Assembly: GCA_964438735.1 (NCBI GenBank)
Contig: CAYTLW010000007.1
Span: 8,594-72,593 of the forward strand
Length of the DNA stretch: 64,000 nt
Reading direction: 5' to 3'
DNA from: an uncultured Enterobacteriaceae bacterium
GTDB taxonomy: Bacteria; Myxococcota_A; UBA9042
This document shows, one piece after another, positions 1 through 64,000 of the stretch (position 1 is its first letter; the number at the start of each line of letters is the position of its first letter). The translations under genes were made by a program, and so were the position numbers. Under the pieces are notes generated by a model that was not told where the DNA came from, did not search any database, and worked only from the letters and a program-made list of their open reading frames with translations.

Positions 1-67
1 GGCCCCCAAAAGAGAAGGGCCCCGCGCAACAACGCGCGAGGCCCCTCGTTCTGCTCGTGGGAGCGGT

Positions 68-334
68 CTACAGGTGCTCGACGCCCTGCTTCTTGACCTT
101 GGCCTTCCACACCTTCTCGGGCAGCCACGACGGGCGCTTGGTGGGGGCGGTCACGTGCTCGCGCCATCCCTTGAAGACGTGCACGCGCTTGGTTCCGCGC
201 TCACGCAGGCGGATGTCGGTGTAACCGCGGCTCGCGGCCTTCAGGGCGGCGCCACGGGGCTGCCGGTTCGAGAAGACGATGTCGCTGTCTTTGCCGTCGA
301 CCATGAGAACGAAGTTTTTCTTGCCGTCTGCCAT
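68..334 (-). CDS. Non-histone chromosomal protein MC1-like DNA-binding protein (88 aa)
   Basis: Translation MADGKKNFVLMVDGKDSDIVFSNRQPRGAALKAASRGYTDIRLRERGTKRVHVFKGWREHVTAPTKRPSWLPEKVWKAKVKKQGVEHL aligns nearly end-to-end with archaeal MC1 as recalled from memory (..RNFVL..G..QPRQAALKAANRG...IRLRERGTKKVHVFKAW...AP..RP.W.PEK..K..VKK). ATG at 334 lies 6 nt after GGAGAC. The long ORF call 68..742 is an upstream in-frame extension with no start support. Confidence 0.75.
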   Translation of the reverse strand: MADGKKNFVLMVDGKDSDIVFSNRQPRGAALKAASRGYTDIRLRERGTKRVHVFKGWREHVTAPTKRPSWLPEKVWKAKVKKQGVEHL

Positions 335-837
335 CTTGTTGTCTCCGATCACCCGTACGGTGATTGTGGTTGAGTTGATTTCGGCGTCGATCCTGCTTGA
401 TCCTGTTTGAGGGATCACCTGAATGCCGGCCCGGATTGCATTTCTTGATATATGCGACCCTTCCGCTCTGTTGGCAAGTCCCAGATCAACAAAAATGTGG
501 TGGTCGTCAAAAAAAAAGTTCAACGCGCGGGCGGAGTTGTCGCGCAAGTTGACACATATTGCCATATAAGTACTTGATATTGCAGCATAAAAAGAAATGG
601 ACCGCAGTATCACGTTCTGATTCACAATCGGGGTACTGCAAGCCATTCGTGATCCGAATCCATGATCATGATGGCGCGTTTCTACGCTCAAGATGCCCCT
701 TGAACGGTGACGGGGGCGCCGATCGCGAGTCTCTGGAGACATCCTGGCACGGTGGTATGGTGCCAGCGGGGCGGCAGCAGATGTTCAAACAGCCGCCCGA
801 GGAGCCCAAGTTGTCCCCCACCAATCTTCCGCAGTCG

Positions 838-3105
838 ATGCCGCTGACCCGAAGCCCAAAGGCCCGTTTCCGCCCACCAGTGGTGGCCGCGGTGCTCGCG
901 GCGTTGATGTGTGTGGCCGCCCTTGGCGAGGCACACGCCGCGTCGGCCAAGGGCTGGAACGCCTTGCGTGCCGTGGTTCGCAAGGTTCGTGTCGGAGACC
1001 TGGCAGGGGTCGACGCGACGCTACGCAAGCTGCAGAAGAAGGGATCTGCCGACCATCGGGCCACGGCGTCGTTCGTGCTGGCGCGTGTGTTGGCGGCTCG
1101 CGGCCAGGGTGCTGAAGCACGCAAGGCCCTGCGGCGGGCCCGCGCCATCGCCAAAGTTCACCCGCCTTCGTGGGCCTGGGCCGAAGTCGAGGTGTTGCAG
1201 GCCGAGGGCAAAGAGTCCAAGGCGCTCGCGGCTCTCGAGAGGCTGCGCAGGAAGCAGCCGCGCTTTCGTTGGGCCAAGGCCGACATCACCTGGTCACGCC
1301 TGCTGGAGAAGGCAGCGTCCCCCAAGCGGAGCGTCGCAGGCGCGCTGAAACTCTACGGCAAGCGCAAGGCCTGGCTGCACCTGCCTCAGGATGAGCTGCT
1401 GGCCCGCGCGGCCCGCGGCCAGGCGGCCGTCGGCGACAAGAAGGGCGCCCGCAAGACCTGGAAGAAGCTGCTGATGAAACACCCCCACAGCGACCTGGTG
1501 GCCGTGGCGGAGAAGCACGTCGCCATCGCCAGCCTCAGTGACGCCGAACGTCTGGACCGGGCCGAACTCCTCTTCGCGCGTCGGGCCTATGAGCGATGTC
1601 GGGTAGAGAGCCTGTACCTGTGGAAGAAGAACTACCACCGCGAGAAGGTGGGCTACTTCCTCGGCAAGATCGGCTCGGAGCGCCTTCGCGACGACTACGT
1701 GAACGCCGAGATACACTTCCGGCCGGCCACCGCTGCGGGGGCGCCCTACGCCATGTTCGCGCTGAGCTCCTACGGAATCGTGCTGGGCAAGCTCAAGCGC
1801 ACCGACGAGGGCGTCAAGGCCTTCGACACCTGGCTCAAGCGCTACGGTCGATCGGTCAAACCCAAGCGCCTGGTCGAGGCACATTACGACCGGGCGCGCG
1901 TCTTGCGCACCGGTGGCCGTCCGTTGCAGGCCGCGGCCGATATGAAGCGATTCCTGCTCAGCCATCGCAAGGGCATCGACTACGGCAAGTACTGGTGGTT
2001 CGTCGGCTTCTGGACCTACCTCGGCGGCAAGTACGAGGAGGCTATCGGCTATTTCAAGCCCCTGACCCCCTCACGCAACGCCCTGGTCGGCGGCAAGGCG
2101 AGGTACTGGACGGCCAAGGCCTGGGACAAGCTGGGCAAGCGCGACAAGGCGGTCAAGGTGATGCTCCGCCTCTATCGCAATCAGCCGCTGAACTTCTACA
2201 GCGGCATGGCCGAGGAGCACCTGCGAGCATGGGGCCACGGTAAGAAGATTCCGCGCCGACCCGACCTCAGCAAGGTGCCCTATCGAGTGCCCAACGCCTT
2301 CGCCGGGCTGCCGGATGAGCCGGCCATCGCCACCGTCCGCATCGCCGCCCACCTGGGCGAGTACGACACCTTGCGGGCCGTGCTCAAGGCCAATGAGGGC
2401 CGAATCATCAAGTCGGTGGGAGCCAAGCGAGCAGCCCGCCTGAGGAGCGACCTGAGCGACGAGTTGGAGGACTTCTACAGCGACCGCAGCCGGGCCTGGA
2501 GCCGCCACCGCAAGTCCTTGCGCAGGTATCCCACCCGCAAGACGGTGCACCACTGGCGCGGCATCTATCCGCGCGCCTATCACACCCACGTGGTCTGGGC
2601 TGCGAAGCGTTATCGCGCACCGGAGTGGATGGTCTATGCCCACATGTTGCAGGAGTCCCGCTACAAGCCGTGGATGATCTCCCACGCGCCGGCCTATGGC
2701 CTGCTCGAGCTGCTCGATCGCACGGCCAGGCTGCTGGCCCTGGAGCAGAAGGAGGAGTACCAGCTGTGGATGTTGATGCGACCGTCCCACAACATCCGCT
2801 GGGGCACCCAATACCTGGGCGCGCTGTACAAGAAGTTCGACAAGCAGTTGCCGTTCGCGATCGGCTCCTATAACGGCGGCCCGATGCTCTTCGAGTACCA
2901 CCTCAATATCAGCAAGGGGCTCGACTTCGACGTGATGGTCGACGACCTCGGACCGCACGAAAGCCGCAACTACACCCGCATGGTGATTGGCCACTTCCTG
3001 CGTTACCTGGCGATCTACGAGAAGCCGGACAGGGCCGCGGAGCTGCGCAAGCAGCTGTTGTTGAAGAGCTGGCAACCGAAGTGGCTCAAAAACCCGAACT
3101 ACTGA
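838..3105 (+). CDS. Soluble lytic murein transglycosylase (Slt70-like: N-terminal superhelical/TPR-like domain plus C-terminal SLT catalytic domain), periplasmic
   Basis: C-terminal SLT motifs (ESRYKPWMISHAPAYGLLELL ... WGTQYLGALYKKFDKQLPFAIGSYNGGP). Long alpha-helical repeat N-domain. Signal peptide MPLTRSPKARFRPPVVAAVLAALMCVAALGEAHA|AS, which begins at ATG 838. ATG 757 and ATG 781 are alternative starts. The ORF as called from 559 has no signal-peptide logic. Confidence 0.8.
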   Translation: MPLTRSPKARFRPPVVAAVLAALMCVAALGEAHAASAKGWNALRAVVRKVRVGDLAGVDATLRKLQKKGSADHRATASFVLARVLAARGQGAEARKALRRARAIAKVHPPSWAWAEVEVLQAEGKESKALAALERLRRKQPRFRWAKADITWSRLLEKAASPKRSVAGALKLYGKRKAWLHLPQDELLARAARGQAAVGDKKGARKTWKKLLMKHPHSDLVAVAEKHVAIASLSDAERLDRAELLFARRAYERCRVESLYLWKKNYHREKVGYFLGKIGSERLRDDYVNAEIHFRPATAAGAPYAMFALSSYGIVLGKLKRTDEGVKAFDTWLKRYGRSVKPKRLVEAHYDRARVLRTGGRPLQAAADMKRFLLSHRKGIDYGKYWWFVGFWTYLGGKYEEAIGYFKPLTPSRNALVGGKARYWTAKAWDKLGKRDKAVKVMLRLYRNQPLNFYSGMAEEHLRAWGHGKKIPRRPDLSKVPYRVPNAFAGLPDEPAIATVRIAAHLGEYDTLRAVLKANEGRIIKSVGAKRAARLRSDLSDELEDFYSDRSRAWSRHRKSLRRYPTRKTVHHWRGIYPRAYHTHVVWAAKRYRAPEWMVYAHMLQESRYKPWMISHAPAYGLLELLDRTARLLALEQKEEYQLWMLMRPSHNIRWGTQYLGALYKKFDKQLPFAIGSYNGGPMLFEYHLNISKGLDFDVMVDDLGPHESRNYTRMVIGHFLRYLAIYEKPDRAAELRKQLLLKSWQPKWLKNPNY

Positions 3106-3113
3106 TTTGTTTG

Positions 3114-3194
3114 GGGGGCCGGGGCTCGGCCCCCAGCCAGAAAAAGTGTCATTTTTCTGGCTTCCCCACTGCATCAGGGCAGCGGCCGCTGCCC
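3114..3194. terminator. Cluster of three GC-rich hairpins between convergent genes (probable bidirectional terminator)
   Basis: GGGGGCCG-gggct-CGGCCCCC at 3114-3134. Perfect inverted repeat AGCCAGAAAAA-gtgtca-TTTTTCTGGCT at 3135-3162. Palindrome GGGCAGCGGCCGCTGCCC at 3177-3194. The cluster sits between the slt stop (3105) and the minus-strand esterase stop (3208). Confidence 0.5.
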
Positions 3195-3207
3195 TGGGTC
3201 TTGCACC

Positions 3208-4602
3208 CTACAGCTTGCAATATGCGGGGAAGTCCTTGGGCAGGCCGGCGGCGAAGGGCGCCGCGCTGGCGCCGCGGGTGTGGGCCTTGAGGAAGGTCCA
3301 GACGTGCGGCATGAGGGCCAGCGGGATCTCGTGGCCCTTGCCGTGGTCGCAGCTCGCATGCCACCAGCCATTGTCGCCGAGCGCCTTCAGCAGGCTCTTG
3401 GCCAGCGTGTGGAAGTTCTGGTTGTAGGCTTCGTCGGTTTCGCCACCCCAGGTGACCAGCATGGGCACCTTGGAAGCGTCTTTGGGCCACGCGTGCAGGT
3501 ATCCGCCTGATAGCGGCGCGGAGGCCGCCAGGGCCTTGCCACGATGGGCCGTCAGGAAGGTGGTCATCATGCCGCCGCCGCTCATACCCGTGACGTAGAT
3601 CCGGTCGGCGTTGATGGTGTGCTGCTCGCCGATGCATTTGAGCATGTCCGAGAAGAAGACCAATTCCCTGTTGTCCTTGTCGAAGACCTTCTCACCGTAG
3701 CGCCAGTCCAGCACGGGCTTGCTGCCATCGACCATTGCGCTGGTCTCCGGCGCGACCAGGATGAAGGGGTCAGCCGTCTCGCCGCCGTGGATCTTGTCCC
3801 AGGTCGTCGACTTGAGGATGCCCGCCGCGTTGCCGGTATTGCCGTGGTAGAGGAAGACGACAGGCAGCTTGGCGGTCGAGCCGGTGGCCGTCGCGGCGGC
3901 GGGCAGGACGATGACGAATTGCCGCTCGAAGGTGGCGCTGGTCATCTTGTTCACGCCGGCCTTCAGCGTCGGGCAAGTGGCGATGGGGTCGTAGACCACT
4001 GCCTGGGTCTTGCAACTCACGGCGTAGGGATCGCCTTCGCTGCCGAAAGGCACGGCCTTGAAGGTGGAGCCGGCCAGGTCCGCCTTGAAGTCCGGGATGT
4101 CGCCCTGCAGACCGCCACAGAAGGTGTTGTTGGCCGAGTCGATGGTGCCCTCGAGCGTCAGGCTTGCCCCAACCGGGCTGCCGGTGGGCGAGGCCTTCGC
4201 CGGCACGATGACCTTGCCCAGATCGGCGGTGAAGGTGCCGTCGGCCTTCACCTCGACGTTGCTGACCGAAGCGATCGGGGCATCGCTGATCCAGTCGCCG
4301 CTGGTGCCGAGGGCGTACATGTCCAGGGTGGACAGCTTGCCGCCCTTGTCCGCCTCTCCTTCGGCCGTGAGCGAGATCTTCATGCGCAGCTGTGCACCAG
4401 CGAGGCTGAGCTTGATGCCGACGAAGTAATCGCCGTCGGTGAGCAGGGTATTGACCGTGCCCGCGGGCTCGTCGTCCTCCGCGGCGCAGCCCGCGGGTGC
4501 GGCGAAGAGCGCCACGACAAGCAGGCTGCTCAGCGCGCCACCGTGCGGCCAACGGCTCTTGATCTTCGCCCGACGGGCGGATTTGACATCTCGCATGCGC
4601 AT
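3208..4602 (-). CDS. Secreted lipoprotein: N-terminal beta-rich domain plus C-terminal alpha/beta-hydrolase esterase (PHB-depolymerase / feruloyl-esterase-like)
   Basis: N-terminal signal peptide with lipobox (..LLVVALFAAPAGC). C-terminal half carries the GxSxG nucleophile elbow (YVTGMSGGGMM) and the HGxxD/H pattern typical of the esterase/PHB depolymerase family. Confidence 0.6.
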   Translation of the reverse strand: MRMRDVKSARRAKIKSRWPHGGALSSLLVVALFAAPAGCAAEDDEPAGTVNTLLTDGDYFVGIKLSLAGAQLRMKISLTAEGEADKGGKLSTLDMYALGTSGDWISDAPIASVSNVEVKADGTFTADLGKVIVPAKASPTGSPVGASLTLEGTIDSANNTFCGGLQGDIPDFKADLAGSTFKAVPFGSEGDPYAVSCKTQAVVYDPIATCPTLKAGVNKMTSATFERQFVIVLPAAATATGSTAKLPVVFLYHGNTGNAAGILKSTTWDKIHGGETADPFILVAPETSAMVDGSKPVLDWRYGEKVFDKDNRELVFFSDMLKCIGEQHTINADRIYVTGMSGGGMMTTFLTAHRGKALAASAPLSGGYLHAWPKDASKVPMLVTWGGETDEAYNQNFHTLAKSLLKALGDNGWWHASCDHGKGHEIPLALMPHVWTFLKAHTRGASAAPFAAGLPKDFPAYCKL

Positions 4603-4788
4603 TCCTCATCACTCGGGAGGCGCGAAAGCTACGGCAAGCCGGCCAACGCAGCAAGCAGGGAGGCGATTGTAGTCGACATCCTGGCTACGTATCTGCATAC
4701 TCCCGCGCCTCGACAGCCGGTCGGTTTGACGCCGACCCGCCAGTGCAGCCCGAACTGAACTTTGCCCGGGCCCCAACGAGGAGATCAG

Positions 4789-6114
<1,326 letters not shown>

Positions 6115-6199
6115 AACAAGAAGGTTCGGCGAGCGCACACGGGCCTGAATTCGGGCTGTCCGCCAGGGCAGGGGTGCTCGCCGACCAGGGAGCGCACCG

Positions 6200-7510
6200 A
6201 TGTCCGATACGTGGCTGGAGTCCGGCCTGTCGCCCATGGCGGCCAAGCTGCAACCCTCGTCGATTCTGGCCATCGCCGCTCAGGTGCGGGCGATGGTCGC
6301 CTCGGGTCGGGAGATCTGCAACCTGACCATCGGCGACTTCAAGCCGGCCGAGTACCCGATCCCGGAGCGCCTCGCGGAGGCGTGCGTGCAGGCCACCCGC
6401 GCCGGCTATACCAACTACCCGCCGCCCAACGGCATCGCAGAGCTGCGCCAGGCCGTGGTGGATCTGTACCGCGCCCGTATGGGTGTCGAGGTGGACCCCT
6501 CCCTGGTGACGGTCGCCAGCGGTGCGCGTCCGTTGCTCTATGCGACCTATCGCGCCCTGGTGGAGCCCGGCGACACGGTGGTCTACGCAGTCCCGTCCTG
6601 GAATAACGACCACTACACAAAGATGCTCGGCGGCCGGGCGGCAGAGGTCGAGGTGGACGCCGGCGACCACTTCTTCCCGCGGCCCGATCAGATCCGGCCG
6701 CACCTGTCGCAGGCACGCCTGGTGGCGTTGAACTCGCCGCTGAACCCGTCCGGCACCTGCATCCTGCGCGAGAAGCTGACCGAGATCTGCACCGACATCG
6801 TCGCCGAGAACGAGCGCCGCAAGGAGACCGGCGACAAGCCCCTGTTCCTGCTCTACGACCAGATCTATTGGATGCTGACGCTGGGCGACATCGGCCACGC
6901 CGACCCGGTCTCGTGCGTGCCGGAGATGACGAACTACACGGTCAGCGTCGACGGCATCTCCAAAGCCTTTGCCGCGACCGGTATGCGCGTGGGCTGGGGC
7001 GTGGCGCCGGAGCCGGTCTCCCAGGCCATCAACCGGATCCTCGGCCACGTGGGCGCCTGGGCGCCGCATCCCACGCAGCGGGCCACGGTCGAGTTGCTGC
7101 GCGACGCGGCGGCCCTCGATGGCTATTTGAGCTGGATCCGCAAAGAGGCCAAGAGCCGCCTGAAGCTGCTCTACGACCGCCTGAGTGCGCTGGGCGAACG
7201 ACTGCCCATTCGGGCGATGGCGCCAGAAGGCGCGATCTACCTGAGCGTTGAGTTTGCCCTACGGGGCTGGAAGTGGCGCGACTGGCCGCTGGACAGCGCG
7301 GACGAGGTGCGCAACTTCCTGCTCGAGTCCAGCGGCATGGCCGTGGTGCCCTTCGACGCCTTTGGCGCCCACCACGCCACCGACTGGTATCGGCTCAGCG
7401 TCGGCGCGGTGAGCTGCGATGAACTGGACGCGGTGATGACCCGTCTGGAGAACGCTTGCGCCGAGCTCGAAGGCCCTGGCCGCGCACCGTCCGTCTCCCC
7501 GGCACTCTAG
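6200..7510 (+). CDS. PLP-dependent aminotransferase, class I/II (aspartate/aromatic aminotransferase-like)
   Basis: Fold-type I aminotransferase motifs (NPSGT..., SKAFAATGMRVGW with the PLP lysine, NYPPPNG). 436 aa. Confidence 0.85.
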   Translation: MSDTWLESGLSPMAAKLQPSSILAIAAQVRAMVASGREICNLTIGDFKPAEYPIPERLAEACVQATRAGYTNYPPPNGIAELRQAVVDLYRARMGVEVDPSLVTVASGARPLLYATYRALVEPGDTVVYAVPSWNNDHYTKMLGGRAAEVEVDAGDHFFPRPDQIRPHLSQARLVALNSPLNPSGTCILREKLTEICTDIVAENERRKETGDKPLFLLYDQIYWMLTLGDIGHADPVSCVPEMTNYTVSVDGISKAFAATGMRVGWGVAPEPVSQAINRILGHVGAWAPHPTQRATVELLRDAAALDGYLSWIRKEAKSRLKLLYDRLSALGERLPIRAMAPEGAIYLSVEFALRGWKWRDWPLDSADEVRNFLLESSGMAVVPFDAFGAHHATDWYRLSVGAVSCDELDAVMTRLENACAELEGPGRAPSVSPAL

Positions 7511-7522
7511 CCGGGCCGGCCG

Positions 7523-8668
7523 ATGAGCTGTGCGGAGCCAGACCCCGAACATCCGCTCCAGGAGGACAGCACGTGGCTGTTCACCTGTCGGCATGAACAC
7601 GAACCCAGACTGGTAGAGGAGCTGACGCGACTGGGCTGCGAACCGGCTGCGCTGCGCACTCTGCTGCCCGGATTGGTGCAGGCGGACGGGCTCGGGGAGG
7701 CAACGCCGGATGGGCTGGCCCGGATGGATCCCGTCTGGGCGCTGCAGGTTCTGCCCGCCGCGTTGGCCATCTCCGGGGCCTCGATTCGCAAGCTGGCTCG
7801 CGCTGCGGTGGATGGGCTCGCTGCCGGACTCGATGAATTCGACGGCGCGTGGCGGCTGCACGGCCTGGTCCCGGGCATGTTCAAGGGCCAGCCCAAGCCG
7901 GCCATGGGCCGCCGACTGACCCTGCTGATCGAGGCCGTGCAAGACGAGTTGAAGCGTCGACGCCGGCGGGCGTGGCGGCGGTTGGCTGCCGACGAGCGCG
8001 AGCCTCAGGCGCTGGCGCAGTTGTTGTTGCTGGGACCGGAGCAGGCCTGGGTCTGCCTGTCGCCCTGTTTGGACCTGCCGGTCGGCGGCCACTGGCCCAG
8101 CTTGCTGCCCGCAGGCCTGGCCGCGGTAGCCAACGATCCTGCGGCGCCTTCGAGTGCATTCCGCAAGCTGGACGAGGCCCTGGCCTGCATGGGCAGGTGG
8201 CCGCGAGATGGCGACAGCGCGGTGGACCTGGGTGCAGCGCCTGGCGGATGGTCGCACGTGATGCTGCGACATGGCGCACGGGTACAAGCCGTCGATCGCT
8301 CGCCGCTGGCTGAACCGCTGATGCGTCACCCCCGTCTGCACTGGCAGCGCGGTGATGCGTTCCGATTCCGCCCCTCGGCGCCTGTCGACTGGCTGGTGGC
8401 AGACGTGGCAGCCTACCCCGAGCGCGTCGCCGAGCTGCTGGCCGACTGGTGCGGCGAACGCCTGGCGCGCACGATGGTGGTCCAGATGAAGTTCAAGGGT
8501 GAGACCGACTGGCAGGCCCTGGATGCAGCCCTGGCCACAGCCCGCCGACATGGCTACAGCGCTCGCGCCCGCCACTTCTTCAACGACAAGAATGAGGTCA
8601 CCCTGATGATCGCCGAACCCAGGGCAGACGTTGCAGCCGCCCGAGGCGAGGCCGAGGAGCAAACATGA
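7523..8668 (+). CDS. rlmM: 23S rRNA (cytidine-2'-O)-methyltransferase RlmM-like (THUMP-like N-domain plus FtsJ-type MTase)
   Basis: C-terminal half is collinear with E. coli RlmM/YgdE (VDLGAAPGGWSHV ... WLVADVAAYPERVAELLADWC ... MVVQMKFKGE ... NDKNEVTLM versus VDLGACPGGWT ... [21 protein letters not shown] ... IFNLKLPMK ... HDREEVTVH). Confidence 0.75.
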   Translation: MSCAEPDPEHPLQEDSTWLFTCRHEHEPRLVEELTRLGCEPAALRTLLPGLVQADGLGEATPDGLARMDPVWALQVLPAALAISGASIRKLARAAVDGLAAGLDEFDGAWRLHGLVPGMFKGQPKPAMGRRLTLLIEAVQDELKRRRRRAWRRLAADEREPQALAQLLLLGPEQAWVCLSPCLDLPVGGHWPSLLPAGLAAVANDPAAPSSAFRKLDEALACMGRWPRDGDSAVDLGAAPGGWSHVMLRHGARVQAVDRSPLAEPLMRHPRLHWQRGDAFRFRPSAPVDWLVADVAAYPERVAELLADWCGERLARTMVVQMKFKGETDWQALDAALATARRHGYSARARHFFNDKNEVTLMIAEPRADVAAARGEAEEQT

Positions 8669-9438
8669 CCGTACCTGCCATCCGACTCGCCGTGGTCGCG
8701 CCCAACGGACGCATGGGCGCCGCGGTCTGCGAACTGGCCGCTGACGAACCCTCTCTGGACCTGGTCGCCCGCATCGTCCCGCCCGGTGAATCGGGCGGCG
8801 TATTGCTGCACATGGTCGACCCGGCGACCGTCGATGTGATGGTCGACTTCTCCCATCGTGAGGCGGTTGGAGATCATGCAGCCTGGTGTGCTCAGGGTGG
8901 GGTGGCCTGGGTGCTGGGTACGACCGGGCTGACGGCCGATGACGACATCGCCGTGGCCATCGCAGCGAAACGCACCGTGATCTTCCAGGCCAGCAACTTC
9001 TCCATCGGCGTCGCGCTGCTGGCCGACCTCTCTGCACGCGCCGCGCGGGTGCTCGGCACGGACGCGGATGTGGAGATCGTCGAGTCCCATCATCATCACA
9101 AGCGGGACGCGCCATCCGGCACGGCGTTGACCCTGGGCAAGGCGGTCGCCGGTGGCCGCGGGCAGGTACTGGAGGAGGTCGTTGCGCACGGCCGACAGGG
9201 CCTCATCGGAGAGCGGCCGCGCGGCGAAATCGGCATGCACGCCATGCGCCTGGCCGACATCGTCGGTCGTCATTCGGTGCACTTCGGCTGGTCCATGGAA
9301 GGGCTCGTGCTGACTCATGAGGCGCGCGACCGACGGGTATTCGCCGCCGGTGCCCTGCGCGCCGCCACCTTTGCCAGCGCGCGGCGTCGTGCCGGCGAAG
9401 TGGGTAACGTGGGCATGGCCGACCTGGTCGGCGACTGA
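8665..9438 (+). CDS. dapB: 4-hydroxy-tetrahydrodipicolinate reductase
   Basis: DapB signature E(I/V)VE(S/A)HHxxKxDAPSGTA (EIVESHHHHKRDAPSGTAL) and overall collinearity. ATGA overlap with the rlmM stop. Confidence 0.85.
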   Translation: MTVPAIRLAVVAPNGRMGAAVCELAADEPSLDLVARIVPPGESGGVLLHMVDPATVDVMVDFSHREAVGDHAAWCAQGGVAWVLGTTGLTADDDIAVAIAAKRTVIFQASNFSIGVALLADLSARAARVLGTDADVEIVESHHHHKRDAPSGTALTLGKAVAGGRGQVLEEVVAHGRQGLIGERPRGEIGMHAMRLADIVGRHSVHFGWSMEGLVLTHEARDRRVFAAGALRAATFASARRRAGEVGNVGMADLVGD

Positions 9439-9585
9439 GACCGCCGCCGGGCGGGACACGACGGCGGATAAACCCCGTGATCAGTGCCTGCTCGCCTCCC
9501 TTGCCACCCCTGCGCCCATGCGGCACCCTCGGGCCCCGAATACCGGCTGGCAGCCGGTGCCTCCCACCCCCGCAATCGAGCGCCC

Positions 9586-9948
9586 ATGCCCTCGTCCTGG
9601 CCCGCAGCCATCGTCTTCCTCGCGCTCTGCGCCGTGGTGGCGGTGTCCATGCTGTTCATCGGCCTCTTGCTGCAGGTGCGCGCGCGCTCGGTGCCGCCGA
9701 CCAAACACGACACCTATGAGTGCGGTGAAGAGCCGGACGGACGGGCGTGGATTCGATTCCATCCCCGCTACTACATCGTCGCCCTGATCTTCGTGCTCTT
9801 CGACGCCGAGGCAGCCTTCCTGTTGCCCTGGGCGCTGAACATCCGCGACATCGGCCCGCTGGCCCTGGTGGAGATGTTCATCTTCCTGGCGATCCTGCTG
9901 CTGGGCTGGCTCTACGCCCTGCGCAAGGGGGCACTCAAGTGGCAGTGA
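9586..9948 (+). CDS. nuoA: NADH-quinone oxidoreductase subunit A (ND3)
   Basis: 120-aa three-TM protein with the NuoA motif (HDTYECGEEP...FHPRYYIVALIFVLFDAEAAFLLPWA). ATG 9586 inside the longer track ORF. Confidence 0.9.
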   Translation: MPSSWPAAIVFLALCAVVAVSMLFIGLLLQVRARSVPPTKHDTYECGEEPDGRAWIRFHPRYYIVALIFVLFDAEAAFLLPWALNIRDIGPLALVEMFIFLAILLLGWLYALRKGALKWQ

Positions 9949-10754
9949 AGGGCGACCGGCCGAACTTCGAGGCGTCCCTGCTGCAGCGGGTGCTGTCGGT
10001 GCCCGGGCTCGACGTCGCCGTTGGCACCCTGGACAAGCTCCTGGACTGGGGCAGCAGCAACAGCCTGTGGATCTTTCCCATGGCCACCTCCTGCTGTGGC
10101 ATCGAGTTCATGGCCGCCGCCGCCTCGCGGGTCGATCTGGATCGCATGGGCACGATCGTGCGCGCCAGCCCCCGGCATGGCGACGTCATGGTGGTCGCGG
10201 GCACCATCACGGTGAAGATGGCCCCCCGCGTGCGCAAGCTCTGGGACCAGATGCCGGAGCCGAAGTGGTGCATCGCCATGGGCTCATGCGCCATCAGCGG
10301 CGACTTCTATCGCGACATCTACTCGGTGGTGCCCGGTATCGATACCTTCGTGCCCGTCGATGTCTATGTACCCGGCTGCCCGCCCAATCCCACCGAGTTG
10401 ATGGCCGGGCTACGAAGGCTGCAGGACAAGATCAACGCGCAGCGCGACGGCACCTGGGTAGAGCCGGAGGTCCGTCCGCCCGAAGGCCCGGGCATCCGCC
10501 CCAACATCGGAAGATTGGATGACCCATTCCGGGATCCAGCGTTGACCGACGCGCAGCTACAAGCGTCGCGAAACCTGGGCCTGAACGGCAACGAACATCG
10601 CAGCGCGGACGCCGCCCAAGGTCGCCTGGTCGACCGGGACAAGCTGCGCATCGGCACCCACGTGGCGGTGGCCGCGCGACCCGCTCCGGCAGCCACACCG
10701 TCCCCCGAACGCGAACCCGCACCCGCACCCGCACCCGATTCGGAGGTCCCATGA
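9945..10754 (+). CDS. nuoB: NADH-quinone oxidoreductase subunit B (PSST, N2 cluster) with ~100-aa Pro/Ala-rich C-terminal extension
   Basis: Cluster N2 ligands CCGIEFMAAA ... GSCAISGD ... PGCPP. GTG start overlaps the nuoA stop (GTGA at 9945-9948). Unusual C-terminal tail ...ARPAPAATPSPEREPAPAPAPDSEVP. Confidence 0.9.
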   Translation: MKGDRPNFEASLLQRVLSVPGLDVAVGTLDKLLDWGSSNSLWIFPMATSCCGIEFMAAAASRVDLDRMGTIVRASPRHGDVMVVAGTITVKMAPRVRKLWDQMPEPKWCIAMGSCAISGDFYRDIYSVVPGIDTFVPVDVYVPGCPPNPTELMAGLRRLQDKINAQRDGTWVEPEVRPPEGPGIRPNIGRLDDPFRDPALTDAQLQASRNLGLNGNEHRSADAAQGRLVDRDKLRIGTHVAVAARPAPAATPSPEREPAPAPAPDSEVP

Positions 10755-11233
10755 CCGCCGAACTCCGCGCCGTCATCGCCGAGTTGCTGGACCTCGACGC
10801 CGACGCGGTCACCGACTTCGGTCTGCTCGTGCCCGCCGACAGTCACCTGGCGCTGGCAGAGACGCTCCAGACGCATGGCTACACCGCCTACGTCACCGTC
10901 GTGGCGACCCACTTCCCGCAGGCCAAGGCGACCAAGAAGAACCCCGAACCCGATCCCGCTTGCATCGAGGTGGCGACAGTGCTCCGCCGTCCTGCAAAGG
11001 GCACCTCGCTGACATTCAGCTGGCGCGTCCGCGTGCCCGAGGACGGCGCGGTCGACTCCCTGGTCGCCCTCTTCGCCGGCGCCGACTGGCAGGAACGCGA
11101 ACAATTCGACCTGGTCGGCGTGGGATTCGACGGCCACCCCGACCTGCGCCGCTTGATGATGCCGGACGACTGGCCCGGCCACCCCCTGCGACGCGATTAC
11201 GCCATCGAAACGGCGCATCACCCCTGGCGTTGA
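10751..11233 (+). CDS. nuoC: NADH-quinone oxidoreductase subunit C (30 kDa)
   Basis: NuoC-family sequence (...DLVGVGFDGHPDLRRLMMPDDWPGHPLRRDY). ATGA overlap with the nuoB stop. Separate from nuoD, not fused. Confidence 0.85.
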   Translation: MTAELRAVIAELLDLDADAVTDFGLLVPADSHLALAETLQTHGYTAYVTVVATHFPQAKATKKNPEPDPACIEVATVLRRPAKGTSLTFSWRVRVPEDGAVDSLVALFAGADWQEREQFDLVGVGFDGHPDLRRLMMPDDWPGHPLRRDYAIETAHHPWR

Positions 11234-11257
11234 GCCATCAACGGAGCCCTCACACCC

Positions 11258-12454
11258 ATGTCCAGCCTCGCCCAGACCACTCCAGCGCCGGTTCGAATCG
11301 ATCCGCATCTGGATCTGAGCGATTACGAGGCGGACGCCGACCTGATGGTGCTCAACCTGGGGCCCCAGCATCCCAGCACCCACGGCGTGTTTCGGGTCAA
11401 GCTGGTCCTCGACGGCGAGATCATCATCAAGGCTGTGGGCTACCCCGGCTACCTGCATCGCGGCGTCGAGAAGCTCTGCGAGAAGCTGAACTACTCCAAC
11501 CTGACGCCCATCTTCGACAAGAACGACTACCTCGCGCCGCTGATCAACGAGCAAGCCGTGAACATGGCCATCGAGCAGCTGGCCGGCATCGAGGTGCCGC
11601 GTCGCGGACGGTGGCTGCGTACGCTGCTGGCCGAGCTGCAACGTATCGCTTCGCATCTGGTGGCCCTGGGTACCTTCACCCTGGATGTGGGCGGCGCCAT
11701 CGGCGGCGGTTCGACGTTGTTCTTGTGGTGCTTCCGCGACAGGGAGTTGTTGCTGGATCTTTTCGAGCAGCTGACCGGCTGCCGCTTCCACTACAACACC
11801 ACCTGTGTCGGCGGCCAGCGACATGATGTGCCAGCCGGTTGGGATGCCGGCGTGCTGGCGGCCCTGGAACAGATCGAGCGGGGGCTGCTGGAGCTCGACA
11901 GCTTCATGGTCGACAACCCCATCTTCATCGACCGCACCCGCGGCGTCGGCGTGCTCGACCACGACCTGGCGCTGCAATTGGGTGTGCACGGACCCATCGG
12001 TCGGGCCTCTGGGGTGGACTTGGACCTGCGCCGCGACGCGCCCTACCACTGCTACGACGAGCTCGAGGTGCCGGTGCCGGTGCGCACCGCGGGGGACGTC
12101 GAAGCCCGCTTCCAGGTCCGCCTGGCCGAGACACGCGCGAGCATCGGCCTGGTGCGCCAGCTGGTGCAGGGCATTCCCGAGGGTCCGATCAACGCCGGCA
12201 AGCCCAATACCGGCCCGACGACCATCAAGATCAAGGGCGGCAGCTGCTACGTCGGCGTCGAAAGCCCACGCGGTGAGCTGGGTACCTACCTGGTCGCCAG
12301 CCCCAAGGGGCCCAACCCCTGGCGCCTGAAGATCCGCCCGCCGAGCCTGCACGCCGTCGCCGCCATCCCGTGGCTGCTGCCTGGGCATAACCTGAGCGAT
12401 GCCGTCGCCATTCTGGGCTCCTTGGATCCGGTCATGGGCGAGGTGGACCGATGA
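11258..12454 (+). CDS. nuoD: NADH-quinone oxidoreductase subunit D (49 kDa)
   Basis: NuoD motifs (LNLGPQHPSTHGVFR..., C-terminal ...LPGHNLSDAVAILGSLDPVMGEVDR). Confidence 0.95.
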   Translation: MSSLAQTTPAPVRIDPHLDLSDYEADADLMVLNLGPQHPSTHGVFRVKLVLDGEIIIKAVGYPGYLHRGVEKLCEKLNYSNLTPIFDKNDYLAPLINEQAVNMAIEQLAGIEVPRRGRWLRTLLAELQRIASHLVALGTFTLDVGGAIGGGSTLFLWCFRDRELLLDLFEQLTGCRFHYNTTCVGGQRHDVPAGWDAGVLAALEQIERGLLELDSFMVDNPIFIDRTRGVGVLDHDLALQLGVHGPIGRASGVDLDLRRDAPYHCYDELEVPVPVRTAGDVEARFQVRLAETRASIGLVRQLVQGIPEGPINAGKPNTGPTTIKIKGGSCYVGVESPRGELGTYLVASPKGPNPWRLKIRPPSLHAVAAIPWLLPGHNLSDAVAILGSLDPVMGEVDR

Positions 12455-13479
12455 GCGCCTGGCTGGCCGAGAACGCCTGGGCGCGGGGTGGTCTGATCGG
12501 GCTGGCACTGGTCACGGTGGTCATGGCGGTCAGCGCGTGGTCGATCTGGTTCGAGCGCAAGTTCGCTGGCCGAATGCAGAACCGCCTCGGCCCGGTCTTC
12601 GTCGGCCCCTTCGGCCTGCTCCAGCCGCTGGCCGACGCCATCAAAATGCTGCGCAAGGAGATGCTGGTCCCGCGGGGCGCCGATCGCTTCCTGTTCATCA
12701 TCGCCCCGCCGCTGACGCTCTTCCTGGCCGTGGCAACGCTGGCGGTGGTGCCCCTGTCCGAAGACATCCTGGTGGCTGAGCTCGACATCGGCGTGCTGTG
12801 GGTGATGGCCTTTTCGGGCTTGCTGCTGCTGCCGACTTGGATCGCCGGCTGGGCCAGCAACAACAAGTACGCTCTCTTCGGCGCGATGCGCGCGGCCGCC
12901 CAGGGCATCTCCTACGAGGTGCCCATGCTGCTCTGCGCCCTCGTGCCCGTCATCATGGCCGAGTCGCTATCGCTGTCAGACATCGTGGCCTACCAGGCCG
13001 AACATGGCTGGCTGCTGTGGTGGCCGCCCGGTCCCGGGCTGGTGGCCTTCGTCATCTTCTTTCTGGCCAGCCTGGCCGAGGCCAATCGCATCCCCTTTGA
13101 CATTCCGGAAGCCGAGTCCGAGCTCATCGCCGGCGTCTCGGTCGAGTACTCGGCCATGATGTACGGCCTCTTCCCCATGACCGAGTACGTGCACACGCTC
13201 ATCGCCAGCGCTGTGGCGTCGGCGCTCTTCCTGGGCGGCTGGGACGGACCCTTTGCGCCCGGCCTGCACTGGATGGTGCTCAAGACCCTGGCCCTGTTCG
13301 GCTTCATCTTCTGGCTGCGCTGGTCCCTGGTGCGCTTCCGCGCCGACCAGCTGATGCGCATCTGCTGGGTCTGGCTGGTGCCCATCTCCCTGCTGTGCGT
13401 CTGCGCGGCGGCGGCATTTGTCGGTTTCGGCTTCGATCCGCTGGCTGTGGATGCGTCGAGCGTTGGAGCGGCGCCGTGA
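12451..13479 (+). CDS. nuoH: NADH-quinone oxidoreductase subunit H (ND1)
   Basis: NuoH signature (...WFERKFAGRMQNRLGPVFVGPFGLLQPLADAIKMLRKE...). 8 TM segments. ATGA overlap with nuoD. Follows nuoD directly with no nuoEFG in between. Confidence 0.95.
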   Translation: MSAWLAENAWARGGLIGLALVTVVMAVSAWSIWFERKFAGRMQNRLGPVFVGPFGLLQPLADAIKMLRKEMLVPRGADRFLFIIAPPLTLFLAVATLAVVPLSEDILVAELDIGVLWVMAFSGLLLLPTWIAGWASNNKYALFGAMRAAAQGISYEVPMLLCALVPVIMAESLSLSDIVAYQAEHGWLLWWPPGPGLVAFVIFFLASLAEANRIPFDIPEAESELIAGVSVEYSAMMYGLFPMTEYVHTLIASAVASALFLGGWDGPFAPGLHWMVLKTLALFGFIFWLRWSLVRFRADQLMRICWVWLVPISLLCVCAAAAFVGFGFDPLAVDASSVGAAP

Positions 13480-14150
13480 GGTATTTCACCTACACCCTGC
13501 GCTCCCTGGGCGTGACCCTGAAGAACCTCTTCAAGCCGCCGACCACCGAGTCTTTCGGCCGCCCCGAGCCGGATCGCGGCGAGCGCTTCCGAACCAGCTT
13601 CGCGCTGCTCTACGAAGACAAGGTCGCCGACGAGGCCGGCGAGATCGTGCCCGGACGTGGCGACGAATGCTGCATCGCATGCCGCAAATGCGAGATGATC
13701 TGCCCCTCGGACATCATCACGGTCAGCGCTGGCGACAAGGCCGTCTCGGCCATCACCGGCAAGAAACGTGGCTACCTCTCCGACTTCACGCTCGACCTGA
13801 GCGCCTGCATCTTCTGCGAGCTCTGCGTGCAGGTCTGCCCGGTGGACGCCATCGTCATGTGCCGCGAGCACGAGCAGCCCGTCTTCTCCCGCGAGGACCT
13901 GCTGCTGACCCACGCCCGCCTCTATGACAACGGCCTGAACAAACCACTGAGTTGGGGCACCGGCACCAAGCTGGTGGACATGCAGGACGTCAACCGCCTC
14001 AGCCCGGCCCAGGAAGCGGCCAAAGCCGAGGCCCAAGCAGCCGCTGAGGCCGCAGCAAGCGCCAAAGCGGCCGCCGAGGCCGCAGTAAACGCCGAAGCGA
14101 CCGCCAGCGCCGAAGCGATCGCCAACGCCGACGAGGAGGTGCCGTCGTGA
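13476..14150 (+). CDS. nuoI: NADH-quinone oxidoreductase subunit I (2x[4Fe-4S] ferredoxin) with Ala/Glu-rich C-terminal tail
   Basis: Two CxxCxxCxxxCP motifs (CIACRKCEMICP, CIFCELCVQVCP). GTG 13476 overlaps the nuoH stop (GTGA). Low-complexity tail AQEAAKAEAQAAAEAAASAKAAAEAAVNAEATASAEAIANADEE. Confidence 0.9.
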   Translation: MRYFTYTLRSLGVTLKNLFKPPTTESFGRPEPDRGERFRTSFALLYEDKVADEAGEIVPGRGDECCIACRKCEMICPSDIITVSAGDKAVSAITGKKRGYLSDFTLDLSACIFCELCVQVCPVDAIVMCREHEQPVFSREDLLLTHARLYDNGLNKPLSWGTGTKLVDMQDVNRLSPAQEAAKAEAQAAAEAAASAKAAAEAAVNAEATASAEAIANADEEVPS

Positions 14151-14638
14151 TGCTGCACCTGGTATTCGGCATCATCGCCGCGGCCACCCTGGGCTGCGGA
14201 CTGATGGCCGTCACCTCGCGTCGCCTGGTGCACTCGGTGCTCTGGCTGGCCATGGTGCTCGTCGCGACCGCGGCCCTGTACGTGCTGCTGGACGCCACCT
14301 TCATCGCCGCCATTCAGGTGATCCTGTACGCCGGCGGCGTCATCACTCTGATGCTCTTCGGCGTCATGTTGACCGAACAGGGAGCAGAACCGGGCGTGCC
14401 CAATCCGAGCCATCGGGGAATCGCCGGCGGCACCTTCGCCGTCGTGGTCTTCGGCATTCTGGCGACGGCCATCCACCGCGCTGATCCCGGTCAATTGACC
14501 CTGGGTCGTGGCGCCAGCACCCGAGAGATCGGCCGCGCCCTGCTGCTCGACCACCTGCTGGCGTTCGAAGCGCTCAGCCTGCTGCTGCTGGCGGCCATGA
14601 TCGGCGCCATCGTGCTCGCACGCAGGAGGGATCCATGA
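14147..14638 (+). CDS. nuoJ: NADH-quinone oxidoreductase subunit J (ND6)
   Basis: 163-aa 5-TM protein of the NuoJ family. Start (GTG 14147 / ATG 14150) overlaps the nuoI stop. Confidence 0.85.
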
Positions 14639-14937
14639 TCCCGCTGGGCTACTGCCTGCTGCTTGGCGCCGCGCTCTTCGCCACCGGCTTGTTCGGTGTC
14701 ATGACGCGTCGCAACGCCATCGGCGTGCTCATCGCCATCGAACTGATGGCCAACGCCGTCAACATCAACCTCATCGCCTTCGGGCGCTTGCACGGCGGCG
14801 TCGCCGGGCAGGTCTTCACCCTCTTCACCATCGCGATGACCGTCGCCGAGGTCGCCATCGGCCTTGCCATCGTGATCCTCCTGTACCGCTCGCGCAAAGC
14901 CGTGTTGCACGAGACCGCTTCGGATATGCACGGCTAG
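14635..14937 (+). CDS. nuoK: NADH-quinone oxidoreductase subunit K (ND4L)
   Basis: 100-aa 3-TM protein with the conserved Glu residues (...[18 protein letters not shown]...[15 protein letters not shown]). ATGA overlap with nuoJ. Confidence 0.9.
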
Positions 14938-15126
14938 ATGCACTCGACTGAGATGACAAACCGTTCAGAACGCCGATCTGGCTGCGCCATGCGGCCCCGC
15001 CAGCCTCTTGAAATAGCGCTACTATTCCTGCGGTCTGGCGAGACCACCTGGCTTGCACCTCGACGCCCTGAACGGCTCGCCACTTGCGCCGAGCACATCT
15101 AGAGACTCCGGAGCGCCACCCCGACC

Positions 15127-16941
15127 ATGACTCACACGACCCTGGCCACGCTGGTGCTGATGCTGCCCCTTGGGGCGGCTGCGCTGTTGTTGCTGGTGCC
15201 GCCGCTGCGCCATCGGGGTCGGGTGGCGGCGGGTCTGTGCATCGCCGCCACGAGCGTTGCCCTGCTGGCCACGATCCCGCTGGCGCTGCACTATTGCGCC
15301 GGTGCGGAGCCGCTGACCCTGCGCTGGTCCTGGCTGCCTGCGGGCGGTGTCGCATTGGCCACCCTCGGGCTGCACCTGGATGCGGTGTCGACCTCCATGG
15401 CGGTGGTCGTGGCCCTGGTAGCCCTGTGCGTTCAGGTCTACTCCACCGGCTACCTGGCCGCGGAGCCGGGCCGCGATCGTGGTCGCTACTTCGCCTGGCA
15501 GGCCCTCTTCGCCTTCGCCATGTTGGGCGTGGTGCTGGCGCCAAACCTGTTGCAACTCTTCATCTGCTGGGAACTGGTGGGCCTGCTCTCGTACCTGCTC
15601 ATCGGCTACTACTGGACCCGTCCAGCCGCCGCCCGCGCCGCCGTCAAGGCGTTCTGGGTGACCAAGTTCGCCGATATCGGCCTCGTCCTGGGCCTGATGG
15701 TGCTCTACCAGCGCACCGGCAGCTTCGACTGGCAGACCACCCTGATCGCGGGCGAGGCCACCGCCATCGCCGGCCTGATGTTCATCGCCGTGATGGGCAA
15801 GTCGGCCCAATTCCCGCTGCACATCTGGTTGCCAGACGCCATGGAAGGCCCGACCCCGGTCTCCGCCCTGCTGCACGCGGCCACCATGGTCGCCGCCGGT
15901 GTCTACCTGGTGGTCCGCGCCTGGCCGATCTTCGTCGCCGCGCCCGATGTGCTGCTCTTCATGTGCTGGCTGGGCGCCTTCACCGCCCTGTTTGCGGCCG
16001 TGGTGGCCTGCTTTCAGGACGACATCAAGAAGGTACTGGCCTACTCCACCTGTTCGCAGTTGGGTTACATGATCGCCGCCTTGGGCGCCGGCTCCATGAT
16101 CGGCGGCTACCTGCACCTGACGACCCACGCCGCCTTCAAGGCGCTGCTCTTCCTGGGCGCGGGTTCGGTCATCCACGCCGTGCACAGCAACAACATCCGC
16201 CAGATGGGCGGCCTGTGGTCATCCATGAAGCCGACAGCGGTGCTGTTCATCATCGGCTCCCTGGCGCTCGCCGGCGTGCCCCCCTTGTCGGGCTTCGTCT
16301 CCAAGGATTTGATCCTCGAGGAGCTGCTGGCCGCCGGACAGTGGGGGCCCCTGGTGTTCGCCCTGTTGGCCGCGCTGCTGACCGCCTTCTACATGACCCG
16401 CGTCGTCTTGCTGACCTTCTTCGGCGGGCCCTCGGAAGCGGCCGAATCTGCCCACGAGAGTCCGTCGTCCATGCTGGGTCCCATGGCCGTGCTGGCCATC
16501 GCGGCGGTGCTCGGCGGCTTGTTGCTCCCGGTCTACGGCGCCATGGCAGGTGTCGAAGCTGGTTTCCATCTCTCCGCCATCGGTGCCACGGCGACCTGTC
16601 TGGGCCTGGCTGGCATCGCGGCTGGCTGGTGGTTGTATGCGCCGGCGCGTCGCGATCGGCCGCCTCATGCCCTGGCTGAGCGCTTGCGGGCCATCGTCAC
16701 ATCGGCCGCAGTCGATCGCAGCGCGGAGTTCGTCTACCGACGTGTGCTGAACCGCCTGTCGGCCGGTATCGGTTGGTTCGATCGCTTCATCATCGACGGC
16801 CTCATCAACGTGAGCGGCTGGGCTGTGCTGCGCGGCGCCGAGGTGGCCCGACGAGCGCAGACCGGACGCGTTGGCGACTATGTCTACGCCGTCGTCATCG
16901 GCCTCATCCTGCTGGCCGCCGCGGGGGTGTTCGCACCATGA
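15127..16941 (+). CDS. nuoL: NADH-quinone oxidoreductase subunit L (ND5)
   Basis: 604-aa antiporter-like subunit (...FICWELVGLLSYLLIGYYW..., C-terminal long horizontal helix region). Preceded by an unusual 190-bp intergenic gap. Confidence 0.9.
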   Translation: MTHTTLATLVLMLPLGAAALLLLVPPLRHRGRVAAGLCIAATSVALLATIPLALHYCAGAEPLTLRWSWLPAGGVALATLGLHLDAVSTSMAVVVALVALCVQVYSTGYLAAEPGRDRGRYFAWQALFAFAMLGVVLAPNLLQLFICWELVGLLSYLLIGYYWTRPAAARAAVKAFWVTKFADIGLVLGLMVLYQRTGSFDWQTTLIAGEATAIAGLMFIAVMGKSAQFPLHIWLPDAMEGPTPVSALLHAATMVAAGVYLVVRAWPIFVAAPDVLLFMCWLGAFTALFAAVVACFQDDIKKVLAYSTCSQLGYMIAALGAGSMIGGYLHLTTHAAFKALLFLGAGSVIHAVHSNNIRQMGGLWSSMKPTAVLFIIGSLALAGVPPLSGFVSKDLILEELLAAGQWGPLVFALLAALLTAFYMTRVVLLTFFGGPSEAAESAHESPSSMLGPMAVLAIAAVLGGLLLPVYGAMAGVEAGFHLSAIGATATCLGLAGIAAGWWLYAPARRDRPPHALAERLRAIVTSAAVDRSAEFVYRRVLNRLSAGIGWFDRFIIDGLINVSGWAVLRGAEVARRAQTGRVGDYVYAVVIGLILLAAAGVFAP

Positions 16942-18497
16942 TCCCCGCCGGCACCCCGATCCTGGAGATCATCGTGGCCGCGCCCTTTGTGGCCGCCTTG
17001 CTGATCATGGTGCTGCCCGAGGCCCGGCGCGGCCTCATCCGCGCCACAGCCGGGGTGGGCGCGGCCGTCTCCCTGCTGGGCGCCATCGCGGTCGTCGCCG
17101 CCTACGACCACCACACCGGCGGTATCCAATTCGTCGCCTCCTACGCCATGGTGCCGGACCTGGGCATCTCGCTGGAGCTCGGGGTCGATGGCTGGGGCGT
17201 CAGCCTGTTGCTGCTGACCGGCTTGATCATCTTCGCCGGCGTCTTCGCCACCTGGACCGAGCCCCGCCGGGTGCGCGAGTTCTACGCCATGTTGCTGGTC
17301 CTGGTCACGGGCGTCTTCGGCGTCTTCGTCTGCCTGGATCTCTTCGTCTTCTTCCTCTTCTACGAGATCGCCGTGCTGCCGATGTACCTGCTCATCGGCA
17401 TCTGGGGCTCGTCGCACAAGGTCGCCGAAGCCGGCCCCTTCCGCTTCGTCTGGCGCCTGTTGCGCATTGGCGACAAGCAGTACGCGGCCATGAAGCTGAC
17501 CCTGATGCTGCTCATCGGCTCAGCCCTCATCGTCGCCGCCATGATGGCCATGTACTTCGAGGCCGGCGGGCAGAGCTTCGACCTGCGCCACCTGGGCAAT
17601 CACAAGTACAGCCTGGGTATGCAGATGTGGGCCTTCCCTGCTCTGTGGATCGGCTTCGGAACCCTGGCCGGTGTCTGGCCCTTCCACACCTGGTCGCCCG
17701 ACGGCCACGCCGCGGCGCCGACGGCCGTGTCCATGCTGCACGCGGGCGTACTCATGAAGCTGGGCGCCTTCGGCATCATGCGCATTGGCATGATGATGCT
17801 GCCGGAGGGCGCCCGCGAGTGGGCCTGGGTGGTCGGCTCCGTGGCCGCGGTGAACATCCTCTATGGCGCCTTCGCCGCCATGGCCCAGCGCGACATGAAG
17901 TACATCGTCGCCTACTCGTCCGTCTCGCACATGGGCGTGGTCCTGCTGGGCGCAGCGGCGATGACGGTCAGCGGCTGGAATGGCGCGGTCTTCCAGATGT
18001 TCGCCCACGGCCTGATGACCGGCCTCTTCTTCGCCCTGGTCGGCCTGCTCTACGATCGCGCCGACCACACCCGCCACATCCCCGACTTCGGCGGTTTCGC
18101 CCGCAAGATGCCCTTCGTGGCCGCGTTCTTCACCCTGGCCTGCCTCAGCTCGCTGGGCCTGCCCGGACTGGCCGGCTTCGTGGCCGAGTTCCTCGCCTTC
18201 CTGGGCGCCTGGCAGAGCCCACAAGCCTGGTGGGCGGTCGTCGGTCTGGCCGGCGCCTGGGTGACCGCCATCTACGTGCTGCGGGCCTGCAAGATGATCT
18301 TCTGGGGACCCGGCCCGGACGAGCGCTGGAAGAACCTGGCTGATCCACGCGGCACCGAGTGGGTCTCATTGTGGCTGCTGGGCGGCGCCCTGCTCCTCTT
18401 CGGCTGCGCGCCCGGCCTGGTGCTGGACGCCATCGACTCGGCCACCAGCGACTACCTGCCCAAGGTCGCCGCCGCCGCCCTGGAGGTGTTGCGGTGA
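16938..18497 (+). CDS. nuoM: NADH-quinone oxidoreductase subunit M (ND4)
   Basis: Antiporter-like subunit (MIPAGTPILEIIVAAPFVAALLIMV...). ATGA overlap with the nuoL stop. The track ORF extends 165 nt upstream without support. Confidence 0.9.
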   Translation: MIPAGTPILEIIVAAPFVAALLIMVLPEARRGLIRATAGVGAAVSLLGAIAVVAAYDHHTGGIQFVASYAMVPDLGISLELGVDGWGVSLLLLTGLIIFAGVFATWTEPRRVREFYAMLLVLVTGVFGVFVCLDLFVFFLFYEIAVLPMYLLIGIWGSSHKVAEAGPFRFVWRLLRIGDKQYAAMKLTLMLLIGSALIVAAMMAMYFEAGGQSFDLRHLGNHKYSLGMQMWAFPALWIGFGTLAGVWPFHTWSPDGHAAAPTAVSMLHAGVLMKLGAFGIMRIGMMMLPEGAREWAWVVGSVAAVNILYGAFAAMAQRDMKYIVAYSSVSHMGVVLLGAAAMTVSGWNGAVFQMFAHGLMTGLFFALVGLLYDRADHTRHIPDFGGFARKMPFVAAFFTLACLSSLGLPGLAGFVAEFLAFLGAWQSPQAWWAVVGLAGAWVTAIYVLRACKMIFWGPGPDERWKNLADPRGTEWVSLWLLGGALLLFGCAPGLVLDAIDSATSDYLPKVAAAALEVLR

Positions 18498-20071
18498 GCC
18501 CGTTGCCCGCCGAGCTGCTGCAGGCCGCCTGGGTGGGCCTGGACGTCCTCGTCGTCCAGGTGATGCTGGCCCTGTCGGCCATCGGTCTGCTGCTGGCCGA
18601 CGTGATCCTGCCCCATGGCAACAAGCGCCTGCTGGGTTGGGCCGCCTTTGCGCAGCTTCTGCTCTGCTTTGTGGCCACCTTCTTCGTCGATCTGCACGGC
18701 ATGGCTTTCGCCGGCGCCTGGGTAGGCGATGGCCTGACCGTGATGTTGGTCCGCATCTTCCTGGCCGGGGGCGCGCTCGCCGTATTGGGCGGGCTGCACG
18801 CCGTCGAGCGTGATGCCGAGCGGCGCCAGGGCGAGTACTACCAGCTGTTGTTGATGAGCCTGCTGGGCATGACCCTGCTGGCCGGCGCCAGGGACCTCGT
18901 CCTGCTGCTGGTGGCCTTCGAGTTGATGAGCCTGCCGCTCTACGCCCTGGCCGCCTTCGCCCGCACCGGGCCACATGCTCATCGCGCCGGCCCCCTGCCC
19001 GGACTCTTCCTGCCGCCCTCCAGCCGCTGGACCCGCCCCGCCGAGGCCGGGCTGAAGCTCTTCCTGGTCGGCGCGGTCTCCTCGGCCATCGCCGCCTACG
19101 GTCTCAGCCTGATCTACGGCGCGGTCGGCTCGACACGTTTTGTCACCATCGCCGCCGCCGAGCCCGGGCCGCTGCTGGTCATCGGCGGCGCCATGGTCAT
19201 CGCCGGCGTGGGTTTCAAGGTCGGCGCTGCGCCCTTCCACATGTGGGTTCCGGACGTCTACCAGGGCGCGCGCACACCCCTGGTGGCATTCCTGAGCGTG
19301 GCGCCCAAGGCGGCGGGTCTGACCGCCATGCTGCAGCTGCTCCTGGGCCCCCTGTCCGGATTGCGCGCCGGCTGGCAGCCACTGCTCCTGCTGCTGATCC
19401 TGGCCAGCCTCTTCGTCGGCAACCTCATGGCCGTGCCACAGCAGAACGTCAAGCGCCTGCTGGGCTACTCGGGCGTCGCCCAGATGGGCTTCATGCTCCT
19501 GGCCCTGGTGGCCACCGGCCCATCCGTCGCCGTGGCCGGCCAGCCGTCCGAAGGTCTGGCGACATTGCTCTTCTTCCTGTGCGCCTACCTGATCTCCAAC
19601 ATGGGCATGTTCTTTGTCGTCGAGGCCATGGCCGCCGACCGCTATCCGGCCGGCGAGGTGCCCCCAGAGGCGGACGACGATGACGCCTTGACCACTTTCG
19701 CAGGTCTCGCCCGGCGCTCCCCCTGGCTGGGGCTCTGCGCACTGCTGTTCATCTTGAGCCTGGGCGGCATCCCCTTCGCTATCGGCTTCTGGGCCAAGCT
19801 CTATGTACTGCTGGCCGCCTGGCAGGCCGGCCTGTGGTGGCTGGTGATCGGCGCGGCCCTGCTCTCTGCGGCGGCCCTGTTCTATTACCTGCAGGTGGCG
19901 CGGGCGATCTACATGGCCGAGCCGACCAGCGACGCCCCGGTGCGCGTGGCCTGGCCCCTGACCCTGGTCATCGGCGTCTGTGCCTTCGGTGTGATGGCCG
20001 TGGGCCTCGTACCAGGACCCCTGATCGCCGCCGCCCGCGAGGCTGCAAAGTCGTTCCTCGGCGCAGGTTAG
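18494..20071 (+). CDS. nuoN: NADH-quinone oxidoreductase subunit N (ND2)
   Basis: Antiporter-like subunit. GTG 18494 overlaps the nuoM stop (GTGA). N-terminus VSPLPAELLQAAWVGLDVLVVQVMLALSAIGLLLADV... Confidence 0.85.
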   Translation: MSPLPAELLQAAWVGLDVLVVQVMLALSAIGLLLADVILPHGNKRLLGWAAFAQLLLCFVATFFVDLHGMAFAGAWVGDGLTVMLVRIFLAGGALAVLGGLHAVERDAERRQGEYYQLLLMSLLGMTLLAGARDLVLLLVAFELMSLPLYALAAFARTGPHAHRAGPLPGLFLPPSSRWTRPAEAGLKLFLVGAVSSAIAAYGLSLIYGAVGSTRFVTIAAAEPGPLLVIGGAMVIAGVGFKVGAAPFHMWVPDVYQGARTPLVAFLSVAPKAAGLTAMLQLLLGPLSGLRAGWQPLLLLLILASLFVGNLMAVPQQNVKRLLGYSGVAQMGFMLLALVATGPSVAVAGQPSEGLATLLFFLCAYLISNMGMFFVVEAMAADRYPAGEVPPEADDDDALTTFAGLARRSPWLGLCALLFILSLGGIPFAIGFWAKLYVLLAAWQAGLWWLVIGAALLSAAALFYYLQVARAIYMAEPTSDAPVRVAWPLTLVIGVCAFGVMAVGLVPGPLIAAAREAAKSFLGAG

Positions 20072-20106
20072 GCCCACACCGCCCGCGGGAGTCCTAACCT
20101 TGGCGC

Positions 20107-22347
20107 ATGACCAAGCTCCTTGTCGCTTTTCCGCCGTTCCATCCGCCCACATCGCCGCCATTCGGCATCGCCGCTCTCAAGGGTGCGCTGTCCCGTTCGC
20201 GGCCCGACACGCAGGTCGTGCTCGCCGACTGGAACCTGGCCTTTTTCCGCCACTGGATATTCGAGCGACCAGACCACCTCTGCGCCTACCATCCAGATCG
20301 CTCCCTGGGACAGATCTGTCCGAGCACGCTGGTGGAACACGGCCGCGGTGCGGCGATCTGGGGCGAACTCTGCAAGCTGCCGACAGATGAGCCGGGGGCC
20401 ATGCGCTACATGCAGGCGGCGCAGCGCTTCGATGCCATCTACGCGACCCTGAGCTCCTATGTGCGCGGCTGGCTCAAACCCTTCGTCGAGCAGCGCTGTC
20501 GCCTCGACGAGCCCGTGGTGCAGGCCCTCTTCGGCGACGCCTTGCGCACCATCGAAAAAGAAGAGCCCGACCTGCTGGGGCTGTCGATCCTGGCCGAGCA
20601 GAACCTGCTCTGGGCGCTGGCCCTGGCCCGGCTGGCCAAAGAGCGCTACCAGGTAAACGTGGCCCTCGGCGGCGCCATGATCAGCCACCTGGACGCGGCA
20701 GAGATGCTCGGTGCGTTCCCGTGGGTAGACGCCCTCTTCACCGGAGAAGGCGAGACCAGCCTGGCGGCCTTCGTCGATGTGTTGGAAGGGCGCGGCGACC
20801 TGGAATCGGTGCCCGGACTGGTTCATCGCGGGGCCGATGGCAAGCCTTGCGCGCACGAACACGGCCCGCCGCCAGTTCTGAACGGCCTGCCGCCGGCGGA
20901 TTTCGGCGACCTGCCGCTGGCGGACTACCTGGCCCACGAGATCGTGCTGCCCATGGCCACCAGCCGGGGCTGCTACTGGGGCAAATGCACCTTCTGCAGC
21001 CACACCCGACCCTACGCCGCCGGCGTGCGCACCCGCCAGGCCAGCGCGGTGGTGGAGGACATGGCGAGCCAGGCCGAGCGCTATGGAGCGCGCTCCTTCC
21101 TGCTGGTGGACGAGGCCATCTCGCCGCACACCCTGCGCGAACTCTCCGAGGGGCTGCTGGAGCGGGGGCTGGACCTGCGCTGGGGAGCCGAAGGGGTACG
21201 CGTCGAGAAGCGCTTCGACGCCGAGCTGCTGGCCACCGCTCGACGGGCGGGTCTGCGCTGGCTCTACGTCGGCATCGAATCGGCGTCGCCCCGTCTGCTC
21301 GACCTCATCGACAAGGGCATCGAGCCCGAGGCCGTCGAGCGCTTCATCGCCGCCTGTCATGAGGCCCGCGTCGTGCCCCAGCTGTCCTTCATCGTTGGCA
21401 TACCGGGCACGACGCCCGAAGAGCTTGAGGTCGAGATCGACTTCATGCGCCGCCACCCGGTGGACGGCTCGCCTTTCGTGCTGTTGCTCGGCTCGCCCAT
21501 GCAGACCGAGCCCGATCGCCTGGGCATCACGGTGGAGGATCGTCACAGGCTCTTCGAGACGCCCGCAGGCGTCGTACACGCGCCCCGCTTCCACCACACG
21601 ACCCGGACGGGTTTGTCGCCCCAGCAGGCCGATCACCAGGTCGAGACCGCGTTGGCGGATGGTCGACCTCGCATGCGTCCCCACCTCGGCGAGGTGCACG
21701 CCATCACGCTGGCAGATACGGGCTTCTTCGACAGCGAGGAGCGTCCGTCACCCGAGCCTCCTCCGGCAGAGGTCGCCAGGCGCCTGCTAGAAGCCCAGGC
21801 CCGCACTCGGCCCTGGTGGGCCCTGCACATGGCCGGCTGCCTGGAGGCGACCGAGGACCTGCAGGAGGCCTACGACCTGGTCGAACAGGCGCTGCGCGAT
21901 GAACCCACCGACCAGGAGGCTGCCGCGCTATGGCTGCACATGGCCGCCATCTACAACCGTGGCGGACGGTCCGACCTGGTCCAAGCCATGTCCGAGACCG
22001 TCGACCTGGTCGCCGCCGCCGGTTCCGCGGCGCGCTCCGAATTGATGCGCTGCTCCGCCATGACGGGTGACGTACCAGCCGCCATCGAGTACGCCGAGGA
22101 GATGCTGGCCACCGGCTACGAATTCGCCGGCGCCTGGGAGCTGCTCGGCGAAATGCTCGAGCAGACAGGCGACCTGGAACGAGCCCGCGCCGCCTACCAA
22201 CAGGCCGAGGTGCGCGACTGGCCGAACGCCGAACTCAACGACGCCCAGGCGCGTTGTTTCGCGGCGCGAAAGAAGCATCGCCACGTGCGCAAACAAGAGG
22301 ACAAGGCGGCCCGCAAGCGGACGTTCTTCCTCAGTCCTGAAGATTGA
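20107..22347 (+). CDS. B12-binding-domain radical SAM protein with C-terminal TPR-like region
   Basis: N-terminal Rossmann-like B12-binding-type domain. Radical-SAM core with cysteine triad GCYWGKCTFCSHTRP (spacing Cx4Cx2C). C-terminal ~200 aa helical/TPR-like. Begins 36 nt after the nuoN stop on the same strand. Confidence 0.7.
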   Translation: MTKLLVAFPPFHPPTSPPFGIAALKGALSRSRPDTQVVLADWNLAFFRHWIFERPDHLCAYHPDRSLGQICPSTLVEHGRGAAIWGELCKLPTDEPGAMRYMQAAQRFDAIYATLSSYVRGWLKPFVEQRCRLDEPVVQALFGDALRTIEKEEPDLLGLSILAEQNLLWALALARLAKERYQVNVALGGAMISHLDAAEMLGAFPWVDALFTGEGETSLAAFVDVLEGRGDLESVPGLVHRGADGKPCAHEHGPPPVLNGLPPADFGDLPLADYLAHEIVLPMATSRGCYWGKCTFCSHTRPYAAGVRTRQASAVVEDMASQAERYGARSFLLVDEAISPHTLRELSEGLLERGLDLRWGAEGVRVEKRFDAELLATARRAGLRWLYVGIESASPRLLDLIDKGIEPEAVERFIAACHEARVVPQLSFIVGIPGTTPEELEVEIDFMRRHPVDGSPFVLLLGSPMQTEPDRLGITVEDRHRLFETPAGVVHAPRFHHTTRTGLSPQQADHQVETALADGRPRMRPHLGEVHAITLADTGFFDSEERPSPEPPPAEVARRLLEAQARTRPWWALHMAGCLEATEDLQEAYDLVEQALRDEPTDQEAAALWLHMAAIYNRGGRSDLVQAMSETVDLVAAAGSAARSELMRCSAMTGDVPAAIEYAEEMLATGYEFAGAWELLGEMLEQTGDLERARAAYQQAEVRDWPNAELNDAQARCFAARKKHRHVRKQEDKAARKRTFFLSPED

Positions 22348-22369
22348 GCGAGTTGTCCGCCGGCTCGAT

Positions 22370-23047
22370 TCAGGCGGTCGCGACGTCGTCGGCTGACCGC
22401 ATCATCCAGACGTAGTCGCCGCCGACGAATGCTCGCATCACGCCGGCGATGGCGGCGAAGTAGCCGTTTTCATCACCGGCCACGATCTTGTCGCAGAGGT
22501 CGTCGACCCACTTGGCCAGGTGCTCGTCCAGGAAGCGGCGCTGCAATGTTCGCAGCTCCGTCGCCTGGTCGTCGTCGCCTCGGCCAGCGGCTTCCGCCTC
22601 CTGCTCACACAGGTAGCGCATGAACTCGAGCTCGGCGCCGATGAAGTCTGGCATCTTGCCCAGCACCTCGTGACGCTCGAACTCGCTGCCCGCTGCCGAA
22701 TAGAAGGTCATGACGTGGCGTGACGTCTCGCCCATGAGGCGTCGTCGCTGCCGTCCTTTGCCGTCGACATAGGGCTCTCGAAAGACGGACTCGAAGGGTG
22801 TGACGTAGCGCCCTTTCGGCACCCTGAACAGGGCGTCGAAGTCCTCGTGCACCGCCTCGACCTTCAGGGCAGCGCACTTGCATTGGCGCAGCCCGTCAGC
22901 CGCCTCGGTGTCGAGTTCGTCGGCCACCAACTGGATGAACTCGTCATCCAGCGCCGCGTCGAGCATGTCTTGGGTAGGGGGCCAAAGGAACGCGCCGGCC
23001 AGGAATTGATAGATGCCTGCGCGCTGTTGGCTATCGGTCAGTCCCAC
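22370..23047 (-). CDS. TorD/DmsD/NarJ-family molybdoenzyme maturation chaperone
   Basis: 225-aa acidic helical protein with TorD-family features (...EHLAKWVDDLCDKIVAGDENGYFAAIAGVMRAFV...). Last gene of the Mo-enzyme operon. Confidence 0.7.
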   Translation of the reverse strand: MGLTDSQQRAGIYQFLAGAFLWPPTQDMLDAALDDEFIQLVADELDTEAADGLRQCKCAALKVEAVHEDFDALFRVPKGRYVTPFESVFREPYVDGKGRQRRRLMGETSRHVMTFYSAAGSEFERHEVLGKMPDFIGAELEFMRYLCEQEAEAAGRGDDDQATELRTLQRRFLDEHLAKWVDDLCDKIVAGDENGYFAAIAGVMRAFVGGDYVWMMRSADDVATA

Positions 23048-23135
23048 GATGGACCTCCTCCGTGAGGTGAACGGGGGAGGCCCATCGTAGAACGAGACCG
23101 CCCGCTGACGACCCTGGTATAGAACACCTAGGGCC

Positions 23136-23672
23136 CTAGGTGAACTTCACCGAGGGATTTGTCAGCTTTGTCGGGGCGAAACCATCCGCGGGCGTGCCGC
23201 CTGCCTTGACGTCGGCGACCTGCTTGAGTGCCCGTCCCACACACGCCTGCACGCAGGCGGGCTCGAGGCCAGCCTTCAGCCGGTGTGCGCAGAAGTGGCA
23301 TTTCTCCACTTTGCCCGTGGTGGCGTTGAACTGAGGCGCGCCATACGGGCACGCCCACTCACAACGCCGACATCCGACGCACTTGGCCTGGTCGATCTGG
23401 ACCGTGCCATCAGCGCCCTTTGTGATTGCGGTCTCCGGGCACGCCTTCAGGCAGGCCGGATCAGCGCAGTGGAAGCACGCCATTGAGACGAACTCCCGTT
23501 TGGGCGTCGGGTAGGTGCCACTCTCCGTGAACACCACCATGCGGTAGTTGACCGCGTCGGCCTTGTCCTTCGGACCAGGCAGGTAGGTGTTGTTCTCGAA
23601 CTTGCACGCAACCGCGCACGAATAGCAGCCGACGCACTTGGTGAGGTCGTATTCCCATCCTCTCTGTGCCAT
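23136..23672 (-). CDS. 4x[4Fe-4S] ferredoxin-type electron-transfer subunit (DmsB/PsrB-like) of the molybdoenzyme
   Basis: Four Cys clusters: CVGCYSCAVAC, CFHCADPACLKACP, CVGCRRCEWACP, CHFCAHRLKAGLEPACVQAC. Confidence 0.85.
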   Translation of the reverse strand: MAQRGWEYDLTKCVGCYSCAVACKFENNTYLPGPKDKADAVNYRMVVFTESGTYPTPKREFVSMACFHCADPACLKACPETAITKGADGTVQIDQAKCVGCRRCEWACPYGAPQFNATTGKVEKCHFCAHRLKAGLEPACVQACVGRALKQVADVKAGGTPADGFAPTKLTNPSVKFT

Positions 23673-23708
23673 TTTGCTCTCCTCCTTGCGAGATGATCAA
23701 AGCGCCGC

Positions 23709-26700
23709 TCAGGCGCCGACCTTGACGACTCGCACGCGGGTCTGGCTATAGGAGCAGCTGCCCCCGATCTTGTCCTGGAGGACCACGTCCTTCAGGATCG
23801 GATCGAGTCGCTGCACCGGGTTGAAGTTGACGCCCGCACCGCGGCGCGGATCGAAGCCTGTGGCCTTGCCATCCACGATGTGCGGCTTGGAAGAGGTCTC
23901 CCACCGGCCGAAGCCCATGCTGGCGGCGATGACGCCGGGTCGCATGGTCTCGGACAGTCTGACCTTGCCCTTGACGCCCTCGAGATTGGTCGGCGACTGG
24001 ACGAGCACCAGGTCTCCGGTCTCGAAGCCCATGGCCAAGCCATCGCCCGTATTCATCTCGACGTAGTTTTCAGGCTCGAGCATCATCAACGTCGGACACA
24101 CCGTCGTGACCGCCTGCTTATGCTGCACGGCCTTGTAGGTGACGGTGAGGAACGGCCACTGGTTGGGGTCGTCCTCGATGTCGTTGTCCAGCACGTCGCG
24201 GATGGGCTCCCAGATGGGGATACCCGACCACTTGCCCTTGGTGCCGTCGACCTTCCAATCGGTCGTCGTCGCAATGGGCTCGATGTACAGGTGAACCGCC
24301 TTCTTGAAGTTGAAGCGCTTCTTCATCACCGTGCTGGTGCCAACCTTCTCGTACTCGGCCGTGCCGGGTGCGGAGAAGGCGCCACCGTGGTCGATGACAT
24401 CCTGCTTGGTGATCTTGTCGCCGGTCTTGTCATTGTGCTCAATGGCGAAGTTCTCGGCGATCTGATCGTACCACTGCCAGGCGGAGAAGAGGTCCTTGCC
24501 CTTGGCCATGCCATCCTTTCCGATGCCCGGGAAGGGTCGCTTGCCCAGCTCGGCCAGCTTCAGCGCTATGCCGATCCAGAAGTCCTCGTACTGCCAGCAG
24601 TCACCCACGGCGGCCTGGAACTCGTCGAACTTGGTGTTCTTCGGGTCCTTGTACTTGCCAGCCATGGGCTGCCGGAAGCCACTGAACGGGGTGTAGTTCA
24701 CCGGTGCCGTATGCGGCGTACTCCAGCGCTCCAGGAACGTGGTATCCGGGATGATGTAGTCGGCCAGGGCGGCCGTCTCACCGAAGTCGTTGTCCATCGC
24801 GACGTGCAACGGCAACTTGTTCTCATCCCTGAGCACCAACGTATTCGGAAGCTTGGCGCCCGGCGTGGTGTAGACCGGATCCGCCCAGTAGGAGAACAGG
24901 ATCTCCATCTTGTAGGGGTACATCTGCCCGATGCTGGGGATGACCTCCTGCCATGCGCCGTAGAACGCAAAGGGGAACCAGGGGCGCTTCGGCTTGGTGT
25001 CCGAGCCCTTGTAGTCGGCCCAGTTCGCCTTGGCGCGGTCCATGCGGGGACCCTTGGCTGAGTAGCCGCCGGTGGCCGGCGCCTTGATGTTCAACTGGCC
25101 CGCGGACTTGCCGCCCATCTCGTGCCAGTGACCGCCGCCCGTGATGGCCACGCCACCCTGGTGGTCGTAGTTGCCGCGGAAGGCGTTCAGCATGGCGCAA
25201 GCCAGGGCATTGTAGGTGCCGTTGGTGTGCTGCACCGGGCCCCGGTAGAACTCGATGCCGCCCTTGCGACCGGCACCTGCCAGCGCATCGGCCACCTCGG
25301 TCACCGTAGTGACGTCGCAGCCAGACAGCAGCGACCACTGGTCGACCGTCTTGGTGGTGATGTAGTCGTAGTAGAGCGCGAACACGGAGTCGCACTTCAC
25401 GCCGTCCACATCAACGCCGTTCTTGTCGGTCAGCAGGGTGCCCTCGACCTTGGCGTCATTCTTGTAGGGATCCTTGCCGATGGACACGACCTTGCCGCCG
25501 CTCACTGTGAGCTTGTTGCCGTCCTTGTCCATGGCCCAGGCGCCCGTATCGCGGCGCACCAGCCAGGTGGCGTCGCTGACGTTGACGTCATCGTCGGCGA
25601 CCGCCGCACCCTTCGTCGCGTTGCGCAGGAAGGTGAGGTTCAGCGCGCCGTTTCCGTCCGCCTCGAACTTGCTGGTCTTGTCGAACCAGCGTCGCGCGAT
25701 GGCGAAGCAGAGCGCCGCGTCACCGCCCGGCAGGACCGGCAGCCACCACTTGGCCTTGGCCGCGACCTTGCTGAAGCGCGGGTCGGCGATGGCCAGCTGC
25801 ATGCCGTCTTCTTTGAGGGCGCGAGAGATCTTGCGCGCCATGGCCTGCGCCGGGAAACCAGCCTCGAGGAGGTTGGTGCCGATGCACAGGATGACCTTAC
25901 CCTTACGGAAGTCGGGCTTGGTGTGGTGCTTGCCGCTCTTACCGAAGACCAGCTCGAGACCAACGTGGTGGCTGGTCTCGCAGGTGGACGTATGGTCGAG
26001 GCGGTTGTTGACCGAACCGAAGCCGTTCTTGAACCAGCGGTCGGTGAATTCCTTCTGACCGTGCTCGAGACGACCGATGTACAGGCCCACCTGGTTGTTC
26101 TTGAAACCGAGGGACTTGTTCTTCGGGTCGATGTACCACTCGTCCTTCTTGGTCTTGGCAGCCGGATCCGGCCCCTGGGTCCAGAAGGGGAGCATCTTCG
26201 CCGCGATCTCGTCGATCGCCTGCTTGTAGCTGATGGACTTCCACTTGCCCGAACCGCGGCCACCGACTCGCTTGAGCGGCGTCAGGATGCGGTAGGGGTT
26301 GTACATGATTTCGACCGCCGCGATGCCCTTGGGGCAGAGCGTACCGGCCGTCTTCAGCACCGACGGGTCGTTGATGGGCTTGGCGCCCATCTTCAAACGG
26401 CCCTCATCTTCTTCCACGTTGTTGGGGTGGAAGGGGTTGCCCTGAATGGTCAGCAGGGTATCGGTGGCGACGTCCACCTTGCCGCGGATGCCGCAGGCGC
26501 TGTGGCACTGCAGGCAGACGCTGTAGATGAACTTCGTCTTCTTGGTGTCCGTCTCCACTGGATCGGGGATGCCCGAGCGGTCGACCGCAGGAACGGTCTT
26601 GGCGTAGGCGTCCCGAACCCGCGTGAACAGGGTGGGCGCGCTGGCGGCGGCGGCTGCCGCGCCAGAGAGCTTGAGGAAGGTGCGGCGCTTCATCGTGGTG

Positions 26701-26765
26701 ACTGCGGCCACGCCGTCGCCCTCACGAGGCTCGACCGCCACGGTGGTTGGTGTCTTGTTCGACAT
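23709..26765 (-). CDS. Tat-exported molybdopterin (Mo-bisPGD, DMSO-reductase family) oxidoreductase catalytic subunit, 1018 aa
   Basis: Twin-arginine motif MKRRTFLKLSGAAAAAASA. N-terminal FS0 motif CLQCHSACGIRG...CPKG (Cx2Cx3C...C). Molybdopterin oxidoreductase core throughout. AGGAGA Shine-Dalgarno 6 nt upstream of ATG 26765, with alternative ATG at 26693. No in-frame TGA, so not a selenoprotein. Confidence 0.85.
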   Translation of the reverse strand: MSNKTPTTVAVEPREGDGVAAVTTMKRRTFLKLSGAAAAAASAPTLFTRVRDAYAKTVPAVDRSGIPDPVETDTKKTKFIYSVCLQCHSACGIRGKVDVATDTLLTIQGNPFHPNNVEEDEGRLKMGAKPINDPSVLKTAGTLCPKGIAAVEIMYNPYRILTPLKRVGGRGSGKWKSISYKQAIDEIAAKMLPFWTQGPDPAAKTKKDEWYIDPKNKSLGFKNNQVGLYIGRLEHGQKEFTDRWFKNGFGSVNNRLDHTSTCETSHHVGLELVFGKSGKHHTKPDFRKGKVILCIGTNLLEAGFPAQAMARKISRALKEDGMQLAIADPRFSKVAAKAKWWLPVLPGGDAALCFAIARRWFDKTSKFEADGNGALNLTFLRNATKGAAVADDDVNVSDATWLVRRDTGAWAMDKDGNKLTVSGGKVVSIGKDPYKNDAKVEGTLLTDKNGVDVDGVKCDSVFALYYDYITTKTVDQWSLLSGCDVTTVTEVADALAGAGRKGGIEFYRGPVQHTNGTYNALACAMLNAFRGNYDHQGGVAITGGGHWHEMGGKSAGQLNIKAPATGGYSAKGPRMDRAKANWADYKGSDTKPKRPWFPFAFYGAWQEVIPSIGQMYPYKMEILFSYWADPVYTTPGAKLPNTLVLRDENKLPLHVAMDNDFGETAALADYIIPDTTFLERWSTPHTAPVNYTPFSGFRQPMAGKYKDPKNTKFDEFQAAVGDCWQYEDFWIGIALKLAELGKRPFPGIGKDGMAKGKDLFSAWQWYDQIAENFAIEHNDKTGDKITKQDVIDHGGAFSAPGTAEYEKVGTSTVMKKRFNFKKAVHLYIEPIATTTDWKVDGTKGKWSGIPIWEPIRDVLDNDIEDDPNQWPFLTVTYKAVQHKQAVTTVCPTLMMLEPENYVEMNTGDGLAMGFETGDLVLVQSPTNLEGVKGKVRLSETMRPGVIAASMGFGRWETSSKPHIVDGKATGFDPRRGAGVNFNPVQRLDPILKDVVLQDKIGGSCSYSQTRVRVVKVGA

Positions 26766-26807
26766 GGTTGTTCTCCTGTGTTCCGTGCGTCTGTGGACCG
26801 TGAAGGT

Positions 26808-27569
26808 CTACAGGCAGGCAGCGAAGAGCTTCTTGGAGCCCTTGCAGTGGCAGGCAGCGCAGTGGGCCGAGTCGACCTGCTTGCGCAACTGGGCTCCGAC
26901 GCCGGCACCCGGCGGCGAGGTCAGGTCGATGGCGACCAGGTCACCGTTCGCCTTCTTCGTGTGGCAGAACTCGCACTTCTGGTTGCCCATCAGCTTGTCG
27001 TTCGGCGGCAGTGTGAAGACTGTCTGGTGCAGGTTGTGCGCGACCTTGACCGACTCCTTGAGACTCTTCTCGGCGAACTTGTCGCCGTGGCAGCTCATGC
27101 AGGCGCCGTCCATCGCGAAGATGTAGCCAGGGGAATTGGGGTTGTGAACCGACTGCAGGTTCTTTGCGACGAACTCTGGCGGAATGACCGCACCGCCGCC
27201 GCCACCAGCGCCTGCTGGTCCGGCCGGTCCGGTGTCGCCCTTGTCGCCCTTGTCGCCCTTGTCACCCTTGGCGCCAGCAGCCCCTGGGTCACCCTTGTCA
27301 CCCTTGGCTCCTGAGTCGCCCTTTGGCCCCGGGTCACCCTTGTCGCCCTTGGCGCCATCAGCGCCCTTGGCTCCTGGGTCACCCTTGTCGCCCTTGGCTC
27401 CCGGGTCGCCCTTTTCTCCTTGGGCGCCCTGGTCGCCCTGGGCGCCAGCCTCTCCATTCTTGCCATCTTTCCCTGTTTCCCCGGTGCAGCCCGCTGCCAT
27501 CGCAGTTGCGAAGAGCAGCGCCGTGCCAAGGGCCAGGGTGCGTGAAGCTCGGAAAATACCGTTCATCAT
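26808..27569 (-). CDS. Lipoprotein triheme c-type cytochrome with ~31-triplet collagen-like (Gly-X-Y) stalk
   Basis: Signal peptide plus lipobox (LLFATAMAAGC). Residues 33-125 are uninterrupted GXY triplets (GKDGKNGEAGAQGDQGAQGEKGDPGAKGDKGDPGAKG...GDKGDKGDKGDTGPAGPAG). C-terminal domain has three CxxCH heme motifs (CMSCH, CEFCH, CAACH). First gene of the Mo-enzyme operon. Confidence 0.8.
   Translation of the reverse strand: MMNGIFRASRTLALGTALLFATAMAAGCTGETGKDGKNGEAGAQGDQGAQGEKGDPGAKGDKGDPGAKGADGAKGDKGDPGPKGDSGAKGDKGDPGAAGAKGDKGDKGDKGDTGPAGPAGAGGGGGAVIPPEFVAKNLQSVHNPNSPGYIFAMDGACMSCHGDKFAEKSLKESVKVAHNLHQTVFTLPPNDKLMGNQKCEFCHTKKANGDLVAIDLTSPPGAGVGAQLRKQVDSAHCAACHCKGSKKLFAACL
27192..27473 (-). 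repeat. Tandem 9-bp coding repeats (GGCGACAAG-type units encoding Gly-Asp-Lys / Gly-X-Y)
   Basis: Plus strand reads ...cttgtcgcccttgtcgcccttgtcacccttggc... repeated about 30 times. It encodes the collagen-like segment of the cytochrome. Confidence 0.8.
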
Positions 27570-27926
27570 CTACCTCGGTGATCAGCCCATTAGTGGGTCT
27601 GGCGGCCGCACACAGCGGTGCCTTCGGCGCGCTAATGTGCAGCAAGCGTGCCAAGCCGAACCTGGGCTTGTCCTGGATCGTGTGGCAGGCCAACCCCTCG
27701 TGGCGACGACATTAATTCGCCAGCTTTTTGGCCATGGGAATCGAGCCGCAGGCCATCTGGCGGCGAGTGTTACCTCAACGACACATTGCCATGTGAAGAG
27801 CGTTACGCAGGCGTAACATACGAAGGGGCCGGCCCGGTTCACGCGCCCATTTCTCGAGTGCCCTCGCGGCGTCCAGCCATGGCGCCGGTCGGGGTTCGGA
27901 GCGAGGTCAAGCAATGGAAGGTGACC

Positions 27927-27943
27927 TTGGCGTATGTCTTGCA
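27927..27943 (+). promoter_or_regulatory. Candidate sigma54 (-24/-12) promoter upstream of the binding-protein / kinase / sigma54-regulator operon
   Basis: TTGGCGTATGTCTTGCA: GG and GC elements at the canonical 12-nt spacing (consensus TGGCAC-N5-TTGCA), 27 nt upstream of ATG 27970. The -24 hexamer is imperfect (TGGCGT). Confidence 0.3.
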
Positions 27944-27969
27944 GTCTTGGTTGTCAGAGGGAGGACGCC

Positions 27970-28929
27970 ATGAGCGACGAGTCCCACTCCACGCAGGATC
28001 GTAAGCTGAAGGGCTTCGTCCTGGCGGGTCTGATCCTGGTCACCTCGACCAGCCTCGCCGCCATCGTTTGGGGCGGTAAAGTCGGCAATGTACGGGATGT
28101 AGAGATTCACGGCGCCGACGACACGGAGGCGAGACCCGAGGCCGACCAGCGCAAGCCATTGCGAGTGCTGGTGGCTTCCATGATCTCGCCCCGCTCGACG
28201 CTCGACGTCTACGGCGGCCTGGTCAAGGAGCTCGGCGACCTGGTCGGTCGTCGCGGGGTCCTGGTGCAGCGCCGCAACTATACCGAAGGCAACGAAGCCA
28301 TTCGCCACGGTGATGTGGACCTCGCCTTCATCTGCAGCGGCGCCTATGTGCAGAGTCAGGTCGAAGGTGGCTTCGCTGAACTGCTCGCGGTGCCGGTGAT
28401 CCAGGGGCTGGCCACCTACCAGGCCTACATCATCGTGCCGCGAGATAAACCGTGGAAGGAGTTGAAGGATCTGCGCGGCCAGCAAGCCGCGTACGTGGAC
28501 GCAGACTCCCTGACCGGCCGCGCCTACCTGCGTCATCGTCTCGTCGAGATGGGCGAGCGGGATGACCGCTTCTTCAAGAGTATCGTGTACACGGGCTCGC
28601 ACGACCGCTCCATCGAGGCCGTGGCACGGGGAATCGTCGACGTGGCCACCGTCGATCACCTGATCCTCGACATGATGGCCGAACAGCAGCCTGAGCTGCT
28701 GGACAAGATTCGAATCATCGAGCGCTCGCAGCCCTACGGGGCGCCCCCGGTTGTGGCGCCACGCGGTCAGGATCACGAACTTCGAGCCTCGCTGAAGAAG
28801 GCGCTGGCCAGCATCCACACCACCGAGGTGGGGGGCAAAACGCTGTCGCGCCTGCGCGTCGATCGGTTCGAGGCGGTGCCAACCAGCCACTACGACTCCG
28901 TGCGCAAGATCTGGGAGCCCGTTCGATGA
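27970..28929 (+). CDS. Periplasmic substrate-binding protein, PhnD/SsuA/transferrin family (sensor-associated)
   Basis: N-terminal TM/signal anchor. PhnD-like fold motifs (LRVLVASMISPRST...LAFICSGAYV...VPVIQGLATYQAYIIVPRD). GGAGG Shine-Dalgarno before ATG 27970. ATGA overlap with the downstream kinase. Confidence 0.6.
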   Translation: MSDESHSTQDRKLKGFVLAGLILVTSTSLAAIVWGGKVGNVRDVEIHGADDTEARPEADQRKPLRVLVASMISPRSTLDVYGGLVKELGDLVGRRGVLVQRRNYTEGNEAIRHGDVDLAFICSGAYVQSQVEGGFAELLAVPVIQGLATYQAYIIVPRDKPWKELKDLRGQQAAYVDADSLTGRAYLRHRLVEMGERDDRFFKSIVYTGSHDRSIEAVARGIVDVATVDHLILDMMAEQQPELLDKIRIIERSQPYGAPPVVAPRGQDHELRASLKKALASIHTTEVGGKTLSRLRVDRFEAVPTSHYDSVRKIWEPVR

Positions 28930-30482
28930 GGCTTGTCAGCCCGCTGGTCATCCTGAGGCGATCGCTGACCGCCCGCCTGCTTGCGATCGCCTGGGTGGCC
29001 ACTGTGGTCTTTGGGCTGGTCTTCGGCGCCATCACGCGTACGGTGGTCACCCGCGAACTCCGCGACAACCTGCATCTGCGGGCCAGCGCGTTGGGAGAGG
29101 GTTTGCGCCCTCTGGTCGAAAGCGCAGTGGCTACGGGCGATACCGTCGGCCTTCACATTGCGCTTGCAGAGGCGGTTCAGACCAATCCCTCGGTCCGCTA
29201 TGTCGTCGTGGTGGATGACGCCGGCAAACTGCGCGCCCACAGCTTCGCTCGGAGGCCGTCCACCGGCTTCATCCGCATCATCGACGCAGGACGACAGCAA
29301 GCCGTGCCCGCGACGCTGCAGACCGAGTTGGGTCTGCTACATGATGTGGCCCTCGAAGGCAGGAGTTCGGGTGCGCCGCGCATTCATGTGGGCGTGGACG
29401 AGAACTGGGTCAGCGAGACGGTGTCCATGTTGACGATCGCCTTCGCGATCGCCGGCGCTGTAGCGCTCTTCGTCGGTCTGGTCATCGCAAGCGCGGTGAC
29501 GTACTGGGTCTCACAGCCCCTGCTCCGGGTCGCGCGGGCGGCCGATGAAGTGGCGCACGCCATGACCGACCAAGCCCGATCCGGCGATGGCATCGTCGTG
29601 CCCCCGGGGTCGGGGCCCTGGCGCATCGAGAGTGCGTCGCCCATCGCGGAGATCGTGCAACTGAAGGAATCGTTCAACCGCCTGGCCCTGTCTCTTCACG
29701 ACAGCCAGGTCGGGCTGGAGCAGGCCCAGAAAGGGTTGATTCGCAGCGAGCGGATGGCGGCCCTGGGCGCCTTTGTCGCCGGCACCGCACACGCCATCAA
29801 CAATCCGCTCGGCGGGCTGCGCGCCTGCAACGAGATGATCGTCAAGAATCCAGATGATGTGGCGGGGCACCAGCGTTACGCCGGAATCTCACGAAAGGCC
29901 ATCGATCGCATCGACCGACTGGTGGGCCGACTGGTGAGTTTCGTCCGCCTGGACCAGGGCGAGCGGGGCGTCTTTGATGTCAATCACCAGATCGAGCCCA
30001 GCCTGGTGGTGGACAGTCTGGCGGCCAAGGGTCAGGACGTTCGCGTGGAGTTGGACCTGAGCGACGAGCCGCTGCCTGTACGCGGCATCGCCGAGGAGTT
30101 CGAGCAGGCGTTGACCAACCTGGTGCTCAACGCCATGCAGGCATCGCCGGCAGGCTCGGTGGTCACCGTTCGCTCCCGCCTGGCTCCAGCCGCCGATGCC
30201 GCCACTGGGCAACCGGACGGCGCTGTGGTTCAGGTTGAGGTCTTGGATCACGGGCCTGGCATCCCGGAGGCGCTGCACGATCGGATCTTCGAGCCCTTCT
30301 TCAGCACCAAACCCGAGGGCGAGGGCACCGGGCTGGGGCTTTGGATCGTCTGGGGGGTGCTCGAGCGCATGGGAGGCGGCATCAGCGTCGCCACGACAGA
30401 ATGGGGCGGCACGTCGTTCTTGATCGAGCTACCGGTGGCCGAAGCCGGCGCGGCCCTGCCGCAGGAGTCCACACATGGATGA
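28926..30482 (+). CDS. Sensor histidine kinase (two TM segments, HisKA + HATPase_c)
   Basis: H-box ERMAALGAFVAGTAHAINNPLGGL. N box, and G boxes (GTGLGLWIVWGVLERMGG). Confidence 0.85.
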   Translation: MRLVSPLVILRRSLTARLLAIAWVATVVFGLVFGAITRTVVTRELRDNLHLRASALGEGLRPLVESAVATGDTVGLHIALAEAVQTNPSVRYVVVVDDAGKLRAHSFARRPSTGFIRIIDAGRQQAVPATLQTELGLLHDVALEGRSSGAPRIHVGVDENWVSETVSMLTIAFAIAGAVALFVGLVIASAVTYWVSQPLLRVARAADEVAHAMTDQARSGDGIVVPPGSGPWRIESASPIAEIVQLKESFNRLALSLHDSQVGLEQAQKGLIRSERMAALGAFVAGTAHAINNPLGGLRACNEMIVKNPDDVAGHQRYAGISRKAIDRIDRLVGRLVSFVRLDQGERGVFDVNHQIEPSLVVDSLAAKGQDVRVELDLSDEPLPVRGIAEEFEQALTNLVLNAMQASPAGSVVTVRSRLAPAADAATGQPDGAVVQVEVLDHGPGIPEALHDRIFEPFFSTKPEGEGTGLGLWIVWGVLERMGGGISVATTEWGGTSFLIELPVAEAGAALPQESTHG

Positions 30483-31872
30483 GATCTGTGCCGATTGCAG
30501 ACATGTACTGGTGGTCGAGGACGAAGAGACGTTGCGCCTGCCCCTGGTCGACTTTCTCGAGTCGCGTGGCGCGCGCGTCACGGCGGTGGACAACGGCAAC
30601 GCAGGGATCGAGGCGCTGCTGCGCGCGGACTTCGACCTGGTCTTCACCGACATCCGGCTGCCGGGTGCAGACGGCTTTCAGATCCTGAAGCGAGCCCTCG
30701 AGATCTCGGCGCAGACCTGTGTTGTGGTGATGACCGCCTATGCCGACGTCAGCTCGGCCGTTCGGGCCATGCGGATGGGCGCCCACGACTACCTGGCCAA
30801 GCCCTTCTCATTCGACAGCGTGGACACGGTGCTCCTGCGCAGTTGCCGACAGAGCCAACTGGTCCGGGAGCGCGACGAGCTGCGGCGCGAGGCCGACGGC
30901 GAGTTCGCGATCTCCAACATCATCGCCTGCTCCATCGCCATGCAGCAGGTGCTGGACACCGTCAAACGGGTCGCCCATTCAGACGCCAGCGTCGTGCTGC
31001 AGGGCGAGACGGGCAGCGGCAAGGAGCTCGTCGCCGAGGCGCTGCACCGCCTCTCGCCACGGCATGACAAGCGCCTGGTCAAGCTGAACTGCGCGGCGGT
31101 GCCCGAGACCTTGATCGAGAGCGAAATGTTCGGGCACGAGCGCGGCGCGTTCACCGGCGCGGTGGCCCGCAAACGGGGTCGCTTCGAGGTCGCCGATGGC
31201 GGCACCCTCTTCCTGGACGAGATCGCCGACCTGAGCCCGGCCGGCCAGGCCAAGTTGCTGCGCGTACTGCAGGATCGCACCTTCGAGCGGGTCGGCGGAG
31301 TCGATACCCTGAAGGTGGACGTCCGCTTCATCGCCGCGAGTCACAGGGACCTGCGACAGCTCGCCCAGGAAGGCAAGTTCCGCGAGGACCTGTACTACCG
31401 CATCGGCGTGATCACCATCCGCGTGCCACCGCTGCGCGAGCGCCAGGCCGACATCGAGCCGCTGACCCGGGTGATGGTCGGCCGCGCGAGTCAGCAGTTG
31501 CGGCGCACCGAGCCGGACATCAGCGATGAGGTGATCGAGCGCCTGAAGGTCTATCCCTTCCCCGGCAACGTGCGCGAACTGGCCAACCTGACCGAGCGGG
31601 CTGTGACGCTCTGCGACGGGGATCGCCTGGAGGAGTGGCACTTTCCGCCGGAGGTGCGGGCCTCCAACGGAGCGGACGCTGACGATCCTGCGGCCGCCTT
31701 TCTCCCCCTGCAAGAGGCGTCGGCACGCTTCGAGCAGGAGTACGTCTCCGCGGCCCTACGCCGTACTGGCGGACGCAAGACGGAAGCGGCCAAGTTGCTG
31801 GGCATCTCTCGCAAGACGCTGTGGGCGCGCATGAAGGATGTGGAGACCCAGGCAGATGAGGCGACGGGCTGA
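30475..31872 (+). CDS. Sigma54-dependent response regulator (NtrC family: REC + AAA+ sigma54 activator + Fis-type HTH)
   Basis: REC domain (VLVVEDEE...DLVFTDIRLPGADG). Walker A GETGSGKE, GAFTGA-type motif ERGAFTGA. C-terminal HTH AAKLLGISRKTLWARM. Confidence 0.9.
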   Translation: MDEICADCRHVLVVEDEETLRLPLVDFLESRGARVTAVDNGNAGIEALLRADFDLVFTDIRLPGADGFQILKRALEISAQTCVVVMTAYADVSSAVRAMRMGAHDYLAKPFSFDSVDTVLLRSCRQSQLVRERDELRREADGEFAISNIIACSIAMQQVLDTVKRVAHSDASVVLQGETGSGKELVAEALHRLSPRHDKRLVKLNCAAVPETLIESEMFGHERGAFTGAVARKRGRFEVADGGTLFLDEIADLSPAGQAKLLRVLQDRTFERVGGVDTLKVDVRFIAASHRDLRQLAQEGKFREDLYYRIGVITIRVPPLRERQADIEPLTRVMVGRASQQLRRTEPDISDEVIERLKVYPFPGNVRELANLTERAVTLCDGDRLEEWHFPPEVRASNGADADDPAAAFLPLQEASARFEQEYVSAALRRTGGRKTEAAKLLGISRKTLWARMKDVETQADEATG

Positions 31873-31903
31873 GTCCTGTCCCCGGCTTGAGCGTACAGAA
31901 GGG

Positions 31904-33871
31904 CTACTGCGGCGGGTCGATCGGCCACTTCATGGGCGGCATCTCATAAGGCTTGCTTGCGTCCGCCGGAGGTGGCGGCGGCGGCGGGGCACCACCTGCA
32001 GGATACTTGGTGGTAAAGGTGCTCAGGTGCAGGTGGTGGTGATGGAAGGTGTACCAGCCCTTGCCCGTATTGGTGGTCTCGTAGGCCAGGTGTGAGGCGA
32101 ACTTCTTGTAGCTCGAGGCGCTGATCTTGCCAGCGCTGTAGAGCTTCTTCGCCTCGGCTTCCAGCAGGGGGCCGATCTTGCCGTCGACGCCGATCACCCG
32201 CACACGAGGGCTGTCGAAGAGCCGCCCGATGAACAGGGTCGTACGCGGGACGTCCAGGATGTTGGGCGCGCCGACGCAGTGATATTGGTCCTTGCCGCCC
32301 GCCACGTGCGGGCACACGGGCTTGAGATGGTTGTTCTTCTGGCCGACCTGATAGTAGGCGATGTCGATGTCCCGGCCCCAGTCGTGGGTCGTCTTCGGGT
32401 GGCGCAACTGACCGCTGCTGGTCTTGGGGGTGGTGCCGTCGGCCATGCTCATATCGCCCAGGCCCAGCGGGAAGCTGCCAGGCATCAGGCAGGCCACCGA
32501 AGCGGCGGCGTACTTGACCAGCATGGTGGTGTCGTGGCGCAGCCAGCTGAGCTTGTCGCCGTGGGTGACCTTGTAGCCGTAGCCGTTGGTGGGCTTGAAC
32601 AACTTCACCTTGCTGCAGGCGGAGTTGCCCAGGGTGCAGGCGTGGCCGGGGATCTTGCTCAGGCAGCTGGCCTGGCCGCTGCACGAGGCGGTGTTGAAGG
32701 TGCACTTGCTGCCGCACTTCAGGGTGCCGCCGGAGTAGCCCAGGCCGGTGCACTTCATGTTGTTCAGGTCGGCGCCGTCGCACTGCTCATCGCCAGTGGC
32801 CTTGCCGTCGCCACACTTGGCGCCGCCGCCACCGGGGCAGGCTTTGGCGAAGTCGGTGCAGCAGTCGTTGTACTGGGTGCACTGATCGTCGCACTGGCAC
32901 TTGGCGTTGCTGTCGTACTTGCCGCACTTGCCGACGCAGGACAGCCCGCCGCCGGAGCCGCTATCCGAAGAGCCCGTATCCGTCGGCCCGGCGTCGGGAG
33001 CGCCGCCGTCGGTGCCACCTGCGTCGCTGCCGCCACCGACGCAGAGTGCGTCGTAGTCGGAGCAGCAGTCCTTGTACTGCTTGCAGGCGTCGTCGCAGTT
33101 GCACGGCGCCTGGGCGCCCAGGTACTTGCCGCACGAACCCTTGCAGGTGCCCTTGGTCGGGTCGGCGCACTTGGTCCAGCCGCACGTCTGCATGGCGTCG
33201 ATCAGCTTGCCGGCTTTGTCCGCGGCGGCGCCGCTGATGCCCAGCTGCTTGGCGCAGTCGTCGATGCTCTTGCCGGTCTTGTTGCAGGAGATGAGCGCCG
33301 CGCAGGCGGAGTCGGCCTTGCAGGCGGCGGTCTCCTGCGGGCACTGGCTATCCCAGCATGGGTTGGTATTGAAGGCGCCGCCGCCCGCGTCGCCGGTGCC
33401 GGCATCGACGGTGCCGCCGGTGTCCTTGGGGCCCCCGGTATCGGTCGGTCCGCCGGCATCGACGGGACCGCCTGTGTCCTTGGGTCCGCCGGCGTCGACG
33501 GTGCCGCCGGTATCCTTGGCTCCGCCGACGTCGCTGGGGACCGTATCCACGCCGCCGCCTGAGTCGATCGTGCCGCGACCGCCGCTATCGACATTGCCGC
33601 GACCTGCATCGCCTGGCACGCCTCGGCCGTTGCCATCGCCAGCGACAGTTCCGCCATCCTGGAGCGTCACGCCACCGTCTCCGCCGGTGGCACCGGCGTC
33701 TACGCCTCCGGTCGGGCCGCCGTCCGGGGTCACGCCGTCCACGCTGCCGTCTGGGTTGTAGTAGCCCATGGGCACGCCGCCGCCGGCGGTCGTACCCAGG
33801 CATGCGGGCAGGGGCAGGATCGAGGCCAGGGCCAGCAGGCGCAACAGCGGGCGGGCGGGGGAGTGGGTCAC
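31904..33871 (-). CDS. Secreted (lipo)protein: Gly/Asp/Thr-rich linker, two somatomedin-B-like Cys modules, C-terminal MepA-like LAS-family zinc metallopeptidase domain
   Basis: GTG start at 33871 (GGAGGA 4 nt upstream) gives signal peptide [24 protein letters not shown]. Two modules [35 protein letters not shown] and [34 protein letters not shown] match the 8-Cys SMB pattern of vitronectin (CKGRCTEGFNVDKKCQCDELCSYYQSCCTDYTAEC). C-terminal [11 protein letters not shown]...FHHHHLHLS resembles MepA SHQTGLDVDI / HMHVRL zinc ligands. Poly-Pro tail. Confidence 0.6.
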
Positions 33872-34022
33872 GATGTCCTCCACTGGGGGTCCGGAGTCCG
33901 TCGGGGTGTGGGGCGCGCGGCATAGCACAGGGTTGGTTGCAACGAAAGGTGGATTTGTGCGCCGGCGGGCAGAGGCGGGGTCTATTCTACCCTCGCCGCA
34001 GCCTTTGAACGGGAGCCCGACC

Positions 34023-36323
34023 ATGACCCACCGACTTGTCGCCCTCGCAGCCCTCTGCGCGATGCTCGCCCTTGCCCCTGTAGCCGAAGCGGAGGTGCCC
34101 GGCACCCTGGCCGTCTACGGCACGATCGGCAGCGCGGGGGGCGGTGCGCCCAGCGGCAAGTACGTGGCGACGTTCTCGATCTACGGCGCGGCGAGCGGCG
34201 GCCAGGCGGCCTGGACCGAGGGCCTGACGCCAATCACGGTCAATGGGGGGCGATTCAGCACGATCCTGGGCGCCAAGAAGCCGCTGACGGCCACCTTGCT
34301 GGCGTCGTTGAAAGAGGCCTGGCTTGGCGTGGCCGTGGATCTGAACAAGGAGCAGCCGCGGGTGCGCCTGCACACGGTCGCCTACGCCCTGCAAGCCCAA
34401 TCGGCGGCCGGGCTGGCCTGTTCGGGTTGCGTGACGGCGCAACACCTGGCCCCGGGCGCGATCTCGGCCGACAAGGTCGGCTTCACCTTCGCGGGCGCCA
34501 AGACCAAGGGTGGCCCGGCCAACAGCGCCCTGGACCTGCAGTGCACCGGCTGTGTCAGCGTGGGCGAGTTGAAGATCGATGGCGACCTGGATCTCGGCGG
34601 CAACGCGCTCAAGGCCAAGACGGCTGTGGTCGGCAACCTCAGCGCCCAGTCGATCAGCGCATCGAGCTTTGCCGGCGACGGCAGCAAGCTGACCGGCATC
34701 AAGACGCCGTCGGGCGCCTGCAGCGCCAAGGGCCACGTGGTCAAGGGCATCAACCCGGACGGTTCGCTGCAATGTGTGCCAGGTGGTGGCGCCTCGGGCC
34801 TGCCGCCAGACGGCATCGATGAGATCTCCAACAACCTGATCTTCAATCAGTTCGTCGACTCGGCCAAGAGCAAGGCGCCGGTGCCGATCCCGGACAACAA
34901 CCCCATCGGCACCTCCGACGTCATCGACTTCCCCGACGTGGGCCTGGCCCAGAAGCTCACCGTGCACCTCGAGGTGGAGAACTCGAACCTCAGCGCCGTG
35001 GAGTTGACCCTCTACGACCCGGCCAACCAGAAGTACGTATTGCTGCCCAAGGGCGTGGGCAAGGGCACCAAGCTCGTGACCAGCTACCCGGCGCCCAGCA
35101 AGCCGGCCTCTGGCGATCTGACCGCCTGGATCGGCAAGAATCCCAAGGGCAAGTGGCGCCTGAAGGTCACGGACGAAGCCTTCAAGAACAACCAGTTCGA
35201 CGGCGCTATCAAGAGCTGGCGCATCGACATCCAGACCCTGTCCAGCAAGAAGATTCAGATCAAGGGCGACCTGATCGTCGACGGCAGCGTGCAGGGCTCC
35301 AAGGGCTTCCAGATCGTCGGCGACACCGGATTTGCCGGCGCTGTGGTCTTCAACGAGGAGGTCAAGTTCAAGAAGTCGATCATCATCGAGGGTGGCATCG
35401 CGTTCGGCGACATCAAGAAGCAGTCCTTCCAGATCTGCGACGACCCCGACCCCAACGGCCCATGCATCGCCGAGCTCTCCTCGGGTCGACCCTTCCTGGA
35501 GGCGGCGCTGCATTGCGCGGCGCAGAAGGGCGACATCTGCACCGACAGCCAGTGCTACGCCATGCGTAAGGTCTCCAATGGCTCGACCATCTACAACTTC
35601 ACCCTGCTGCCCAATTGGACCAACTCCTTCGCCGACAACGACAGCGGTCAGTGGAGCTCGGTCAACGGCGGCACGGGCGACAACCACAGCCACACCAGCA
35701 ACTACCTGGTGCCCTGCTGCCACAACATCACGCCGATCGTGCCCGGCGAGCAGAAGGTCGCCGGCATCCGCGTGCTGAAGATCAACAACGCCGACAACGC
35801 CACCTGGGATACGGCCGTCCAGGCGTGCCTCAAGCTCAAGGCCGATCTATGCGACAAGGGGCAGTACCGGGTGCTGCGCAACAAGGGCAAGATCAGCGCC
35901 CGCATGTGGGCCTCGGATCACTCCGATAACGACAACACCTCGGGCAGCTACAAGAAGGGCATCGGCGGCGTATCCGACAATCCCACGCCGGGTCAGAAGT
36001 ACGGCTACGCCTGCTGCGCCACCGACCGGCAGAAGCTGGACTGCCCCGCAGGAGCGCAGAATGTGAAGGGCGTCTGCGTGGCCAAGATCCACAACAGCAA
36101 CGTCAACTGGAACACCGCCAGCACCGCTTGCGCTGCCCTGGGCGCTCGACTCTGCTCCATCGCCCAGTCGGCGGTGTTGCGCAAAGAAGGCAAGATCAAG
36201 ACCAGCGCCAGCTGGACGGCTTCGTACAGCGACAACGACGGCAACCAGGCCCATATTGGTGTCGGAAACGCAGGCGACGACCACACCTACAACTCAGGCT
36301 ACGGCTACGCCTGCTGCTACTGA
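34023..36323 (+). CDS. Secreted protein with beta-rich N-terminal region and two C-terminal Cys-containing C-type-lectin-like domains each ending YGYACC
   Basis: Signal peptide [23 protein letters not shown]|E. C-terminal tandem ~120-aa domains (W[ND]TA..AC..LGA.LCS...VLR..GKI ... GYGYACC) that resemble the CTLD N-terminal consensus. Confidence 0.55.
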
Positions 36324-36357
36324 GCCGGGTCGGCGACCATGGGTGCGAACGAAGCGG

Positions 36358-39300
36358 TCAATGACCACGCACGTACATCGTCGTATTGGACCGACACGCA
36401 CAGCCGCATAACGCCCCTGGCTTGTCCTGGCAGACCGTGCCCTGGGCAGCGTTGGGGTTCTTGCCGTAGTAGGTCAGCGTCTTGTACTGCCCGCCGCCGC
36501 CGTTGGAGCAGCCCACCCCCCAATGGGGCGTCTCGCCGGAGCCCTTGCAGGTGTAGCTGCCGCCCTTGGAGCCGTTGAAATACGCGTACGAGCCCGTGAG
36601 CTGCTTGCCGCTGGACCAGCTCCACTTCAACGTGGTCTTGGGGGAGCGATACCAGCGGTTGCCATAGAGATAGAGGTACTCCTTGGTGGTATTGCCATGC
36701 AGTGACGACGCCACGTTCGGGTAGAGCTTGGTCCAGCCACCGCCGGCGACGCTCATCAAGCAGACGGCGCTGAAGGCGTCGCCGATGCCGCCGCCGTTGG
36801 GGTCGATCCAGTAGCTGCCGTTGCCCTTGGAGCTGCCGCTGTCGAGGATGTGCTTGCAGCTGAGCGCCGGGTTGGACTTGGTGCCCACCGTCTTGGGCAC
36901 GCACTTGCCGCTCTGGCACCACTTGGCGGCGCCGCAGCCCTTGCCGTTGGCGACGTTCTTGGTCGTGCAGCCCTGGCCTTTGTCGCAGCCGTTGAGCGTG
37001 CAGGGGTTGCCGTCATCGCATTTCTTGGCCGAACCCGGCTTGCAGCTGCCGCCGTTGCAGGCGTCGTTAAGGGTGCAGACGCTGCCGTCGCTGCATGGGG
37101 CGGCGTTGTTGGCGTTGATGCAGCCCTTGGACGCATCGCAGAAGTCGGTCGTGCACAGCTTGTTGTCGTTGCAGTTCTTGGCCGAGCCCGGTTTGCAGCT
37201 GCCACCGGTGCAGATGTCGTTGGTGGTGCAGGCGTTGCCGTCGCTGCAGGGCTTGGTATTGGCCTTGTGGGTACAGCCCGTAGCCGGCGCGCAGGCATCG
37301 TCGGTGCACAGCTTGCCGTCATCGCAATTCGGCGCGGCGCCCGGGGCGCATTTGCCGCCGGTACAGGTGTCCTTGAGGGTGCACTTGCTGTTGTCAGAGC
37401 AGGGCTTGGTATTGGCCGTGAACGTGCAGCCCTTGGCCTTGTCGCAGCCGTCGTCGGTGCAGAGTTCGCCGTCGCTGCAGGACTTCTTCTTGCCGGGGAT
37501 GCAGAAGCCGCCCAGGCAGCTGTCGGTCAGGGTGCAGACGTCGCCATCGCTGCACTTGGCTGAATTGGGAGCGTGCTGGCAGCCCTTGGTCTTGTCGCAG
37601 GAGTCGTCGGTGCAGACCTTGCCGTCATCGCAGACCAGCGGCGCGCCGGCCGCGCACGACTTGTCCTTGCAGGCGTCGGGTTTGGTGCAGGCGTTGCCGT
37701 CGTCGCATGGCGCCGTGTTGGCCACGTGCAGGCAGCCGTTCTTCCAGTGGCAGCCGTCGGTGGTGCAGTTGTTCTTGTCGTCGCAGACCTTGGGCCCGCC
37801 GGGCGTGCAAGCGCCGGCCTTGCAGATGTCCTTGTCGGAGCAGGTGTTGCCGTCGTTGCAGCCGGCGCTGTTGTGGGTGAAGACGCAGCCCTTGGCCTTG
37901 TCGCATGCGTCATCGGTGCACACGTTGCCGTCGGCGCAGGTCACCGGATTGCCGGGCGCGCAGGTGCCTGCTTTGCACCCATCGTTGGCGGTGCAGGCGT
38001 TGCCGTCGTCGCAGGGCAGGGCGTTGGCGGGGTGGGCGCAGCCGTTGAGGTGGTGGCAGGTGTCGTTGGTGCAAAGTTTGCCGTCGTCGCAGCTCTTCGG
38101 CTTGCCGGGCGCGCATTTGCCGGCCAGGCAGCCGTCGGACTCGGTGCAGACGCTGCCATCGCTGCACGGCGCGCCGGGTTTGGCGTGCACATGGCTGCAG
38201 CCGGTCTTGGCTTCGCATTCATCTACGGTGCAGACATTGCCGTCGTTGCAGACCAGCGCCTTGCCGGGCTGACATTTGCCAGCCGCGCAGCCGTCACCCA
38301 CGGTGCAGGCGCTGCCGTCGTCGCAGGCCGAGCTGTTGGGTGTGAAGGTGCAACCCTTGGCCGGATCGCATCCGTCGGTCGTGCACACCTGCCCATCGCT
38401 GCAGGTCACGGGTTTGGCGGCGCACTTGCCGCTGGCGCAGACGTCCTCCTTGGTGCAGGCGTTGCCGTCGTCGCAGGCGCCCGTGTTGTGCACATGGGTA
38501 CAGGCCGTCTTGGCGTCGCAGCCGTCGGTTGTACACGGGTTGCCGTCATCGCAGGACTGCTTGCCCGGCCCCTTGCATTCGGTAGCGGTGCAAGCGTCGG
38601 CCAGGGTGCAGGCGTCGCCGTCGTCGCACGCGACGCTGTTGGCCAGGTGGGTGCAGCCGGTCTTCTTGTCGCAGCTGTCGTCGGTGCAGAGGTTGTCGTC
38701 GTTGCAATCGAGGGCCGGTCCGCCCGTGCAGACACCTTTGTTGCAGATGTCCTTGGTGGTGCAGGCGTCGCCATCATCGCACGCCGGCCCGGTCTGCTCG
38801 TTGTGCACGCAGCCCTTGATCGCGTCACAGCCGTCGATCGTGCAGGTGTTGTTGTCGTCGCAGACCACCTTCGTGCCGATGCATTTGCCTTCGGTACACG
38901 CGTCGTCGGAGGTGCAGGCGTTGTTGTCATCGCAAGCGCCCGCCTGGGGCAGATGATTGCACTTGCCGGCGTTGCAGCTGTCCGCCGTGCAGACCATGTT
39001 GTCGTCGCAGACCCCCGGGTCGGCCTCGTCGGTGTTGCCGTCGCAGTCATCGTCCTGGGTGTTGCAGGTCTCGCTCACCGCAGCCGGCGCGTCGCAGGCG
39101 CCCAGGCCCTTGGCGTTGCAGGCGCGCTTGCCGGTACAGGTGCCGGCGCCATTGGTTGTGGAACAGCCGGTGACGAGTCCCAGCTCCTTGGCCCGGGCGC
39201 TGCACGGACAGGTCAGGTCGGCGCGTTGACATTGTTTGGCCTTGGCGCCACCCACGCTGACCACGTCGACGCACTGCCAGCCCTCCGGGCAGGTCACATC

Positions 39301-39846
39301 CGCGCCACAGCCGCCGCCACAGAAGGCGCCCAGGTTCTCGCCCTGCTCGCTGTAGGGCACGCAGAGGGACTTGCCGCCGCCGAGCGCGGCGCTGCAATCC
39401 GAGTCGCTCTGGCAGGGATCGCAGATGCGCGGAAAGCGCGGCACGCAGATGGACGTGGCATCGCCGGCCCCGGTGTCGACCAGCTTGCAGACGTAGTCCT
39501 CGGCGCAGTCGGTCACGCAGGTTTTGGCGCAGACCTTGCCGTCGAAGGTGTCGATGCAATAGCCCGAGTCGCACTCATCATTGCCCTTGCAGGGCTGGGC
39601 GGGCTGCTCGTCGGCGTCCGGCAGCGCGGTGCCCTGGTCGACCGGTTCGCCTGCGTCCTCATCGGCCGCATCGTTGATGACACTGTCGAAGTCCATGGTG
39701 ATGTCCGGACCCGCCGGTCCGGAGACCACGGAGTCATCGGCGGGATCCCCACAACCGGCCATGGTGCCGACGGTCATGCACAGCAGGGTGCAGAACAGAA
39801 GCATCGGGCGGGCGCCAACGGCCCGCCGGCGCGGAGTCTCGAGCAT
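36358..39846 (-). CDS. Cys-rich repeat lipoprotein (~21 Myxococcus-type cysteine-rich repeats) with C-terminal fibrinogen-related (FReD/COLFI-like) domain
   Basis: Signal peptide plus lipobox MLETPRRRAVGARPMLLFCTLLCMTVGTMAGC. Alternative ATG at 39867. G-rich Shine-Dalgarno before 39846. Repeats of CxDGNxCTxDxCxxxxGCxHxxN. C-terminus ...SCKHILDSGSSKGNGSYWIDPNGGGIGDAFSAVCLMSVAGGGWTKLY... has the hallmarks of the fibrinogen / fibrillar-collagen C-terminal fold. Confidence 0.75.
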   Translation of the reverse strand: MLETPRRRAVGARPMLLFCTLLCMTVGTMAGCGDPADDSVVSGPAGPDITMDFDSVINDAADEDAGEPVDQGTALPDADEQPAQPCKGNDECDSGYCIDTFDGKVCAKTCVTDCAEDYVCKLVDTGAGDATSICVPRFPRICDPCQSDSDCSAALGGGKSLCVPYSEQGENLGAFCGGGCGADVTCPEGWQCVDVVSVGGAKAKQCQRADLTCPCSARAKELGLVTGCSTTNGAGTCTGKRACNAKGLGACDAPAAVSETCNTQDDDCDGNTDEADPGVCDDNMVCTADSCNAGKCNHLPQAGACDDNNACTSDDACTEGKCIGTKVVCDDNNTCTIDGCDAIKGCVHNEQTGPACDDGDACTTKDICNKGVCTGGPALDCNDDNLCTDDSCDKKTGCTHLANSVACDDGDACTLADACTATECKGPGKQSCDDGNPCTTDGCDAKTACTHVHNTGACDDGNACTKEDVCASGKCAAKPVTCSDGQVCTTDGCDPAKGCTFTPNSSACDDGSACTVGDGCAAGKCQPGKALVCNDGNVCTVDECEAKTGCSHVHAKPGAPCSDGSVCTESDGCLAGKCAPGKPKSCDDGKLCTNDTCHHLNGCAHPANALPCDDGNACTANDGCKAGTCAPGNPVTCADGNVCTDDACDKAKGCVFTHNSAGCNDGNTCSDKDICKAGACTPGGPKVCDDKNNCTTDGCHWKNGCLHVANTAPCDDGNACTKPDACKDKSCAAGAPLVCDDGKVCTDDSCDKTKGCQHAPNSAKCSDGDVCTLTDSCLGGFCIPGKKKSCSDGELCTDDGCDKAKGCTFTANTKPCSDNSKCTLKDTCTGGKCAPGAAPNCDDGKLCTDDACAPATGCTHKANTKPCSDGNACTTNDICTGGSCKPGSAKNCNDNKLCTTDFCDASKGCINANNAAPCSDGSVCTLNDACNGGSCKPGSAKKCDDGNPCTLNGCDKGQGCTTKNVANGKGCGAAKWCQSGKCVPKTVGTKSNPALSCKHILDSGSSKGNGSYWIDPNGGGIGDAFSAVCLMSVAGGGWTKLYPNVASSLHGNTTKEYLYLYGNRWYRSPKTTLKWSWSSGKQLTGSYAYFNGSKGGSYTCKGSGETPHWGVGCSNGGGGQYKTLTYYGKNPNAAQGTVCQDKPGALCGCACRSNTTMYVRGH

Positions 39847-39896
39847 GATCCCCCCCTCGGTCGTCATAACAGGGTAGCGGTCTTCTGGGGGTCGGC

Positions 39897-42659
39897 TCAA
39901 GGCGCCTTGGGCACATCTTTGGCGCAACGGACTCCCAGAGCCGGATCGGTGCTCTTCTTGGGGCTGCTCTGGCGGTTGCCGGCGCGCACCTCCGCCGCCG
40001 TGCTGACCAGGCTGCCACCACGAACCACGCGGCCATCCTTGGCGGGCGCGTGGGGATCCTTCTTGGGCGACTTGCTGTACCAGTCCGCCTGGTAGCCGTC
40101 GCTGACCCACTCGCTGACGTTGCCGCCCATGTCGCGCACGCCGTAGGGACTGATGTCCTTGGCCATGGTGCCGACGCTGCGCGTGGTGCCCAGGTCGCAG
40201 CCGCCCTTGTCGACGCCGAGCATGACCGTGAAGCTGCAGTTGGCCGCCGGCTTGGCCCAGGGCCAGGTCGGGGTCAGCTTGGCGCAGTCTTTGCCCCAGA
40301 TCTCGCAGCCGCCGCGGGCGGCCTTCTCCCACTCGGCTTCGGTCAGCAGGCGCTTGCCAAAGTGCTGGCAGACGGCCACCGCCGCGTCGTGGTCGATGCA
40401 GTTCATGGGGTGCTGAGCCTTGGTCTTGTCGCCCCAGTTGCACTTGGGCAGCGGGTCCTTGGGTTTGGCGCAGTTGCCGGCGTCCACGCATTGACCGTAT
40501 TGGTCGACGGTGATCTCGAAGCGATCGATGAAGAAGGCGCTCAACTGGACCTCGTGCTGGGGTTTCTCGTCGGGTTTGCAGGCGCCATCCAGGGCGGCGT
40601 TGCAGCCCATCTGTGTCGGCCCGTCGGGCACGTAGATCATGGCCGGCGCCAGGGCCAGGCACTGGCCGTCATGGCAGATCTTGGCCGTCTCGGCCCCCGC
40701 CGTGCAGACGCTGCCGTTGACCACCGAGCCGTGGCTGCACTTGCCCTTGGGACCACAGATGTCCACCGTGCACGGGTTCTTGTCATCGCAGGCGCTGTCA
40801 ACCGCGACCAGGCCGCATTTGCCAGTGCTCGGATTGCAGGTCGTCTTCTTGCAGCCCTGGGAGGCCTCGGTGCACGCGACGGCGGACGCGGGTTTGGTCT
40901 TGCACACCGGCGGGCTCGCGGCGGTGTCGCAGTAGGGCGTGCCGTTGCAGGCGTTGCCGTCGTCGATGCAGTCCGCGTCGGCTTTGCAGGCACAGAGATC
41001 GGTGCCGCCTTTGCAGCTGCCGGCCTTGCAGATGTCACCGACGGTGCAGGGCTTGCCGTCATCGCACTTGCTCAGGTCGGCGGACTTCTTCATGGCGCAC
41101 TTGCCGGTCTTCTTGTCGCAGGTGTTCTTCTTGCACGGGCCGTCATCCTTGCCGGTGCAGACGACAACGGTGGTCGGGTTGACCAGGCAGGTGGGCGGAT
41201 TCTGCAGCTTGTCGCAGTAGAGCGTGCCGTTGCACGCGTTGCCATCCTCCTTGCTCTTGCAGTCGTCGTTGGTCTCGCAGACACAGGTATTGGTGCCCGT
41301 CAGGCAGGAGCCGAAGCCGTCGCAGGTATCGTCCACGGTGCACGGGTTGTCGTCTGCGTTGCACTGGGAGAACTTGATGGCGAATTCCGGCTTGCAGACG
41401 CCCAGCGCCGGCGCGCAGGCCATGGTCATGCAGTCGGTGGAGCCGGCCTTGGAGCAGTGAATGATCGTGCCCGGGTGGACCTTGCAGGCGCCCGCCTTCT
41501 TGTCGCAGTAGAGCGCGCCATTGCATAGATCGCCGTCGTCGAATTGCTGGCAGTCCGCGTCCTGCTTGCAGCCGCAGAGATCGGTGCCCGATTTGCAGCT
41601 GCCGTCCTCGCAGACATCGCCCTTGGTGCACACCTGGCCGTCGTCGCAGGGGGTCAGGTCGGGCTTGGCTTCGGCGGTGCATTTGCCGGACTTCTTGTCG
41701 CACAGCACGGGGGCGCAAGGATCGGCGCCGGCGCCCGGGCAGGTGACCACCGTCGCCGGGTTGATCACGCACTTCGGCTTGCCGGCGCTCAGGTCGCAGT
41801 AGAGCGTGCCGTTGCAGGTGTCGCCATCCTCTTTGCCGGCGCAGTCCGCGTCCTTGACGCAGACGCAGGTATTGGCGCCACCGACGCAACTGCCCGCCTT
41901 GCAGTGATCGCTCGCAGTGCAACCATTGCCGTCATCACAGAGCTTGGGCGGTTGGGTGTCGGCGACCGCCTTGACGAGGCATTCGCCGGTGTCCGGCTTG
42001 CACTTGACCAGCTCGCAGGCGCCGGCGCTCAGGTGGCTGCAATCGACCACCGACGCCGGATTCGTCTTGCAGTTGTAGGGCACCTCGCTGGTGTCGCAAT
42101 AGGGCTGGCCGTTGCAGACGTTCTTGTCGTCCTTGCAGTCGGCGCTGACGTGGCAGGCGCAGATGTCCGACTTCGGGTCGCCGATGCATGTGCCCTTATC
42201 GTCGCAGTTGGCGCTCTTGGTGCAGGGGTCGCCATCATCGCACTTCGACTTGGCCGGCAGCGCTTTGGCCTTGCACTGGCCCGCGGTGCAGCTCCAGACC
42301 TGGCAGCTGTCGGGCGACTCGCCGCAGTCCTTGGCCACCTTGCAGCCGCCGGTGTCGACCGGTGTCGGCGTGTCCGCTTTGACGGCGTCGCCCTGCTCAC
42401 CGTCCACCTTGTCTGCTGTATCGGCGATGTCTGGCTGCGCGCCCGTGTCGCCGATTCCATCCGACATGCTGTCGGGGGGCGTGTCGGCGTCAGCGTCGTC
42501 GCCAGTGCCATCAACCACCTTGCCGCCGTCGTTGCCCGCGAAACCGCTCTCGTCGGGGACCATGTCCCAGCACGCCGGCAGCGCCAGCGTCGCCAGCAGC
42601 AGCCCGGCCCATCGGATCCCTGCACTGTGCGCGCATCGCGGTGTCTTCATGGCGTTCAT
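39897..42659 (-). CDS. Cys-rich repeat lipoprotein with C-terminal FGE-sulfatase (SUMF1/formylglycine-generating-enzyme-like) domain
   Basis: Signal peptide plus lipobox (MNAMKTPRCAHSAGIRWAGLLLATLALPAC). ~8 larger modules (CxCxxDADCAxxEDGDxCNGTLYCD...C.xNPxTVVxC) alternating with short CDDGxxCTxxDxC repeats. C-terminal domain with FGE motifs (MIYVPDGPTQMGC..., GKRLLTEAEWEKAARGG, GGNVSEWVSDGYQADWY, VVRGGS). Start ATG overlaps the stop of the upstream gene (TGATG). Confidence 0.75.
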   Translation of the reverse strand: MNAMKTPRCAHSAGIRWAGLLLATLALPACWDMVPDESGFAGNDGGKVVDGTGDDADADTPPDSMSDGIGDTGAQPDIADTADKVDGEQGDAVKADTPTPVDTGGCKVAKDCGESPDSCQVWSCTAGQCKAKALPAKSKCDDGDPCTKSANCDDKGTCIGDPKSDICACHVSADCKDDKNVCNGQPYCDTSEVPYNCKTNPASVVDCSHLSAGACELVKCKPDTGECLVKAVADTQPPKLCDDGNGCTASDHCKAGSCVGGANTCVCVKDADCAGKEDGDTCNGTLYCDLSAGKPKCVINPATVVTCPGAGADPCAPVLCDKKSGKCTAEAKPDLTPCDDGQVCTKGDVCEDGSCKSGTDLCGCKQDADCQQFDDGDLCNGALYCDKKAGACKVHPGTIIHCSKAGSTDCMTMACAPALGVCKPEFAIKFSQCNADDNPCTVDDTCDGFGSCLTGTNTCVCETNDDCKSKEDGNACNGTLYCDKLQNPPTCLVNPTTVVVCTGKDDGPCKKNTCDKKTGKCAMKKSADLSKCDDGKPCTVGDICKAGSCKGGTDLCACKADADCIDDGNACNGTPYCDTAASPPVCKTKPASAVACTEASQGCKKTTCNPSTGKCGLVAVDSACDDKNPCTVDICGPKGKCSHGSVVNGSVCTAGAETAKICHDGQCLALAPAMIYVPDGPTQMGCNAALDGACKPDEKPQHEVQLSAFFIDRFEITVDQYGQCVDAGNCAKPKDPLPKCNWGDKTKAQHPMNCIDHDAAVAVCQHFGKRLLTEAEWEKAARGGCEIWGKDCAKLTPTWPWAKPAANCSFTVMLGVDKGGCDLGTTRSVGTMAKDISPYGVRDMGGNVSEWVSDGYQADWYSKSPKKDPHAPAKDGRVVRGGSLVSTAAEVRAGNRQSSPKKSTDPALGVRCAKDVPKAP

Positions 42660-43519
42660 CAGAACCGCACCGCCCAGACCAGCCCGCGGCCTGTCGGCAC
42701 CACGGCGCTCGAGGTCGCCGGCTGTCCGCTGAGCCACCAGATGCCTGCGCCGGCCATGACGGCGCCGACGGTCATCAGGCTGACGCCGATGGCCATGCGC
42801 GTATTGGCCGACTCCTGGCGCGCCAGGGCGTCGTCGCGATCGATGCCGACCACCTTGCCTGCGCTGTCCTTGTTGTTGAGTTGCTCTTCGAGGGCATCCG
42901 CCTGATCGAGCGCGTCGAAGGTCAGCCAGCCGCCGGCAGCTGCCGCGACCACACCGGCCCCGACGCCGCCCCAGGCCAACAGGCGCGTGGTGCCTGCGGC
43001 CGCGCGCGCTCTGGCCGCCGCGTCCGCCTTCGCCTTTCGCTCCGCCGCCAGTTTCGCCGCTGCGGCTGCCGCCGCCTTCTGCGCCGCTTTTTGTTCCGCG
43101 GCGCGTTTGGCCGCCTGTTGCGCCGCATCGGCTGCCTTCTTGCGCTCCTCTTTGGCCTGCTGCCAGCGCTTGCTGGCCTTGGCGCGCAGTGCGTGGCTGG
43201 TCGGGGCGCGTCGCAGGAAGATCTCCCAGGCCTTCTCAGCCTCTTGCCAACGCTTGGCCTTGGACTCGCAGAGGGCGGCGCTGTAGAGGTACTCGACCGT
43301 GGCCGGATCGATGGTCGCCGCCTGCCGGTAGAGCTGGCTGCACAGCCGCCACTGCTTCGCCTTGGCCTTCGACGCGGCGACATAGGAGATGGCCGCCGCC
43401 TCCTCGGCCTTGCTGACCGCCTGGCCCCAGGCGGTCGAGCACAGCAAGATGGCGCCCAGCGCACACAGGCCGGCCAGGTACCGCAAGTGGGGTCCGGCTT
43501 TCGCTGACGGGGCGTGCAT
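42659..43519 (-). CDS. Membrane protein: signal peptide, TPR-like helices, Ala/Lys/Glu-rich coiled-coil, two C-terminal TM segments
   Basis: Real start ATG 43519 (MHAPSAKAGPHLRYLAGLCALGAILLCSTAWGQA), lying inside a longer GC-artefact ORF. ~70-aa AKAE-rich segment. TM helices LLAWGGVGAGVVAAAAGGWL and IGVSLMTVGAVMAGAGIWWL. Translationally coupled to the downstream FGE-domain gene. Confidence 0.5.
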   Translation of the reverse strand: MHAPSAKAGPHLRYLAGLCALGAILLCSTAWGQAVSKAEEAAAISYVAASKAKAKQWRLCSQLYRQAATIDPATVEYLYSAALCESKAKRWQEAEKAWEIFLRRAPTSHALRAKASKRWQQAKEERKKAADAAQQAAKRAAEQKAAQKAAAAAAAKLAAERKAKADAAARARAAAGTTRLLAWGGVGAGVVAAAAGGWLTFDALDQADALEEQLNNKDSAGKVVGIDRDDALARQESANTRMAIGVSLMTVGAVMAGAGIWWLSGQPATSSAVVPTGRGLVWAVRF

Positions 43520-43583
43520 CGACCGTTCCTCCTGGCGCCACATTGCAGCACGGCTCGGCCGAATCGGCCAGAATGCGCCGTTT

Positions 43584-46500
43584 CTACTTGCACACCCCGG
43601 CGCTGCAGGTCTTGCCGCCGCCGCAGGGGCTGTTGTCGGCCAGGTTGCCATGCTTGCAACCGGCAGCTGCGGTGCAGGTGTCCAGGGTACAGGGATTGGC
43701 GTCGTCGCAGCCCACCGAGGGCTTGTCTGCGCAGGCACCGGAGGCCGTACACTTGGTCGTGCCCCAGGCGTCGAGGCGCTGCAGCCAGCCAGCGGCCTTG
43801 TTGCCGCTGTCAGGCCGCTTGCCCACCAGGGCCAGGCCTTCCTTGAAGAGCGCGACACCGTGGGCCACGTCTGTTCCCGAGACACCAATAGTTGCGGCGC
43901 TGCGCACGTTGCCCTGCGCGTCGATGTGGGCGAGCAAGGCGTCCATCCCACCGCCCGGGCCGGGGTTCTGGTGGCCCACCGCGAACACGCCCAGGGGCGC
44001 TGCGGGAGCCAGGGCCAGCAGCAGGTTGTCGTTCGCGCCGGTGACCTTCGCCTGCCAGAGCAGGCTGCCGGAACCATTGATGCGCCAGACGCTGCCCACC
44101 TTCTTGTTGCCGCCGGCCACGTCGTGGAAGTAGCCCGCCGCGTACACGCCGTTGTCGCCATCGGAGAGGGCCGCCAGGCAGCCGTCATTCTGCGCGCCCC
44201 CGAAGGTCTTCAGCCATGACTGAGTGCCGCTGCTGGTCACGTTGAAGACCAGGCAATCGGTGCCTCCGGCACCCTGCGTCGTATCGCCGACGACGATCCC
44301 GTTGGTGCCGTGGGTCACCACGCCGCGCGCGGCCTGGTCACCGGTGCCACCGAACGTCTTGTCGAAATCCGAATTGCCGATGTCGGAGATCCGCAGCACG
44401 TACGCGTCGTAGCCGCCGCCGCCCTTGCTGTTGGTGCGACCGACCAGCAGGTGTTTGTCGGGGGCACGCCAGGCGGCCGCGAAGGCCTCCTCATCCTTGT
44501 CCCCCTCCTTGCTCTTGTCGAAGGCGAGCGTGCCATCGGCGTTGACCTTCGCCCACCACATGGCCTTGCCTTTGGCGGCGTCCAGGTTCTTGCTGCCGAA
44601 GACCAGGTGGCCAGCCTTCGCGGCGGCGATGACACCCCAGGCCACGTCGTCCTTGGCGCCGCCCCAGGTCTTCTCCTGGGTGATGGTGCCTGCGGAGTTG
44701 ACGCGCAGCAGCCAGGCATCCGCGCCGCCGGCTCCCTTGGACGTGGTGCTGCCCACCGCCACCAGCCCGCCGCCGTCGCGGGTGACGCCATGCAGCACAT
44801 CATCGCCAGAGACGCCGTAGAGTTTGGACAGCAGCTTGTCCTGCTTGCTCGCTTGGCAGACGCCGTTGGCGAAGCAGGTGCCAGGCAACGAACAGGCGTC
44901 GCCATCGGCGCAGTCGCCGGTCGCGTCGGCGTGGCTGCACACGCCCTTGTCGCAACCATCCAGCAGGCAATCCTTGCCGTCGTCGCAATCGGACGCCGAC
45001 TTGTCGGCACAACCCGATGACACGTCGCACGTGATATGGCCCCAGGCGTCCAGGCGGGCGACATGGATCTCCTCGTTGCTGTTGCCCGGCTGCGACTTGC
45101 TGGTGGTGACCACCGCGGGCGCGCCGTCGTGGGCCAGGCTGAGATCCCAGCCCCAATCCTCGCTGGCGCCGCCGACGTACTGCGTCCAGCGCGTGGTGCC
45201 GTGCAGATCGGTCGACACCACGTAGCCGTCCTCCTTGCCCAGATCGCCGTCCTTGTACGTGCCGACGGCGAAGACATTGTCGCCGACCCCCAACCGGACA
45301 CCGCGCAGGTTGTCATCGCCGTTGCCGCCGACGGTCTTGCTCCAGCGAACGCCGCCGGCCGCGTCGACCCGCAGCAGCCAGCCATCGATGCCGCCAGCGC
45401 CGAACGACTTGGTCGCCCCTGCCAGGGCGAAGCCGCCGTCGGGGAAGCGCGCCAGGCCGTAGCCCCACTCCTGGTCGCTGCCGCCGTAGTAGCGTCGCCA
45501 GCGTTCGCGGCCATCCCGATCGGTGCGCAGCAGGATCATGTCGCGGCTCTTGGAGATGCCGGCCTCGCTCTCGCCGATGATGGCGAAGCCGTCCGGCAGG
45601 GCGACCACATCATGGGCCCGGTCGACCTTGCCGCTGTAGCCCCAGGTCCGGCTGAAGAGCTTGTTGCCGCTGTTGCTGAAGGCGACCGTCAGGCCGTCCG
45701 TGCTGCCGGTGGCGATGTAGCCGACCGCGAAGAGGGCGCCGTCATCTCGCAACGCCACCGCGTGACCCCGGCTGGTGATCTCGCCGGTGACATGACCCTT
45801 GCTCCAGATCTTGCCGCCGCTGGCGTTGACTCGCATGACCATCAGCACCGGATCCTCGTCACCCAGGCTCTCGCTGAAGCCGGTGATGGCGTAGCCGCCA
45901 TCGCTCAACTGGACCAGCCCGAAGCCGTGCTCCTGGTCCTCGCCATTGGACAGGTCCACCGCCCACTTCTGCGTGCCGGCGCGATCGAGGTGGATCAGTC
46001 GCGCATTGCCATCCTCGCCGGAGCCGCCGCCGACCAGGGTGAATCCGTCGGCCGTCGTGACGATGTCGCGTCCCCAGCGCCGACTGGAGTGCGACGAGAA
46101 GGTCGAGAAGAGGCGCGGCTTGTTCAGGGTGGCGCACTTGCCCGAGCTGCAGACGCCGCCTGCCGAGCACACATTGCCGTCCTCGCACGCGCCGGCCAGG
46201 GCCGTGTATTTGCAGCCGCCGTTGGCCTTGTCGCAGCTGTCTGCGGTGCAGCTGTTGCCATCGCTGCAGATCTTCGGCTTGCCGGATGCGCAGGCGCCGG
46301 CGCTGCAGGCGTCTCCCACCGTACAGGCGTCGCCGTCGTCGCATGAGGCCGTGTTGTTGGCGAACTGGCATCCCTTGACCACGTCGCAGCTGTCGGTCGT
46401 GCAAGCGTTCTTGTCATCGCAGGTCTTCGGTGAGTTGCCCACGCACTTGCCGCCGTTGCAGGCGTCGATCTGGGTGCACACGTTGCCGTCATCACACGCT

Positions 46501-49500
46501 TTGGTGTGGTTGGTGAAGACGCAGCCCTTGGCCTTGTCGCAGACGTCGTCGGTGCAGGTATTGCCGTCGTCGCAGGTCACCTTCTTGCCGCCGCAGGTGC
46601 CCCCGCTGCACGCATCCGAGGCGGTGCAGGCGTCGCCATCGTCGCAGGTGGCGGTGTTGTTGACCTGCTTGCAGCCGGTGGCCTTGTCGCAGCTGTCGGT
46701 GGTGCAGACATTGCCGTCGTTGCAATCGGGTGCCTTGCCGCCCACACAGTTGCCGCCGCTGCAGGTATCGGCTGTGGTGCACGCGTCGGCGTCGTCGCAG
46801 GCGGCCGTGTTGTTGACGTGCACGCAGCCTTTGGCCTTGTCACAGCTGTCGGTGGTGCAGACCTTGCCGTCGTTACAGCTGGGCGCGCCACTGCCGACGC
46901 AGGTGCCGCCCTTGCAGCCGTCGGTGGTGGTGCACCCGTCACCGTCGTCGCAGGCCGCGGTGTTGTTGACGTGCTGGCAGCCCTTGGCCGGATCGCAGGA
47001 GTCGGTGGTGCAGACCTTGCCATCGCCGCAGTTCGGCGCCGGGCCGCCCTTGCAGGCGCCGCCGGAGCAGGCGTCGTTGAGCGTGCACTTGCTGCCGTCA
47101 TCACAACTGGCGCTGTTGTTGCTGTACACGCAGCCGGCCGCCTTGCTGCACGAGTCCGTCGTGCAGCCGTTGCCGTCGTCGCAGTTGGGTGGCTTGCTGC
47201 CGGAGCACGACCCGCCGGCGCAGACATCCACGGTGGTGCACTTGCTGCCGTCGTCGCAGGGCGCGGTGTTGTTGGCGGTCACGCAGCCCTTGGCTTTGTC
47301 GCAACTATCGGTGGTGCAGACCTTGCCGTCATCACAGACCGGTGCCTGACCGCCCACGCACTTGCCAACGCTGCAGGTGTCCTTGGTCGTACAGGCGTTG
47401 CCGTCGTTGCAGGGCGAGACATTCACGGTGTTGACGCAACCGATGGCCGCCTTGCAGCTGTCGGTCGTACACGGGTTGCCATCGCTGCAATCAGCTGCCG
47501 AACCAGGATCGCAGGCGCCGCCCTTGCAGAGGTCGCCGACCGTGCACTTGCTGCCGTCTGAACAGGGGTTGCCCGTGTTCTTCGCGCTCAACTTGCACGC
47601 CCCCGTCTTGGCGATGCACACATTGACCACGCAGGTCGTGTTTTGGGACGAATCGCAGGTGACGATGGTCTTGGGATCGATCTTGCAGGCATAGGGCGCC
47701 TTGGACGTGTCGCAGATCAGGGTGCCGTTGCAGGGGTTGCCGTCTTCCTTGGCGGCGCAATCGCTGTTCTTGGTGCAGGCGCACTGGTTGGCGCCCGACT
47801 GACAGCTGCCGCCACTGCATTTGTCGCCCGACGTGCACACGTTGTTGTCGTCGCAGGTGGCCGAATTGGCCGCGTGGGTGCAGCCCTTGGCTTTGTCGCA
47901 ACCATCGTTGGTGCAGGGGTTGCCGTCGTCGCAGGAGGGGGCTCCGCTGCCGACGCAGCCGCCCGATTTGCAGGTATCGGTGAGCGTGCACTTGCTGCCG
48001 TCATCGCACGGCTTGGTATTGGCCCCGTGAGTGCAGCCCTTGACGGCGTCGCAGGCGTCGTCGGTACAGGCGTTGTTGTCGTCGCAGTTGATGGCCACGC
48101 CCTTGCAGACGCCGCCGCCGCAGGCGTCGGACTTGGTGCAGACCGTGCCGTCGTCGCACGGTTTGCCGTTGTGGCCGTGGCTGCAGGCGCCGGTCTTGAC
48201 CCCGCAGCTGTCGTCCGTGCAGGGGTTGTTGTCGTCGCATGACTTGGCCTTGCCGGCCACGCATTTGCTGGCGGCGCAGCTGTCGCCGATGGTGCACTTG
48301 TTGCCATCGTTGCAGGGCTGTTTGTTGGCCACGTGTGAACAGCCGCTCTTGATATCGCAGCCATCGTTGGTGCAGGGGTTTCCATCGTCGCACTTGACGG
48401 CCTCGCCGGGCACGCAACTACCCGCCGCGCACGCGTCCCCCGAGGTGCAGGTGTTGCCATCATCGCAGGGCGCGGTGGTCGCGACATTGCTGCAACCGAC
48501 CAGCGGCTTGCATTGATCGGTGGTGCAGGCGTTCTTGTCGTTACAGCCGAGCGCCGCGCCTGGCGCGCATTTGCCGCCCTTGCAGCCGTCGTTGGTCGTG
48601 CACTTGTCGCCGTCGTCGCATGCGCCACCGCTGGCGGTGAAGGTGCAGCCCTTGGCTTTGTCGCAGCTGTCCGCGGTGCAGACCTGGCCGTCATTGCACA
48701 ACAAGGACTTCCCAGGTTTGCAGAGGCCCAGATAACAGGTGTCGGCGGCGGTGCACACGCTGCCGTCGGCATCGCATGATTTGCCCTCGTTGCGCGGCAG
48801 CAGCTTGCACTTGCCGGTCTTGGCGTCGCAGGTATTGACCCGGCAGGTGCTGTTCTTGGCCGCCGAGCAGGTCACGATGGTCTTGAGGTCGACCACGCAG
48901 ACGAAGGGCGCCTTGGCTTTGTCGCAGCGCAAGGTGCCGTTGCAGACGTTGCCATCCTCCTTGGCCTTGCAGTCGGCGTCTTTTTCGCATCCACAGATGT
49001 TTCCGCCGGCCTGGCAGGCGCCCGCCTTGCAGGTGTCGCCCGCCGTGCAGGGGTTGCCATCATCGCACTTGGCGGTCGATGGGCTGTGCACGCAGCCCTT
49101 GAGCTTGTCGCAGGCGTCGGTGGTGCACAGCTTGCCGTCATCGCAGGAAGTGGGTTTGCCGGGCACGCATTTGCCGCCGGAGCAGGTATCGCCCACGGTG
49201 CAGGCGCTGCCGTCGCTGCAGGAGGCGCTGGCAGGGCTCTGCAGGCAGCCCTTGTCGGTGTCGCAGGTGTGCTTGGTGCACGGGTTGCCATCCTCGCATT
49301 TGACCGATGTGCCGACGCAGCCGCCCGCCTTGCAGGCATCGGACGATGTACAGGCGTTGCCGTCGTCGCAGCTGCCCGCCTGCGCCTTCGTGGAGCACTT
49401 ACCGCTGTTCTTGAGGCAGGTGTCGATCGTGCACGGGTTGCCGTCGTCGCAGACTTTGGCCTTGCCCGCCACACACTTGCCGCCGGTGCAGCCGTCCCCG

Positions 49501-52007
49501 ACCGTGCAGGACAGGCCATCGCTGCAGGGCGCCTGGTTGGCCTCGTGGGCGCAGCCAGCGCCGGACTTGCAGCCGTCATTGGTACACGGGTTGCCGTCGT
49601 CACAGGCCTTGCCCTTGCCGCCGACGCAGATGCCTTCGTTGCAGGAGTCGCCAGTGGTGCATGGGTCGCCGTCGTCGCACTTCTTGCCGGCCAGGATGGG
49701 CTGGGTGGCGAGCCAGCAAGAGCCGTTGGCCGGGTTGCAGACCAGGTCGGCGCAAGGTTCGTCATCTTTCGGACATGCAGCGATGGTGGCCTGGTCGATC
49801 ACGCAGACGTGGGGGAACTTGCCGGTCTCACAGCGCAGCGTGCCGTTGCACAGGTCGCCGTCCTCGAAGATGGCGCAGTCGGCGTCCTGCTTGCAGGCGC
49901 ACACGGCCGCGCCGGGATTGCACTTGCCCGACAGGCAGACATCGCCCGCCGTGCACGGGTCGCCGTCGTTGCATAGCAGGTTGTCCTCTTTGGGCTGCAA
50001 CGCGCACGTGCCCTTGGCCGGGTCGCACAGGTTGGCCTGGCAGGCGTCGCTGTCACCGCCGGGGCAGATGACCGGCGTGGTGGGGTTGATGCGGCAGACG
50101 AAGGGCTGCGCGCTGGTATCGCAGTACAACGTGCCGTTGCAGAGGTCGCCATCTTCGCTGTCGGCGCAGTCGCTATCCTTCGTGCAGGCGCAGAGATTGG
50201 TGCCGGTGACGCACTCGCCCAGATCGCATGCGTCATCGGCGGTGCAGGCGTTGTCGTCGGCGTTGCAGGGCCAGCCCTGGTGCACGGGCTCCATTTTGCA
50301 GATGCCGGCCAGGGGCGCGCAGCGATTCTCCATGCAGGTGCTGTCGCCGCCGTCGGGACAGGTCACGACCGTCTTGGGGTTCACCTTGCAGATCTTGGGG
50401 CTGGCCAGCAGGTCGCAGTACAACGTGCCATTGCAGAGGTCGCCATCCTCGAAGGGCGCGCAGTCTGCGTTCGCCTCGCACATGCAGGTATTGGTGCCCA
50501 CCTCGCACAGCCCCTTGTTGCAGCTGTCGCCGACGGTGCACGGGTTGCCGTCGGCGTCGCACGGGCCGTTATTGTTGATGGGCTGCATGGCGCAGGCCCC
50601 GGTCTTCGGCGTACAGGTATTGCGCAGGCAGGCGGTGTCCTGGCCCGAGGCGCAGGTGATCTTGGTGGTCGGATTGACCTTGCATCGAAAGGGCTGCTCG
50701 CTGGTGTCGCAGTACAGCACGCCGTTGCAGAAGTTGCCGTCTTCCTTGGCCGCGCAGTCGGCTGTTGTCTTGCACTCGCAGGTATTGGTGGCCCCTTCGC
50801 AGCTGCCCTTTTTGCAGACCTCGCCCTGGGTGCAGGGGTTGTCGTCATCGCAGGGCAGGTTCTCGGGCATGGGCGCCGCGTAACACTTGCCGGTCTTGCT
50901 TGCACAGGCCGTGGCCGTGCAGTTGCCATCGCCGAGCTTCGGGCAACTGACCACAGTCGCCGGGTTGACCTGGCACGCCGGCTTGGCCAGCGCCAGGTTG
51001 CAGAACAGGGTGCCGCTGCAGAGATCGCCATCTTCCTTGGCGGCGCAGTCGGCGTCGGCGGCACATGGGCAGATGTTGGTGCCGGGTACGCACTGCTCTT
51101 CGACGCAGCTGTCGCCGGAGGTACACGCGCTGCCGTCCTCGCAAGCGGCACCGTCGGCCAGGGGCGTGAGCTCGCACGCGCCCGAAGCCGGATCGCACGC
51201 ATTCTGCAGGCAAGGCGTCTGCCCGGCGACGTCGCATTGCACCACCGTAGCCGGGTTGACCTTGCAACCCCAGGGCGCGCTGGAGGTGTCGCAGTACAGG
51301 GTGCCGTTGCAGGCGTTGCCGTCCTCGAAGGGCGCGCAATCGGCGCTCACCTGGCAGACGCAGATCGTACCACCTGCGACGCATTTGCCCGCCGCGCACG
51401 TCGTGTCGACGGTACAAGGCTGCCCATCGTCGCACAGGGCCCCATCGGTGATCGGGGAAGCGACGCACTTGCCCGTGGCCGACTCGCAGGCGAAGGCCTG
51501 GCAGGTGTCGTCGTCGGGGCACTGGATGACCGTCGCGGGATCCACCTCGCAACGGCCGCTGCCGCCATCCGGCACGCAGCGCAACGTGCCATTGCAGGCA
51601 TCGCCATCATCCAGGGCGGTGCAATCCGCCTTGAACTTGCACGGGCACGCATCCTTGCCGCCGCCGCACACGCCCTGCTTGCAGGTCTCGCCCAGGGTGC
51701 AGACGTCGCCGTCGTCGCAGGCGCTGCCATCGGACGCCAGCACGGGTACGCAGACCTGCTCGATGCAGAGCACGTCGGTGGCGCAGGGTCCGACGGCGCA
51801 GTCCGTGGCGGTGCTGCAGCTCGGCACGGAGACCACCGCGCCCGCGTCAGGGTCGCCGGCGATATCGCCGCTGGTGGCCAGATCGCCACCGGTGTCTGCG
51901 TTGATGATGCTGTCGATGCCCGAAGACGGGTCGGTGATGGGATCGTCGCCGCAGGCCGCCGACGAGCCGACCAGCACACCCAGCAGGACGAGGTGGCGCA
52001 ACTTCAT
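43584..52007 (-). CDS. Giant (~2807 aa) Cys-rich repeat lipoprotein: ~10 large Cys modules, ~40 Myxococcus cysteine-rich repeats, two beta-propeller domains each capped by Cys repeats
   Basis: Lipoprotein signal peptide MKLRHLVLLGVLVGSSAACGDD. ATG 52007 overlaps the stop of the upstream giant gene (ATGA). Continuous 8.4-kb ORF. Propeller blades of ~50 aa (G..D.G.AV....DGG.V.VG.T.S.G.GG.DAWLLR...G...W.KT.GG). Confidence 0.85.
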   Translation of the reverse strand: MKLRHLVLLGVLVGSSAACGDDPITDPSSGIDSIINADTGGDLATSGDIAGDPDAGAVVSVPSCSTATDCAVGPCATDVLCIEQVCVPVLASDGSACDDGDVCTLGETCKQGVCGGGKDACPCKFKADCTALDDGDACNGTLRCVPDGGSGRCEVDPATVIQCPDDDTCQAFACESATGKCVASPITDGALCDDGQPCTVDTTCAAGKCVAGGTICVCQVSADCAPFEDGNACNGTLYCDTSSAPWGCKVNPATVVQCDVAGQTPCLQNACDPASGACELTPLADGAACEDGSACTSGDSCVEEQCVPGTNICPCAADADCAAKEDGDLCSGTLFCNLALAKPACQVNPATVVSCPKLGDGNCTATACASKTGKCYAAPMPENLPCDDDNPCTQGEVCKKGSCEGATNTCECKTTADCAAKEDGNFCNGVLYCDTSEQPFRCKVNPTTKITCASGQDTACLRNTCTPKTGACAMQPINNNGPCDADGNPCTVGDSCNKGLCEVGTNTCMCEANADCAPFEDGDLCNGTLYCDLLASPKICKVNPKTVVTCPDGGDSTCMENRCAPLAGICKMEPVHQGWPCNADDNACTADDACDLGECVTGTNLCACTKDSDCADSEDGDLCNGTLYCDTSAQPFVCRINPTTPVICPGGDSDACQANLCDPAKGTCALQPKEDNLLCNDGDPCTAGDVCLSGKCNPGAAVCACKQDADCAIFEDGDLCNGTLRCETGKFPHVCVIDQATIAACPKDDEPCADLVCNPANGSCWLATQPILAGKKCDDGDPCTTGDSCNEGICVGGKGKACDDGNPCTNDGCKSGAGCAHEANQAPCSDGLSCTVGDGCTGGKCVAGKAKVCDDGNPCTIDTCLKNSGKCSTKAQAGSCDDGNACTSSDACKAGGCVGTSVKCEDGNPCTKHTCDTDKGCLQSPASASCSDGSACTVGDTCSGGKCVPGKPTSCDDGKLCTTDACDKLKGCVHSPSTAKCDDGNPCTAGDTCKAGACQAGGNICGCEKDADCKAKEDGNVCNGTLRCDKAKAPFVCVVDLKTIVTCSAAKNSTCRVNTCDAKTGKCKLLPRNEGKSCDADGSVCTAADTCYLGLCKPGKSLLCNDGQVCTADSCDKAKGCTFTASGGACDDGDKCTTNDGCKGGKCAPGAALGCNDKNACTTDQCKPLVGCSNVATTAPCDDGNTCTSGDACAAGSCVPGEAVKCDDGNPCTNDGCDIKSGCSHVANKQPCNDGNKCTIGDSCAASKCVAGKAKSCDDNNPCTDDSCGVKTGACSHGHNGKPCDDGTVCTKSDACGGGVCKGVAINCDDNNACTDDACDAVKGCTHGANTKPCDDGSKCTLTDTCKSGGCVGSGAPSCDDGNPCTNDGCDKAKGCTHAANSATCDDNNVCTSGDKCSGGSCQSGANQCACTKNSDCAAKEDGNPCNGTLICDTSKAPYACKIDPKTIVTCDSSQNTTCVVNVCIAKTGACKLSAKNTGNPCSDGSKCTVGDLCKGGACDPGSAADCSDGNPCTTDSCKAAIGCVNTVNVSPCNDGNACTTKDTCSVGKCVGGQAPVCDDGKVCTTDSCDKAKGCVTANNTAPCDDGSKCTTVDVCAGGSCSGSKPPNCDDGNGCTTDSCSKAAGCVYSNNSASCDDGSKCTLNDACSGGACKGGPAPNCGDGKVCTTDSCDPAKGCQHVNNTAACDDGDGCTTTDGCKGGTCVGSGAPSCNDGKVCTTDSCDKAKGCVHVNNTAACDDADACTTADTCSGGNCVGGKAPDCNDGNVCTTDSCDKATGCKQVNNTATCDDGDACTASDACSGGTCGGKKVTCDDGNTCTDDVCDKAKGCVFTNHTKACDDGNVCTQIDACNGGKCVGNSPKTCDDKNACTTDSCDVVKGCQFANNTASCDDGDACTVGDACSAGACASGKPKICSDGNSCTADSCDKANGGCKYTALAGACEDGNVCSAGGVCSSGKCATLNKPRLFSTFSSHSSRRWGRDIVTTADGFTLVGGGSGEDGNARLIHLDRAGTQKWAVDLSNGEDQEHGFGLVQLSDGGYAITGFSESLGDEDPVLMVMRVNASGGKIWSKGHVTGEITSRGHAVALRDDGALFAVGYIATGSTDGLTVAFSNSGNKLFSRTWGYSGKVDRAHDVVALPDGFAIIGESEAGISKSRDMILLRTDRDGRERWRRYYGGSDQEWGYGLARFPDGGFALAGATKSFGAGGIDGWLLRVDAAGGVRWSKTVGGNGDDNLRGVRLGVGDNVFAVGTYKDGDLGKEDGYVVSTDLHGTTRWTQYVGGASEDWGWDLSLAHDGAPAVVTTSKSQPGNSNEEIHVARLDAWGHITCDVSSGCADKSASDCDDGKDCLLDGCDKGVCSHADATGDCADGDACSLPGTCFANGVCQASKQDKLLSKLYGVSGDDVLHGVTRDGGGLVAVGSTTSKGAGGADAWLLRVNSAGTITQEKTWGGAKDDVAWGVIAAAKAGHLVFGSKNLDAAKGKAMWWAKVNADGTLAFDKSKEGDKDEEAFAAAWRAPDKHLLVGRTNSKGGGGYDAYVLRISDIGNSDFDKTFGGTGDQAARGVVTHGTNGIVVGDTTQGAGGTDCLVFNVTSSGTQSWLKTFGGAQNDGCLAALSDGDNGVYAAGYFHDVAGGNKKVGSVWRINGSGSLLWQAKVTGANDNLLLALAPAAPLGVFAVGHQNPGPGGGMDALLAHIDAQGNVRSAATIGVSGTDVAHGVALFKEGLALVGKRPDSGNKAAGWLQRLDAWGTTKCTASGACADKPSVGCDDANPCTLDTCTAAAGCKHGNLADNSPCGGGKTCSAGVCK

Positions 52008-55000
52008 TTGCACACCCCCGCCGAACACTTCTTGCCATCACCGCAGTCGCTGCCGTCGGCGTAGGTCTTCTTGACGCATCCCGTCGACGGCGTGCAGCCG
52101 CTCTTGGTGCAGGGGTTGTTATCCTCGCAAGCTGTGGCCTTGACCGCGCCGCACTTGCCGGCCGTCTTGCAGTCCGTATGGCCCCACGAGTTGATGCGCA
52201 GCAGCCAGGCGTCGCCACCGCCGGCGCCGAAGGTGTTGGTCAGCCCGGCAGCCAGCGTGTCCTCGCCCAAGGTGACGGCGGCCTTGCCCCAGTCTCTGCC
52301 CTTGCCGCCGATCCAGGCCGACCAGCGCGCTGTTCCATCGCTGCCGACGCGATACCACCACAGCGCCGAGGTGGTCGAGGCGGAGCTGTATCGTCGCTCG
52401 CCGACCATCACCCAGCCGCCGGGCATGGCCGTCAGGCCCCAGGCGGTGGTCTGGTAGCTGCCGCCGGTGCCGTAGGTCTTCTCCCAGAGCAGCTTGCCGC
52501 TGTCGTTGACGCTCGCCAGCCAGGCCTTGCGATTGCCGAAGACCACGTCGCGGCTGCCGGCCACCACCACGGCACCCTTGACAGCCGCCACCGCATGGGC
52601 GCGATCGTCGAGCTTGCCGGCACCGAAGCGCTGCGCCCAGGCGAGCTTGCCCGCGCTGCTGCTGCGTATGACGAACGCCTGCCTGCCGATGGTGAAGGAC
52701 TGGGTCCAGCCGACCGCCACCACGTCGCCCTGGCTCGTCTCCACCACGTCGTGGGCTTCGTCCTTTGCGGCGCCGCCGTACTGCAGCGACCACATGAAGG
52801 CGCCTGCCTTGCTGAAGCGCAGAACGTCGGCCTTCTCCTTCTTGCTCACCGCGGTGTGACCGGCGACCAGCAGGTCCCCGTTGGCCGCGGCATGTACCGC
52901 CTGCAAGCCGTCCTTGCCCGAACCGCCACGATAGGTCTGCCAGACCTTGCTGCCATCGGTTTTGGCCTTGTACAGCCACATATCTTCCTTGTTCTTGCCG
53001 ATCTTGGTGTCCGACTGACCGACCATCACCAACGCCCCGTCGGAGGTGGCAGCCAGGTCGTTGAAGCCGTCCTTGCCCGCTGCCGTGCCGAAGAACTTGC
53101 TCACCTTGGCGGTGCCCGTGGCTGTGGCGACGACCAGGTAGCCATCGGCATCGCCGCCGGCGGTGGAGCGGCTCGTTCCGGCCAGCGCGAACGTGCCATC
53201 AGCCAGTGCGACGACACCGCCAGCTTCGTCCAGGCCCTTGCCGCCATGGGCCACCGAGAACAGCCGACCGACACCAGAGTCGTAGCAGGCCCCCGCCTTG
53301 CATCGGCCGATGTTGCACGAGCTCACATTCGGCTGGCACGGCGTGCCCAACTGGTTGACGACCACGCAGCCCTTGGCGTTGTCGCACTTGTCGTCGGTAC
53401 AGGCGTTGCCGTCGTCGCAACTGACCGGCGCGCCGGGACTGCAGCTGCCGCCACCACAACTGTCGCCCTTGGTGCAGCTGTCGCCATCGCTGCAGCTGGT
53501 GTTGTTGTTCACATTCTGGCAGCCGACCGCCTTGTCGCAGCTGTCGTCGGTGCAGCTGTTGCCGTCATCGCAGTTGGGCGGCTTGCTACCGACACAGGAA
53601 CCCGCGTTGCAGTAGTCGGCGGTGGTGCACTTGTCGCCGTCATCGCAGTTGCTCGTATTGTTGACGTTCTTGCACCCTGAATCCGACTGGCAGCTGTCTG
53701 TGGTGCACGGATTGCCGTCGTCGCAATTCTTGGCCGGTCCGCCGGCGCATTTTCCCTTCGAGCAGACATCTTTGGTCGTGCAGACGCTACCATCGTCGCA
53801 GGCGTCGCTGTTGTTGACCGGCTTGCATCCCGTGGCGCCGTCGCAGCCATCGGTGGTGCAGGGATTGCCATCGTCGCAATTCGGCGGCTTCGAGCCGACG
53901 CACGCTCCGGCGGCACACTTGTCCACGGTCGTACATTTATCGCCGTCGTCGCAGTTCGCGGTGTTGTGGACCTGCTGGCATCCCTTCAGCTTATCGCAGC
54001 TGTCGCTGGTACAGGCATCGCCATCGTCGCAATTGGGAGCGCTCGCACCCACGCACTTGCCAGCGGCACATTTGTCTACCGTGGTGCACTTGCTGCCGTC
54101 GTCGCAGCCCAGCGAATTGGCGGGGTGGGTGCAGCCGGTCGACACATTGCAGCCGTCGGTGGTGCACGGGTTGCCATCATCGCAGTTCGGCGGCTTGCTG
54201 CCGCTGCATGAACCGCCCTTGCAGGCGTCGACCGTGGTGCACTTGCTGCCGTCGTCACACGACGCGCTGTTATTGGCGTGCGTACATCCGGAGACCTTGG
54301 CGCAGGCGTCCGACGTGCACGGATTGCCGTCATTGCAATCGGGCGGGGTGCTGCCCTTGCAGGCGCCGCCTTTGCACGTGTCGACTGTGGTGCACTTGTC
54401 GCCGTCGTCGCAACCCGCGCTGTTGGCCACGTGCTTGCAGCCCGTCGCTGGCGAACAGCTGTCATCGGTGCACGGCTTGGCGTCGTTGCAGTCGACCTTG
54501 GCGCCAGGCTGGCAGCTCTTGCTGGCGCATTTATCATTCGCCGTGCACTTGCTGCCGTCGTCACAAGGCGAGGTGTTGGCGACGTGCGTGCAGCCGCTGA
54601 GCTTGTTGCAGCCATCGTTGGTGCAGGGGTTGCCATCATCACACGACAAGGCGCTGCCCTTGATGCAGGCGCCCGAGGCGCACGCGTCCTTGACGGTGCA
54701 GACGCTGCCGTCGGCGTCGCAGGGTCCGCCTTCATTGCGCGGCGTCAGGGCGCACTTGCCGGTCTTGGTGGCACATACGTTGTGCTTGCAAGCCGTATCG
54801 CCGCTACTGGAGCAGGTGATGACGGTCTTCGGGTCGACCTTGCACGCATAGGGCGGCTTGGACGTGTCGCAATACAACGTGCCGTTGCAGACATTGCCGT
54901 CCTCGGACGCTGCGCAATCGGCGTTCTTGATGCACGCGCAGGTGTTCGTGCCCGGCTTGCAGACGCCGTTGACGCAGGCGTCCGGCGTGGTGCAGGGATC

Positions 55001-58000
55001 ACCATCGCTGCACGGGGCCTTGGCCGGCTGATGTTGGCAGCCGCCGGATACCACAGGGCTGCAGCTGTCGGCGGTGCAGGGGTTCTTGTCGTCGCACTTC
55101 TTGGCCACGCCACCGCTGCACGAGCCCTTGTTGCACGCCTCCCCGACGGTGCAGGGGTTCTTGTCGTCGCAGGCGCCCGCGGCTGGTTTGTGCACGCAAC
55201 CGGTCGACGCGTTGCAGCTGTCATGAGTGCAGTCGTTGCCGTCGTCGCAGTCGATGTTCTTGCCCTTGCATTCGCCGGCGACGCAGGCATCGGCCTTGGT
55301 ACAGGCGTTGCCATCGCTGCACGTGCCGGTGATGGCGATGGCCTTGCAGGCGCCGCTCTTGGACTCGCAGATGTCGTTGGTGCAGGTCTTTCCGTCATCG
55401 CAGACGGTCGCTGCACCCGAGGTGCAAAGGCCGGCCTTGCAGACGTCGTTCTTCGTGCACAGATTGCCGTCCTCGCAGGACGCGTTATTGGCTGTGTTGA
55501 CGCAGCCCTTGGCCTTGTCACATCCGTCGTTGGTGCACGGGTTGCCGTCGCCACAAGAGGGCGCTGCACCGCCGACACATTTGCCGCCTTTGCATGCGTC
55601 ACCGCCGGTGCACGCATCGCCGTCGTTGCACGCCTTGTTGTTGGGCACGTGGGCGCAGCCGCTGGACTTGACGCAGGCGTCCGCGGTGCATGGGTTGCCG
55701 TCGTCGCAAGGCTTCGGGGCGCCGGGTTTGCACGCTCCCTGTTTGCAGGTATCGCCGACCGTGCACACGTCGCCATCGCTGCAGGGCGAGGAATTCGGCG
55801 TGTGGGTACAACCCTTGCCCGCGTCGCACTTGTCGAATGTACAGGGGTTGGTGTCGTTGCAGGCCAGCTTTGGCCCCGCAAGGCACTTGCCCGAGTTGCA
55901 GGCGTCGCCCGAGGTACACACGCTGCCGTCAGCGTCGCAGGGCTGGCCCTGGTTGGCCGGCAGGCTCTGGCATTTGCCGCTGGTCTTGTCGCAGGAGATC
56001 GCCCGGCAGGGGTCGCTGCTGGTGCCGCAATTCACGATGGATGAGGGGATGATCTTGCACGAGAACGGCGGTTTGGACGTGTCGCAATAGAGCTTGCCGT
56101 TGCAGACATTGGCGTCGTCCTTGGCGGTGCATTCGATGTTGGTCTTGCAGCCGCAGATGTCCTTGCCCGGCAGGCACTTGCCAGCGCCACAGAGGTCCTT
56201 CTCCGTGCAGGGATTGCCGTCATCACAGGGCTTCAGCGGGTTGACCGTGACGCAGCCCTTGGCCTTGTCGCAGACGTCGATGGTGCACTCATTGTTGTCG
56301 TTGCAGTCCACCTTGGGACCGGGCTTGCAGCTACCAGCGGCGCACAGGTCTGACTTGGTGCAGGCGTTGCCATCGTCGCACGCACCGCCGATGGCGGGAT
56401 GGGCGCAGCCACTGCCCGGCTTGCAGAAGTCGGCCGTGCAAGCATTGCCGTCATCACATGCCTTGGCCTTGCCCGTGCACCCCCCGGCCGTGCAGGCGTC
56501 ATTGACCGTGCAGAGGTTGCCGTCGTCGCACTTGTCGCCCGCGAAGGTCGACTTGCATGCGCCGGTCGCCGCCACGCAACCATCCGTCGTGCAGGGGTTG
56601 CCGTCGTCGCAGTTCTTGGTCGCGCCGGGCTTGCAGGCCCCCTTGGCGCAGACGTCTCCCAAAGTGCATGGGTCGTCGTCGCTGCACGGGGCCTGCGTTG
56701 CTTGGTGGACGCAGCCCTTCAACGCGTCGCAGCCGTCGCTGGTGCAGCCGTTGCCATCATCACAGGCCAGAGCGGCGCCGGGCTTGCAGGTCAGCCCGTC
56801 GCAGACATCCCCCTTTGTGCACGCGCTGCCATCATTGCAGGGCTGGCCGAACTTGGCCGGTGCCGGCAGCCCGTCGCATTTGCCGGACTTGGTATTGCAG
56901 CCGTAGACCGCGCAAGGCAGGGGTTTGGCCGGGCACGCGACGTCACCGGCGGGATCCTTGACGCAGACCGACTTGGGGCCGGAGGTGTCGCAGACGAGCG
57001 CCGCCGTGCAGAGGTTGTCATCATCCAGCTTGGCGCAGTCTGCGTCGCTGGCGCAGCCGCAGACGCTCGGTCCGGACACGCACTGGCCATCAAGACAGGC
57101 GTCACCCTTGGTGCAGAGCAGGCCGTCCTCGCAGCCCGTGCCGTCCTTTTCCAGGCTCGCCGCGCACTTGCCCGTCGCCGGCACGCAGCCGCCCGCCGCG
57201 CAGCCGGGATCGCCTGGCTTGTCACAGGTCACCACGGTCGCCGGATTGAGCGCGCACTGGAAAGGAAGCTTCGACTTGTTGCAATACAGCGTGCCGTTGC
57301 ACAGATTGCCATCGTCCTTGACCGCACAGTCCCCATCGCTGGTGCATGCGCAGGCATTCGGCCCGGCCACGCAGCTGCCCAGGTCGCAGGCGTCGTCCGG
57401 CGTGCAGGCGTTGTTGTCGGCGTTGCAGGCGTGGCCCTGGGCCTTGGCGACCACTTTGCAGTTGCCCGTGGCCGGCTGGCACTGGTTGGTCGCGCAGGCG
57501 GTGTCGCCGCCAGGGCAGTTGATGACAGAGTTTGGATCGACCTCGCACTTGAAGGGCAGGGTCGCCTTGCTGCAGAACAGGCTGCCATTGCAGGCATCGC
57601 CATCCTCGTGGGCCGCACAATCCTTGTCGGCCTGGCACGCGCAGTCGTTGGCACCGGCAGCACATGTGCCTTCGATGCAGTGGTCGTTGGCGGTGCAAGC
57701 GTTGCCGTCGGCGTCGCAGGGTTTGCCCTCGTTGATCCCGACAAAGCTGCACGTGCCAGTCTTGGGCGCGCAAGCTGCGGCGGCACATTGCCCGTCCAGG
57801 GGTGGCTTGCAGACCACCAAGGTCTTGGCGTTGACCTTGCAGCGGAAGGGCGCCTGGGACTTGTCGCAGAACAGGGTGCCGTTGCACAGGTCGCCGTCCT
57901 CGAACGCGCCGCAGTCGGCGTTGGATGTGCAGGTGCAGCTGAACTTGCCCGACTTGCACGAGCCCGCCGCACAGGCGTCGCCCACGGTGCAGCCATTGCC

Positions 58001-59197
58001 ATCGGAGCAGGGTTTCGCCTCGTTGATGGGCAGGACGCCACATTTGCCGCTCTCCGGCTGGCAGGCGGTGACGTGACAGGGCCCCTCCTCGCCGGTGCAG
58101 GTGACCACCGTGGCCGGGTTGATTCGGCAGCCGGGCGTCTCGGCGGCGAGATCGCAGAAGAGCTGTCCTTCGCACTTGTTCTTGGGCTGCAATGGCGTGC
58201 AATCACTTTCGGATTTGCACGGGCAGATGTTCTTGCCGGCGGCGCATTCGCCACCCTTGCACACGTCGCTCTTCGTACAGGCGTCGCCGTCGGTGCACGT
58301 GGCGCTCTGGGGAAGATCGGTGAGCGCGCACTCGCCGGATTTGGGGTCGCAGAGGTTCTTTCGACACGGGCTGTCCAGGGCGCCGCTGCAGGTGATCAGG
58401 GTCGCTGGATTGACTTTGCAGGTGAATGGGAAGCCTGAGGTGTCGCAATACAGGCTGCCATTGCAGAGGTTGCCGTCATCTTGGCCTGTGCAGTCGGCGT
58501 GACTGAGACACTCGCAAAGCTCGGTGCCCGCGGTACAGACGCCCGACTTGCAGGTATCCCCGGCCGTGCAGGGTTTGCCATCATCGCAGTTGGCGCCATC
58601 CGGTTCGGGCTTCGCGGTGCAGGTGCCCGTCTTGGCGTCGCAGACCTGCGACGAACAGGCTGCCTCCCCCTTGGCACATTGTACGACGCTGGCCGGGTTC
58701 ACCTTGCACACCGGCGGGTCGACGTCGTGGTCGCAGTAGAGCGTGCCGTTGCACAGGTCGCCATCCTCCTGGGACGCGCAATCCGAACTCAACTGGCAGC
58801 CGCAAGTGTTGGGCCCGGGAACGCAGGCGCCGCTGTCGCAGGTGTCGTCTTTGGTGCAGGAGTGGCCGTCGTCGCAAGACGTGCCTGCGGCCGATGGGAC
58901 GAAGGCGCAGGCGCCGGACAGGCAGGCAGAGGTCAAACAGGGAGAAGTGGCGTCGGGGCAGTCATCTCTTGTGCCACATTGCGCTGCGGCATCGCTCGGG
59001 GCAGGTCCCACTTCGGCCAGCCCGCCATCGACGTGCACGTCGGACGTTCCAGCCAGGCTGTCGCCAATGCCGGCGCCCGTGGGTTCGTCGCAAGACGCCA
59101 TCGCGAGCAGGCAGATTGTGGCAAGAAAGACTACATTGGCTCGCGCGCAGCGTGCGCCAGCGGAGAACGGGCTTCGAGTCATTTCGCGTAGTCGCAT
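52004..59197 (-). CDS. Giant (~2397 aa) Cys-rich repeat lipoprotein: same two module types (~60 repeats) plus C-terminal beta-propeller and Cys cap
   Basis: Lipoprotein signal peptide (MRLREMTRSPFSAGARCARANVVFLATICLLAMASC). Alternative ATG at 59182. Continuous 7.2-kb ORF, first gene of the minus-strand operon. Confidence 0.85.
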   Translation of the reverse strand: MRLREMTRSPFSAGARCARANVVFLATICLLAMASCDEPTGAGIGDSLAGTSDVHVDGGLAEVGPAPSDAAAQCGTRDDCPDATSPCLTSACLSGACAFVPSAAGTSCDDGHSCTKDDTCDSGACVPGPNTCGCQLSSDCASQEDGDLCNGTLYCDHDVDPPVCKVNPASVVQCAKGEAACSSQVCDAKTGTCTAKPEPDGANCDDGKPCTAGDTCKSGVCTAGTELCECLSHADCTGQDDGNLCNGSLYCDTSGFPFTCKVNPATLITCSGALDSPCRKNLCDPKSGECALTDLPQSATCTDGDACTKSDVCKGGECAAGKNICPCKSESDCTPLQPKNKCEGQLFCDLAAETPGCRINPATVVTCTGEEGPCHVTACQPESGKCGVLPINEAKPCSDGNGCTVGDACAAGSCKSGKFSCTCTSNADCGAFEDGDLCNGTLFCDKSQAPFRCKVNAKTLVVCKPPLDGQCAAAACAPKTGTCSFVGINEGKPCDADGNACTANDHCIEGTCAAGANDCACQADKDCAAHEDGDACNGSLFCSKATLPFKCEVDPNSVINCPGGDTACATNQCQPATGNCKVVAKAQGHACNADNNACTPDDACDLGSCVAGPNACACTSDGDCAVKDDGNLCNGTLYCNKSKLPFQCALNPATVVTCDKPGDPGCAAGGCVPATGKCAASLEKDGTGCEDGLLCTKGDACLDGQCVSGPSVCGCASDADCAKLDDDNLCTAALVCDTSGPKSVCVKDPAGDVACPAKPLPCAVYGCNTKSGKCDGLPAPAKFGQPCNDGSACTKGDVCDGLTCKPGAALACDDGNGCTSDGCDALKGCVHQATQAPCSDDDPCTLGDVCAKGACKPGATKNCDDGNPCTTDGCVAATGACKSTFAGDKCDDGNLCTVNDACTAGGCTGKAKACDDGNACTADFCKPGSGCAHPAIGGACDDGNACTKSDLCAAGSCKPGPKVDCNDNNECTIDVCDKAKGCVTVNPLKPCDDGNPCTEKDLCGAGKCLPGKDICGCKTNIECTAKDDANVCNGKLYCDTSKPPFSCKIIPSSIVNCGTSSDPCRAISCDKTSGKCQSLPANQGQPCDADGSVCTSGDACNSGKCLAGPKLACNDTNPCTFDKCDAGKGCTHTPNSSPCSDGDVCTVGDTCKQGACKPGAPKPCDDGNPCTADACVKSSGCAHVPNNKACNDGDACTGGDACKGGKCVGGAAPSCGDGNPCTNDGCDKAKGCVNTANNASCEDGNLCTKNDVCKAGLCTSGAATVCDDGKTCTNDICESKSGACKAIAITGTCSDGNACTKADACVAGECKGKNIDCDDGNDCTHDSCNASTGCVHKPAAGACDDKNPCTVGEACNKGSCSGGVAKKCDDKNPCTADSCSPVVSGGCQHQPAKAPCSDGDPCTTPDACVNGVCKPGTNTCACIKNADCAASEDGNVCNGTLYCDTSKPPYACKVDPKTVITCSSSGDTACKHNVCATKTGKCALTPRNEGGPCDADGSVCTVKDACASGACIKGSALSCDDGNPCTNDGCNKLSGCTHVANTSPCDDGSKCTANDKCASKSCQPGAKVDCNDAKPCTDDSCSPATGCKHVANSAGCDDGDKCTTVDTCKGGACKGSTPPDCNDGNPCTSDACAKVSGCTHANNSASCDDGSKCTTVDACKGGSCSGSKPPNCDDGNPCTTDGCNVSTGCTHPANSLGCDDGSKCTTVDKCAAGKCVGASAPNCDDGDACTSDSCDKLKGCQQVHNTANCDDGDKCTTVDKCAAGACVGSKPPNCDDGNPCTTDGCDGATGCKPVNNSDACDDGSVCTTKDVCSKGKCAGGPAKNCDDGNPCTTDSCQSDSGCKNVNNTSNCDDGDKCTTADYCNAGSCVGSKPPNCDDGNSCTDDSCDKAVGCQNVNNNTSCSDGDSCTKGDSCGGGSCSPGAPVSCDDGNACTDDKCDNAKGCVVVNQLGTPCQPNVSSCNIGRCKAGACYDSGVGRLFSVAHGGKGLDEAGGVVALADGTFALAGTSRSTAGGDADGYLVVATATGTAKVSKFFGTAAGKDGFNDLAATSDGALVMVGQSDTKIGKNKEDMWLYKAKTDGSKVWQTYRGGSGKDGLQAVHAAANGDLLVAGHTAVSKKEKADVLRFSKAGAFMWSLQYGGAAKDEAHDVVETSQGDVVAVGWTQSFTIGRQAFVIRSSSAGKLAWAQRFGAGKLDDRAHAVAAVKGAVVVAGSRDVVFGNRKAWLASVNDSGKLLWEKTYGTGGSYQTTAWGLTAMPGGWVMVGERRYSSASTTSALWWYRVGSDGTARWSAWIGGKGRDWGKAAVTLGEDTLAAGLTNTFGAGGGDAWLLRINSWGHTDCKTAGKCGAVKATACEDNNPCTKSGCTPSTGCVKKTYADGSDCGDGKKCSAGVCK

Positions 59198-59331
59198 CAG
59201 CCCATAGCCCCAACACGCCAGAGTCGGTCCGATCAACCTACTCTCCGCCCGAACCGGCAGCAATTTTTCGCGCGCGAGCGCTCGACCGCTGTTCACTGGA
59301 CCAGGGGCGCACCCTGAGCGATTCTCCCGGC

Positions 59332-61194
59332 GTGAGTCAGGACTCCCCAGTGCCGGGATCGGTCGGCAACGATCCCTTCATCGATCGCGTCTTCGGCGGC
59401 CGCTATCGAGTGGTCCGTCGCCTGGCCCATGGCGGCTTCGGCGCCGTCTACCAGGCGGTGCACGAGGGCACCGAACAGGAGGTCGCGCTCAAGATCCTGC
59501 CGCTGAGCGGACAGGGCCGCTACGACGGCTCTCTGGATCGATTCATGCGCGAGGCGAGGGTCACCGCGAGCCTGAGCCACCCCAACACCATTCGAGTCTT
59601 CGATGTGGGTGGCGGTGCGGAGGGTGAAGAGCCGCCCTGGCTGGCCATGGAGCTGATCCGGGGCCCCACCCTGGAGGAAGTGCTGGTCTCTTTGGCCCGA
59701 CGTGGCCGCACCATGAGCGAGCAGCAGGCCATCGACCTGACCCTGCCGGTGACCGGCAGCCTCGCCGAAGCGCACGCCGTGGACCTGGTGCACCGAGACA
59801 TGAAGCCATCGAACATCATGCTCTCGCCGGTACCTGGCAATCCGCCGGTGATCAAGCTGCTGGACTTCGGCTGCACCCACGTCCGGGGTTCGGATATGAC
59901 CGCGGCGGGCGCCGTATTCGGCACACCCGGCTACATGAGTCCGGAACAGATCGAAGGCACGGAGCTGGACGGACGTTCAGACCTCTTCGCGCTCGGCATC
60001 GTCTTGCACCGTTGCGTGACCGGTCGGACGCCGTTCGAAGACATACAGCCCATGCCCTTGATGTATCGCTATGCCCACGTGGACGTGCCCGACCCGCGGC
60101 GCGTATTTCCGGCCATGAGCGATCCCTTCGCCGATCTCCTGCTGGCGCTCCTGGCCCGCGGCTGTGCAGGCCGGCCTGCTGGGGCCGCAGTGCTGCGCGA
60201 CCGGCTGCTGGCGATCCGCCCCCACTGCAACGTGCTCGCCTTCAGCGATCGGCCCGAGCGCCTGGCCGGGGACATGGCCACCAGCCTGCACAGCTCGCGC
60301 ATGAGCCCGGTGGGGCTGGCAGCACTGGTCGACCTGGTCGAAGACGAAGGCGGACATCGCATCGCCGCCCTGCCCACCATCAGTCAGGAAGCGCAGGCGG
60401 CGGATGACCTGGGCACCATGGCCTATCACAACCCCAACGCCGGCCAGCTCACCGAAGACTACGACGCGCCGCCCGTGCACGAGGCCTCAACGCCGGCCCC
60501 CGACCAAGCGGTCGGCCGCCGACCCACGAAGCTGAGCCACTCGTCGCCATTGCCGCCGCCAGCCGGCGGTCGCGACCCCATGAACGAGCTTCCCGATCCG
60601 CGTTTCGCCGTGGATCAACCGCCCGTCGAGGCCCAGCCTGACCCGCGACCGGATCCGACAAGGGTCAAGCAGGCCCTCACTGCTGGCCAGGAATCCAGGC
60701 CAGAGCCAGCCACCAAGCAGACGTCGTTCACGCCCCGTTGGCCCCTGTGGCTGGCCATCGTCGCCGTCGTCGCCTTGCTGGTCTGGTGGCAGCGCGGCCA
60801 GGGTCATGCCCCCTCCCCGCCCGCCGACCCGGCCACAGTGACGCATCCCGCGGCTACGCCCGCTCCCACAACTGCGCCGAACACGCCGGGCGCGGCGGAC
60901 GCCAAGAGCGCGGCTGCTCCCGTCGTAGCCGATGGTGGCAGCGCTAAGGCCGACGGCGGCGCCGGGGCCGACGCTGGCGCAACCCCAGGTGCCGACAGCG
61001 GTTCCTCGCCAACAGCCGCCGCCGCGGACGCGACTGGCAAGTCAGCCAGGCGCTCCCCCAAGCCCCGGCCCAAGCCGGTCATCAAGAAGGGCCCCACCGG
61101 GAAGCCGCGCCCCAAACCGAAGACCGGCAAGGCCGATGCTGGCAGCGAGCCCGCCAAACCCCCGCGGCTCAAGCCCATGGTCTTCGACGAGTAA
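59332..61194 (+). CDS. Membrane-anchored Hanks-type Ser/Thr protein kinase with extracytoplasmic Pro/Ala/Lys-rich tail
   Basis: Kinase subdomains (GGFGAVYQA, ALKIL, HRDMKPSNIM, DFG, GTPGYMSPE). TM helix WPLWLAIVAVVALLVWW. C-terminal low-complexity tail ending KPRPKPVIKKGPTGKPRPKPKTGK. Start assigned to GTG 59332, ~25 aa before the Gly-loop. This start is approximate, and no ATG exists upstream of the kinase domain. Confidence 0.75.
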   Translation: MSQDSPVPGSVGNDPFIDRVFGGRYRVVRRLAHGGFGAVYQAVHEGTEQEVALKILPLSGQGRYDGSLDRFMREARVTASLSHPNTIRVFDVGGGAEGEEPPWLAMELIRGPTLEEVLVSLARRGRTMSEQQAIDLTLPVTGSLAEAHAVDLVHRDMKPSNIMLSPVPGNPPVIKLLDFGCTHVRGSDMTAAGAVFGTPGYMSPEQIEGTELDGRSDLFALGIVLHRCVTGRTPFEDIQPMPLMYRYAHVDVPDPRRVFPAMSDPFADLLLALLARGCAGRPAGAAVLRDRLLAIRPHCNVLAFSDRPERLAGDMATSLHSSRMSPVGLAALVDLVEDEGGHRIAALPTISQEAQAADDLGTMAYHNPNAGQLTEDYDAPPVHEASTPAPDQAVGRRPTKLSHSSPLPPPAGGRDPMNELPDPRFAVDQPPVEAQPDPRPDPTRVKQALTAGQESRPEPATKQTSFTPRWPLWLAIVAVVALLVWWQRGQGHAPSPPADPATVTHPAATPAPTTAPNTPGAADAKSAAAPVVADGGSAKADGGAGADAGATPGADSGSSPTAAAADATGKSARRSPKPRPKPVIKKGPTGKPRPKPKTGKADAGSEPAKPPRLKPMVFDE

Positions 61195-61208
61195 TCACCC
61201 TGGACAGG

Positions 61209-62114
61209 ATGCGGCGCGGCGCGGCAGCATCGCCGCCCATGGCCAGCGACTCACCAGCCCGTCAGAAGGTCCCCGCCAGCCAGGTTCAGCGCGAGCTGCT
61301 GCCCGGCCAGTCCACGGCGTTGTTGCAGGAGTTGCACCTGCTGACCCGGGGCGGCGATCTGAACGCAGATGCACGCCGCAAGCTCAAGCAGATCAACCAT
61401 TTCTGCTCCCTGCTGCGGCCTCCATTGGCGGCGCTCTTCGGGCGTCGCGAGGCGCCGGTTCTGGTCGACGCTGGCGCCGGCAATGCCTATCTGGGGTTCG
61501 TGCTCTACGAGGTCTTCCTGGCTCACCTGGGGCGCGGCAGCCTGGTCAACATCGATCGTCGCACCGATGTCATCGAACGCGGCAGGCAGCGCGCCGAGCG
61601 GCTGGGATATAGCAGGATGAGTTTTGAGCAGAGCGCCCTGGACGCCTCGGAGGAGGTCGATGGCGGGCGCCCGATCGACGCCATCCTGTCCCTGCACGCT
61701 TGCGACACGGCCACCGACGACGCCATCCATATGGGCCTGGCCGCCGGCGCCTCTGTCATCGCCGTGGTGCCCTGCTGCCAGACCGAGGTGCATGGGTTGC
61801 TCAAGGGCCACGCCACGCGCGGCGCGCTGGCTCCGCTCTGGCGCCACAACTGGCATCGCCGCGAGTTCGCCGCCCACCTGACCAACGTGATCCGTACCCT
61901 GGTCCTGGAATCCCACGGCTACAAGGTGCGGGTGACCGAACTCGCCGGCTGGGAACATTCGCTCAAGAACGAGCTGATCCTGGCCACCCGCCACCAGCGC
62001 AGCAACGCCCTGGCCCGCCGGCAGCTGGCCGATCTGCTGCACAACCTGCCGCCGTTGCCGATGAAATTGCTGCAACGCCAGCCAGCGGACGGTGCATCGA
62101 CATCGACGATGTGA
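61209..62114 (+). CDS. Class I SAM-dependent methyltransferase (Methyltransf_32-like)
   Basis: Motif I VLVDAGAGNAYLGFVL. Post-I acidic residue and motif II region (ILSLHACDTATDDAI). Confidence 0.6.
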   Translation: MRRGAAASPPMASDSPARQKVPASQVQRELLPGQSTALLQELHLLTRGGDLNADARRKLKQINHFCSLLRPPLAALFGRREAPVLVDAGAGNAYLGFVLYEVFLAHLGRGSLVNIDRRTDVIERGRQRAERLGYSRMSFEQSALDASEEVDGGRPIDAILSLHACDTATDDAIHMGLAAGASVIAVVPCCQTEVHGLLKGHATRGALAPLWRHNWHRREFAAHLTNVIRTLVLESHGYKVRVTELAGWEHSLKNELILATRHQRSNALARRQLADLLHNLPPLPMKLLQRQPADGASTSTM

Positions 62115-62158
62115 TACCCCGTCGGCGCCCGGATATCAGCGCCGGCTGTGGAGGCCCC

Positions 62159-63148
62159 ATGTCCCTGCTCGACACCCCATTGACCCGCACCCTGGGCATC
62201 GAGACGCCGGTGATCTGCGGGCCCATGTATCCCTGCTCGAACCACGAGCTCGTCGCCGCCGTGTCGGAAGCCGGTGGCATCGGCGTGGTTCAGCCCATGG
62301 CCCTGTCCTTCGTGCACGGCAAGGACTATCGCGAGGGCCTGCGTCGCATCCGCTCGATGACCGACAAGCCCATCGGGGTCAACCTGATCCTGGAGACCTC
62401 GGCCAAGATCTATCGCGAGCGGGTCCGGCAGTGGCTGGACATCTCGTTGGAGGAGGGCGTGCGCTTCTTCATCACGTCTCTGGGCAGGCCCGACGAGGTG
62501 GTGCAGAAGGTGCACGCAGCCGGCGGCATCGTCTACCACGACGTGGTCAACCGGCGATGGGCCGAGCGCGCGATGCAGGGCGGCGTCGACGGCATCATCT
62601 GCGTCAACGAGCGCGCTGGCGGTCACGCGGGTGGTGAATCCGCACGCCAGCTCTTTGACGACCTGAAGGACCTGGGCGTGCCGCTGATCAGCGCCGGCGG
62701 CGTGGCGACCCCCGCGGGCTTCGTCGAGCAGCTCGAGATCGGCTACGCCGGCGTACAGATGGGCACCCGCTTCATCGCCACCGAGGAATGCAAGGTGCAC
62801 GCCGATTACAAGGCGGCGATCCTGCGCGCCACCGAAGAGGACATCGTGCTGACCGACAAGCTCAGCGGGGTGCCCGTGGCCGTCATCCGCACGCCCTACA
62901 TCGACCGCATCGGCACCAAGGCCGGTCCCTTCGCCCGCTGGATGCTGCGCGGTCGCCGGACCAAGCACTGGATGCGTGGCTACTACGCCCTCACCTCCGT
63001 CTGGCAGCTCAAGCAGGCGATCCACAAGGGCAACGCCTACAAGGACTACTGGCAGGCTGGCAAGAGCGCCGGCGGCATCGACCGCGTGTTGCCGGCCGCA
63101 GAGGTGGTCAACAGCTTCGCCGCGGCCGCCCGCGAAGCCGCCGCCTGA
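62159..63148 (+). CDS. Nitronate monooxygenase / 2-nitropropane dioxygenase family (FMN-dependent, FabK-like)
   Basis: NMO motifs (GIETPVICGPMYPCSNHELVAAVSEAGGIGVV ... VQMGTRFIATEE). ATG 62159 lies inside a longer artefactual ORF. Confidence 0.8.
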   Translation: MSLLDTPLTRTLGIETPVICGPMYPCSNHELVAAVSEAGGIGVVQPMALSFVHGKDYREGLRRIRSMTDKPIGVNLILETSAKIYRERVRQWLDISLEEGVRFFITSLGRPDEVVQKVHAAGGIVYHDVVNRRWAERAMQGGVDGIICVNERAGGHAGGESARQLFDDLKDLGVPLISAGGVATPAGFVEQLEIGYAGVQMGTRFIATEECKVHADYKAAILRATEEDIVLTDKLSGVPVAVIRTPYIDRIGTKAGPFARWMLRGRRTKHWMRGYYALTSVWQLKQAIHKGNAYKDYWQAGKSAGGIDRVLPAAEVVNSFAAAAREAAA

Positions 63149-63198
63149 AGCGCTCTTCATCAGATCTGCACGGCACCCGTATTCTGCACGGCACCCGC

Positions 63199-63831
63199 AT
63201 GAAGCAGCCGCCCGCCTGCCTGCCGCCCGCCTTCTTTCGGCGCGACGTGCTCGACGTGGCGCGGGACCTGCTGGGCGCCACCCTGCTCAGCCGGGCTGGT
63301 GGCGCCCTGGTGCGCATGCGGGTGATGGAGACCGAGGCCTACCACGAGCGCGAACGAGGCGCCCATTGCCACGGCGGCAAGCGCACGCCGCGGACCGAGG
63401 TGATGTTCCGGGCCGGCGGGGTGTCCTACATCTACTTCCTGTACGGCATGCACTGGAACTTCAACGTCGTCACCGGGCCGGCGGACGTCGGCCAGGCGGT
63501 GCTGATCCGCGGCGCCGTGCCCTTGGGCGACGAGGCCGACCTGGCGCTCGTTCGCCAGCGCCGGGGCTGGGGTCCAGGCGGGAGGCAGCCGAGTCGGCGC
63601 GTGCTGGGCGACCCACGGCGCTGGTGCGACGGGCCGGCCAAGCTCTGCCAGGCCCTGGCTTTGACCGGCGAGCACAACCGGCGACCGCTGACGCCGGACG
63701 AGGCGGTCTGGTTCGAGCCCGGCGCCGCGGTGGCCGAAGCAGATGTGGTTCGCGGACCGAGGGTCGGCATCGACTACGCCGGCGACGACGCGTTGTTGCC
63801 CTGGCGATTCCGCTGGATGGACCCCCGCTGA
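63199..63831 (+). CDS. mpg: DNA-3-methyladenine glycosylase (MPG/AAG family)
   Basis: Collinear with the Mpg family (VMETEAYHERERGAHCHGGKRTPRTEVMFRAGGVSYIYFLYGMHWNFNVVTG). Confidence 0.8.
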   Translation: MKQPPACLPPAFFRRDVLDVARDLLGATLLSRAGGALVRMRVMETEAYHERERGAHCHGGKRTPRTEVMFRAGGVSYIYFLYGMHWNFNVVTGPADVGQAVLIRGAVPLGDEADLALVRQRRGWGPGGRQPSRRVLGDPRRWCDGPAKLCQALALTGEHNRRPLTPDEAVWFEPGAAVAEADVVRGPRVGIDYAGDDALLPWRFRWMDPR

Positions 63832-63847
63832 AAACCCGTCAGTTGAC

Positions 63848-64000
63848 TCAGTCGACTTCAGATTCGGCGTGCGGTCCCAACAATACGGGCTCCCGCACCA
63901 GCTCCACACCGCAGCGCTCCTGCACCCGCGTCCGAACCTCGGCGGCAAAGGACAACACCTGCCTTGTGGTGGCCCCGCCTCGGTTGACGATGGCCAGCGT
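63848..64000 (-). CDS. murB: UDP-N-acetylenolpyruvoylglucosamine reductase, C-terminal fragment (gene continues beyond window)
   Basis: Minus-strand translation ...TLAIVNRGGATTRQVLSFAAEVRTRVQERCGVELVREPVLLGPHAESEVD* matches the MurB C-terminus (FIVNRGGATAADVLALIE.VRERV...FGVELEPEV). Confidence 0.7.
   Translation of the reverse strand, partial: TLAIVNRGGATTRQVLSFAAEVRTRVQERCGVELVREPVLLGPHAESEVD

What the first reader, a model, noticed from the sequence alone, without database searches (positions are those of the whole stretch)
36358..39846. Bacterial lipoprotein ending in a fibrinogen-related / fibrillar-collagen-C-propeptide-like domain
The last ~170 aa (SCKHILDSGSSKGNGSYWIDPNGGG..DAFSAVCLM...GGGWTKLY...) carry the diagnostic C...YWIDPN...VYCDM...GGGWT pattern of FReD/COLFI domains. 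In animals these domains mediate trimerisation and carbohydrate recognition. The protein also contains a possible LDL-receptor-class-A-like acidic motif (CNTQDDDCDGNTDEADPGVC). FReDs are rare in bacteria and here one is anchored to a cysteine-repeat stalk.
Basis: partly seen in the sequence, partly recalled or inferred. Interest (0 to 1): 0.6.

Follow-up and report, generated by a model that had tools for sequence, protein, structure and literature searches.

The report
Stalked bacterial lipoprotein with fibrinogen-like head
A large bacterial surface protein carries, at the tip of a long cysteine-knotted stalk, a small module truly related to the first part of animal fibrinogen/collagen-propeptide domains, but the rest of that tip is a different, uncharacterised module, so it is not a complete animal-type lectin domain.

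Summary
The ORF, the motif and the architecture are real. The gene is window 36358-39846 (-), 1162 aa. It has a signal peptide with a lipobox, an acidic linker, a Cys-rich N-region, 27 Dicty_CTDC-type repeats and a 170-aa C-terminal globule.

The C-terminal signature is significant: COLFI 40 bits (E 3e-10) and NCBIfam GGGWT_bact 45 bits. However, every sequence match to FReD, COLFI or intelectin stops after about 60 residues, the FReD A-subdomain / COLFI base.

The head keeps the intrachain disulfide and the three Ca2+-ligand side chains of the COLFI base. It lacks the interchain cysteines and the coiled coil needed for trimers.

The remaining ~125 aa ("body") is a conserved, aromatic-rich, basic β-module. 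It has no Pfam or NCBIfam model and no PDB sequence or Foldseek relative. It also occurs without a head, in tandem, in other bacteria.

The same head is joined to genuine near-complete FReD and COLFI bodies in other bacterial MAGs, so canonical bodies are detectable when present.

The "LDL-A" motif is not LDL-A. It gives only a sub-threshold MopE-type match.

Most likely function (inferred): a monomeric ligand-binding tip displayed on a surface stalk. It is a variant of an already catalogued bacterial family.

The parts
36358..39846 (-). Complete CDS, 1162 aa plus stop codon
   Evidence: ORF and translation. GC3 is 0.82. The upstream gene stops at 39897.
39850..39858 (-). Shine-Dalgarno-like GAGGGGGGG, 4 nt upstream of the ATG
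   Evidence: Read directly from the sequence.
39751..39846 (-). Signal peptide with lipobox (residues 1-32; RRR n-region, hydrophobic core, TMAG|C with Cys32)
   Evidence: Pattern match LCMTVGTMAGC at residues 22-32. No dedicated predictor was available.
39595..39750 (-). Acidic, Cys-free linker (residues 33-84; 15 D+E, 0 K+R)
   Evidence: Composition.
39010..39594 (-). N-terminal Cys-rich region (residues 85-279, 25 Cys) with no family assignment
   Evidence: No Pfam or NCBIfam hit at E <= 10 other than noise. It aligns from residue 22 onward with the ortholog in L010 at 45% identity.
39007..39066 (-). CNTQDDDCDGNTDEADPGVC motif (residues 261-280): not LDL-A; weakly MopE-type putative metal-binding motif
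   Evidence: Cu-binding_MopE E 0.023, 15.4 bits, below the cut-off of 27. No Ldl_recept_a hit.
36937..39009 (-). Stalk: 27 Dicty_CTDC-type four-Cys repeats (residues 280-970) in two alternating sub-types, giving a 51-aa super-repeat
   Evidence: Dicty_CTDC 161.2 bits, E 4.3e-48. 27 regex units spaced 24-28 aa. 153-nt DNA period.
36730..36888 (-). Head (residues 987-1039). It is homologous to the FReD A-subdomain, the COLFI base and the intelectin N-terminal part. It has Cys997-Cys1029, a WIDPNGGGIGDA loop and a GGGWT strand.
   Evidence: COLFI 23-85/233. GGGWT_bact 1-44/46. Profile hits to PDB sequences are confined to profile positions 5-66. Mapping onto procollagen I base residues C41/C73/D59/N61/D67.
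36361..36729 (-). Body (residues 1040-1162). It is an all-beta, aromatic-rich (18 W/Y/F), basic (14 K+R against 3 D+E) module. Conserved motifs are YLY, WYRSP, WxW, GVGCSNGGG and CQDxP, with four family-conserved Cys.
   Evidence: Alignments A1 and A2. AF2 pLDDT 96.2 when modelled alone. No PDB sequence hit. No Foldseek hit. Head-less tandem copies occur in P0006, P0010 and P0051.
39897..42737 (-). Context: upstream neighbour 50 nt away, a Cys-rich repeat protein ending in an FGE-sulfatase domain
   Evidence: PF03781 E 1.3e-40.
43584..59296 (-). Context: two further giant Dicty_CTDC lipoprotein genes (43584-52028, 2814 aa; 52004-59296, 2430 aa) with different C-terminal regions
   Evidence: Dicty_CTDC E 8e-43 and 1e-51. 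Lipobox patterns.

Best explanation
The gene encodes a secreted, probably lipid-anchored cell-surface protein of a Myxococcota-like bacterium.

Architecture:
- A Cys32 lipid anchor and an acidic linker.
- A Cys-rich N-region.
- A long rod of 27 disulfide-knotted Dicty_CTDC repeats.
- A 170-aa globular tip at the far end of the rod.

The tip is a two-part composite.
1. A head of about 50 aa is homologous to the A-subdomain of fibrinogen-related domains, which is equivalent to the 'base' of fibrillar-collagen C-propeptides and the N-terminal part of intelectins. It belongs to NCBIfam GGGWT_bact. It keeps the intrachain disulfide and, in this protein, the Asp-Asn-Asp side chains that bind Ca2+ in the collagen propeptide.
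2. A beta-rich body of about 125 aa is aromatic and basic. It forms a sequence family of its own, is not the canonical FReD B+P part or the COLFI petal by any test available here, and can exist without the head.

Proposed function (inferred, not shown): the tip is a monomeric ligand-binding module, most plausibly for a glycan or another polyanionic surface polymer. The stalk holds it away from the cell for adhesion or recognition of prey, kin or matrix. The neighbouring genes use the same stalk to display other tips.
For: Architecture is shown.

Head homology:
- COLFI 40.1 bits, GGGWT_bact 45.3 bits, PDB profile hits at E 2.6e-8 to 3e-5 limited to profile positions 5-66.
- 30 of 47 family members hit Fibrinogen_C and 25 of 47 hit COLFI, head only.
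- C15-C47 has the same 32-residue spacing as procollagen I C41-C73. D59, N61 and D67 are conserved as D, N and D (alignment; residue roles from PMC5353611; column counts).

Body distinct:
- No Pfam or NCBIfam hit.
- No PDB sequence hit with the A2 profile.
- The confident body model (pLDDT 96.2) has no Foldseek match.
- hhalign to bacterial full FReD and COLFI bodies aligns only 9-19 columns.
- Head-less tandem bodies exist, e.g. in Polaromonas CDS53175.1.

Positive controls: the same head precedes a near-complete Fibrinogen_C (4-183/221, E 2.3e-16) in Myxococcales MAG L003 and a near-complete COLFI (20-225/233, E 1.7e-21) in Saprospiraceae MAG L001.

Binding or sensor role:
- The head+body domain is C-terminal in 55 of 85 cases.
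- It is attached to VWD, CBM96, TSP_3 and Dicty_CTDC modules, and it lies after the TM segment of a Ser/Thr kinase.
- The body has 14% aromatic residues and a net basic charge.

Conservation: an ortholog in another assembly keeps the tip at 64-78% identity but the stalk at only 45%.
Against: - No ligand, localisation or oligomeric state was tested. The binding function rests on architecture and domain partners only.
- The Ca2+-ligand triad is not conserved across the family: D41 is present in only 8 of 47 sequences.
- Lipoprotein status is a pattern match only.
Confidence: 0.6

Rival explanations
1. The tip is a genuine but strongly diverged and shortened fibrinogen-related or COLFI domain that acts as an animal-style Ca2+-dependent lectin.
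For: - Head homology is significant.
- All top Foldseek PDB hits for the whole domain are FReD, COLFI or intelectin, with probability up to 1.0 for local alignments of about 112 columns.
- The cyanophage COLFI-annotated model gives TMq 0.56.
- The Ca2+-ligand triad of the COLFI base is retained.
- Complete FReDs sit on Cys-rich lipoprotein stalks in other Myxococcota (L003).
Against: - The HMM matches stop at COLFI position 85/233. Fibrinogen_C is not reported for this protein at E <= 10.
- There is no P-subdomain signature, although that part is matched in the L003 control, whose Fibrinogen_C hit extends to profile position 183/221.
- The domain is about 50 aa shorter than a FReD.
- TM is below 0.5 to every solved FReD or COLFI.
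- The body alone finds nothing.
- The body occurs head-less in tandem.
Confidence: 0.22
2. The C-terminal module is a catalytic or toxic cargo (polymorphic-toxin style, or a hydrolase) delivered or displayed on the stalk.
For: - It is a C-terminal variable module on a repeat stalk.
- Paralogous neighbours carry an enzyme-like tip, FGE-sulfatase.
- The body has invariant polar residues: E123, K140 and Q158, with D159 nearly invariant.
Against: - There is no downstream same-strand immunity-like gene; the next gene is convergent.
- The module occurs as tandem arrays and as the extracytoplasmic part of a Ser/Thr kinase, which fits binding or sensing better than catalysis.
- No match to any enzyme or toxin family in Pfam or NCBIfam.
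Confidence: 0.08
3. The protein is a purely structural component of an extracellular matrix or surface layer, with the tip mediating self-association rather than recognition of foreign ligands.
For: - Four consecutive giant Cys-rich repeat genes lie in the locus.
- Partner domains include VWD and TSP_3, which are typical of matrix proteins.
- The head is related to a domain that nucleates collagen assembly.
Against: - The interchain cysteines and coiled coil used for COLFI assembly are absent.
- The lipobox points to anchorage rather than release.
- No test of self-association was possible.
Confidence: 0.1

Closest known systems
NCBIfam NF040941 GGGWT_bact ('fibrinogen-like YCDxxxxGGGW domain-containing protein')
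   Same: The head matches the 46-position model end to end (1-44/46) at 45.3 bits, above the cut-off of 30. The family is bacterial and extracytoplasmic.
   Different: The model describes only the head. The 125-aa body that follows here is not covered by any NCBIfam or Pfam model. NCBI names head+body relatives after other domains, e.g. 'DNRLRE domain-containing protein' in Minicystis.
Fibrillar collagen C-propeptide (COLFI, PF01410; structures 5k31, 4ae2)
   Same: This is the best Pfam hit. The base region is shared: the intrachain disulfide C41-C73, the YWIDPN..DA loop and the Ca2+ ligands D59/N61/D67.
   Different: There is no preceding collagen triple helix and no coiled-coil stalk. The interchain Cys47/Cys64 are absent. 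The petal (residues 77-246) is not matched. A trimer is therefore not expected.
Fibrinogen-related domains (FReD, PF00147: ficolins, angiopoietins, tenascins, tachylectin 5A) and intelectins/X-type lectins
   Same: The A-subdomain and the first B strand are shared (C...G.Y.I.P....CDM...GGGWT). Profile E-values are 2.6e-8 (XEEL) to 1e-5. Foldseek local alignments give about 3 A rmsd over about 112 columns.
   Different: The P-subdomain is not detected, either by the Fibrinogen_C HMM or as its sequence motif. The domain is about 170 aa instead of about 220. TM is 0.31-0.46. The Fibrinogen_C HMM is not reported for this protein at E <= 10.
Myxococcus xanthus TraA-type surface receptors (own knowledge: PA14-like variable head, Cys-rich repeats, MYXO-CTERM anchor)
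   Same: The design principle is shared: a recognition module held on a cysteine-rich repeat stalk at the surface of a myxobacterium.
   Different: The polarity is opposite (N-terminal lipid anchor and C-terminal head here). The head fold and the repeat type both differ. There is no sequence relationship and no test was done here. This is an analogy only.

Membership tests
NCBIfam NF040941 GGGWT_bact | HMM score above the curated cut-off (30 bits) | tested here: met
   45.3 bits, E 6.5e-12, profile 1-44/46.
COLFI (PF01410) | HMM score above the gathering threshold | tested here: met
   40.1 bits against 26.2, but only profile positions 23-85 of 233.
COLFI (PF01410) | Base region: intrachain disulfide C41-C73 and Ca2+ ligands D59/N61/D67 | tested here: met
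   The alignment to 5k31 has the same 32-residue Cys spacing, with D, N and D conserved. Residue roles are from PMC5353611. Metal binding itself was not tested.
COLFI (PF01410) | Trimerisation apparatus: N-terminal coiled-coil stalk and interchain Cys47-Cys64 | tested here: not met
   The equivalent positions are Ser and Gly and are never Cys in the 47-member family. The domain is preceded by Cys repeats, not a coiled coil.
COLFI (PF01410) | Petal region (residues 77-246) with the chain-recognition sequence | tested here: not met
   The HMM alignment ends at profile position 85. The body profile has no PDB hit. The body model has no COLFI hit. hhalign to a bacterial full COLFI aligns 9 columns.
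FReD (Fibrinogen_C, PF00147) | HMM score above the gathering threshold | tested here: not met
   Not reported at E <= 10 for this protein. Relatives match only profile positions 4-49 of 221.
FReD (Fibrinogen_C, PF00147) | A-subdomain with disulfide and GGGWT strand | tested here: met
   Profile hits to fibrinogen, angiopoietin, ficolin and tenascin at E 1e-7 to 3e-5 over positions 7-66.
FReD (Fibrinogen_C, PF00147) | P-subdomain (Ca2+ site and ligand pocket; DxDxD...NC...GG(W/F)W..C motif, recalled from own knowledge) | tested here: not met
   No such motif is present in residues 1040-1162. The positive control L003 contains DNDND...NC...GGFWY..C and matches Fibrinogen_C 4-183/221.
FReD (Fibrinogen_C, PF00147) | Overall fold match (TM > 0.5) to solved FReDs | tested here: inconclusive
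LDL-receptor class A (PF00057) | HMM match / six-Cys ~40-aa module with a DCxDGSDE calcium cage | tested here: not met
   No Ldl_recept_a hit at E <= 10 or when the motif was scanned alone. There is only a sub-threshold Cu-binding_MopE match at 15.4 bits.
Dicty_CTDC repeat (PF00526) | HMM score above the gathering threshold, in repeated copies | tested here: met
   161.2 bits, 14 stretches by HMM and 27 by pattern.
Bacterial lipoprotein | Signal peptide ending in a lipobox Cys | tested here: met
   LCMTVGTMAG|C at residues 22-32 fits the PROSITE-type pattern, recalled from memory. No dedicated predictor or experiment was available.

The most novel reading that the evidence does not exclude
The ~125-aa body may be a previously undescribed fold and ligand-binding module. 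The GGGWT head may be a mobile bacterial adapter that is combined with at least four or five unrelated bodies: this one, canonical FReD, canonical COLFI, and others seen in L002, L004, L005 and P0004. If so, the animal FReD, intelectin and collagen C-propeptide domains could have been assembled from, or exchanged with, a bacterial head-plus-body toolkit rather than being metazoan inventions.
Probability: 0.2. Interest if true: 0.65.

Novelty: new variant of a known kind. Interest (0 to 1): 0.4.

Why it matters
FReD, intelectin and collagen C-propeptide domains are usually treated as animal innovations for innate immunity and matrix assembly. This locus and its relatives show three things:
- The N-terminal head of these domains is abundant in bacteria, especially Myxococcota.
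- It is fused there to several different bodies, including complete FReD and COLFI versions.
- In a large sub-family it is fused to an unannotated, confidently foldable module.

This gives a concrete starting point for asking where these animal domains came from. It also offers a tractable recombinant target (180 aa, three predicted disulfides) for finding what predatory bacteria recognise with them. For annotation, the practical message is that a COLFI or Fibrinogen_C hit covering only the first 50-60 profile positions should not be read as a lectin or trimerisation domain.

Tried and rejected
- Scanning the full-length protein against Pfam and NCBIfam gave only Dicty_CTDC. The tip had to be scanned alone.
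- The word-indexed homology search found only 3-7 relatives. The exhaustive representative search was needed.
With the single protein it found only head-level relatives in GTDB genomes and no source genome.
- Exact-product look-ups with three alternative starts found no record of this gene. The window's AdoHcyase is on a JGI metagenome contig.
- tblastn against phage genomes gave no match, despite a structural match to a cyanophage model.
- The promoter and terminator scan was uninformative.
- Five literature searches found no paper on bacterial FReD, COLFI or GGGWT domains in the open-access library. A sixth, on Dicty_CTDC and Myxococcota, gave only an incidental mention.
- The LDL-A reading was rejected.
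- A polymorphic-toxin reading was considered and set aside: there is no immunity-like gene downstream, and relatives have sensor or tandem architectures.
Full report
**1. Observation**

The minus-strand ORF ending at 36358 is real. Its start at 39846 is preceded by GAGGGGGGG 4 nt upstream and lies 50 nt after the stop of the upstream gene. GC3 is 0.82, as expected for coding sequence in a window of about 66% GC.

The product is 1162 aa with 147 Cys. Its parts are:
- a basic n-region, a hydrophobic core and a lipobox (LCMTVGTMAG|C, Cys32);
- a 52-aa acidic linker;
- a 195-aa Cys-rich region with no family assignment;
- 27 CxDxxxC[TS] units spaced 24-28 aa apart, recognised by Pfam as Dicty_CTDC (161 bits), with a DNA period of 153 nt;
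- a C-terminal domain of about 170-180 aa carrying the quoted SCKHIL...YWIDPNGGG...DAFSAVCLM...GGGWT string.

**2. Is the FReD/COLFI signature more than chance?**

Yes. Scanned alone, the last 192 aa hit several models:
- COLFI at 40.1 bits (E 3.2e-10; cut-off 26.2).
- NCBIfam NF040941 GGGWT_bact at 45.3 bits (cut-off 30).
- Procollagen I C-propeptide at E 8.6e-5 by phmmer.

A profile of 47 family members (A1) hits intelectin/XEEL (E 2.6e-8), fibrinogen beta and gamma, angiopoietins, tenascins, MFAP4, FIBCD1, ficolins, tachylectin 5A and COLFI (down to about 3e-5). Thirty of 47 members hit Fibrinogen_C and 25 of 47 hit COLFI.

All of these alignments are confined to the first 60 or so positions. 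The extents are COLFI 23-85/233, Fibrinogen_C 4-49/221 and PDB profile positions 5-66, with the gamma chain reaching position 90.

**3. Anatomy of the tip**

An AlphaFold2 model built on A1 is very confident (pLDDT 96.3, pTM 0.91). Foldseek against the PDB returns only FReDs, COLFI trimers and an intelectin at the top. The scores are weak, however: E about 1e-2 and TM 0.31-0.46. The good superpositions are local, about 112 columns at 3-4.5 A.

I then split the domain at the GGGWT strand. The body (residues 52-180 of the domain) gave these results:
- The model is equally confident on its own (pLDDT 96.2), yet Foldseek finds nothing (best E 0.48, probability 0.04, TM <= 0.30).
- Its profile (A2) finds no PDB sequence.
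- hhalign against the bodies of two bacterial proteins with near-complete FReD or COLFI domains aligns only the GGGWT strand, 9-19 columns.

The body is strongly conserved: YLY, WYRSP, WxW, GVGCSNGGG, CQDxP and four conserved Cys. It is aromatic-rich and basic. It also occurs without any head as tandem copies in other proteins (P0006, P0010, P0051). One of these is a 'hypothetical protein' of Polaromonas sp. CG9_12.

**4. The head is reused with other bodies**

The exhaustive search found 1760 50%-identity representatives at E <= 1e-3 and 296 at E <= 1e-10. Among the best 152:
- 82 carry head plus this body;
- 48 carry only the head, often repeated every 200-250 aa with other bodies;
- 18 carry only the body.

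In GTDB genomes the head turns up mostly in Myxococcota MAGs, and also in a Saprospiraceae and a Marinamargulisbacteria MAG.

Two of these loci serve as positive controls.
- Myxococcales MAG L003 encodes a lipoprotein with CDDGN-type Cys repeats. It ends in a near-complete FReD (Fibrinogen_C 4-183/221, E 2.3e-16), including the DNDND and GGFWY..C P-subdomain motifs.
- Saprospiraceae MAG L001 encodes a near-complete COLFI (20-225/233, E 1.7e-21).

Both are documented. Canonical bodies are therefore detectable in bacteria when they are present. They are not present here.

**5. What the head retains and lacks**

I mapped the phmmer alignment onto the procollagen I numbering of PMC5353611.
- Our Cys997 and Cys1029 correspond to the intrachain pair C41-C73, with identical spacing.
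- The WIDPNGGGIGDA loop keeps D59, N61 and D67. D67 is stated to coordinate Ca2+. The roles of D59 and N61 are from my own recollection of the CPIII structure paper.
- The interchain cysteines C47 and C64 are Ser and Gly here. They are never Cys in the family.
- There is no coiled coil upstream.

Trimerisation as in collagen, or through collagen or coiled-coil stems as in ficolins, is therefore not expected. The Ca2+ triad is a sub-family feature, not a family-wide one.

**6. The 'LDL-A-like' motif**

CNTQDDDCDGNTDE gives no Ldl_recept_a match. It gives only a sub-threshold match to the MopE-type 'putative metal-binding motif' (E 0.023, 15.4 bits against a cut-off of 27).

**7. Context**

The window is chromosomal. 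It carries AdoHcyase, an aminotransferase, three Proton_antipo_M (complex I/Mrp-type) membrane subunits, a sigma54 activator, a molybdopterin oxidoreductase and a Ser/Thr kinase.

The gene is the last of four consecutive minus-strand genes for giant Cys-rich repeat proteins with different C-terminal regions. The immediate upstream one ends in an FGE-sulfatase domain. Nearby genes carry Somatomedin_B and P_proprotein domains.

An ortholog exists in an ENA assembly (L010) and in representative P0005. In L010 the C-terminal 304 aa are 64% identical (P0001, the tip-containing product called there, is 78% identical to the tip), while the alignment from residue 22 through the stalk is only 45% identical. 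In L010 the gene is split by a frameshift.

**8. Mechanism (inferred)**

Relatives attach the head+body domain to several partners:
- VWD, CBM96 and TSP_3 modules;
- Dicty_CTDC stalks;
- the extracytoplasmic side of a membrane Ser/Thr kinase.

The domain is usually C-terminal.

These points fit a ligand-binding or sensor module. Here the module would be displayed at the end of a rigid, disulfide-stapled stalk that is anchored by a lipid. The aromatic, basic body suggests a glycan or polyanionic ligand. None of this was tested.

**9. Verdict**

The protein belongs to an already catalogued bacterial family, GGGWT_bact. It fails the membership tests for a complete FReD or COLFI domain.

Its body is an unannotated module with no recognisable solved relative by the tools available. 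Whether it is a new fold or an extreme FReD/COLFI divergence remains open. The TM of 0.56 to a cyanophage COLFI-annotated model keeps the second possibility alive.

Noticed in passing
window 39897-42737 (-): The upstream neighbour is a Cys-rich repeat protein ending in an FGE-sulfatase (SUMF1-like) domain (E 1.3e-40). It is an enzyme-like tip on the same kind of stalk. Its N-terminus (LALPAC) does not fit the strict lipobox pattern.
   Followed up: partly
window 43584-52028 (-) and 52004-59296 (-): Two giant proteins (2814 and 2430 aa) have lipoboxes and two kinds of Cys repeats: ~95-aa units and Dicty_CTDC. Each has a Cys-poor C-terminal repeat region with no Pfam match. The two ORFs overlap by 25 nt.
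   Followed up: partly
window 31904-34105 (-): This protein has two Somatomedin_B domains (E 2.9e-16), unusual for a bacterium. Its C-terminal region has H..D.D and HHHHLH motifs reminiscent of LAS/MepA-type metallopeptidases. This was not tested.
   Followed up: no
window 33768-36323 (+): The convergent downstream gene carries a proprotein-convertase P-domain (E 5.8e-8) followed by Cys-containing C-terminal repeats.
   Followed up: no
window 36821-38272 (+), 37573-40095 (+); L010 7749-8678 (-), 9139-9699 (-): The antisense strand of the Cys-repeat stalk carries long, high-GC3 ORFs. In the public ortholog contig, such antisense ORFs were called as genes, and the real gene is split by a frameshift near L010 9800-9900.
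   Followed up: partly
L001 (Saprospiraceae MAG JANTGI010000032.1), ORF around 10001-10165: A 460-aa bacterial protein has a near-complete fibrillar-collagen C-propeptide domain (COLFI 20-225/233, E 1.7e-21) but no Gly-X-Y collagen repeats upstream.
   Followed up: partly
L003 (Myxococcales MAG NZRT01000086.1): At least four ORFs of 840-990 aa each carry a GGGWT head near the C-terminus. One of them has a lipobox, CDDGN-type Cys repeats and a near-complete FReD with P-subdomain motifs.
   Followed up: partly
P0004 (4522 aa), P0007, P0022 and others: Some metagenomic proteins repeat the GGGWT head 9-15 times at a period of about 200-250 aa. Each head is followed by a different, unannotated body.
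   Followed up: no
P0020 (702 aa, JGI): A Ser/Thr protein kinase has one TM segment and the head+body domain as its extracytoplasmic C-terminus. This implies a sensor role for the module.
   Followed up: partly
window 4762-6114 (+): An AdoHcyase protein identical to the one in the window is recorded on JGI metagenome 3300009008, contig Ga0115649_1010311. The window therefore probably derives from an environmental assembly. No near-identical genome exists in the GTDB species set.
   Followed up: partly

Follow-up and report, generated by a model that had tools for sequence, protein, structure and literature searches.

The window, the whole 64-kb stretch of DNA analysed, carries on its minus strand an operon of large Cys-rich lipoprotein genes, within which a 920-aa predicted lipoprotein is translationally coupled to a 286-aa membrane protein. 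The features of this operon, with the basis of each in brackets, are as follows:

52004..59182, minus strand: lipoprotein of about 2392 aa, first operon gene, with 7 stalk repeats (gene call, repeat alignment)
43584..52007, minus strand: 2807-aa lipoprotein of the same operon, with 8 stalk and 19 Dicty_CTDC repeats (gene call, repeats)
42659..43519, minus strand: gene of the 286-aa partner, or 'adaptor' (sequence, family profile)
43202..43408, minus strand: TPR pair of the partner, aa 38-106 (profile match, per-domain E about 1e-6)
42731..42976, minus strand: hydrophobic hairpin of the partner, aa ~182-263 (hydropathy scan and alignments)
42657..42661, minus strand: TGATG stop/start overlap between partner and 920-aa lipoprotein (sequence)
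39897..42659, minus strand: gene of the 920-aa lipoprotein, comprising in order signal peptide, acidic linker, Cys-repeat stalk and FGE-fold head (ORF and translation; homologues)
42570..42659, minus strand: signal peptide with lipobox, aa 1-30, LPAC30 (sequence; lipobox in homologues)
42540..42572, minus strand: N-terminal motif C30-WDM-VP-DESG-F40, of the form C-x3-[VI]P-x4-F, starting at the predicted lipidated Cys (motif comparison)
40680..42344, minus strand: Cys-rich stalk, aa 106-660 (repeat alignment)
40704-42161, minus strand: five full repeats of ~97 aa with 14 Cys each, aa 167-652 (repeat alignment)
39918..40649, minus strand: FGE-sulfatase (C-type-lectin-like) domain, aa 671-914 (Pfam, AF2, Foldseek)
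39984..40022, minus strand: catalytic-Cys site, aa ~880-892, RGGSLVSTAAEVR (phmmer alignment and column counts)
36358..39846, minus strand: 1162-aa lipoprotein, last operon gene, with 13 Dicty_CTDC repeats and a C-terminal COLFI-like domain (domain search)

The open reading frame at 39897-42659 is real: it encodes 920 aa with a GC3 of 0.84, the identical gene emerges when genes are called independently on the source contig, and full-length homologues with 40-59% identity occur in Myxococcota/'Deltaproteobacteria' MAGs. Its signal peptide terminates in ...LLLATLALPAC30, and among 19 full-length homologues that were checked, 17 have a lipobox Cys at the equivalent position; with both signal peptide and lipobox Cys, the product is a predicted lipoprotein. 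The Pro at lipobox position -2 is atypical. In the stalk, a partial unit precedes the five full repeats, giving five and a half in all, and the second half of each ~97-aa unit is Dicty_CTDC-like (Pfam). Units of the same type number 20 in the window, distributed over the 920-aa protein and the two giants of the operon, whereas homologues elsewhere join the stalk to NHL, RCC1, DUF1566/Lcl, MopE and SBBP heads. Among the neighbouring genes, that of the about-2392-aa protein overlaps the start of the next gene by 4 nt at its 3' end, and a proper lipoprotein signal peptide results if its translation begins at the ATG at 59182, but not if it begins at 59101, the ATG chosen by the gene caller. The 2807-aa lipoprotein has a Cys-poor, repeat-containing C-terminal region. 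Together, the four Cys-rich lipoproteins of the operon contain 849 Cys.

The original prediction placed an FGE-sulfatase domain on a Cys-repeat lipoprotein, and this description holds: Pfam PF03781 matches aa 671-914 with E=1.2e-40 (140.2 bits vs a gathering cut-off of 23.3), the AF2 model of aa 661-920 reaches a pLDDT of 95.4 and a pTM of 0.93, and the protein has 96 Cys in total. The best PDB matches of the model are true FGEs, at a Foldseek TM of 0.75-0.79 and E of about 1e-19 (phmmer E about 3e-17), and its TM to PvdO is 0.76. With the aerobic FGEs (human SUMF1; S. coelicolor 2Q17/6MUJ; T. curvata 5NXL/6S07) the head shares the fold, the GNVxEW, RGG and R...R motifs and the C...GFRC disulfide pair. 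The first of these motifs overlaps a Ca2+ site in FGE. What the head does not share is the Cu(I)-ligand Cys pair (C336/C341 in the human enzyme; ...SYLCHDSYC... in S. coelicolor), in place of which it reads RGGSLV---STAAEVR, with both Cys gone and a loop shortened by a 3-residue deletion. The comparison rests on a phmmer alignment to S. coelicolor and T. curvata FGE and on column counts over 160 homologues, in which the catalytic Cys is absent at both columns in 53/53 Cys-stalk and 107/107 small stand-alone homologues aligned.

Conservation in the head is that of a generic fold core, namely RLPTEAEWE, PWG, GNVxEW, RGG and GFRC with its disulfide partner, and when the window domain is aligned with 94 small homologues nothing but fold-core residues is conserved. 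RLPTEAEWE, GNVxEW, RGG and GFRC are nearly invariant, which places the domain in the non-catalytic branch of PF03781. Additionally, a four-Cys insert (GGC-x6-C...C...C) is conserved in the clade and located where the FGE groove lies. Since both catalytic cysteines are lost, the protein is neither a sulfatase-maturing enzyme nor a copper oxidase; judged from its residues, the head is non-catalytic as an FGE, with the fold-defining core retained and both copper-binding Cys missing. Conservation of the catalytic Cys pair, proposed as a check against known FGEs, therefore fails in the window protein itself.

The genomic surroundings agree with this. It had been pointed out that the neighbouring giants show no sulfatase motif; indeed, [CS]-[TSAC]-P-[SA]-R occurs in none of the 27 predicted window proteins, and the extended sulfatase signature in none of the six frames of the window. 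An identity as an aerobic FGE of the SUMF1 type is thus rejected, the fold being present and the Cys pair and, window-wide, a sulfatase substrate being absent. Unlike aerobic FGEs, moreover, the head has no CxPxR substrate or sulfatase nearby in the window and ends a 660-residue lipoprotein stalk. Other families with this fold were likewise rejected. EgtB/OvsA/SenA identity fails on score (NCBIfam EgtB 44.4 bits vs 360, SenA 44.9 vs 420), and the EgtB and SenA models match the C-terminal FGE part only: the N-terminal region consists of Cys repeats, and the DinB-like N-terminal iron domain is absent. The T9SS proteins PorK/GldK/GldJ are excluded by GldK at 65.1 bits vs 350 and GldJ at 16.1 vs 458, and there are no T9SS genes among the annotated window genes. 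A DGR variable protein of the TvpA type was rejected as there is no template repeat in the 64-kb window: blastn of the FGE-domain DNA against it returned chance matches only (<=38 nt), and no reverse transcriptase is found among the annotated window genes. The statement that FGE-family domains in myxobacteria are mostly found fused to kinases does not hold for the subfamily of this head, since none of the 120 nearest domain relatives listed has a kinase domain; PF03781 is the sole Pfam domain in 117 of them, and their length is 234-445 aa.

The 286-aa partner consists of a signal peptide, two TPR motifs, an Ala/Lys-rich coiled coil, a TM hairpin and a C-terminal strand ...VPTGRGLVWAVRF, which upholds the earlier description of a coupled TPR/coiled-coil membrane protein with, as now seen, two hydrophobic helices. 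The TGATG overlap is also as described, base 42659 being common to the TGA stop of the partner and the ATG of the lipoprotein. The partner belongs to an uncharacterised family with 384 representatives at E<=1e-3, whose profile matches consensus TPR proteins at positions 38-106; Pfam TPR_16 is matched by 27 of 65 family members. The hairpin is made of two Gly/Ala-rich helices flanking a conserved charged 40-aa loop. An aromatic residue stands among the last two in 140/150 representatives, and 86/150 end in RF. This aromatic C-terminal strand is conserved, yet it is unaccounted for by the module proposed below.

Beside the operon lies a kinase gene on the opposite strand, with these features:

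59350..61194, plus strand: single-pass Ser/Thr kinase, translated probably from a GTG at 59350 or 59332 (Pfam Pkinase E=1e-38)
~59404-60198, plus strand: its kinase domain
~60727-60783, plus strand: its single TM
61162-61191, plus strand: the end of its Pro/Lys-rich tail, PRLKPMVFDE, predicted periplasmic (tail comparison)

The original prediction was right that the FGE domain is not fused to a kinase, but its separation from kinases does not extend to the neighbourhood. The kinase is divergently oriented, 150 bp upstream of the operon and some 16 kb away from the partner. It shows 40-42% identity and the same architecture with the kinases located directly upstream of the partner at two other loci (L002, L007). 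Elsewhere the association is tighter: in a small locus sample that includes two cassettes from one MAG, 14 of the 15 informative loci have a kinase or cyclase gene immediately upstream of the partner. At nine of them (L002, L007, L009, L014, L017, L022, L024, L029, L031) this gene codes for a Ser/Thr kinase, at the other five (L011, L012, L019, L021, L026) for a class III cyclase. The window is the exception, its partner being preceded by two giant lipoprotein genes and not by a kinase. Since an orthologous kinase flanks the operon, however, the connection with a kinase appears to persist in trans. The partner, which had been called a 'membrane tether', comes from a family whose genes nearly always adjoin that of a kinase or cyclase.

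The kinases and cyclases examined in full are built alike, from a catalytic domain, one TM and a tail that is predicted to be periplasmic. At their C-terminus, kinases and cyclases have the consensus ...[KR][VI]KPxhh[DE][DE]*, and the ending [KR][VI][KQ][PR]xhh[DE][DE] is present in 13 of the 14 tails compared, as well as at L029 and L031, and missing from two kinases without an adjoining partner gene. The window kinase keeps the conserved tail though it overlaps no other gene.

On the other side of the partner, the junction with the lipoprotein gene is a 1-nt overlap in the window and at L002, L007 and L026, a direct abutment at L029 and a 13-nt overlap at L014. The downstream gene may encode an FGE-headed protein or a PBP-type lipoprotein; the latter (33-39% identity) follows the partner behind a kinase at L017 and behind a cyclase at L011, L012 and L026, and at L026 it is a Peripla_BP_6/ANF_receptor lipoprotein. 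As the same PBP-type lipoprotein stands behind either enzyme, outputs and sensors appear to be interchangeable around a constant adaptor. The motif C-x3-[VI]P-x4-F is common to 7 of 8 lipoproteins downstream of the partner, FGE-headed and PBP-type alike, that of L014 being without it, and the 920-aa protein has both this motif and the coupling to the partner. Among 120 Cys-stalk homologues it occurs in 22, all of them FGE-headed. It has no match in 189,640 background residues, is not in the FGE lipoproteins of L004 and L005, where the partner is absent (2 of 6 FGE-lipoprotein loci with known context), and is not in the other three Cys-rich lipoproteins of the window. Five loci (L009, L019, L021, L022, L031) have no lipoprotein after the partner; therefore, this third component is not obligatory.

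Starting from the observed fold, the loss of catalytic residues, the lipoprotein signals of the family, the gene order with its translational coupling, and the tail and N-terminal motifs, we lean, with moderate confidence, to the reading that the 920-aa protein is the non-catalytic ligand-binding head of a split receptor, i.e., the sensor of a three-part transmembrane module. The first part would be the exported lipoprotein bearing the N-terminal peptide C-x3-[VI]P-x4-F. The second would be the 286-aa partner acting as an inner-membrane adaptor, with its TPR pair and coiled coil in the periplasm and a TM hairpin that puts the conserved loop in the cytoplasm. The third would be an output enzyme that crosses the membrane once, a role that would here fall to the Ser/Thr kinase at 59350-61194, which lacks an ectodomain and terminates in the conserved, putatively periplasmic tail ...RLKPMVFDE-COOH. 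Binding of an extracytoplasmic ligand by the head would then be signalled via the adaptor to the kinase. Membrane topology, physical contacts, signalling direction and ligand are what we infer from sequence and synteny. Of the two roles suggested for the domain, copper oxidation thus falls with the Cys pair, whereas ligand binding through the C-type-lectin-like fold is supported by gene context. More tentatively, Myxococcota might possess a three-gene modular receptor, previously undescribed, in which kinases and cyclases without ectodomains are combined with a TPR adaptor and interchangeable lipoprotein sensors. In such a receptor, the enzyme tail could serve as a periplasmic docking tail and C-x3-[VI]P-x4-F as the common N-terminal docking peptide of sensors, with the sensor slot filled by a PBP module or, here, by a dead FGE-fold head on a disulfide-knotted stalk.

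Several known proteins resemble parts of this proposal. pFGE/SUMF2 (1Y4J), PvdO (5HHA), Tsi3, TvpA (2Y3C) and the T9SS ring lipoprotein PorK/GldK (9MZU) have, like the head, the FGE fold without the Cys pair; they are exported or lipoproteins and, where known, act by binding and not by FGE chemistry. The head differs from them in that the window offers no T6SS, T9SS, pyoverdine or DGR context, and neither a Cys-repeat-stalk fusion nor a coupling to a TPR adaptor and kinase is described for them in the literature searched. Signalling through an accessory lipoprotein or binding protein is known from RcsF-IgaA-RcsCD, NlpE-CpxA, LuxP-LuxQ, TorT-TorS and the eukaryotic ANF-receptor guanylyl cyclases. 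The proposed module would by analogy follow their logic of exported sensor, membrane intermediary and cytoplasmic output enzyme, and at L026 the likeness to ANF-receptor cyclases extends to a Peripla_BP_6/ANF_receptor protein in the sensor slot beside a guanylate-cyclase-type enzyme. However, the module has no sequence relationship to RcsF, IgaA or NlpE, and in place of histidine kinases it has kinases of the Hanks type or class III cyclases as outputs. There appears to be no earlier description of the adaptor family, of the tail of the enzymes or of the N-terminal motif of the lipoproteins.

Fusions of kinase and FGE-sulfatase domains are a recorded bacterial STK architecture, e.g., in the 'Proteo1' family of the STK atlas (bioRxiv 10.1101/2025.01.12.632604), where the FGE-sulfatase domain forms a C-terminal ectodomain, and the same parts therefore occur fused elsewhere. 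Both arrangements bring a kinase, a membrane span and an extracytoplasmic FGE fold into one functional neighbourhood, whereas here they are divided among three polypeptides (short-tailed kinase, TPR/TM-hairpin adaptor and stalked FGE lipoprotein). A further analogy concerns TPR carboxylate clamps (Hop, PP5), which bind C-terminal ...EEVD: the partner profile weakly matches PP5 and Hop/STIP1 (E 6e-4 to 8e-4), and the partner-associated enzymes end in hydrophobic-hydrophobic-acidic-acidic-COOH, which may be comparable. Unlike clamp TPRs, the partner has two TPR motifs only and a setting predicted to be periplasmic, and the family-consensus Arg of its 'AARC' motif is Leu in the window partner; the likeness is one of analogy, not membership.

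A rather unlikely alternative is that the four Cys-rich lipoproteins are structural or adhesive envelope proteins, forming an extracellular or periplasmic matrix or acting as adhesins with different heads (FGE-fold, COLFI-like and the Cys-poor C-terminal regions of the giants). In that case the FGE head would serve as a lectin-like module for binding prey, a substrate or partner proteins; the 286-aa protein would act in membrane tethering or in assembly, and the kinase would only regulate expression or be unrelated. The occurrence of the same stalk repeats in both giants fits this, as do the varied heads joined to the stalk elsewhere, which resemble a modular adhesin family, the purely structural or binding roles of the FGE folds in PorK/GldK and TvpA, and the position of the window partner behind a giant lipoprotein gene. 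It leaves unexplained, however, why the partner family follows a kinase or cyclase in 14/15 loci, why those enzymes have a common periplasmic tail and why a classical PBP occupies the same slot with the same N-terminal motif, which the giants and the 1162-aa protein lack.

Catalysis of another kind is improbable. PvdO acts in pyoverdine maturation, ToxD in toxoflavin and CalU17 in calicheamicin biosynthesis, and as these are enzymes or enzyme helpers without the Cys pair, the head may in principle perform non-FGE chemistry on a small molecule or peptide. By sequence and fold, CalU17, ToxD and PvdO match it in the PDB about as well as human FGE does, and the conserved four-Cys insert sits at the groove. 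Against this, there are no biosynthetic genes nearby, conservation stops at the fold core, a 550-residue disulfide stalk on a lipoprotein is an odd setting for a metabolic enzyme, and EgtB/OvsA-type chemistry requires the missing DinB domain. Even less probable is a toxin-immunity protein that binds and neutralises a periplasm-acting effector, for which the precedent is Tsi3, a catalytically inert FGE-fold T6SS immunity protein working by periplasmic protein-protein binding (bioRxiv 10.1101/2021.05.21.445229): no T6SS or effector genes are among the window genes scanned, and the 920-aa stalked build and kinase/adaptor context are unlike small Tsi3-like proteins. Least credible is a copper-dependent FGE-type oxidase that matures a distant sulfatase or forms the hundreds of disulfides of the locus, for although the fold and the abundance of Cys would suit it, the missing Cys pair, here and in 160/160 relatives, refutes it at the sequence level, and the window has no sulfatase.

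If the split-receptor reading is true, it would give a first functional assignment, as a sensor, to the large inert branch of FGE-sulfatase domains, which is also found fused to kinases. Domains of this kind, lacking the Cys pair, occur in very large numbers in myxobacteria, cyanobacteria, Nitrospira and other bacteria, and annotation routinely mislabels them as 'formylglycine-generating enzyme' or 'nonheme iron enzyme'. In this locus and its relatives, a dead FGE domain takes a genetic position that a classical periplasmic binding protein can also hold, with the conserved membrane adaptor to one side and a kinase or cyclase to the other, which makes the sensor hypothesis testable. Three mutable short linear motifs are defined for this, in the tail of the enzyme, at the N-terminus of the lipoprotein and at the C-terminus of the adaptor. 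More broadly, the adaptor family may explain how extracytoplasmic signals reach Ser/Thr kinases and cyclases that have no ectodomain.

The ORF at 39897-42659 (-) encodes a 920-aa lipoprotein and is a real gene, as the same gene appears in an independent call on the source contig (ENA ERZ23498639, scaffold_185, 138 kb); its GC3 of 0.84 is level with that of the neighboring genes. The signal peptide ends in LPAC30 and is followed by an acidic Asp/Gly/Thr-rich linker and, from residue 106, by a Cys-rich region in which a partial unit precedes five repeats of ~97 aa with 14 Cys each (residues 167-652; 96 Cys in the whole protein). As the original prediction had it, an FGE-sulfatase domain is fused to these Cys repeats: residues 671-914 match Pfam FGE-sulfatase (E=1.2e-40), and the AF2 model of residues 661-920 (pLDDT 95.4) can be fitted to FGE structures at TM 0.75-0.79 and to PvdO at 0.76. 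The gene is the fourth of a five-gene operon.

Genes of the operon and the divergent kinase gene, in window coordinates
From about 59182, (-), ~2392-aa lipoprotein: operon start, first of five co-directional genes
Second operon gene, (-), 2807-aa lipoprotein: 4-nt overlap with the preceding ~2392-aa gene
43519-42659, (-), 286-aa partner: third operon gene, 64-nt gap before
42659-39897, (-), FGE lipoprotein: fourth operon gene, 1-nt overlap with the partner
39846-36358, (-), 1162-aa lipoprotein: last operon gene, 50-nt gap before
59350-61194, (+), kinase with intact HRD and DFG motifs: divergent, about 150 bp from the operon start

The shared base noted earlier is confirmed by TGATG at 42661-42657 (-), where base 42659 is common to the TGA stop of the partner and the ATG of the FGE lipoprotein. 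A terminator and promoter scan of 36-44.5 kb gave counts no different from shuffled sequence, and thus no evidence for internal terminators in this interval. Together, the four Cys-rich lipoproteins of the operon contain 849 Cys. The public gene call of the first giant (2365 aa) starts at ATG 59101 with 'MASCDEP' and therefore loses nearly the whole signal peptide; ATG 59182 yields MTRSPF...LLAMASC, a normal lipoprotein signal, and a protein of about 2392 aa.

None of the Pfam and NCBIfam families spans the whole partner protein. It begins with a signal peptide, behind which lie two TPR motifs; positions 38-106 of the family profile align with consensus TPR proteins, and TPR_16 is matched by 27 of 65 family members. 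An Ala/Lys-rich coiled coil follows, then two Gly/Ala-rich hydrophobic helices separated by a conserved 40-residue charged loop, and the C-terminal tail reads ...VPTGRGLVWAVRF. An exhaustive HMMER search returned 384 cluster representatives at E<=1e-3 (118 at E<=1e-10), and among the 150 representatives listed, 140 have an aromatic residue in the last two positions and 86 end in 'RF'. This aromatic end is preceded by a ...[VL]xPxxxGxxLxV strand (window 42662-42730, -), which resembles the beta-signal of outer-membrane proteins, whereas the rest of the partner looks like an inner-membrane helical hairpin.

The gene context of the partner was compared over every locus that could be fetched from other MAGs (handles between L002 and L031), a sample of about 15 distinct loci that provides comparative evidence only. 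Directly upstream of the partner lies either a kinase gene that usually overlaps the partner start (L002, L007, L009, L014, L017, L022, L024, L029 and L031) or a class III cyclase gene (L011, L012, L019, L021 and L026). Directly downstream, an FGE-headed Cys-stalk lipoprotein is encoded in the window, L002, L007 and L029, the L002 and L007 cassettes being paralogues from a single MAG. The same position is taken in L011, L012, L017 and L026 by Peripla_BP_6/ANF_receptor-type lipoproteins with 33-39% mutual identity, and in L014 by a Cys-rich lipoprotein with a C-terminal part similar to the one in the 2807-aa protein of the window. L022 and L024 differ in that a Cys-rich protein is encoded ahead of the kinase rather than after the partner, and L004 and L005 contain FGE lipoproteins without a partner. 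At L026 (1598-4921), the order is a guanylate-cyclase-type enzyme with one TM helix and the tail described below, the partner and the Peripla_BP_6/ANF_receptor lipoprotein, with overlaps of 17 and 1 nt at the junctions; what a eukaryotic receptor guanylyl cyclase has as its parts is found here as three separate bacterial proteins. The L009 partner gene (1429-2322, on a Myxococcota MAG contig) has an in-frame stop past the TPR region (...VEEVRKA*NDDA...), a sign of either pseudogenization or faulty assembly. Additionally, at one locus the kinase-partner-FGE cassette has immediately ahead of it a 1420-aa TIR-like/AAA_16/nSTAND1 NTPase gene (L002 2593-6855), a candidate defence or signaling gene.

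Judged by their sequences, the output enzymes of the partner loci are one architectural class. In each one examined in full, an N-terminal catalytic domain is followed by a single TM helix and a periplasmic segment, and none of them has a recognizable sensor domain. The periplasmic segment closes with a basic, Pro-rich stretch and a common terminus, which reads PRLKPMVFDE in the window kinase, ILKPKIFDD, KIKRGLFED, KVKPALMNDD, KVQPAIMD, RIPAAILEE, TVKPKLVDD, VLKPKLFDG and KLKPRLVDD in other kinases, and TKIKRSVVVE and RKVKPRVVLD in cyclases; it is absent from two L005 kinases that have no adjoining partner gene. The window kinase, which shares 40-42% identity with those of L002 and L007 along its entire length, retains the tail without overlapping any other gene, which argues that the tail itself is under constraint. 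At L009 and L022 the partner is flanked by a second, convergent tail-bearing kinase, so co-orientation is not required; the L009 partner has tail-bearing kinases on both sides.

At the lipoprotein end, eight lipoproteins have genes that follow a partner, and seven of them, all but that of L014, share a C-x3-[VI]P-x4-F motif starting from the lipidated Cys. It reads CWDMVPDESGF in the window and CYDLVPDAKEF, CLDVVPAKTSF and CVDVVPKADEF in the other FGE-headed proteins, and CASVVPADEAF, CDSVVPVSPDF and CIVEVPDAEKF in PBP-type ones. Among 120 Cys-stalk homologues the motif occurs in 22, all of them FGE-headed (a simple regex missed the domain in two, for both of which PF03781 is listed), and outside N-termini it has no occurrence in 189,640 residues. 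The partner-less FGE lipoproteins lack it (CRDVVGSYTF, CDSITGSYEF), as do the three remaining lipoproteins encoded in the window operon. The FGE-headed lipoprotein also has a conserved Asp at +2, which is at +3 in some homologues.

A split receptor is the most economical reading of these arrangements, because the partner, as a constant adaptor, is flanked by output enzymes and by exported proteins that are both interchangeable, because the exported proteins include genuine ligand-binding modules of the periplasmic-binding-protein class, and because three short motifs track the association, one in the enzyme tail, one at the N-terminus of the lipoprotein and one at the C-terminus of the adaptor. 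That the FGE-headed lipoprotein occupies the sensor slot of such a receptor is an assignment to which we give somewhat better than even chances, and one that comparative sequence data suggest. Kinase-FGE-sulfatase fusions, a known bacterial STK architecture, fit this sensor model (bioRxiv 10.1101/2025.01.12.632604). The TPRs and coiled coil of the partner would be periplasmic, as would the enzyme tail, with the hairpin loop in the cytoplasm. The TPR pair may bind the ...hh[DE][DE]-COOH tail (h, hydrophobic) after the fashion of EEVD-binding TPR clamps, the carboxylate clamp being an analogy only for this pair, and the signal would pass via the adaptor between the FGE-headed sensor lipoprotein and the output enzyme, through putative contacts and in a presumed direction.

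That the lipoprotein has a structural or adhesive function and the partner acts as a tether is rather unlikely: this reading agrees with the modularity of the stalk family and with the giant proteins of the operon, but leaves the partner-family context, the enzyme-tail class and the lipoprotein N-terminal motif unexplained. The window contains 20 stalk-type units (five in the 920-aa, eight in the 2807-aa and seven in the ~2392-aa protein), and elsewhere the same stalk carries DUF1566/Lcl, NHL, RCC1, MopE and SBBP heads. The second half of each ~97-aa repeat is Dicty_CTDC-like, and the fold placement of the modeled repeat goes no further than this likeness; the AF2 model made from the 20 window repeats is poor (pLDDT 62.7, with residues 44-97 mostly <50), and Foldseek found no match to it in the PDB below E=1. 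The 1162-aa lipoprotein (36358-39846, -) has 13 Dicty_CTDC repeats before a C-terminal domain of ~230 aa (36361-37050) that matches the fibrillar collagen C-propeptide (Pfam COLFI, E=4e-10, 39.8 bits against a gathering cut-off of 26.2) and collagen alpha-1(I) in PDB 5K31 (E=1e-4), matches that point to a eukaryote-type domain inside a bacterial lipoprotein.

The head placed in the sensor slot is very probably a non-catalytic binding module, not an FGE or a copper oxidase. In a phmmer alignment to S. coelicolor FGE it reads ...RVVRGGSLV---STAAEVRAGNRQSS..., with a loop three residues shorter, and lacks both cysteines that hold Cu(I) in FGE; copper-bound FGE (6MUJ, 6S07) is among its Foldseek matches. 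Aligned with S. coelicolor and T. curvata FGE fragments, none of 160 homologues (53 Cys-stalk and 107 small stand-alone) has a Cys in either catalytic column. The positions kept between the window domain and 94 of the small homologues (RLPTEAEWEKAARG, PWG, GNVxEW, RGG, and the GFRC Cys with its partner Cys) correspond, by this comparison, to the generic superfamily core. For the head alone, the closest relatives are small exported proteins, 234-445 aa long and from diverse phyla, with PF03781 as the sole Pfam domain in 117 of the 120 listed. Many MAGs of uncultured Myxococcota or 'Deltaproteobacteria' encode full-length homologues (40-59% identity), whose only annotation is 'formylglycine-generating enzyme family' or 'SUMF1/EgtB/PvdO nonheme iron enzyme'. 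A clade-specific four-Cys insert, GGC-x6-C-x15-C-x12-C (FGE-domain residues ~784-822; window 40100-40310, -), is conserved in the L004 and L029 homologues, takes the place of the region lining the substrate groove in true FGE, and probably forms two extra disulfides shaping a binding surface.

Some other enzymatic chemistry of the head, as in PvdO, ToxD or CalU17, is improbable; membership of EgtB, SenA, GldK or GldJ is rejected by scores far under the family cut-offs, and a DGR variable protein by a search of the window that found no template repeat. Tsi3 is an inert FGE fold that acts by binding (bioRxiv 10.1101/2021.05.21.445229), and we consider it very improbable that the window protein is a Tsi3-like immunity protein. 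A true copper-dependent FGE or the thiol oxidase put forward in the original prediction is rejected as hardly credible, because the catalytic Cys pair is missing from all 161 sequences examined; the thiol oxidase thus fails under the criterion for refutation that the original prediction itself had set. The companion claim that the neighboring giant proteins show no sulfatase motif stands: C/S-x-P-x-R occurs in none of the 27 predicted window proteins, nor is a sulfatase among them, and a local sulfatase partner is thereby rejected. In L002 and L003, which hold the same cassette, a sulfatase gene about 8 kb off on the opposite strand is judged coincidental.

Two neighboring genes also encode exported proteins. 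At 31904-33871 (-), a 655-aa protein has two Somatomedin_B domains (E=2e-16) and a C-terminal region with a 10-residue motif and no Pfam match; since L007, too, has a Somatomedin_B protein (12771-13280) encoded after its FGE lipoprotein, the association may exceed chance. Convergent with the operon, 34023-36323 (+) encodes a 766-aa exported protein that contains a proprotein-convertase P-domain (E=6e-8) and whose C-terminal region, with Cys residues, finishes in ...GYACCY. A histidine kinase and sigma-54 response regulator pair (28926-31872, +), just outside the Cys-rich gene cluster, could regulate it. The records behind L010 and L013 (CAZLMW01) and L011 (CAYHHL01) are titled 'uncultured Enterobacteriaceae bacterium', but their fetched loci carry the same cassettes as Myxococcota MAGs (Cys-stalk, kinase or cyclase, partner), and the titles look like mislabeled taxonomy.

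The FGE domain family and inert FGE folds are already known, and signaling that depends on accessory lipoproteins is an established principle (Rcs, Cpx, LuxPQ). A literature search found no description of the adaptor family, the three-gene arrangement or the other new elements, which is not proof of absence. What is new here is the adaptor family, the tail-bearing class of kinases and cyclases and the lipoprotein N-terminal motif, together with the proposed placement of an FGE-fold/Cys-stalk lipoprotein in the sensor slot.

What the first reader, a model, noticed from the sequence alone, without database searches (positions are those of the whole stretch)
43584..59197. Two translationally coupled giant lipoprotein genes (7.2 kb + 8.4 kb) with shared modular grammar
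Both ORFs are continuous with no internal stops over 15.6 kb and share one architecture. After the lipobox come alternating large Cys modules (C.C..DADCA..EDGD.CNGTLYCD....C..NP.TVV.C) and short modules (CDDGN.CT.D.C....GC.H..N). These are followed by one or two ~6-7-bladed beta-propellers, each closed by a further Cys-repeat cap. The downstream start overlaps the upstream stop (ATGA at 52004-52007), which implies stoichiometric co-expression. DNA-level repeats of this kind are recombination-prone, so copy-number variation between strains is plausible.
Basis: seen in the sequence. Interest (0 to 1): 0.65.

Follow-up and report, generated by a model that had tools for sequence, protein, structure and literature searches.

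The report
Paired giant cysteine-rich stalk-and-propeller lipoproteins
Two adjacent, very long bacterial genes encode probable membrane-tethered proteins built from about 60 small disulfide-knotted modules and tipped by seven-bladed propeller heads; they belong to a large, unstudied family in uncultured myxobacteria-like bacteria and most likely act as long surface adhesion or matrix fibres.

Summary
Two minus-strand genes, A (52004-59197, 2397 aa) and B (43584-52007, 2807 aa), are intact, share an ATGA stop/start overlap, and are collinear paralogs (45% identity). Each stalk has 9 large and about 45 short Cys modules, with identical Cys counts in all six stalk segments. A ends in one 7-bladed beta-propeller and B in two, each followed by a Cys cap.

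A and B head a five-gene operon (A-B-C-D-E). D carries the same large modules plus a catalytically dead FGE-like head. E carries the short modules plus a collagen-C-propeptide-like head.

The short 'a' module is Pfam Dicty_CTDC. The 93-aa large unit has no Pfam or PDB match but occurs in about 1,700-2,500 protein clusters, all seen in uncultured Myxococcota-type MAGs. The propeller is a delta-60/DUF5122-type domain, closest to the CylK propeller but without CylK's catalytic partner domain.

The "recombination-prone" reading is weak. Repeats are only 62-78% identical at DNA level, and two other assemblies of the operon show no indels. A's ortholog at 53% identity keeps every module. B's ortholog lost two 51-aa units and most of one propeller.

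Best reading: co-expressed lipid-anchored stalk-and-head surface or matrix proteins. This is a new variant of a known kind, of moderate interest.

The parts
52004..59197 (-). Gene A: 2397-aa Cys-rich (12.5% Cys, 299 Cys) lipoprotein-type protein with one C-terminal propeller
   Evidence: ORF and translation. Pfam Dicty_CTDC at 173.6 bits with 19 stretches. Ortholog P0045 is 52.8% identical and collinear.
59090..59197 (-). A signal peptide and lipobox (aa 1-36, Cys36)
   Evidence: Read from the sequence. The ortholog has ALVAGG|C at the aligned position. The start is uncertain because other gene callers use Met33.
56849..58876 (-). A array of seven b+L large units (aa 108-783, 98 Cys)
   Evidence: Regex and MAFFT of the units.
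53270..56848 (-). A short-module stalk: a/b runs of 8, 12 and 19 modules, separated by single large units at aa 991-1085 and 1396-1491
   Evidence: The 'a' modules are the Pfam Dicty_CTDC matches.
52178..53269 (-). A beta-propeller (aa 1977-2340, no Cys)
   Evidence: Aligns to the same six inter-blade motifs as the modelled B propeller 1. 45% identical to the ortholog's propeller.
52007..52177 (-). A C-terminal Cys cap (aa 2341-2397, 9 Cys)
52004..52007 (-). ATGA stop/start overlap between A and B
   Evidence: The ortholog pair in L002 has a GTGA overlap.
43584..52007 (-). Gene B: 2807-aa paralog of A (309 Cys) with two propellers
   Evidence: The exact sequence occurs in 5 public assemblies, all 2807 aa.
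51951..52007 (-). B signal peptide and lipobox (aa 1-19, Cys19)
   Evidence: Read from the sequence.
49680..51719 (-). B array of seven b+L large units (aa 97-776, 98 Cys)
46119..49679 (-). B short-module stalk with two interspersed large units (aa 981-1077 and 1385-1481). It includes the 153-bp-period array at 46211-47413.
45036..46118 (-). B propeller 1 (aa 1964-2324), 7 blades
   Evidence: AF2 pLDDT 93, pTM 0.92, 28 strands. Foldseek match to CylK with TM 0.86 and E 2e-21. Homologs are delta-60/DUF5122 proteins.
44838..45035 (-). B cap 1 (aa 2325-2390, 10 Cys)
43758..44837 (-). B propeller 2 (aa 2391-2750)
   Evidence: Reduced to a single blade in the ortholog P0040.
43584..43757 (-). B cap 2 (aa 2751-2807, 9 Cys) plus stop codon
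42659..43519 (-). Gene C: 286-aa protein with a signal peptide, an Ala/Lys-rich helical region and C-terminal hydrophobic segments. No family match.
   Evidence: AGGAGG lies 8 nt upstream of its ATG. Its stop overlaps the start of D by 1 nt.
39897..42659 (-). Gene D: 920-aa lipoprotein-type protein with 5 large units and a C-terminal FGE-sulfatase-fold domain that lacks both catalytic Cys
   Evidence: Pfam PF03781 at 1e-40. Units aligned. Alignment to solved FGEs.
36358..39846 (-). Gene E: 1162-aa lipoprotein-type protein with 26 a/b short modules and a C-terminal COLFI-like domain

Best explanation
A and B are co-transcribed, exported proteins, probably tethered to the membrane by an N-terminal lipid. 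Each consists of a flexible 40-70 aa tether, then a very long rod of disulfide-knotted modules (about 148 and 154 disulfides). The rod displays one (A) or two (B) seven-bladed delta-60/DUF5122-type beta-propellers at its far, C-terminal end.

The rod acts as a rigid spacer. By analogy with EGF or TNFR-type arrays it would be tens of nm to about 100 nm long; this length is inferred, not measured. The propellers are the ligand-binding heads.

The same operon encodes two further proteins that use the same stalk modules to display other, non-catalytic binding heads: an FGE/C-type-lectin-like fold in D and a collagen-C-propeptide-like domain in E. The locus therefore most likely builds a set of long surface or extracellular-matrix fibres for adhesion to surfaces, prey, or other cells.

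Shown here: gene structure, module grammar, family membership, propeller fold, operon layout, and conservation.
Inferred: lipidation, surface exposure, disulfide formation, rod shape, and the binding function.
For: Export and anchor. Signal-peptide and lipobox patterns occur on A, B, D and E. By a rough regex, 69 of 119 giant homologs also have lipobox-like N-termini.

Structural disulfides. 99.3% of Cys are conserved between orthologs, against 46-48% identity for other residues. Mature Cys counts are even: 296 in A and 308 in B.

Stalk modules. The stalk consists of Pfam Dicty_CTDC repeats. In Dictyostelium these mark matrix proteins such as EcmA and EcmB (PMC4931340).

The large unit folds confidently. 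Its core has pLDDT above 90, with a hairpin, a helix and two further hairpins.

Heads. The propeller model is confident and has 7 blades. Its sequence relatives are mostly 450-600 aa proteins, many carrying a T9SS C-terminal sorting domain, which marks secreted proteins. The heads evolve faster than the stalk: 40-45% versus 55-62% identity between orthologs. This fits specificity-determining tips.

Mix-and-match family. The family combines the same stalk with many different binding domains, including RCC1, NHL, Kelch, TSP1, VWA, C-type lectin and cohesin.

Operon partners. D's FGE-like head lacks both catalytic Cys.

Precedent. In Myxococcus TraA, Cys-rich repeats are proposed to be a rigid stalk presenting a head domain, and traA and traB overlap translationally (PMC3325183).

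Coupling. The A/B overlap is conserved in another species.
Against: - There is no experimental or expression evidence of any kind.
- The lipobox calls rest on pattern only. B lacks the classical Leu at position -3.
- A's start codon is ambiguous.
- Nothing shows how a 2,400-2,800 aa lipoprotein would reach the cell surface.
- The propeller family has no known ligand.
- No coordinates were available to check predicted disulfides or rod geometry.
Confidence: 0.55

Rival explanations
1. Released extracellular-matrix or sheath structural proteins. A, B, D and E are shed or secreted and polymerise into a matrix, like Dictyostelium EcmA/EcmB, rather than acting as cell-attached adhesins.
For: They share Dicty_CTDC repeats with slime-mould matrix proteins. 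One homolog is named 'extracellular matrix protein' by its source. Neighbouring genes carry eukaryote-type matrix domains: COLFI-like and Somatomedin B.
Against: Lipobox-type N-termini on all four proteins argue for membrane tethering, at least initially. No polymerisation or cross-linking domain was identified.
Confidence: 0.2
2. Kin or cell-cell recognition receptors that work like TraA. Homotypic or heterotypic binding between propeller heads on neighbouring cells would give the pair a social-recognition role.
For: The stalk-plus-head logic and the translationally overlapping partner gene resemble traAB. The heads diverge faster than the stalks. Each genome holds many paralogs, with up to six contigs per MAG among the best 80 loci.
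Against: There is no PA14 domain, TIGR04201 repeat or MYXO-CTERM tag. The three assemblies compared at DNA level, and all five protein-cluster members, are nearly identical, with no hypervariable region, although these strains are too close for a real test. No TraB/OmpA-like partner is present.
Confidence: 0.1
3. Tethered extracellular enzymes. The propellers (CylK-like) and the FGE-like domain would be catalytic, with the stalk only positioning them.
For: The closest solved structure to the propeller is the enzyme CylK (TM 0.86, E 2e-21). D matches the FGE-sulfatase family at 1e-40.
Against: The CylK active site lies at the interface with an N-terminal Ca-binding domain that supplies Arg105 (PMC8916777), and that domain is absent here. 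D lacks both FGE catalytic cysteines: 'LCHDSYC' aligns to 'LV---STAAEV'. Identity to CylK is only about 20%.
Confidence: 0.08
4. Assembly artefact or decaying pseudogenes. The repeats were mis-assembled or collapsed in a metagenome, so the lengths and module order are not real.
For: The repetitive sequence comes from a metagenome-type source. The B ortholog P0040 shows deletions and a Cys-to-Phe change in its cap.
Against: Two other assemblies of the operon, from different samples, are gap-free and 99.93-99.97% identical to the window over 16-23 kb. The repeats are too diverged (78% identity or less) to collapse. 99.3% of Cys are conserved across orthologs, and there are no stops in 5,200 codons.
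Confidence: 0.02

Closest known systems
Pfam PF00526 Dicty_CTDC, the 'Dictyostelium (slime mold) repeat' found in matrix proteins such as EcmA, EcmB and PsiA
   Same: The 'a' short modules (CDDGNxCTxDxCxxxxGC) match the model far above threshold: 173.6 bits for A and 144.5 bits for B against a cut-off of 27, with 19 stretches each. Both groups are extracellular, Cys-rich and arranged in tandem arrays.
   Different: The host is bacterial and the N-terminus is lipoprotein-type. The 'a' modules alternate strictly with a second module type, b, that Pfam does not score. The arrays are interleaved with a 62-aa, 10-Cys core that has no Pfam model, and they end in beta-propellers.
Myxococcus xanthus TraA (PA14 head, TIGR04201 Cys-rich stalk, MYXO-CTERM anchor) with its partner TraB
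   Same: Both are myxobacterial surface proteins in which Cys-rich tandem repeats are proposed to form a rigid stalk presenting a binding head. In both cases the gene overlaps the next gene translationally. The TraA authors noted a resemblance to PF00526 (PMC3325183).
   Different: The polarity is opposite: here the anchor is N-terminal and the head C-terminal. There is no PA14, TIGR04201 or MYXO-CTERM match. The stalk holds about 280 Cys against 71 in TraA. The partner is a paralog rather than an OmpA-like protein.
delta-60 repeat / DUF5122 beta-propeller proteins (TIGR02608, PF17164) and the CylK C-terminal propeller
   Same: Both are 7-bladed propellers with a period of about 52 aa and a W...YGG...D.G...DGG motif. 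phmmer relatives reach E 1e-68, and many of them carry PF17164. The best solved match is CylK with TM 0.86.
   Different: The window's propellers score below the curated thresholds of both models. They sit at the end of a giant Cys-rich stalk rather than in 450-600 aa proteins, many with a T9SS sorting tail. CylK's catalytic N-terminal domain is absent.
Giant repetitive bacterial adhesins in general (stalk of tandem repeats plus a distal binding domain)
   Same: The overall logic is the same: a very long repeat-built spacer with ligand-binding domains at the far end.
   Different: The modules are disulfide-knotted mini-domains of eukaryotic ECM style rather than Ig-like or RTX-type repeats. 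The anchor is a lipobox. No RTX or T1SS family matched. This comparison rests on general knowledge and was not tested further here.

Membership tests
Pfam PF00526 Dicty_CTDC repeat proteins | Whole-protein score above the gathering threshold (27 bits), with multiple repeat matches | tested here: met
   A scores 173.6 bits and B 144.5 bits, with 19 stretches each. E scores 161 bits. D scores 23.4 bits, which is below the cut-off.
Pfam PF00526 Dicty_CTDC repeat proteins | A unit of about 24 aa with four Cys, arranged in tandem | tested here: met
   The best stretches are 'a' modules such as CDDGNDCTHDSCNASTGCVHKP. There are 19 'a' modules in A and 21 in B.
Bacterial lipoproteins (signal peptidase II substrates) | A positively charged n-region, a hydrophobic h-region and a lipobox ending in Cys | tested here: inconclusive
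   The patterns fit a PROSITE-like rule as recalled from memory: A has LLAMAS|C and B has GSSAA|C. B lacks the classical Leu at -3, A's start is ambiguous, and no LipoP or SignalP tool was available.
Bacterial lipoproteins (signal peptidase II substrates) | Actual lipidation and membrane localisation | not testable with these tools
   This needs biochemistry, such as globomycin sensitivity, palmitate labelling or fractionation.
delta-60 repeat / DUF5122 beta-propeller (TIGR02608, PF17164) | A score above the curated cut-offs | tested here: not met
   TIGR02608 scores 19.4 bits against a cut-off of 76.5. PF17164 gives E 4.1.
delta-60 repeat / DUF5122 beta-propeller (TIGR02608, PF17164) | Homology to family members and a 7-bladed propeller fold | tested here: met
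   There are 241 relatives at E of 1e-5 or better, many carrying PF17164 or named 'delta-60 repeat protein'. The model has 28 strands and pTM 0.92.
CylK-type alkylating enzymes | An N-terminal Ca-binding domain fused to the propeller, forming the interdomain active site (Arg105, Tyr473, Asp440) | tested here: not met
   Only the propeller part matches: chain residues 382-581 by sequence and TM 0.86 by fold. Cys-rich modules lie upstream where the Ca domain would be. The active-site definition comes from PMC8916777.
Formylglycine-generating enzymes (gene D head) | The catalytic Cys pair in the RGGS-x-C-x-x-x-Y-C motif | tested here: not met
   The S. coelicolor FGE motif 'GGSYLCHDSYCNRYR' aligns to 'GGSLV---STAAEVR' in D, so both Cys are absent. 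The fold family PF03781 itself is matched at 1e-40.
TraA-type kin-recognition receptors | A PA14 domain, TIGR04201 repeats and a MYXO-CTERM (TIGR03901) tag | tested here: not met
   None of these appears in the Pfam or NCBIfam scans of A and B at E of 0.01 or better. The features are defined in PMC3325183.

The most novel reading that the evidence does not exclude
A and B may not be independent adhesins. They could be the two chains of one in-register, equal-length fibre. Their stalks have identical module numbers in all six segments, and the coupled gene pair is conserved.

Such a fibre would be built partly from a 10-Cys domain with a previously unseen fold. Its Dicty_CTDC building blocks might share ancestry, through inter-domain gene transfer, with the matrix proteins of social amoebae. 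Two independent aggregative lineages would then use the same matrix module.
Probability: 0.1. Interest if true: 0.7.

Novelty: new variant of a known kind. Interest (0 to 1): 0.4.

Why it matters
If the reading is right, uncultured freshwater and groundwater Myxococcota devote tens of kilobases per locus, at several loci per genome, to eukaryote-style disulfide-knotted surface fibres that can carry different heads.

That would give three things.
- A structural basis for adhesion, predation or matrix building in a group with no cultured representatives.
- A large, uncurated domain family (the 93-aa large unit, about 1,700-2,500 clusters) that merits a family model and an experimental structure.
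- A concrete test case for whether Dicty_CTDC repeats in slime moulds and myxobacteria share ancestry.

The proteins are also an extreme case for oxidative folding in bacteria, with about 150 disulfides per chain.

Tried and rejected
Searches and look-ups that gave nothing.
- A profile of the large unit against PDB sequences gave only spurious Cys-rich hits at E 0.013 or worse. A two-unit stretch of B gave nothing below E 0.5.
- Gene C as an anchor for orthologous loci gave no confirmed hits in genome contigs or metagenome contigs.
- The full large-unit alignment was too variable for the search for related loci. A four-sequence sub-alignment worked.
- An exact look-up of B's contigs from the window sequence failed, but the look-ups through cluster members P0008 and P0002 worked.
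- The first homolog search, with a 194-aa two-unit query, returned only short proteins and missed the giants. The full-length query was needed.
- Attempts to name the organism through housekeeping proteins returned no organism names.
- The promoter and terminator scan found nothing above the shuffled expectation.
- Literature searches for bacterial Dicty_CTDC or PF00526 giants found no description.

Ideas rejected.
- Simple 'recent tandem amplification' of repeats: all units are 78% identical or less at DNA level.
- Catalytic FGE activity for D.
- CylK-like chemistry for the propellers.
- Location on a mobile island: the flanks are core genes, including nuo, dapB and SAH hydrolase.
Full report
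**Observation**

The window has 66.6% GC. On the minus strand it holds two uninterrupted ORFs: 52004..59296 (stop-to-stop) and 43584..52028.

Using the first ATG that gives a signal peptide, gene A is 52004..59197 (2397 aa) and gene B is 43584..52007 (2807 aa). Random sequence of this composition would stay open over such lengths with probability of about 1e-24 and 1e-29.

The A stop and the B start overlap as ATGA at 52004-52007.

Both N-termini have a charged n-region, a hydrophobic core and a lipobox-type Cys: A has LLAMAS|C36 and B has GSSAA|C19. Gene callers in other assemblies start A at Met33, which would remove the signal peptide. The ortholog P0045 has ...LLGFCAALVAGG|CGDD at the aligned position. 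I therefore keep the longer start and flag it as uncertain.

**Module grammar**

There are three Cys modules.
- 'a' = CDDGNxCTxDxCxxxxGC. This is the module that Pfam scores as Dicty_CTDC: 173.6 bits for A and 144.5 bits for B, with 19 stretches each.
- 'b' = CxDGxxCTxxDxCxxGxC.
- 'L' is a large core, CxCxxxxDCxxxEDGDxCNGTLYCDxxxxPxxCKVNPxTVVxC, followed by a CxxxxCxxxxGxC tail.

A 'b' always precedes an L, which gives a 93-97 aa unit with 14 Cys. There are 23 such units in A (9), B (9) and D (5), and they align with 15 invariant columns.

The order in A and B is (bL)x7, 8 short modules, bL, 12 short modules, bL, 19 short modules, then propeller and cap.

Cys counts per segment are identical in A and B: 98/32/14/48/14/76. 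A and B are 45% identical and collinear over about 2410 columns. For 6 of 9 large units in A, the best match in B is the unit at the same position. A and B are therefore whole-gene paralogs whose modules diverged in place. They are not products of recent internal amplification.

**Heads**

A has one Cys-free block of about 360 aa, and B has two. Each block is followed by a 57-66 aa cap with 9-10 Cys.

B propeller 1, modelled with 56 homologs, gives pLDDT 93 and pTM 0.92, with 28 strands, meaning seven four-stranded blades. The other two propellers align to the same six inter-blade G...W...YGG motifs.

By sequence the only solved relative is the CylK propeller, at E 6e-8. By fold CylK is far ahead of all other propellers: TM 0.86 and E 2e-21, against about 1e-8 for the rest.

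Database relatives are mostly 450-600 aa proteins. Many carry DUF5122/PF17164 matches or a T9SS sorting tail. The few that carry organism labels come from Bacteroidota-type, WOR-3, Zixiibacteriota and Aegiribacteria MAGs, and some are named 'delta-60 repeat protein'. The window's propellers themselves score below the curated cut-offs of those models.

CylK catalysis needs an N-terminal Ca-binding domain that contributes Arg105 (PMC8916777). That domain is absent here.

The two genes head a run of five same-strand genes.
- C (42659-43519, 286 aa) has a signal peptide, an Ala/Lys-rich region and hydrophobic C-terminal segments, with no family match. It follows B after 64 nt and has an AGGAGG 8 nt before its ATG.
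- D (39897-42659, 920 aa) starts 1 nt inside C's stop codon, as TGATG. It has a lipobox, five large units and a C-terminal FGE-sulfatase domain at 1e-40. Aligned to solved FGEs, the catalytic 'LCHDSYC' is replaced by 'LV---STAAEV'. The head is therefore an FGE fold without the catalytic cysteines.
- E (36358-39846, 1162 aa) has a lipobox, 26 a/b modules and a C-terminal domain matching the start of the fibrillar-collagen C-propeptide family at 3.4e-10.

The same gene order is called in two other assemblies.

Upstream, a Ser/Thr kinase gene is transcribed divergently. Its likely start is GTG at 59331, which leaves 133 bp between it and A.

The remainder of the window holds core chromosomal genes: SAH hydrolase, dapB, a nuo operon and a molybdopterin oxidoreductase. 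The locus is therefore not on an obvious mobile element.

**Family**

A full-length search with B returned more than 2,000 proteins at E of 1e-10 or better from only 8,000 scored candidates.

The top 120 are 1,600-4,900 aa Dicty_CTDC proteins. Those that carry a name are called 'hypothetical', 'cysteine-rich repeat protein' or 'extracellular matrix protein'. The labelled ones come from MAGs named Deltaproteobacteria, Myxococcales or Myxococcota, with one Pseudomonadota. Many combine the stalk with other binding domains, including RCC1, NHL, Kelch, TSP1, LTD, cohesin, VWA, C-type lectin and subtilase.

A profile of the large unit, searched against 1.84 billion representatives, found 2,514 proteins at E of 1e-3 or better, 1,749 at 1e-10 and 717 at 1e-30. 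The matches cover the full unit, with 5-36 stretches per protein.

The unit has no Pfam hit even at E 10. It has no PDB relative by sequence or profile and no significant Foldseek match. Its core nevertheless models at pLDDT above 90.

In species-representative genomes the unit was confirmed at 283 places. The best 80 are all in uncultured MAGs, many of whose isolate names point to lakes (Baikal, Erken, Loclat) or groundwater. Up to six contigs per MAG appear among them.

No paper describing these bacterial proteins was found.

**Test of the recombination and copy-number idea**

DNA identity between repeats is low.
- Large units: mean 62%, maximum 69.5%.
- 153-bp a+b units: mean 64%, maximum 78%.
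- TRF arrays: 68-75% matches.
- The longest exact direct repeat in the 22.8-kb operon is 31 bp. Short exact repeats of 14 nt or more are nevertheless 35 times more frequent than in a control region: 670 against 19.

Two assemblies from other samples match the window's operon at 99.93% over 22,973 bp and 99.97% over 16,302 bp, with no gaps. All five members of B's cluster are 2807 aa. These strains are nearly identical, so this test has little power.

At greater depth, contig CAZLMW010000098.1 carries the orthologous pair, A-like followed by B-like, with a GTGA overlap.
- The A ortholog (P0045) is 52.8% identical and differs only by two 11-aa indels.
- The B ortholog (P0040) is 54.6% identical. 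It lacks exactly two 51-aa a+b units and about 317 aa of the second propeller. It keeps that propeller's last blade and a cap with a Cys-to-Phe change.

A, P0045 and B all have the same module count, so these differences are most simply deletions in P0040. Unit-sized changes therefore do occur, but rarely, and the architecture is otherwise frozen.

Cys positions are 99.3% conserved between orthologs, against 46-48% identity for other residues. Mature Cys counts are even, at 296 and 308. Both facts fit a fully disulfide-bonded structure.

**Mechanism**

The best-supported reading is a stalk-and-head surface or matrix protein. It would have an N-terminal lipid tether, a rigid rod of disulfide-knotted modules, and distal propeller heads that bind a ligand. 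A and B would be co-expressed with D and E, which put other non-catalytic binding folds on the same kind of stalk.

Support comes from five points.
- The export signals on all four proteins.
- The Cys conservation pattern.
- The matrix association of Dicty_CTDC repeats in Dictyostelium.
- The faster divergence of heads (40-45% identity) than of stalks (55-62%).
- The family-wide mixing of one stalk with many binding domains.

TraA provides a precedent. Its Cys-rich repeats are proposed to form a rigid stalk, and traA and traB overlap translationally.

Lipidation, surface exposure, disulfides, rod length and binding are all inferred, not shown.

The rivals are a shed matrix protein, a TraA-like recognition receptor, tethered enzymes and an artefact. 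They are weighed in the rivals section. The enzyme reading is weakened by the missing CylK partner domain and the missing FGE cysteines. The artefact reading is weakened by the independent gap-free assemblies.

**Verdict**

Its evolutionary inference is only weakly supported, and 'stoichiometric' over-reads a 4-nt overlap.

The locus is a member of a large, uncharacterised, lineage-restricted family. That family combines a known repeat (PF00526) with an uncurated 10-Cys domain and swappable heads.

I rate it a new variant of a known kind (Cys-rich-stalk surface proteins) and of moderate interest. The most interesting open points are the large unit's fold, the equal-length A/B stalks, and the slime-mould connection.

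Noticed in passing
window 36358-43519 (-): Three more same-strand genes follow B. C has no family match. D has five large units and an FGE-like head. E has 26 short modules and a COLFI-like head. The C stop and D start overlap by 1 nt (TGATG), so the finding's two genes are the first part of a five-gene operon.
   Followed up: yes
window 39897-40682 (-), C-terminal domain of D: The FGE-sulfatase-fold domain lacks both catalytic cysteines. It has a 3-residue deletion where S. coelicolor FGE has LCHDSYC. Its nearest NCBIfam models are GldK/PorK, SenA and EgtB, all below their thresholds.
   Followed up: yes
window 36358-36957 (-), C-terminus of E: There is a partial match (40 bits, E 3.4e-10) to the fibrillar-collagen C-terminal propeptide family COLFI, which is a metazoan matrix domain, in a bacterial lipoprotein-type protein.
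   Followed up: partly
window 31904-33871 (-) and 33768-36323 (+): Two neighbouring secreted-type proteins also carry eukaryote-style extracellular domains. One has two Somatomedin B domains (2e-16). The other has a proprotein-convertase P-domain (6e-8) and a Cys-pair-rich C-terminal region. The region looks like a cluster of matrix-like genes.
   Followed up: no
window 59331-61194 (+): A Ser/Thr protein kinase gene is transcribed divergently from A. The listed ORF starts at 58894, but the kinase most likely starts at GTG 59331, leaving a 133-bp shared upstream region.
   Followed up: partly
window 59101 versus 59197 (start of A): Public gene calls start A at Met33 (2365 aa, beginning 'MASCDEPTG'), which deletes the signal peptide. 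Alignment with the ortholog's lipobox supports the upstream start. The exact 2397-aa sequence is therefore absent from the protein collection.
   Followed up: yes
L002/L010 (contig CAZLMW010000098.1); protein P0040: The B ortholog in the closest species keeps only the last blade of the second propeller, plus a cap in which one Cys has become Phe. It has also lost two exact 51-aa a+b units. In that contig the D-like gene lies upstream on the opposite strand, and no C-like gene was seen.
   Followed up: partly
loci L002, L004, L006, L010, L016, L022, L029, L045, L059, L065, L071, L072, L076, L079: Several MAG records titled 'uncultured Enterobacteriaceae/Enterobacterales bacterium' (binchicken and SRP co-assemblies) carry these high-GC, Myxococcota-type Cys-rich genes. 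The organism names in those titles look like placeholders or mislabels.
   Followed up: no
window 43584-59197 (+ strand): Many long ORFs, up to 714 aa (for example 48739-50883), lie on the strand opposite A and B. They are a by-product of the GC-rich, stop-poor antisense frames and have no support as genes.
   Followed up: partly
window 42659-43519 (-), gene C: The protein ends in ...GLVWAVRF and has two Gly/Ala-rich hydrophobic segments after a long Ala/Lys-rich stretch. It has only a weak TPR-like hit to PgaA (E 0.006). Its role is unknown, and it might be an assembly or anchoring factor.
   Followed up: no
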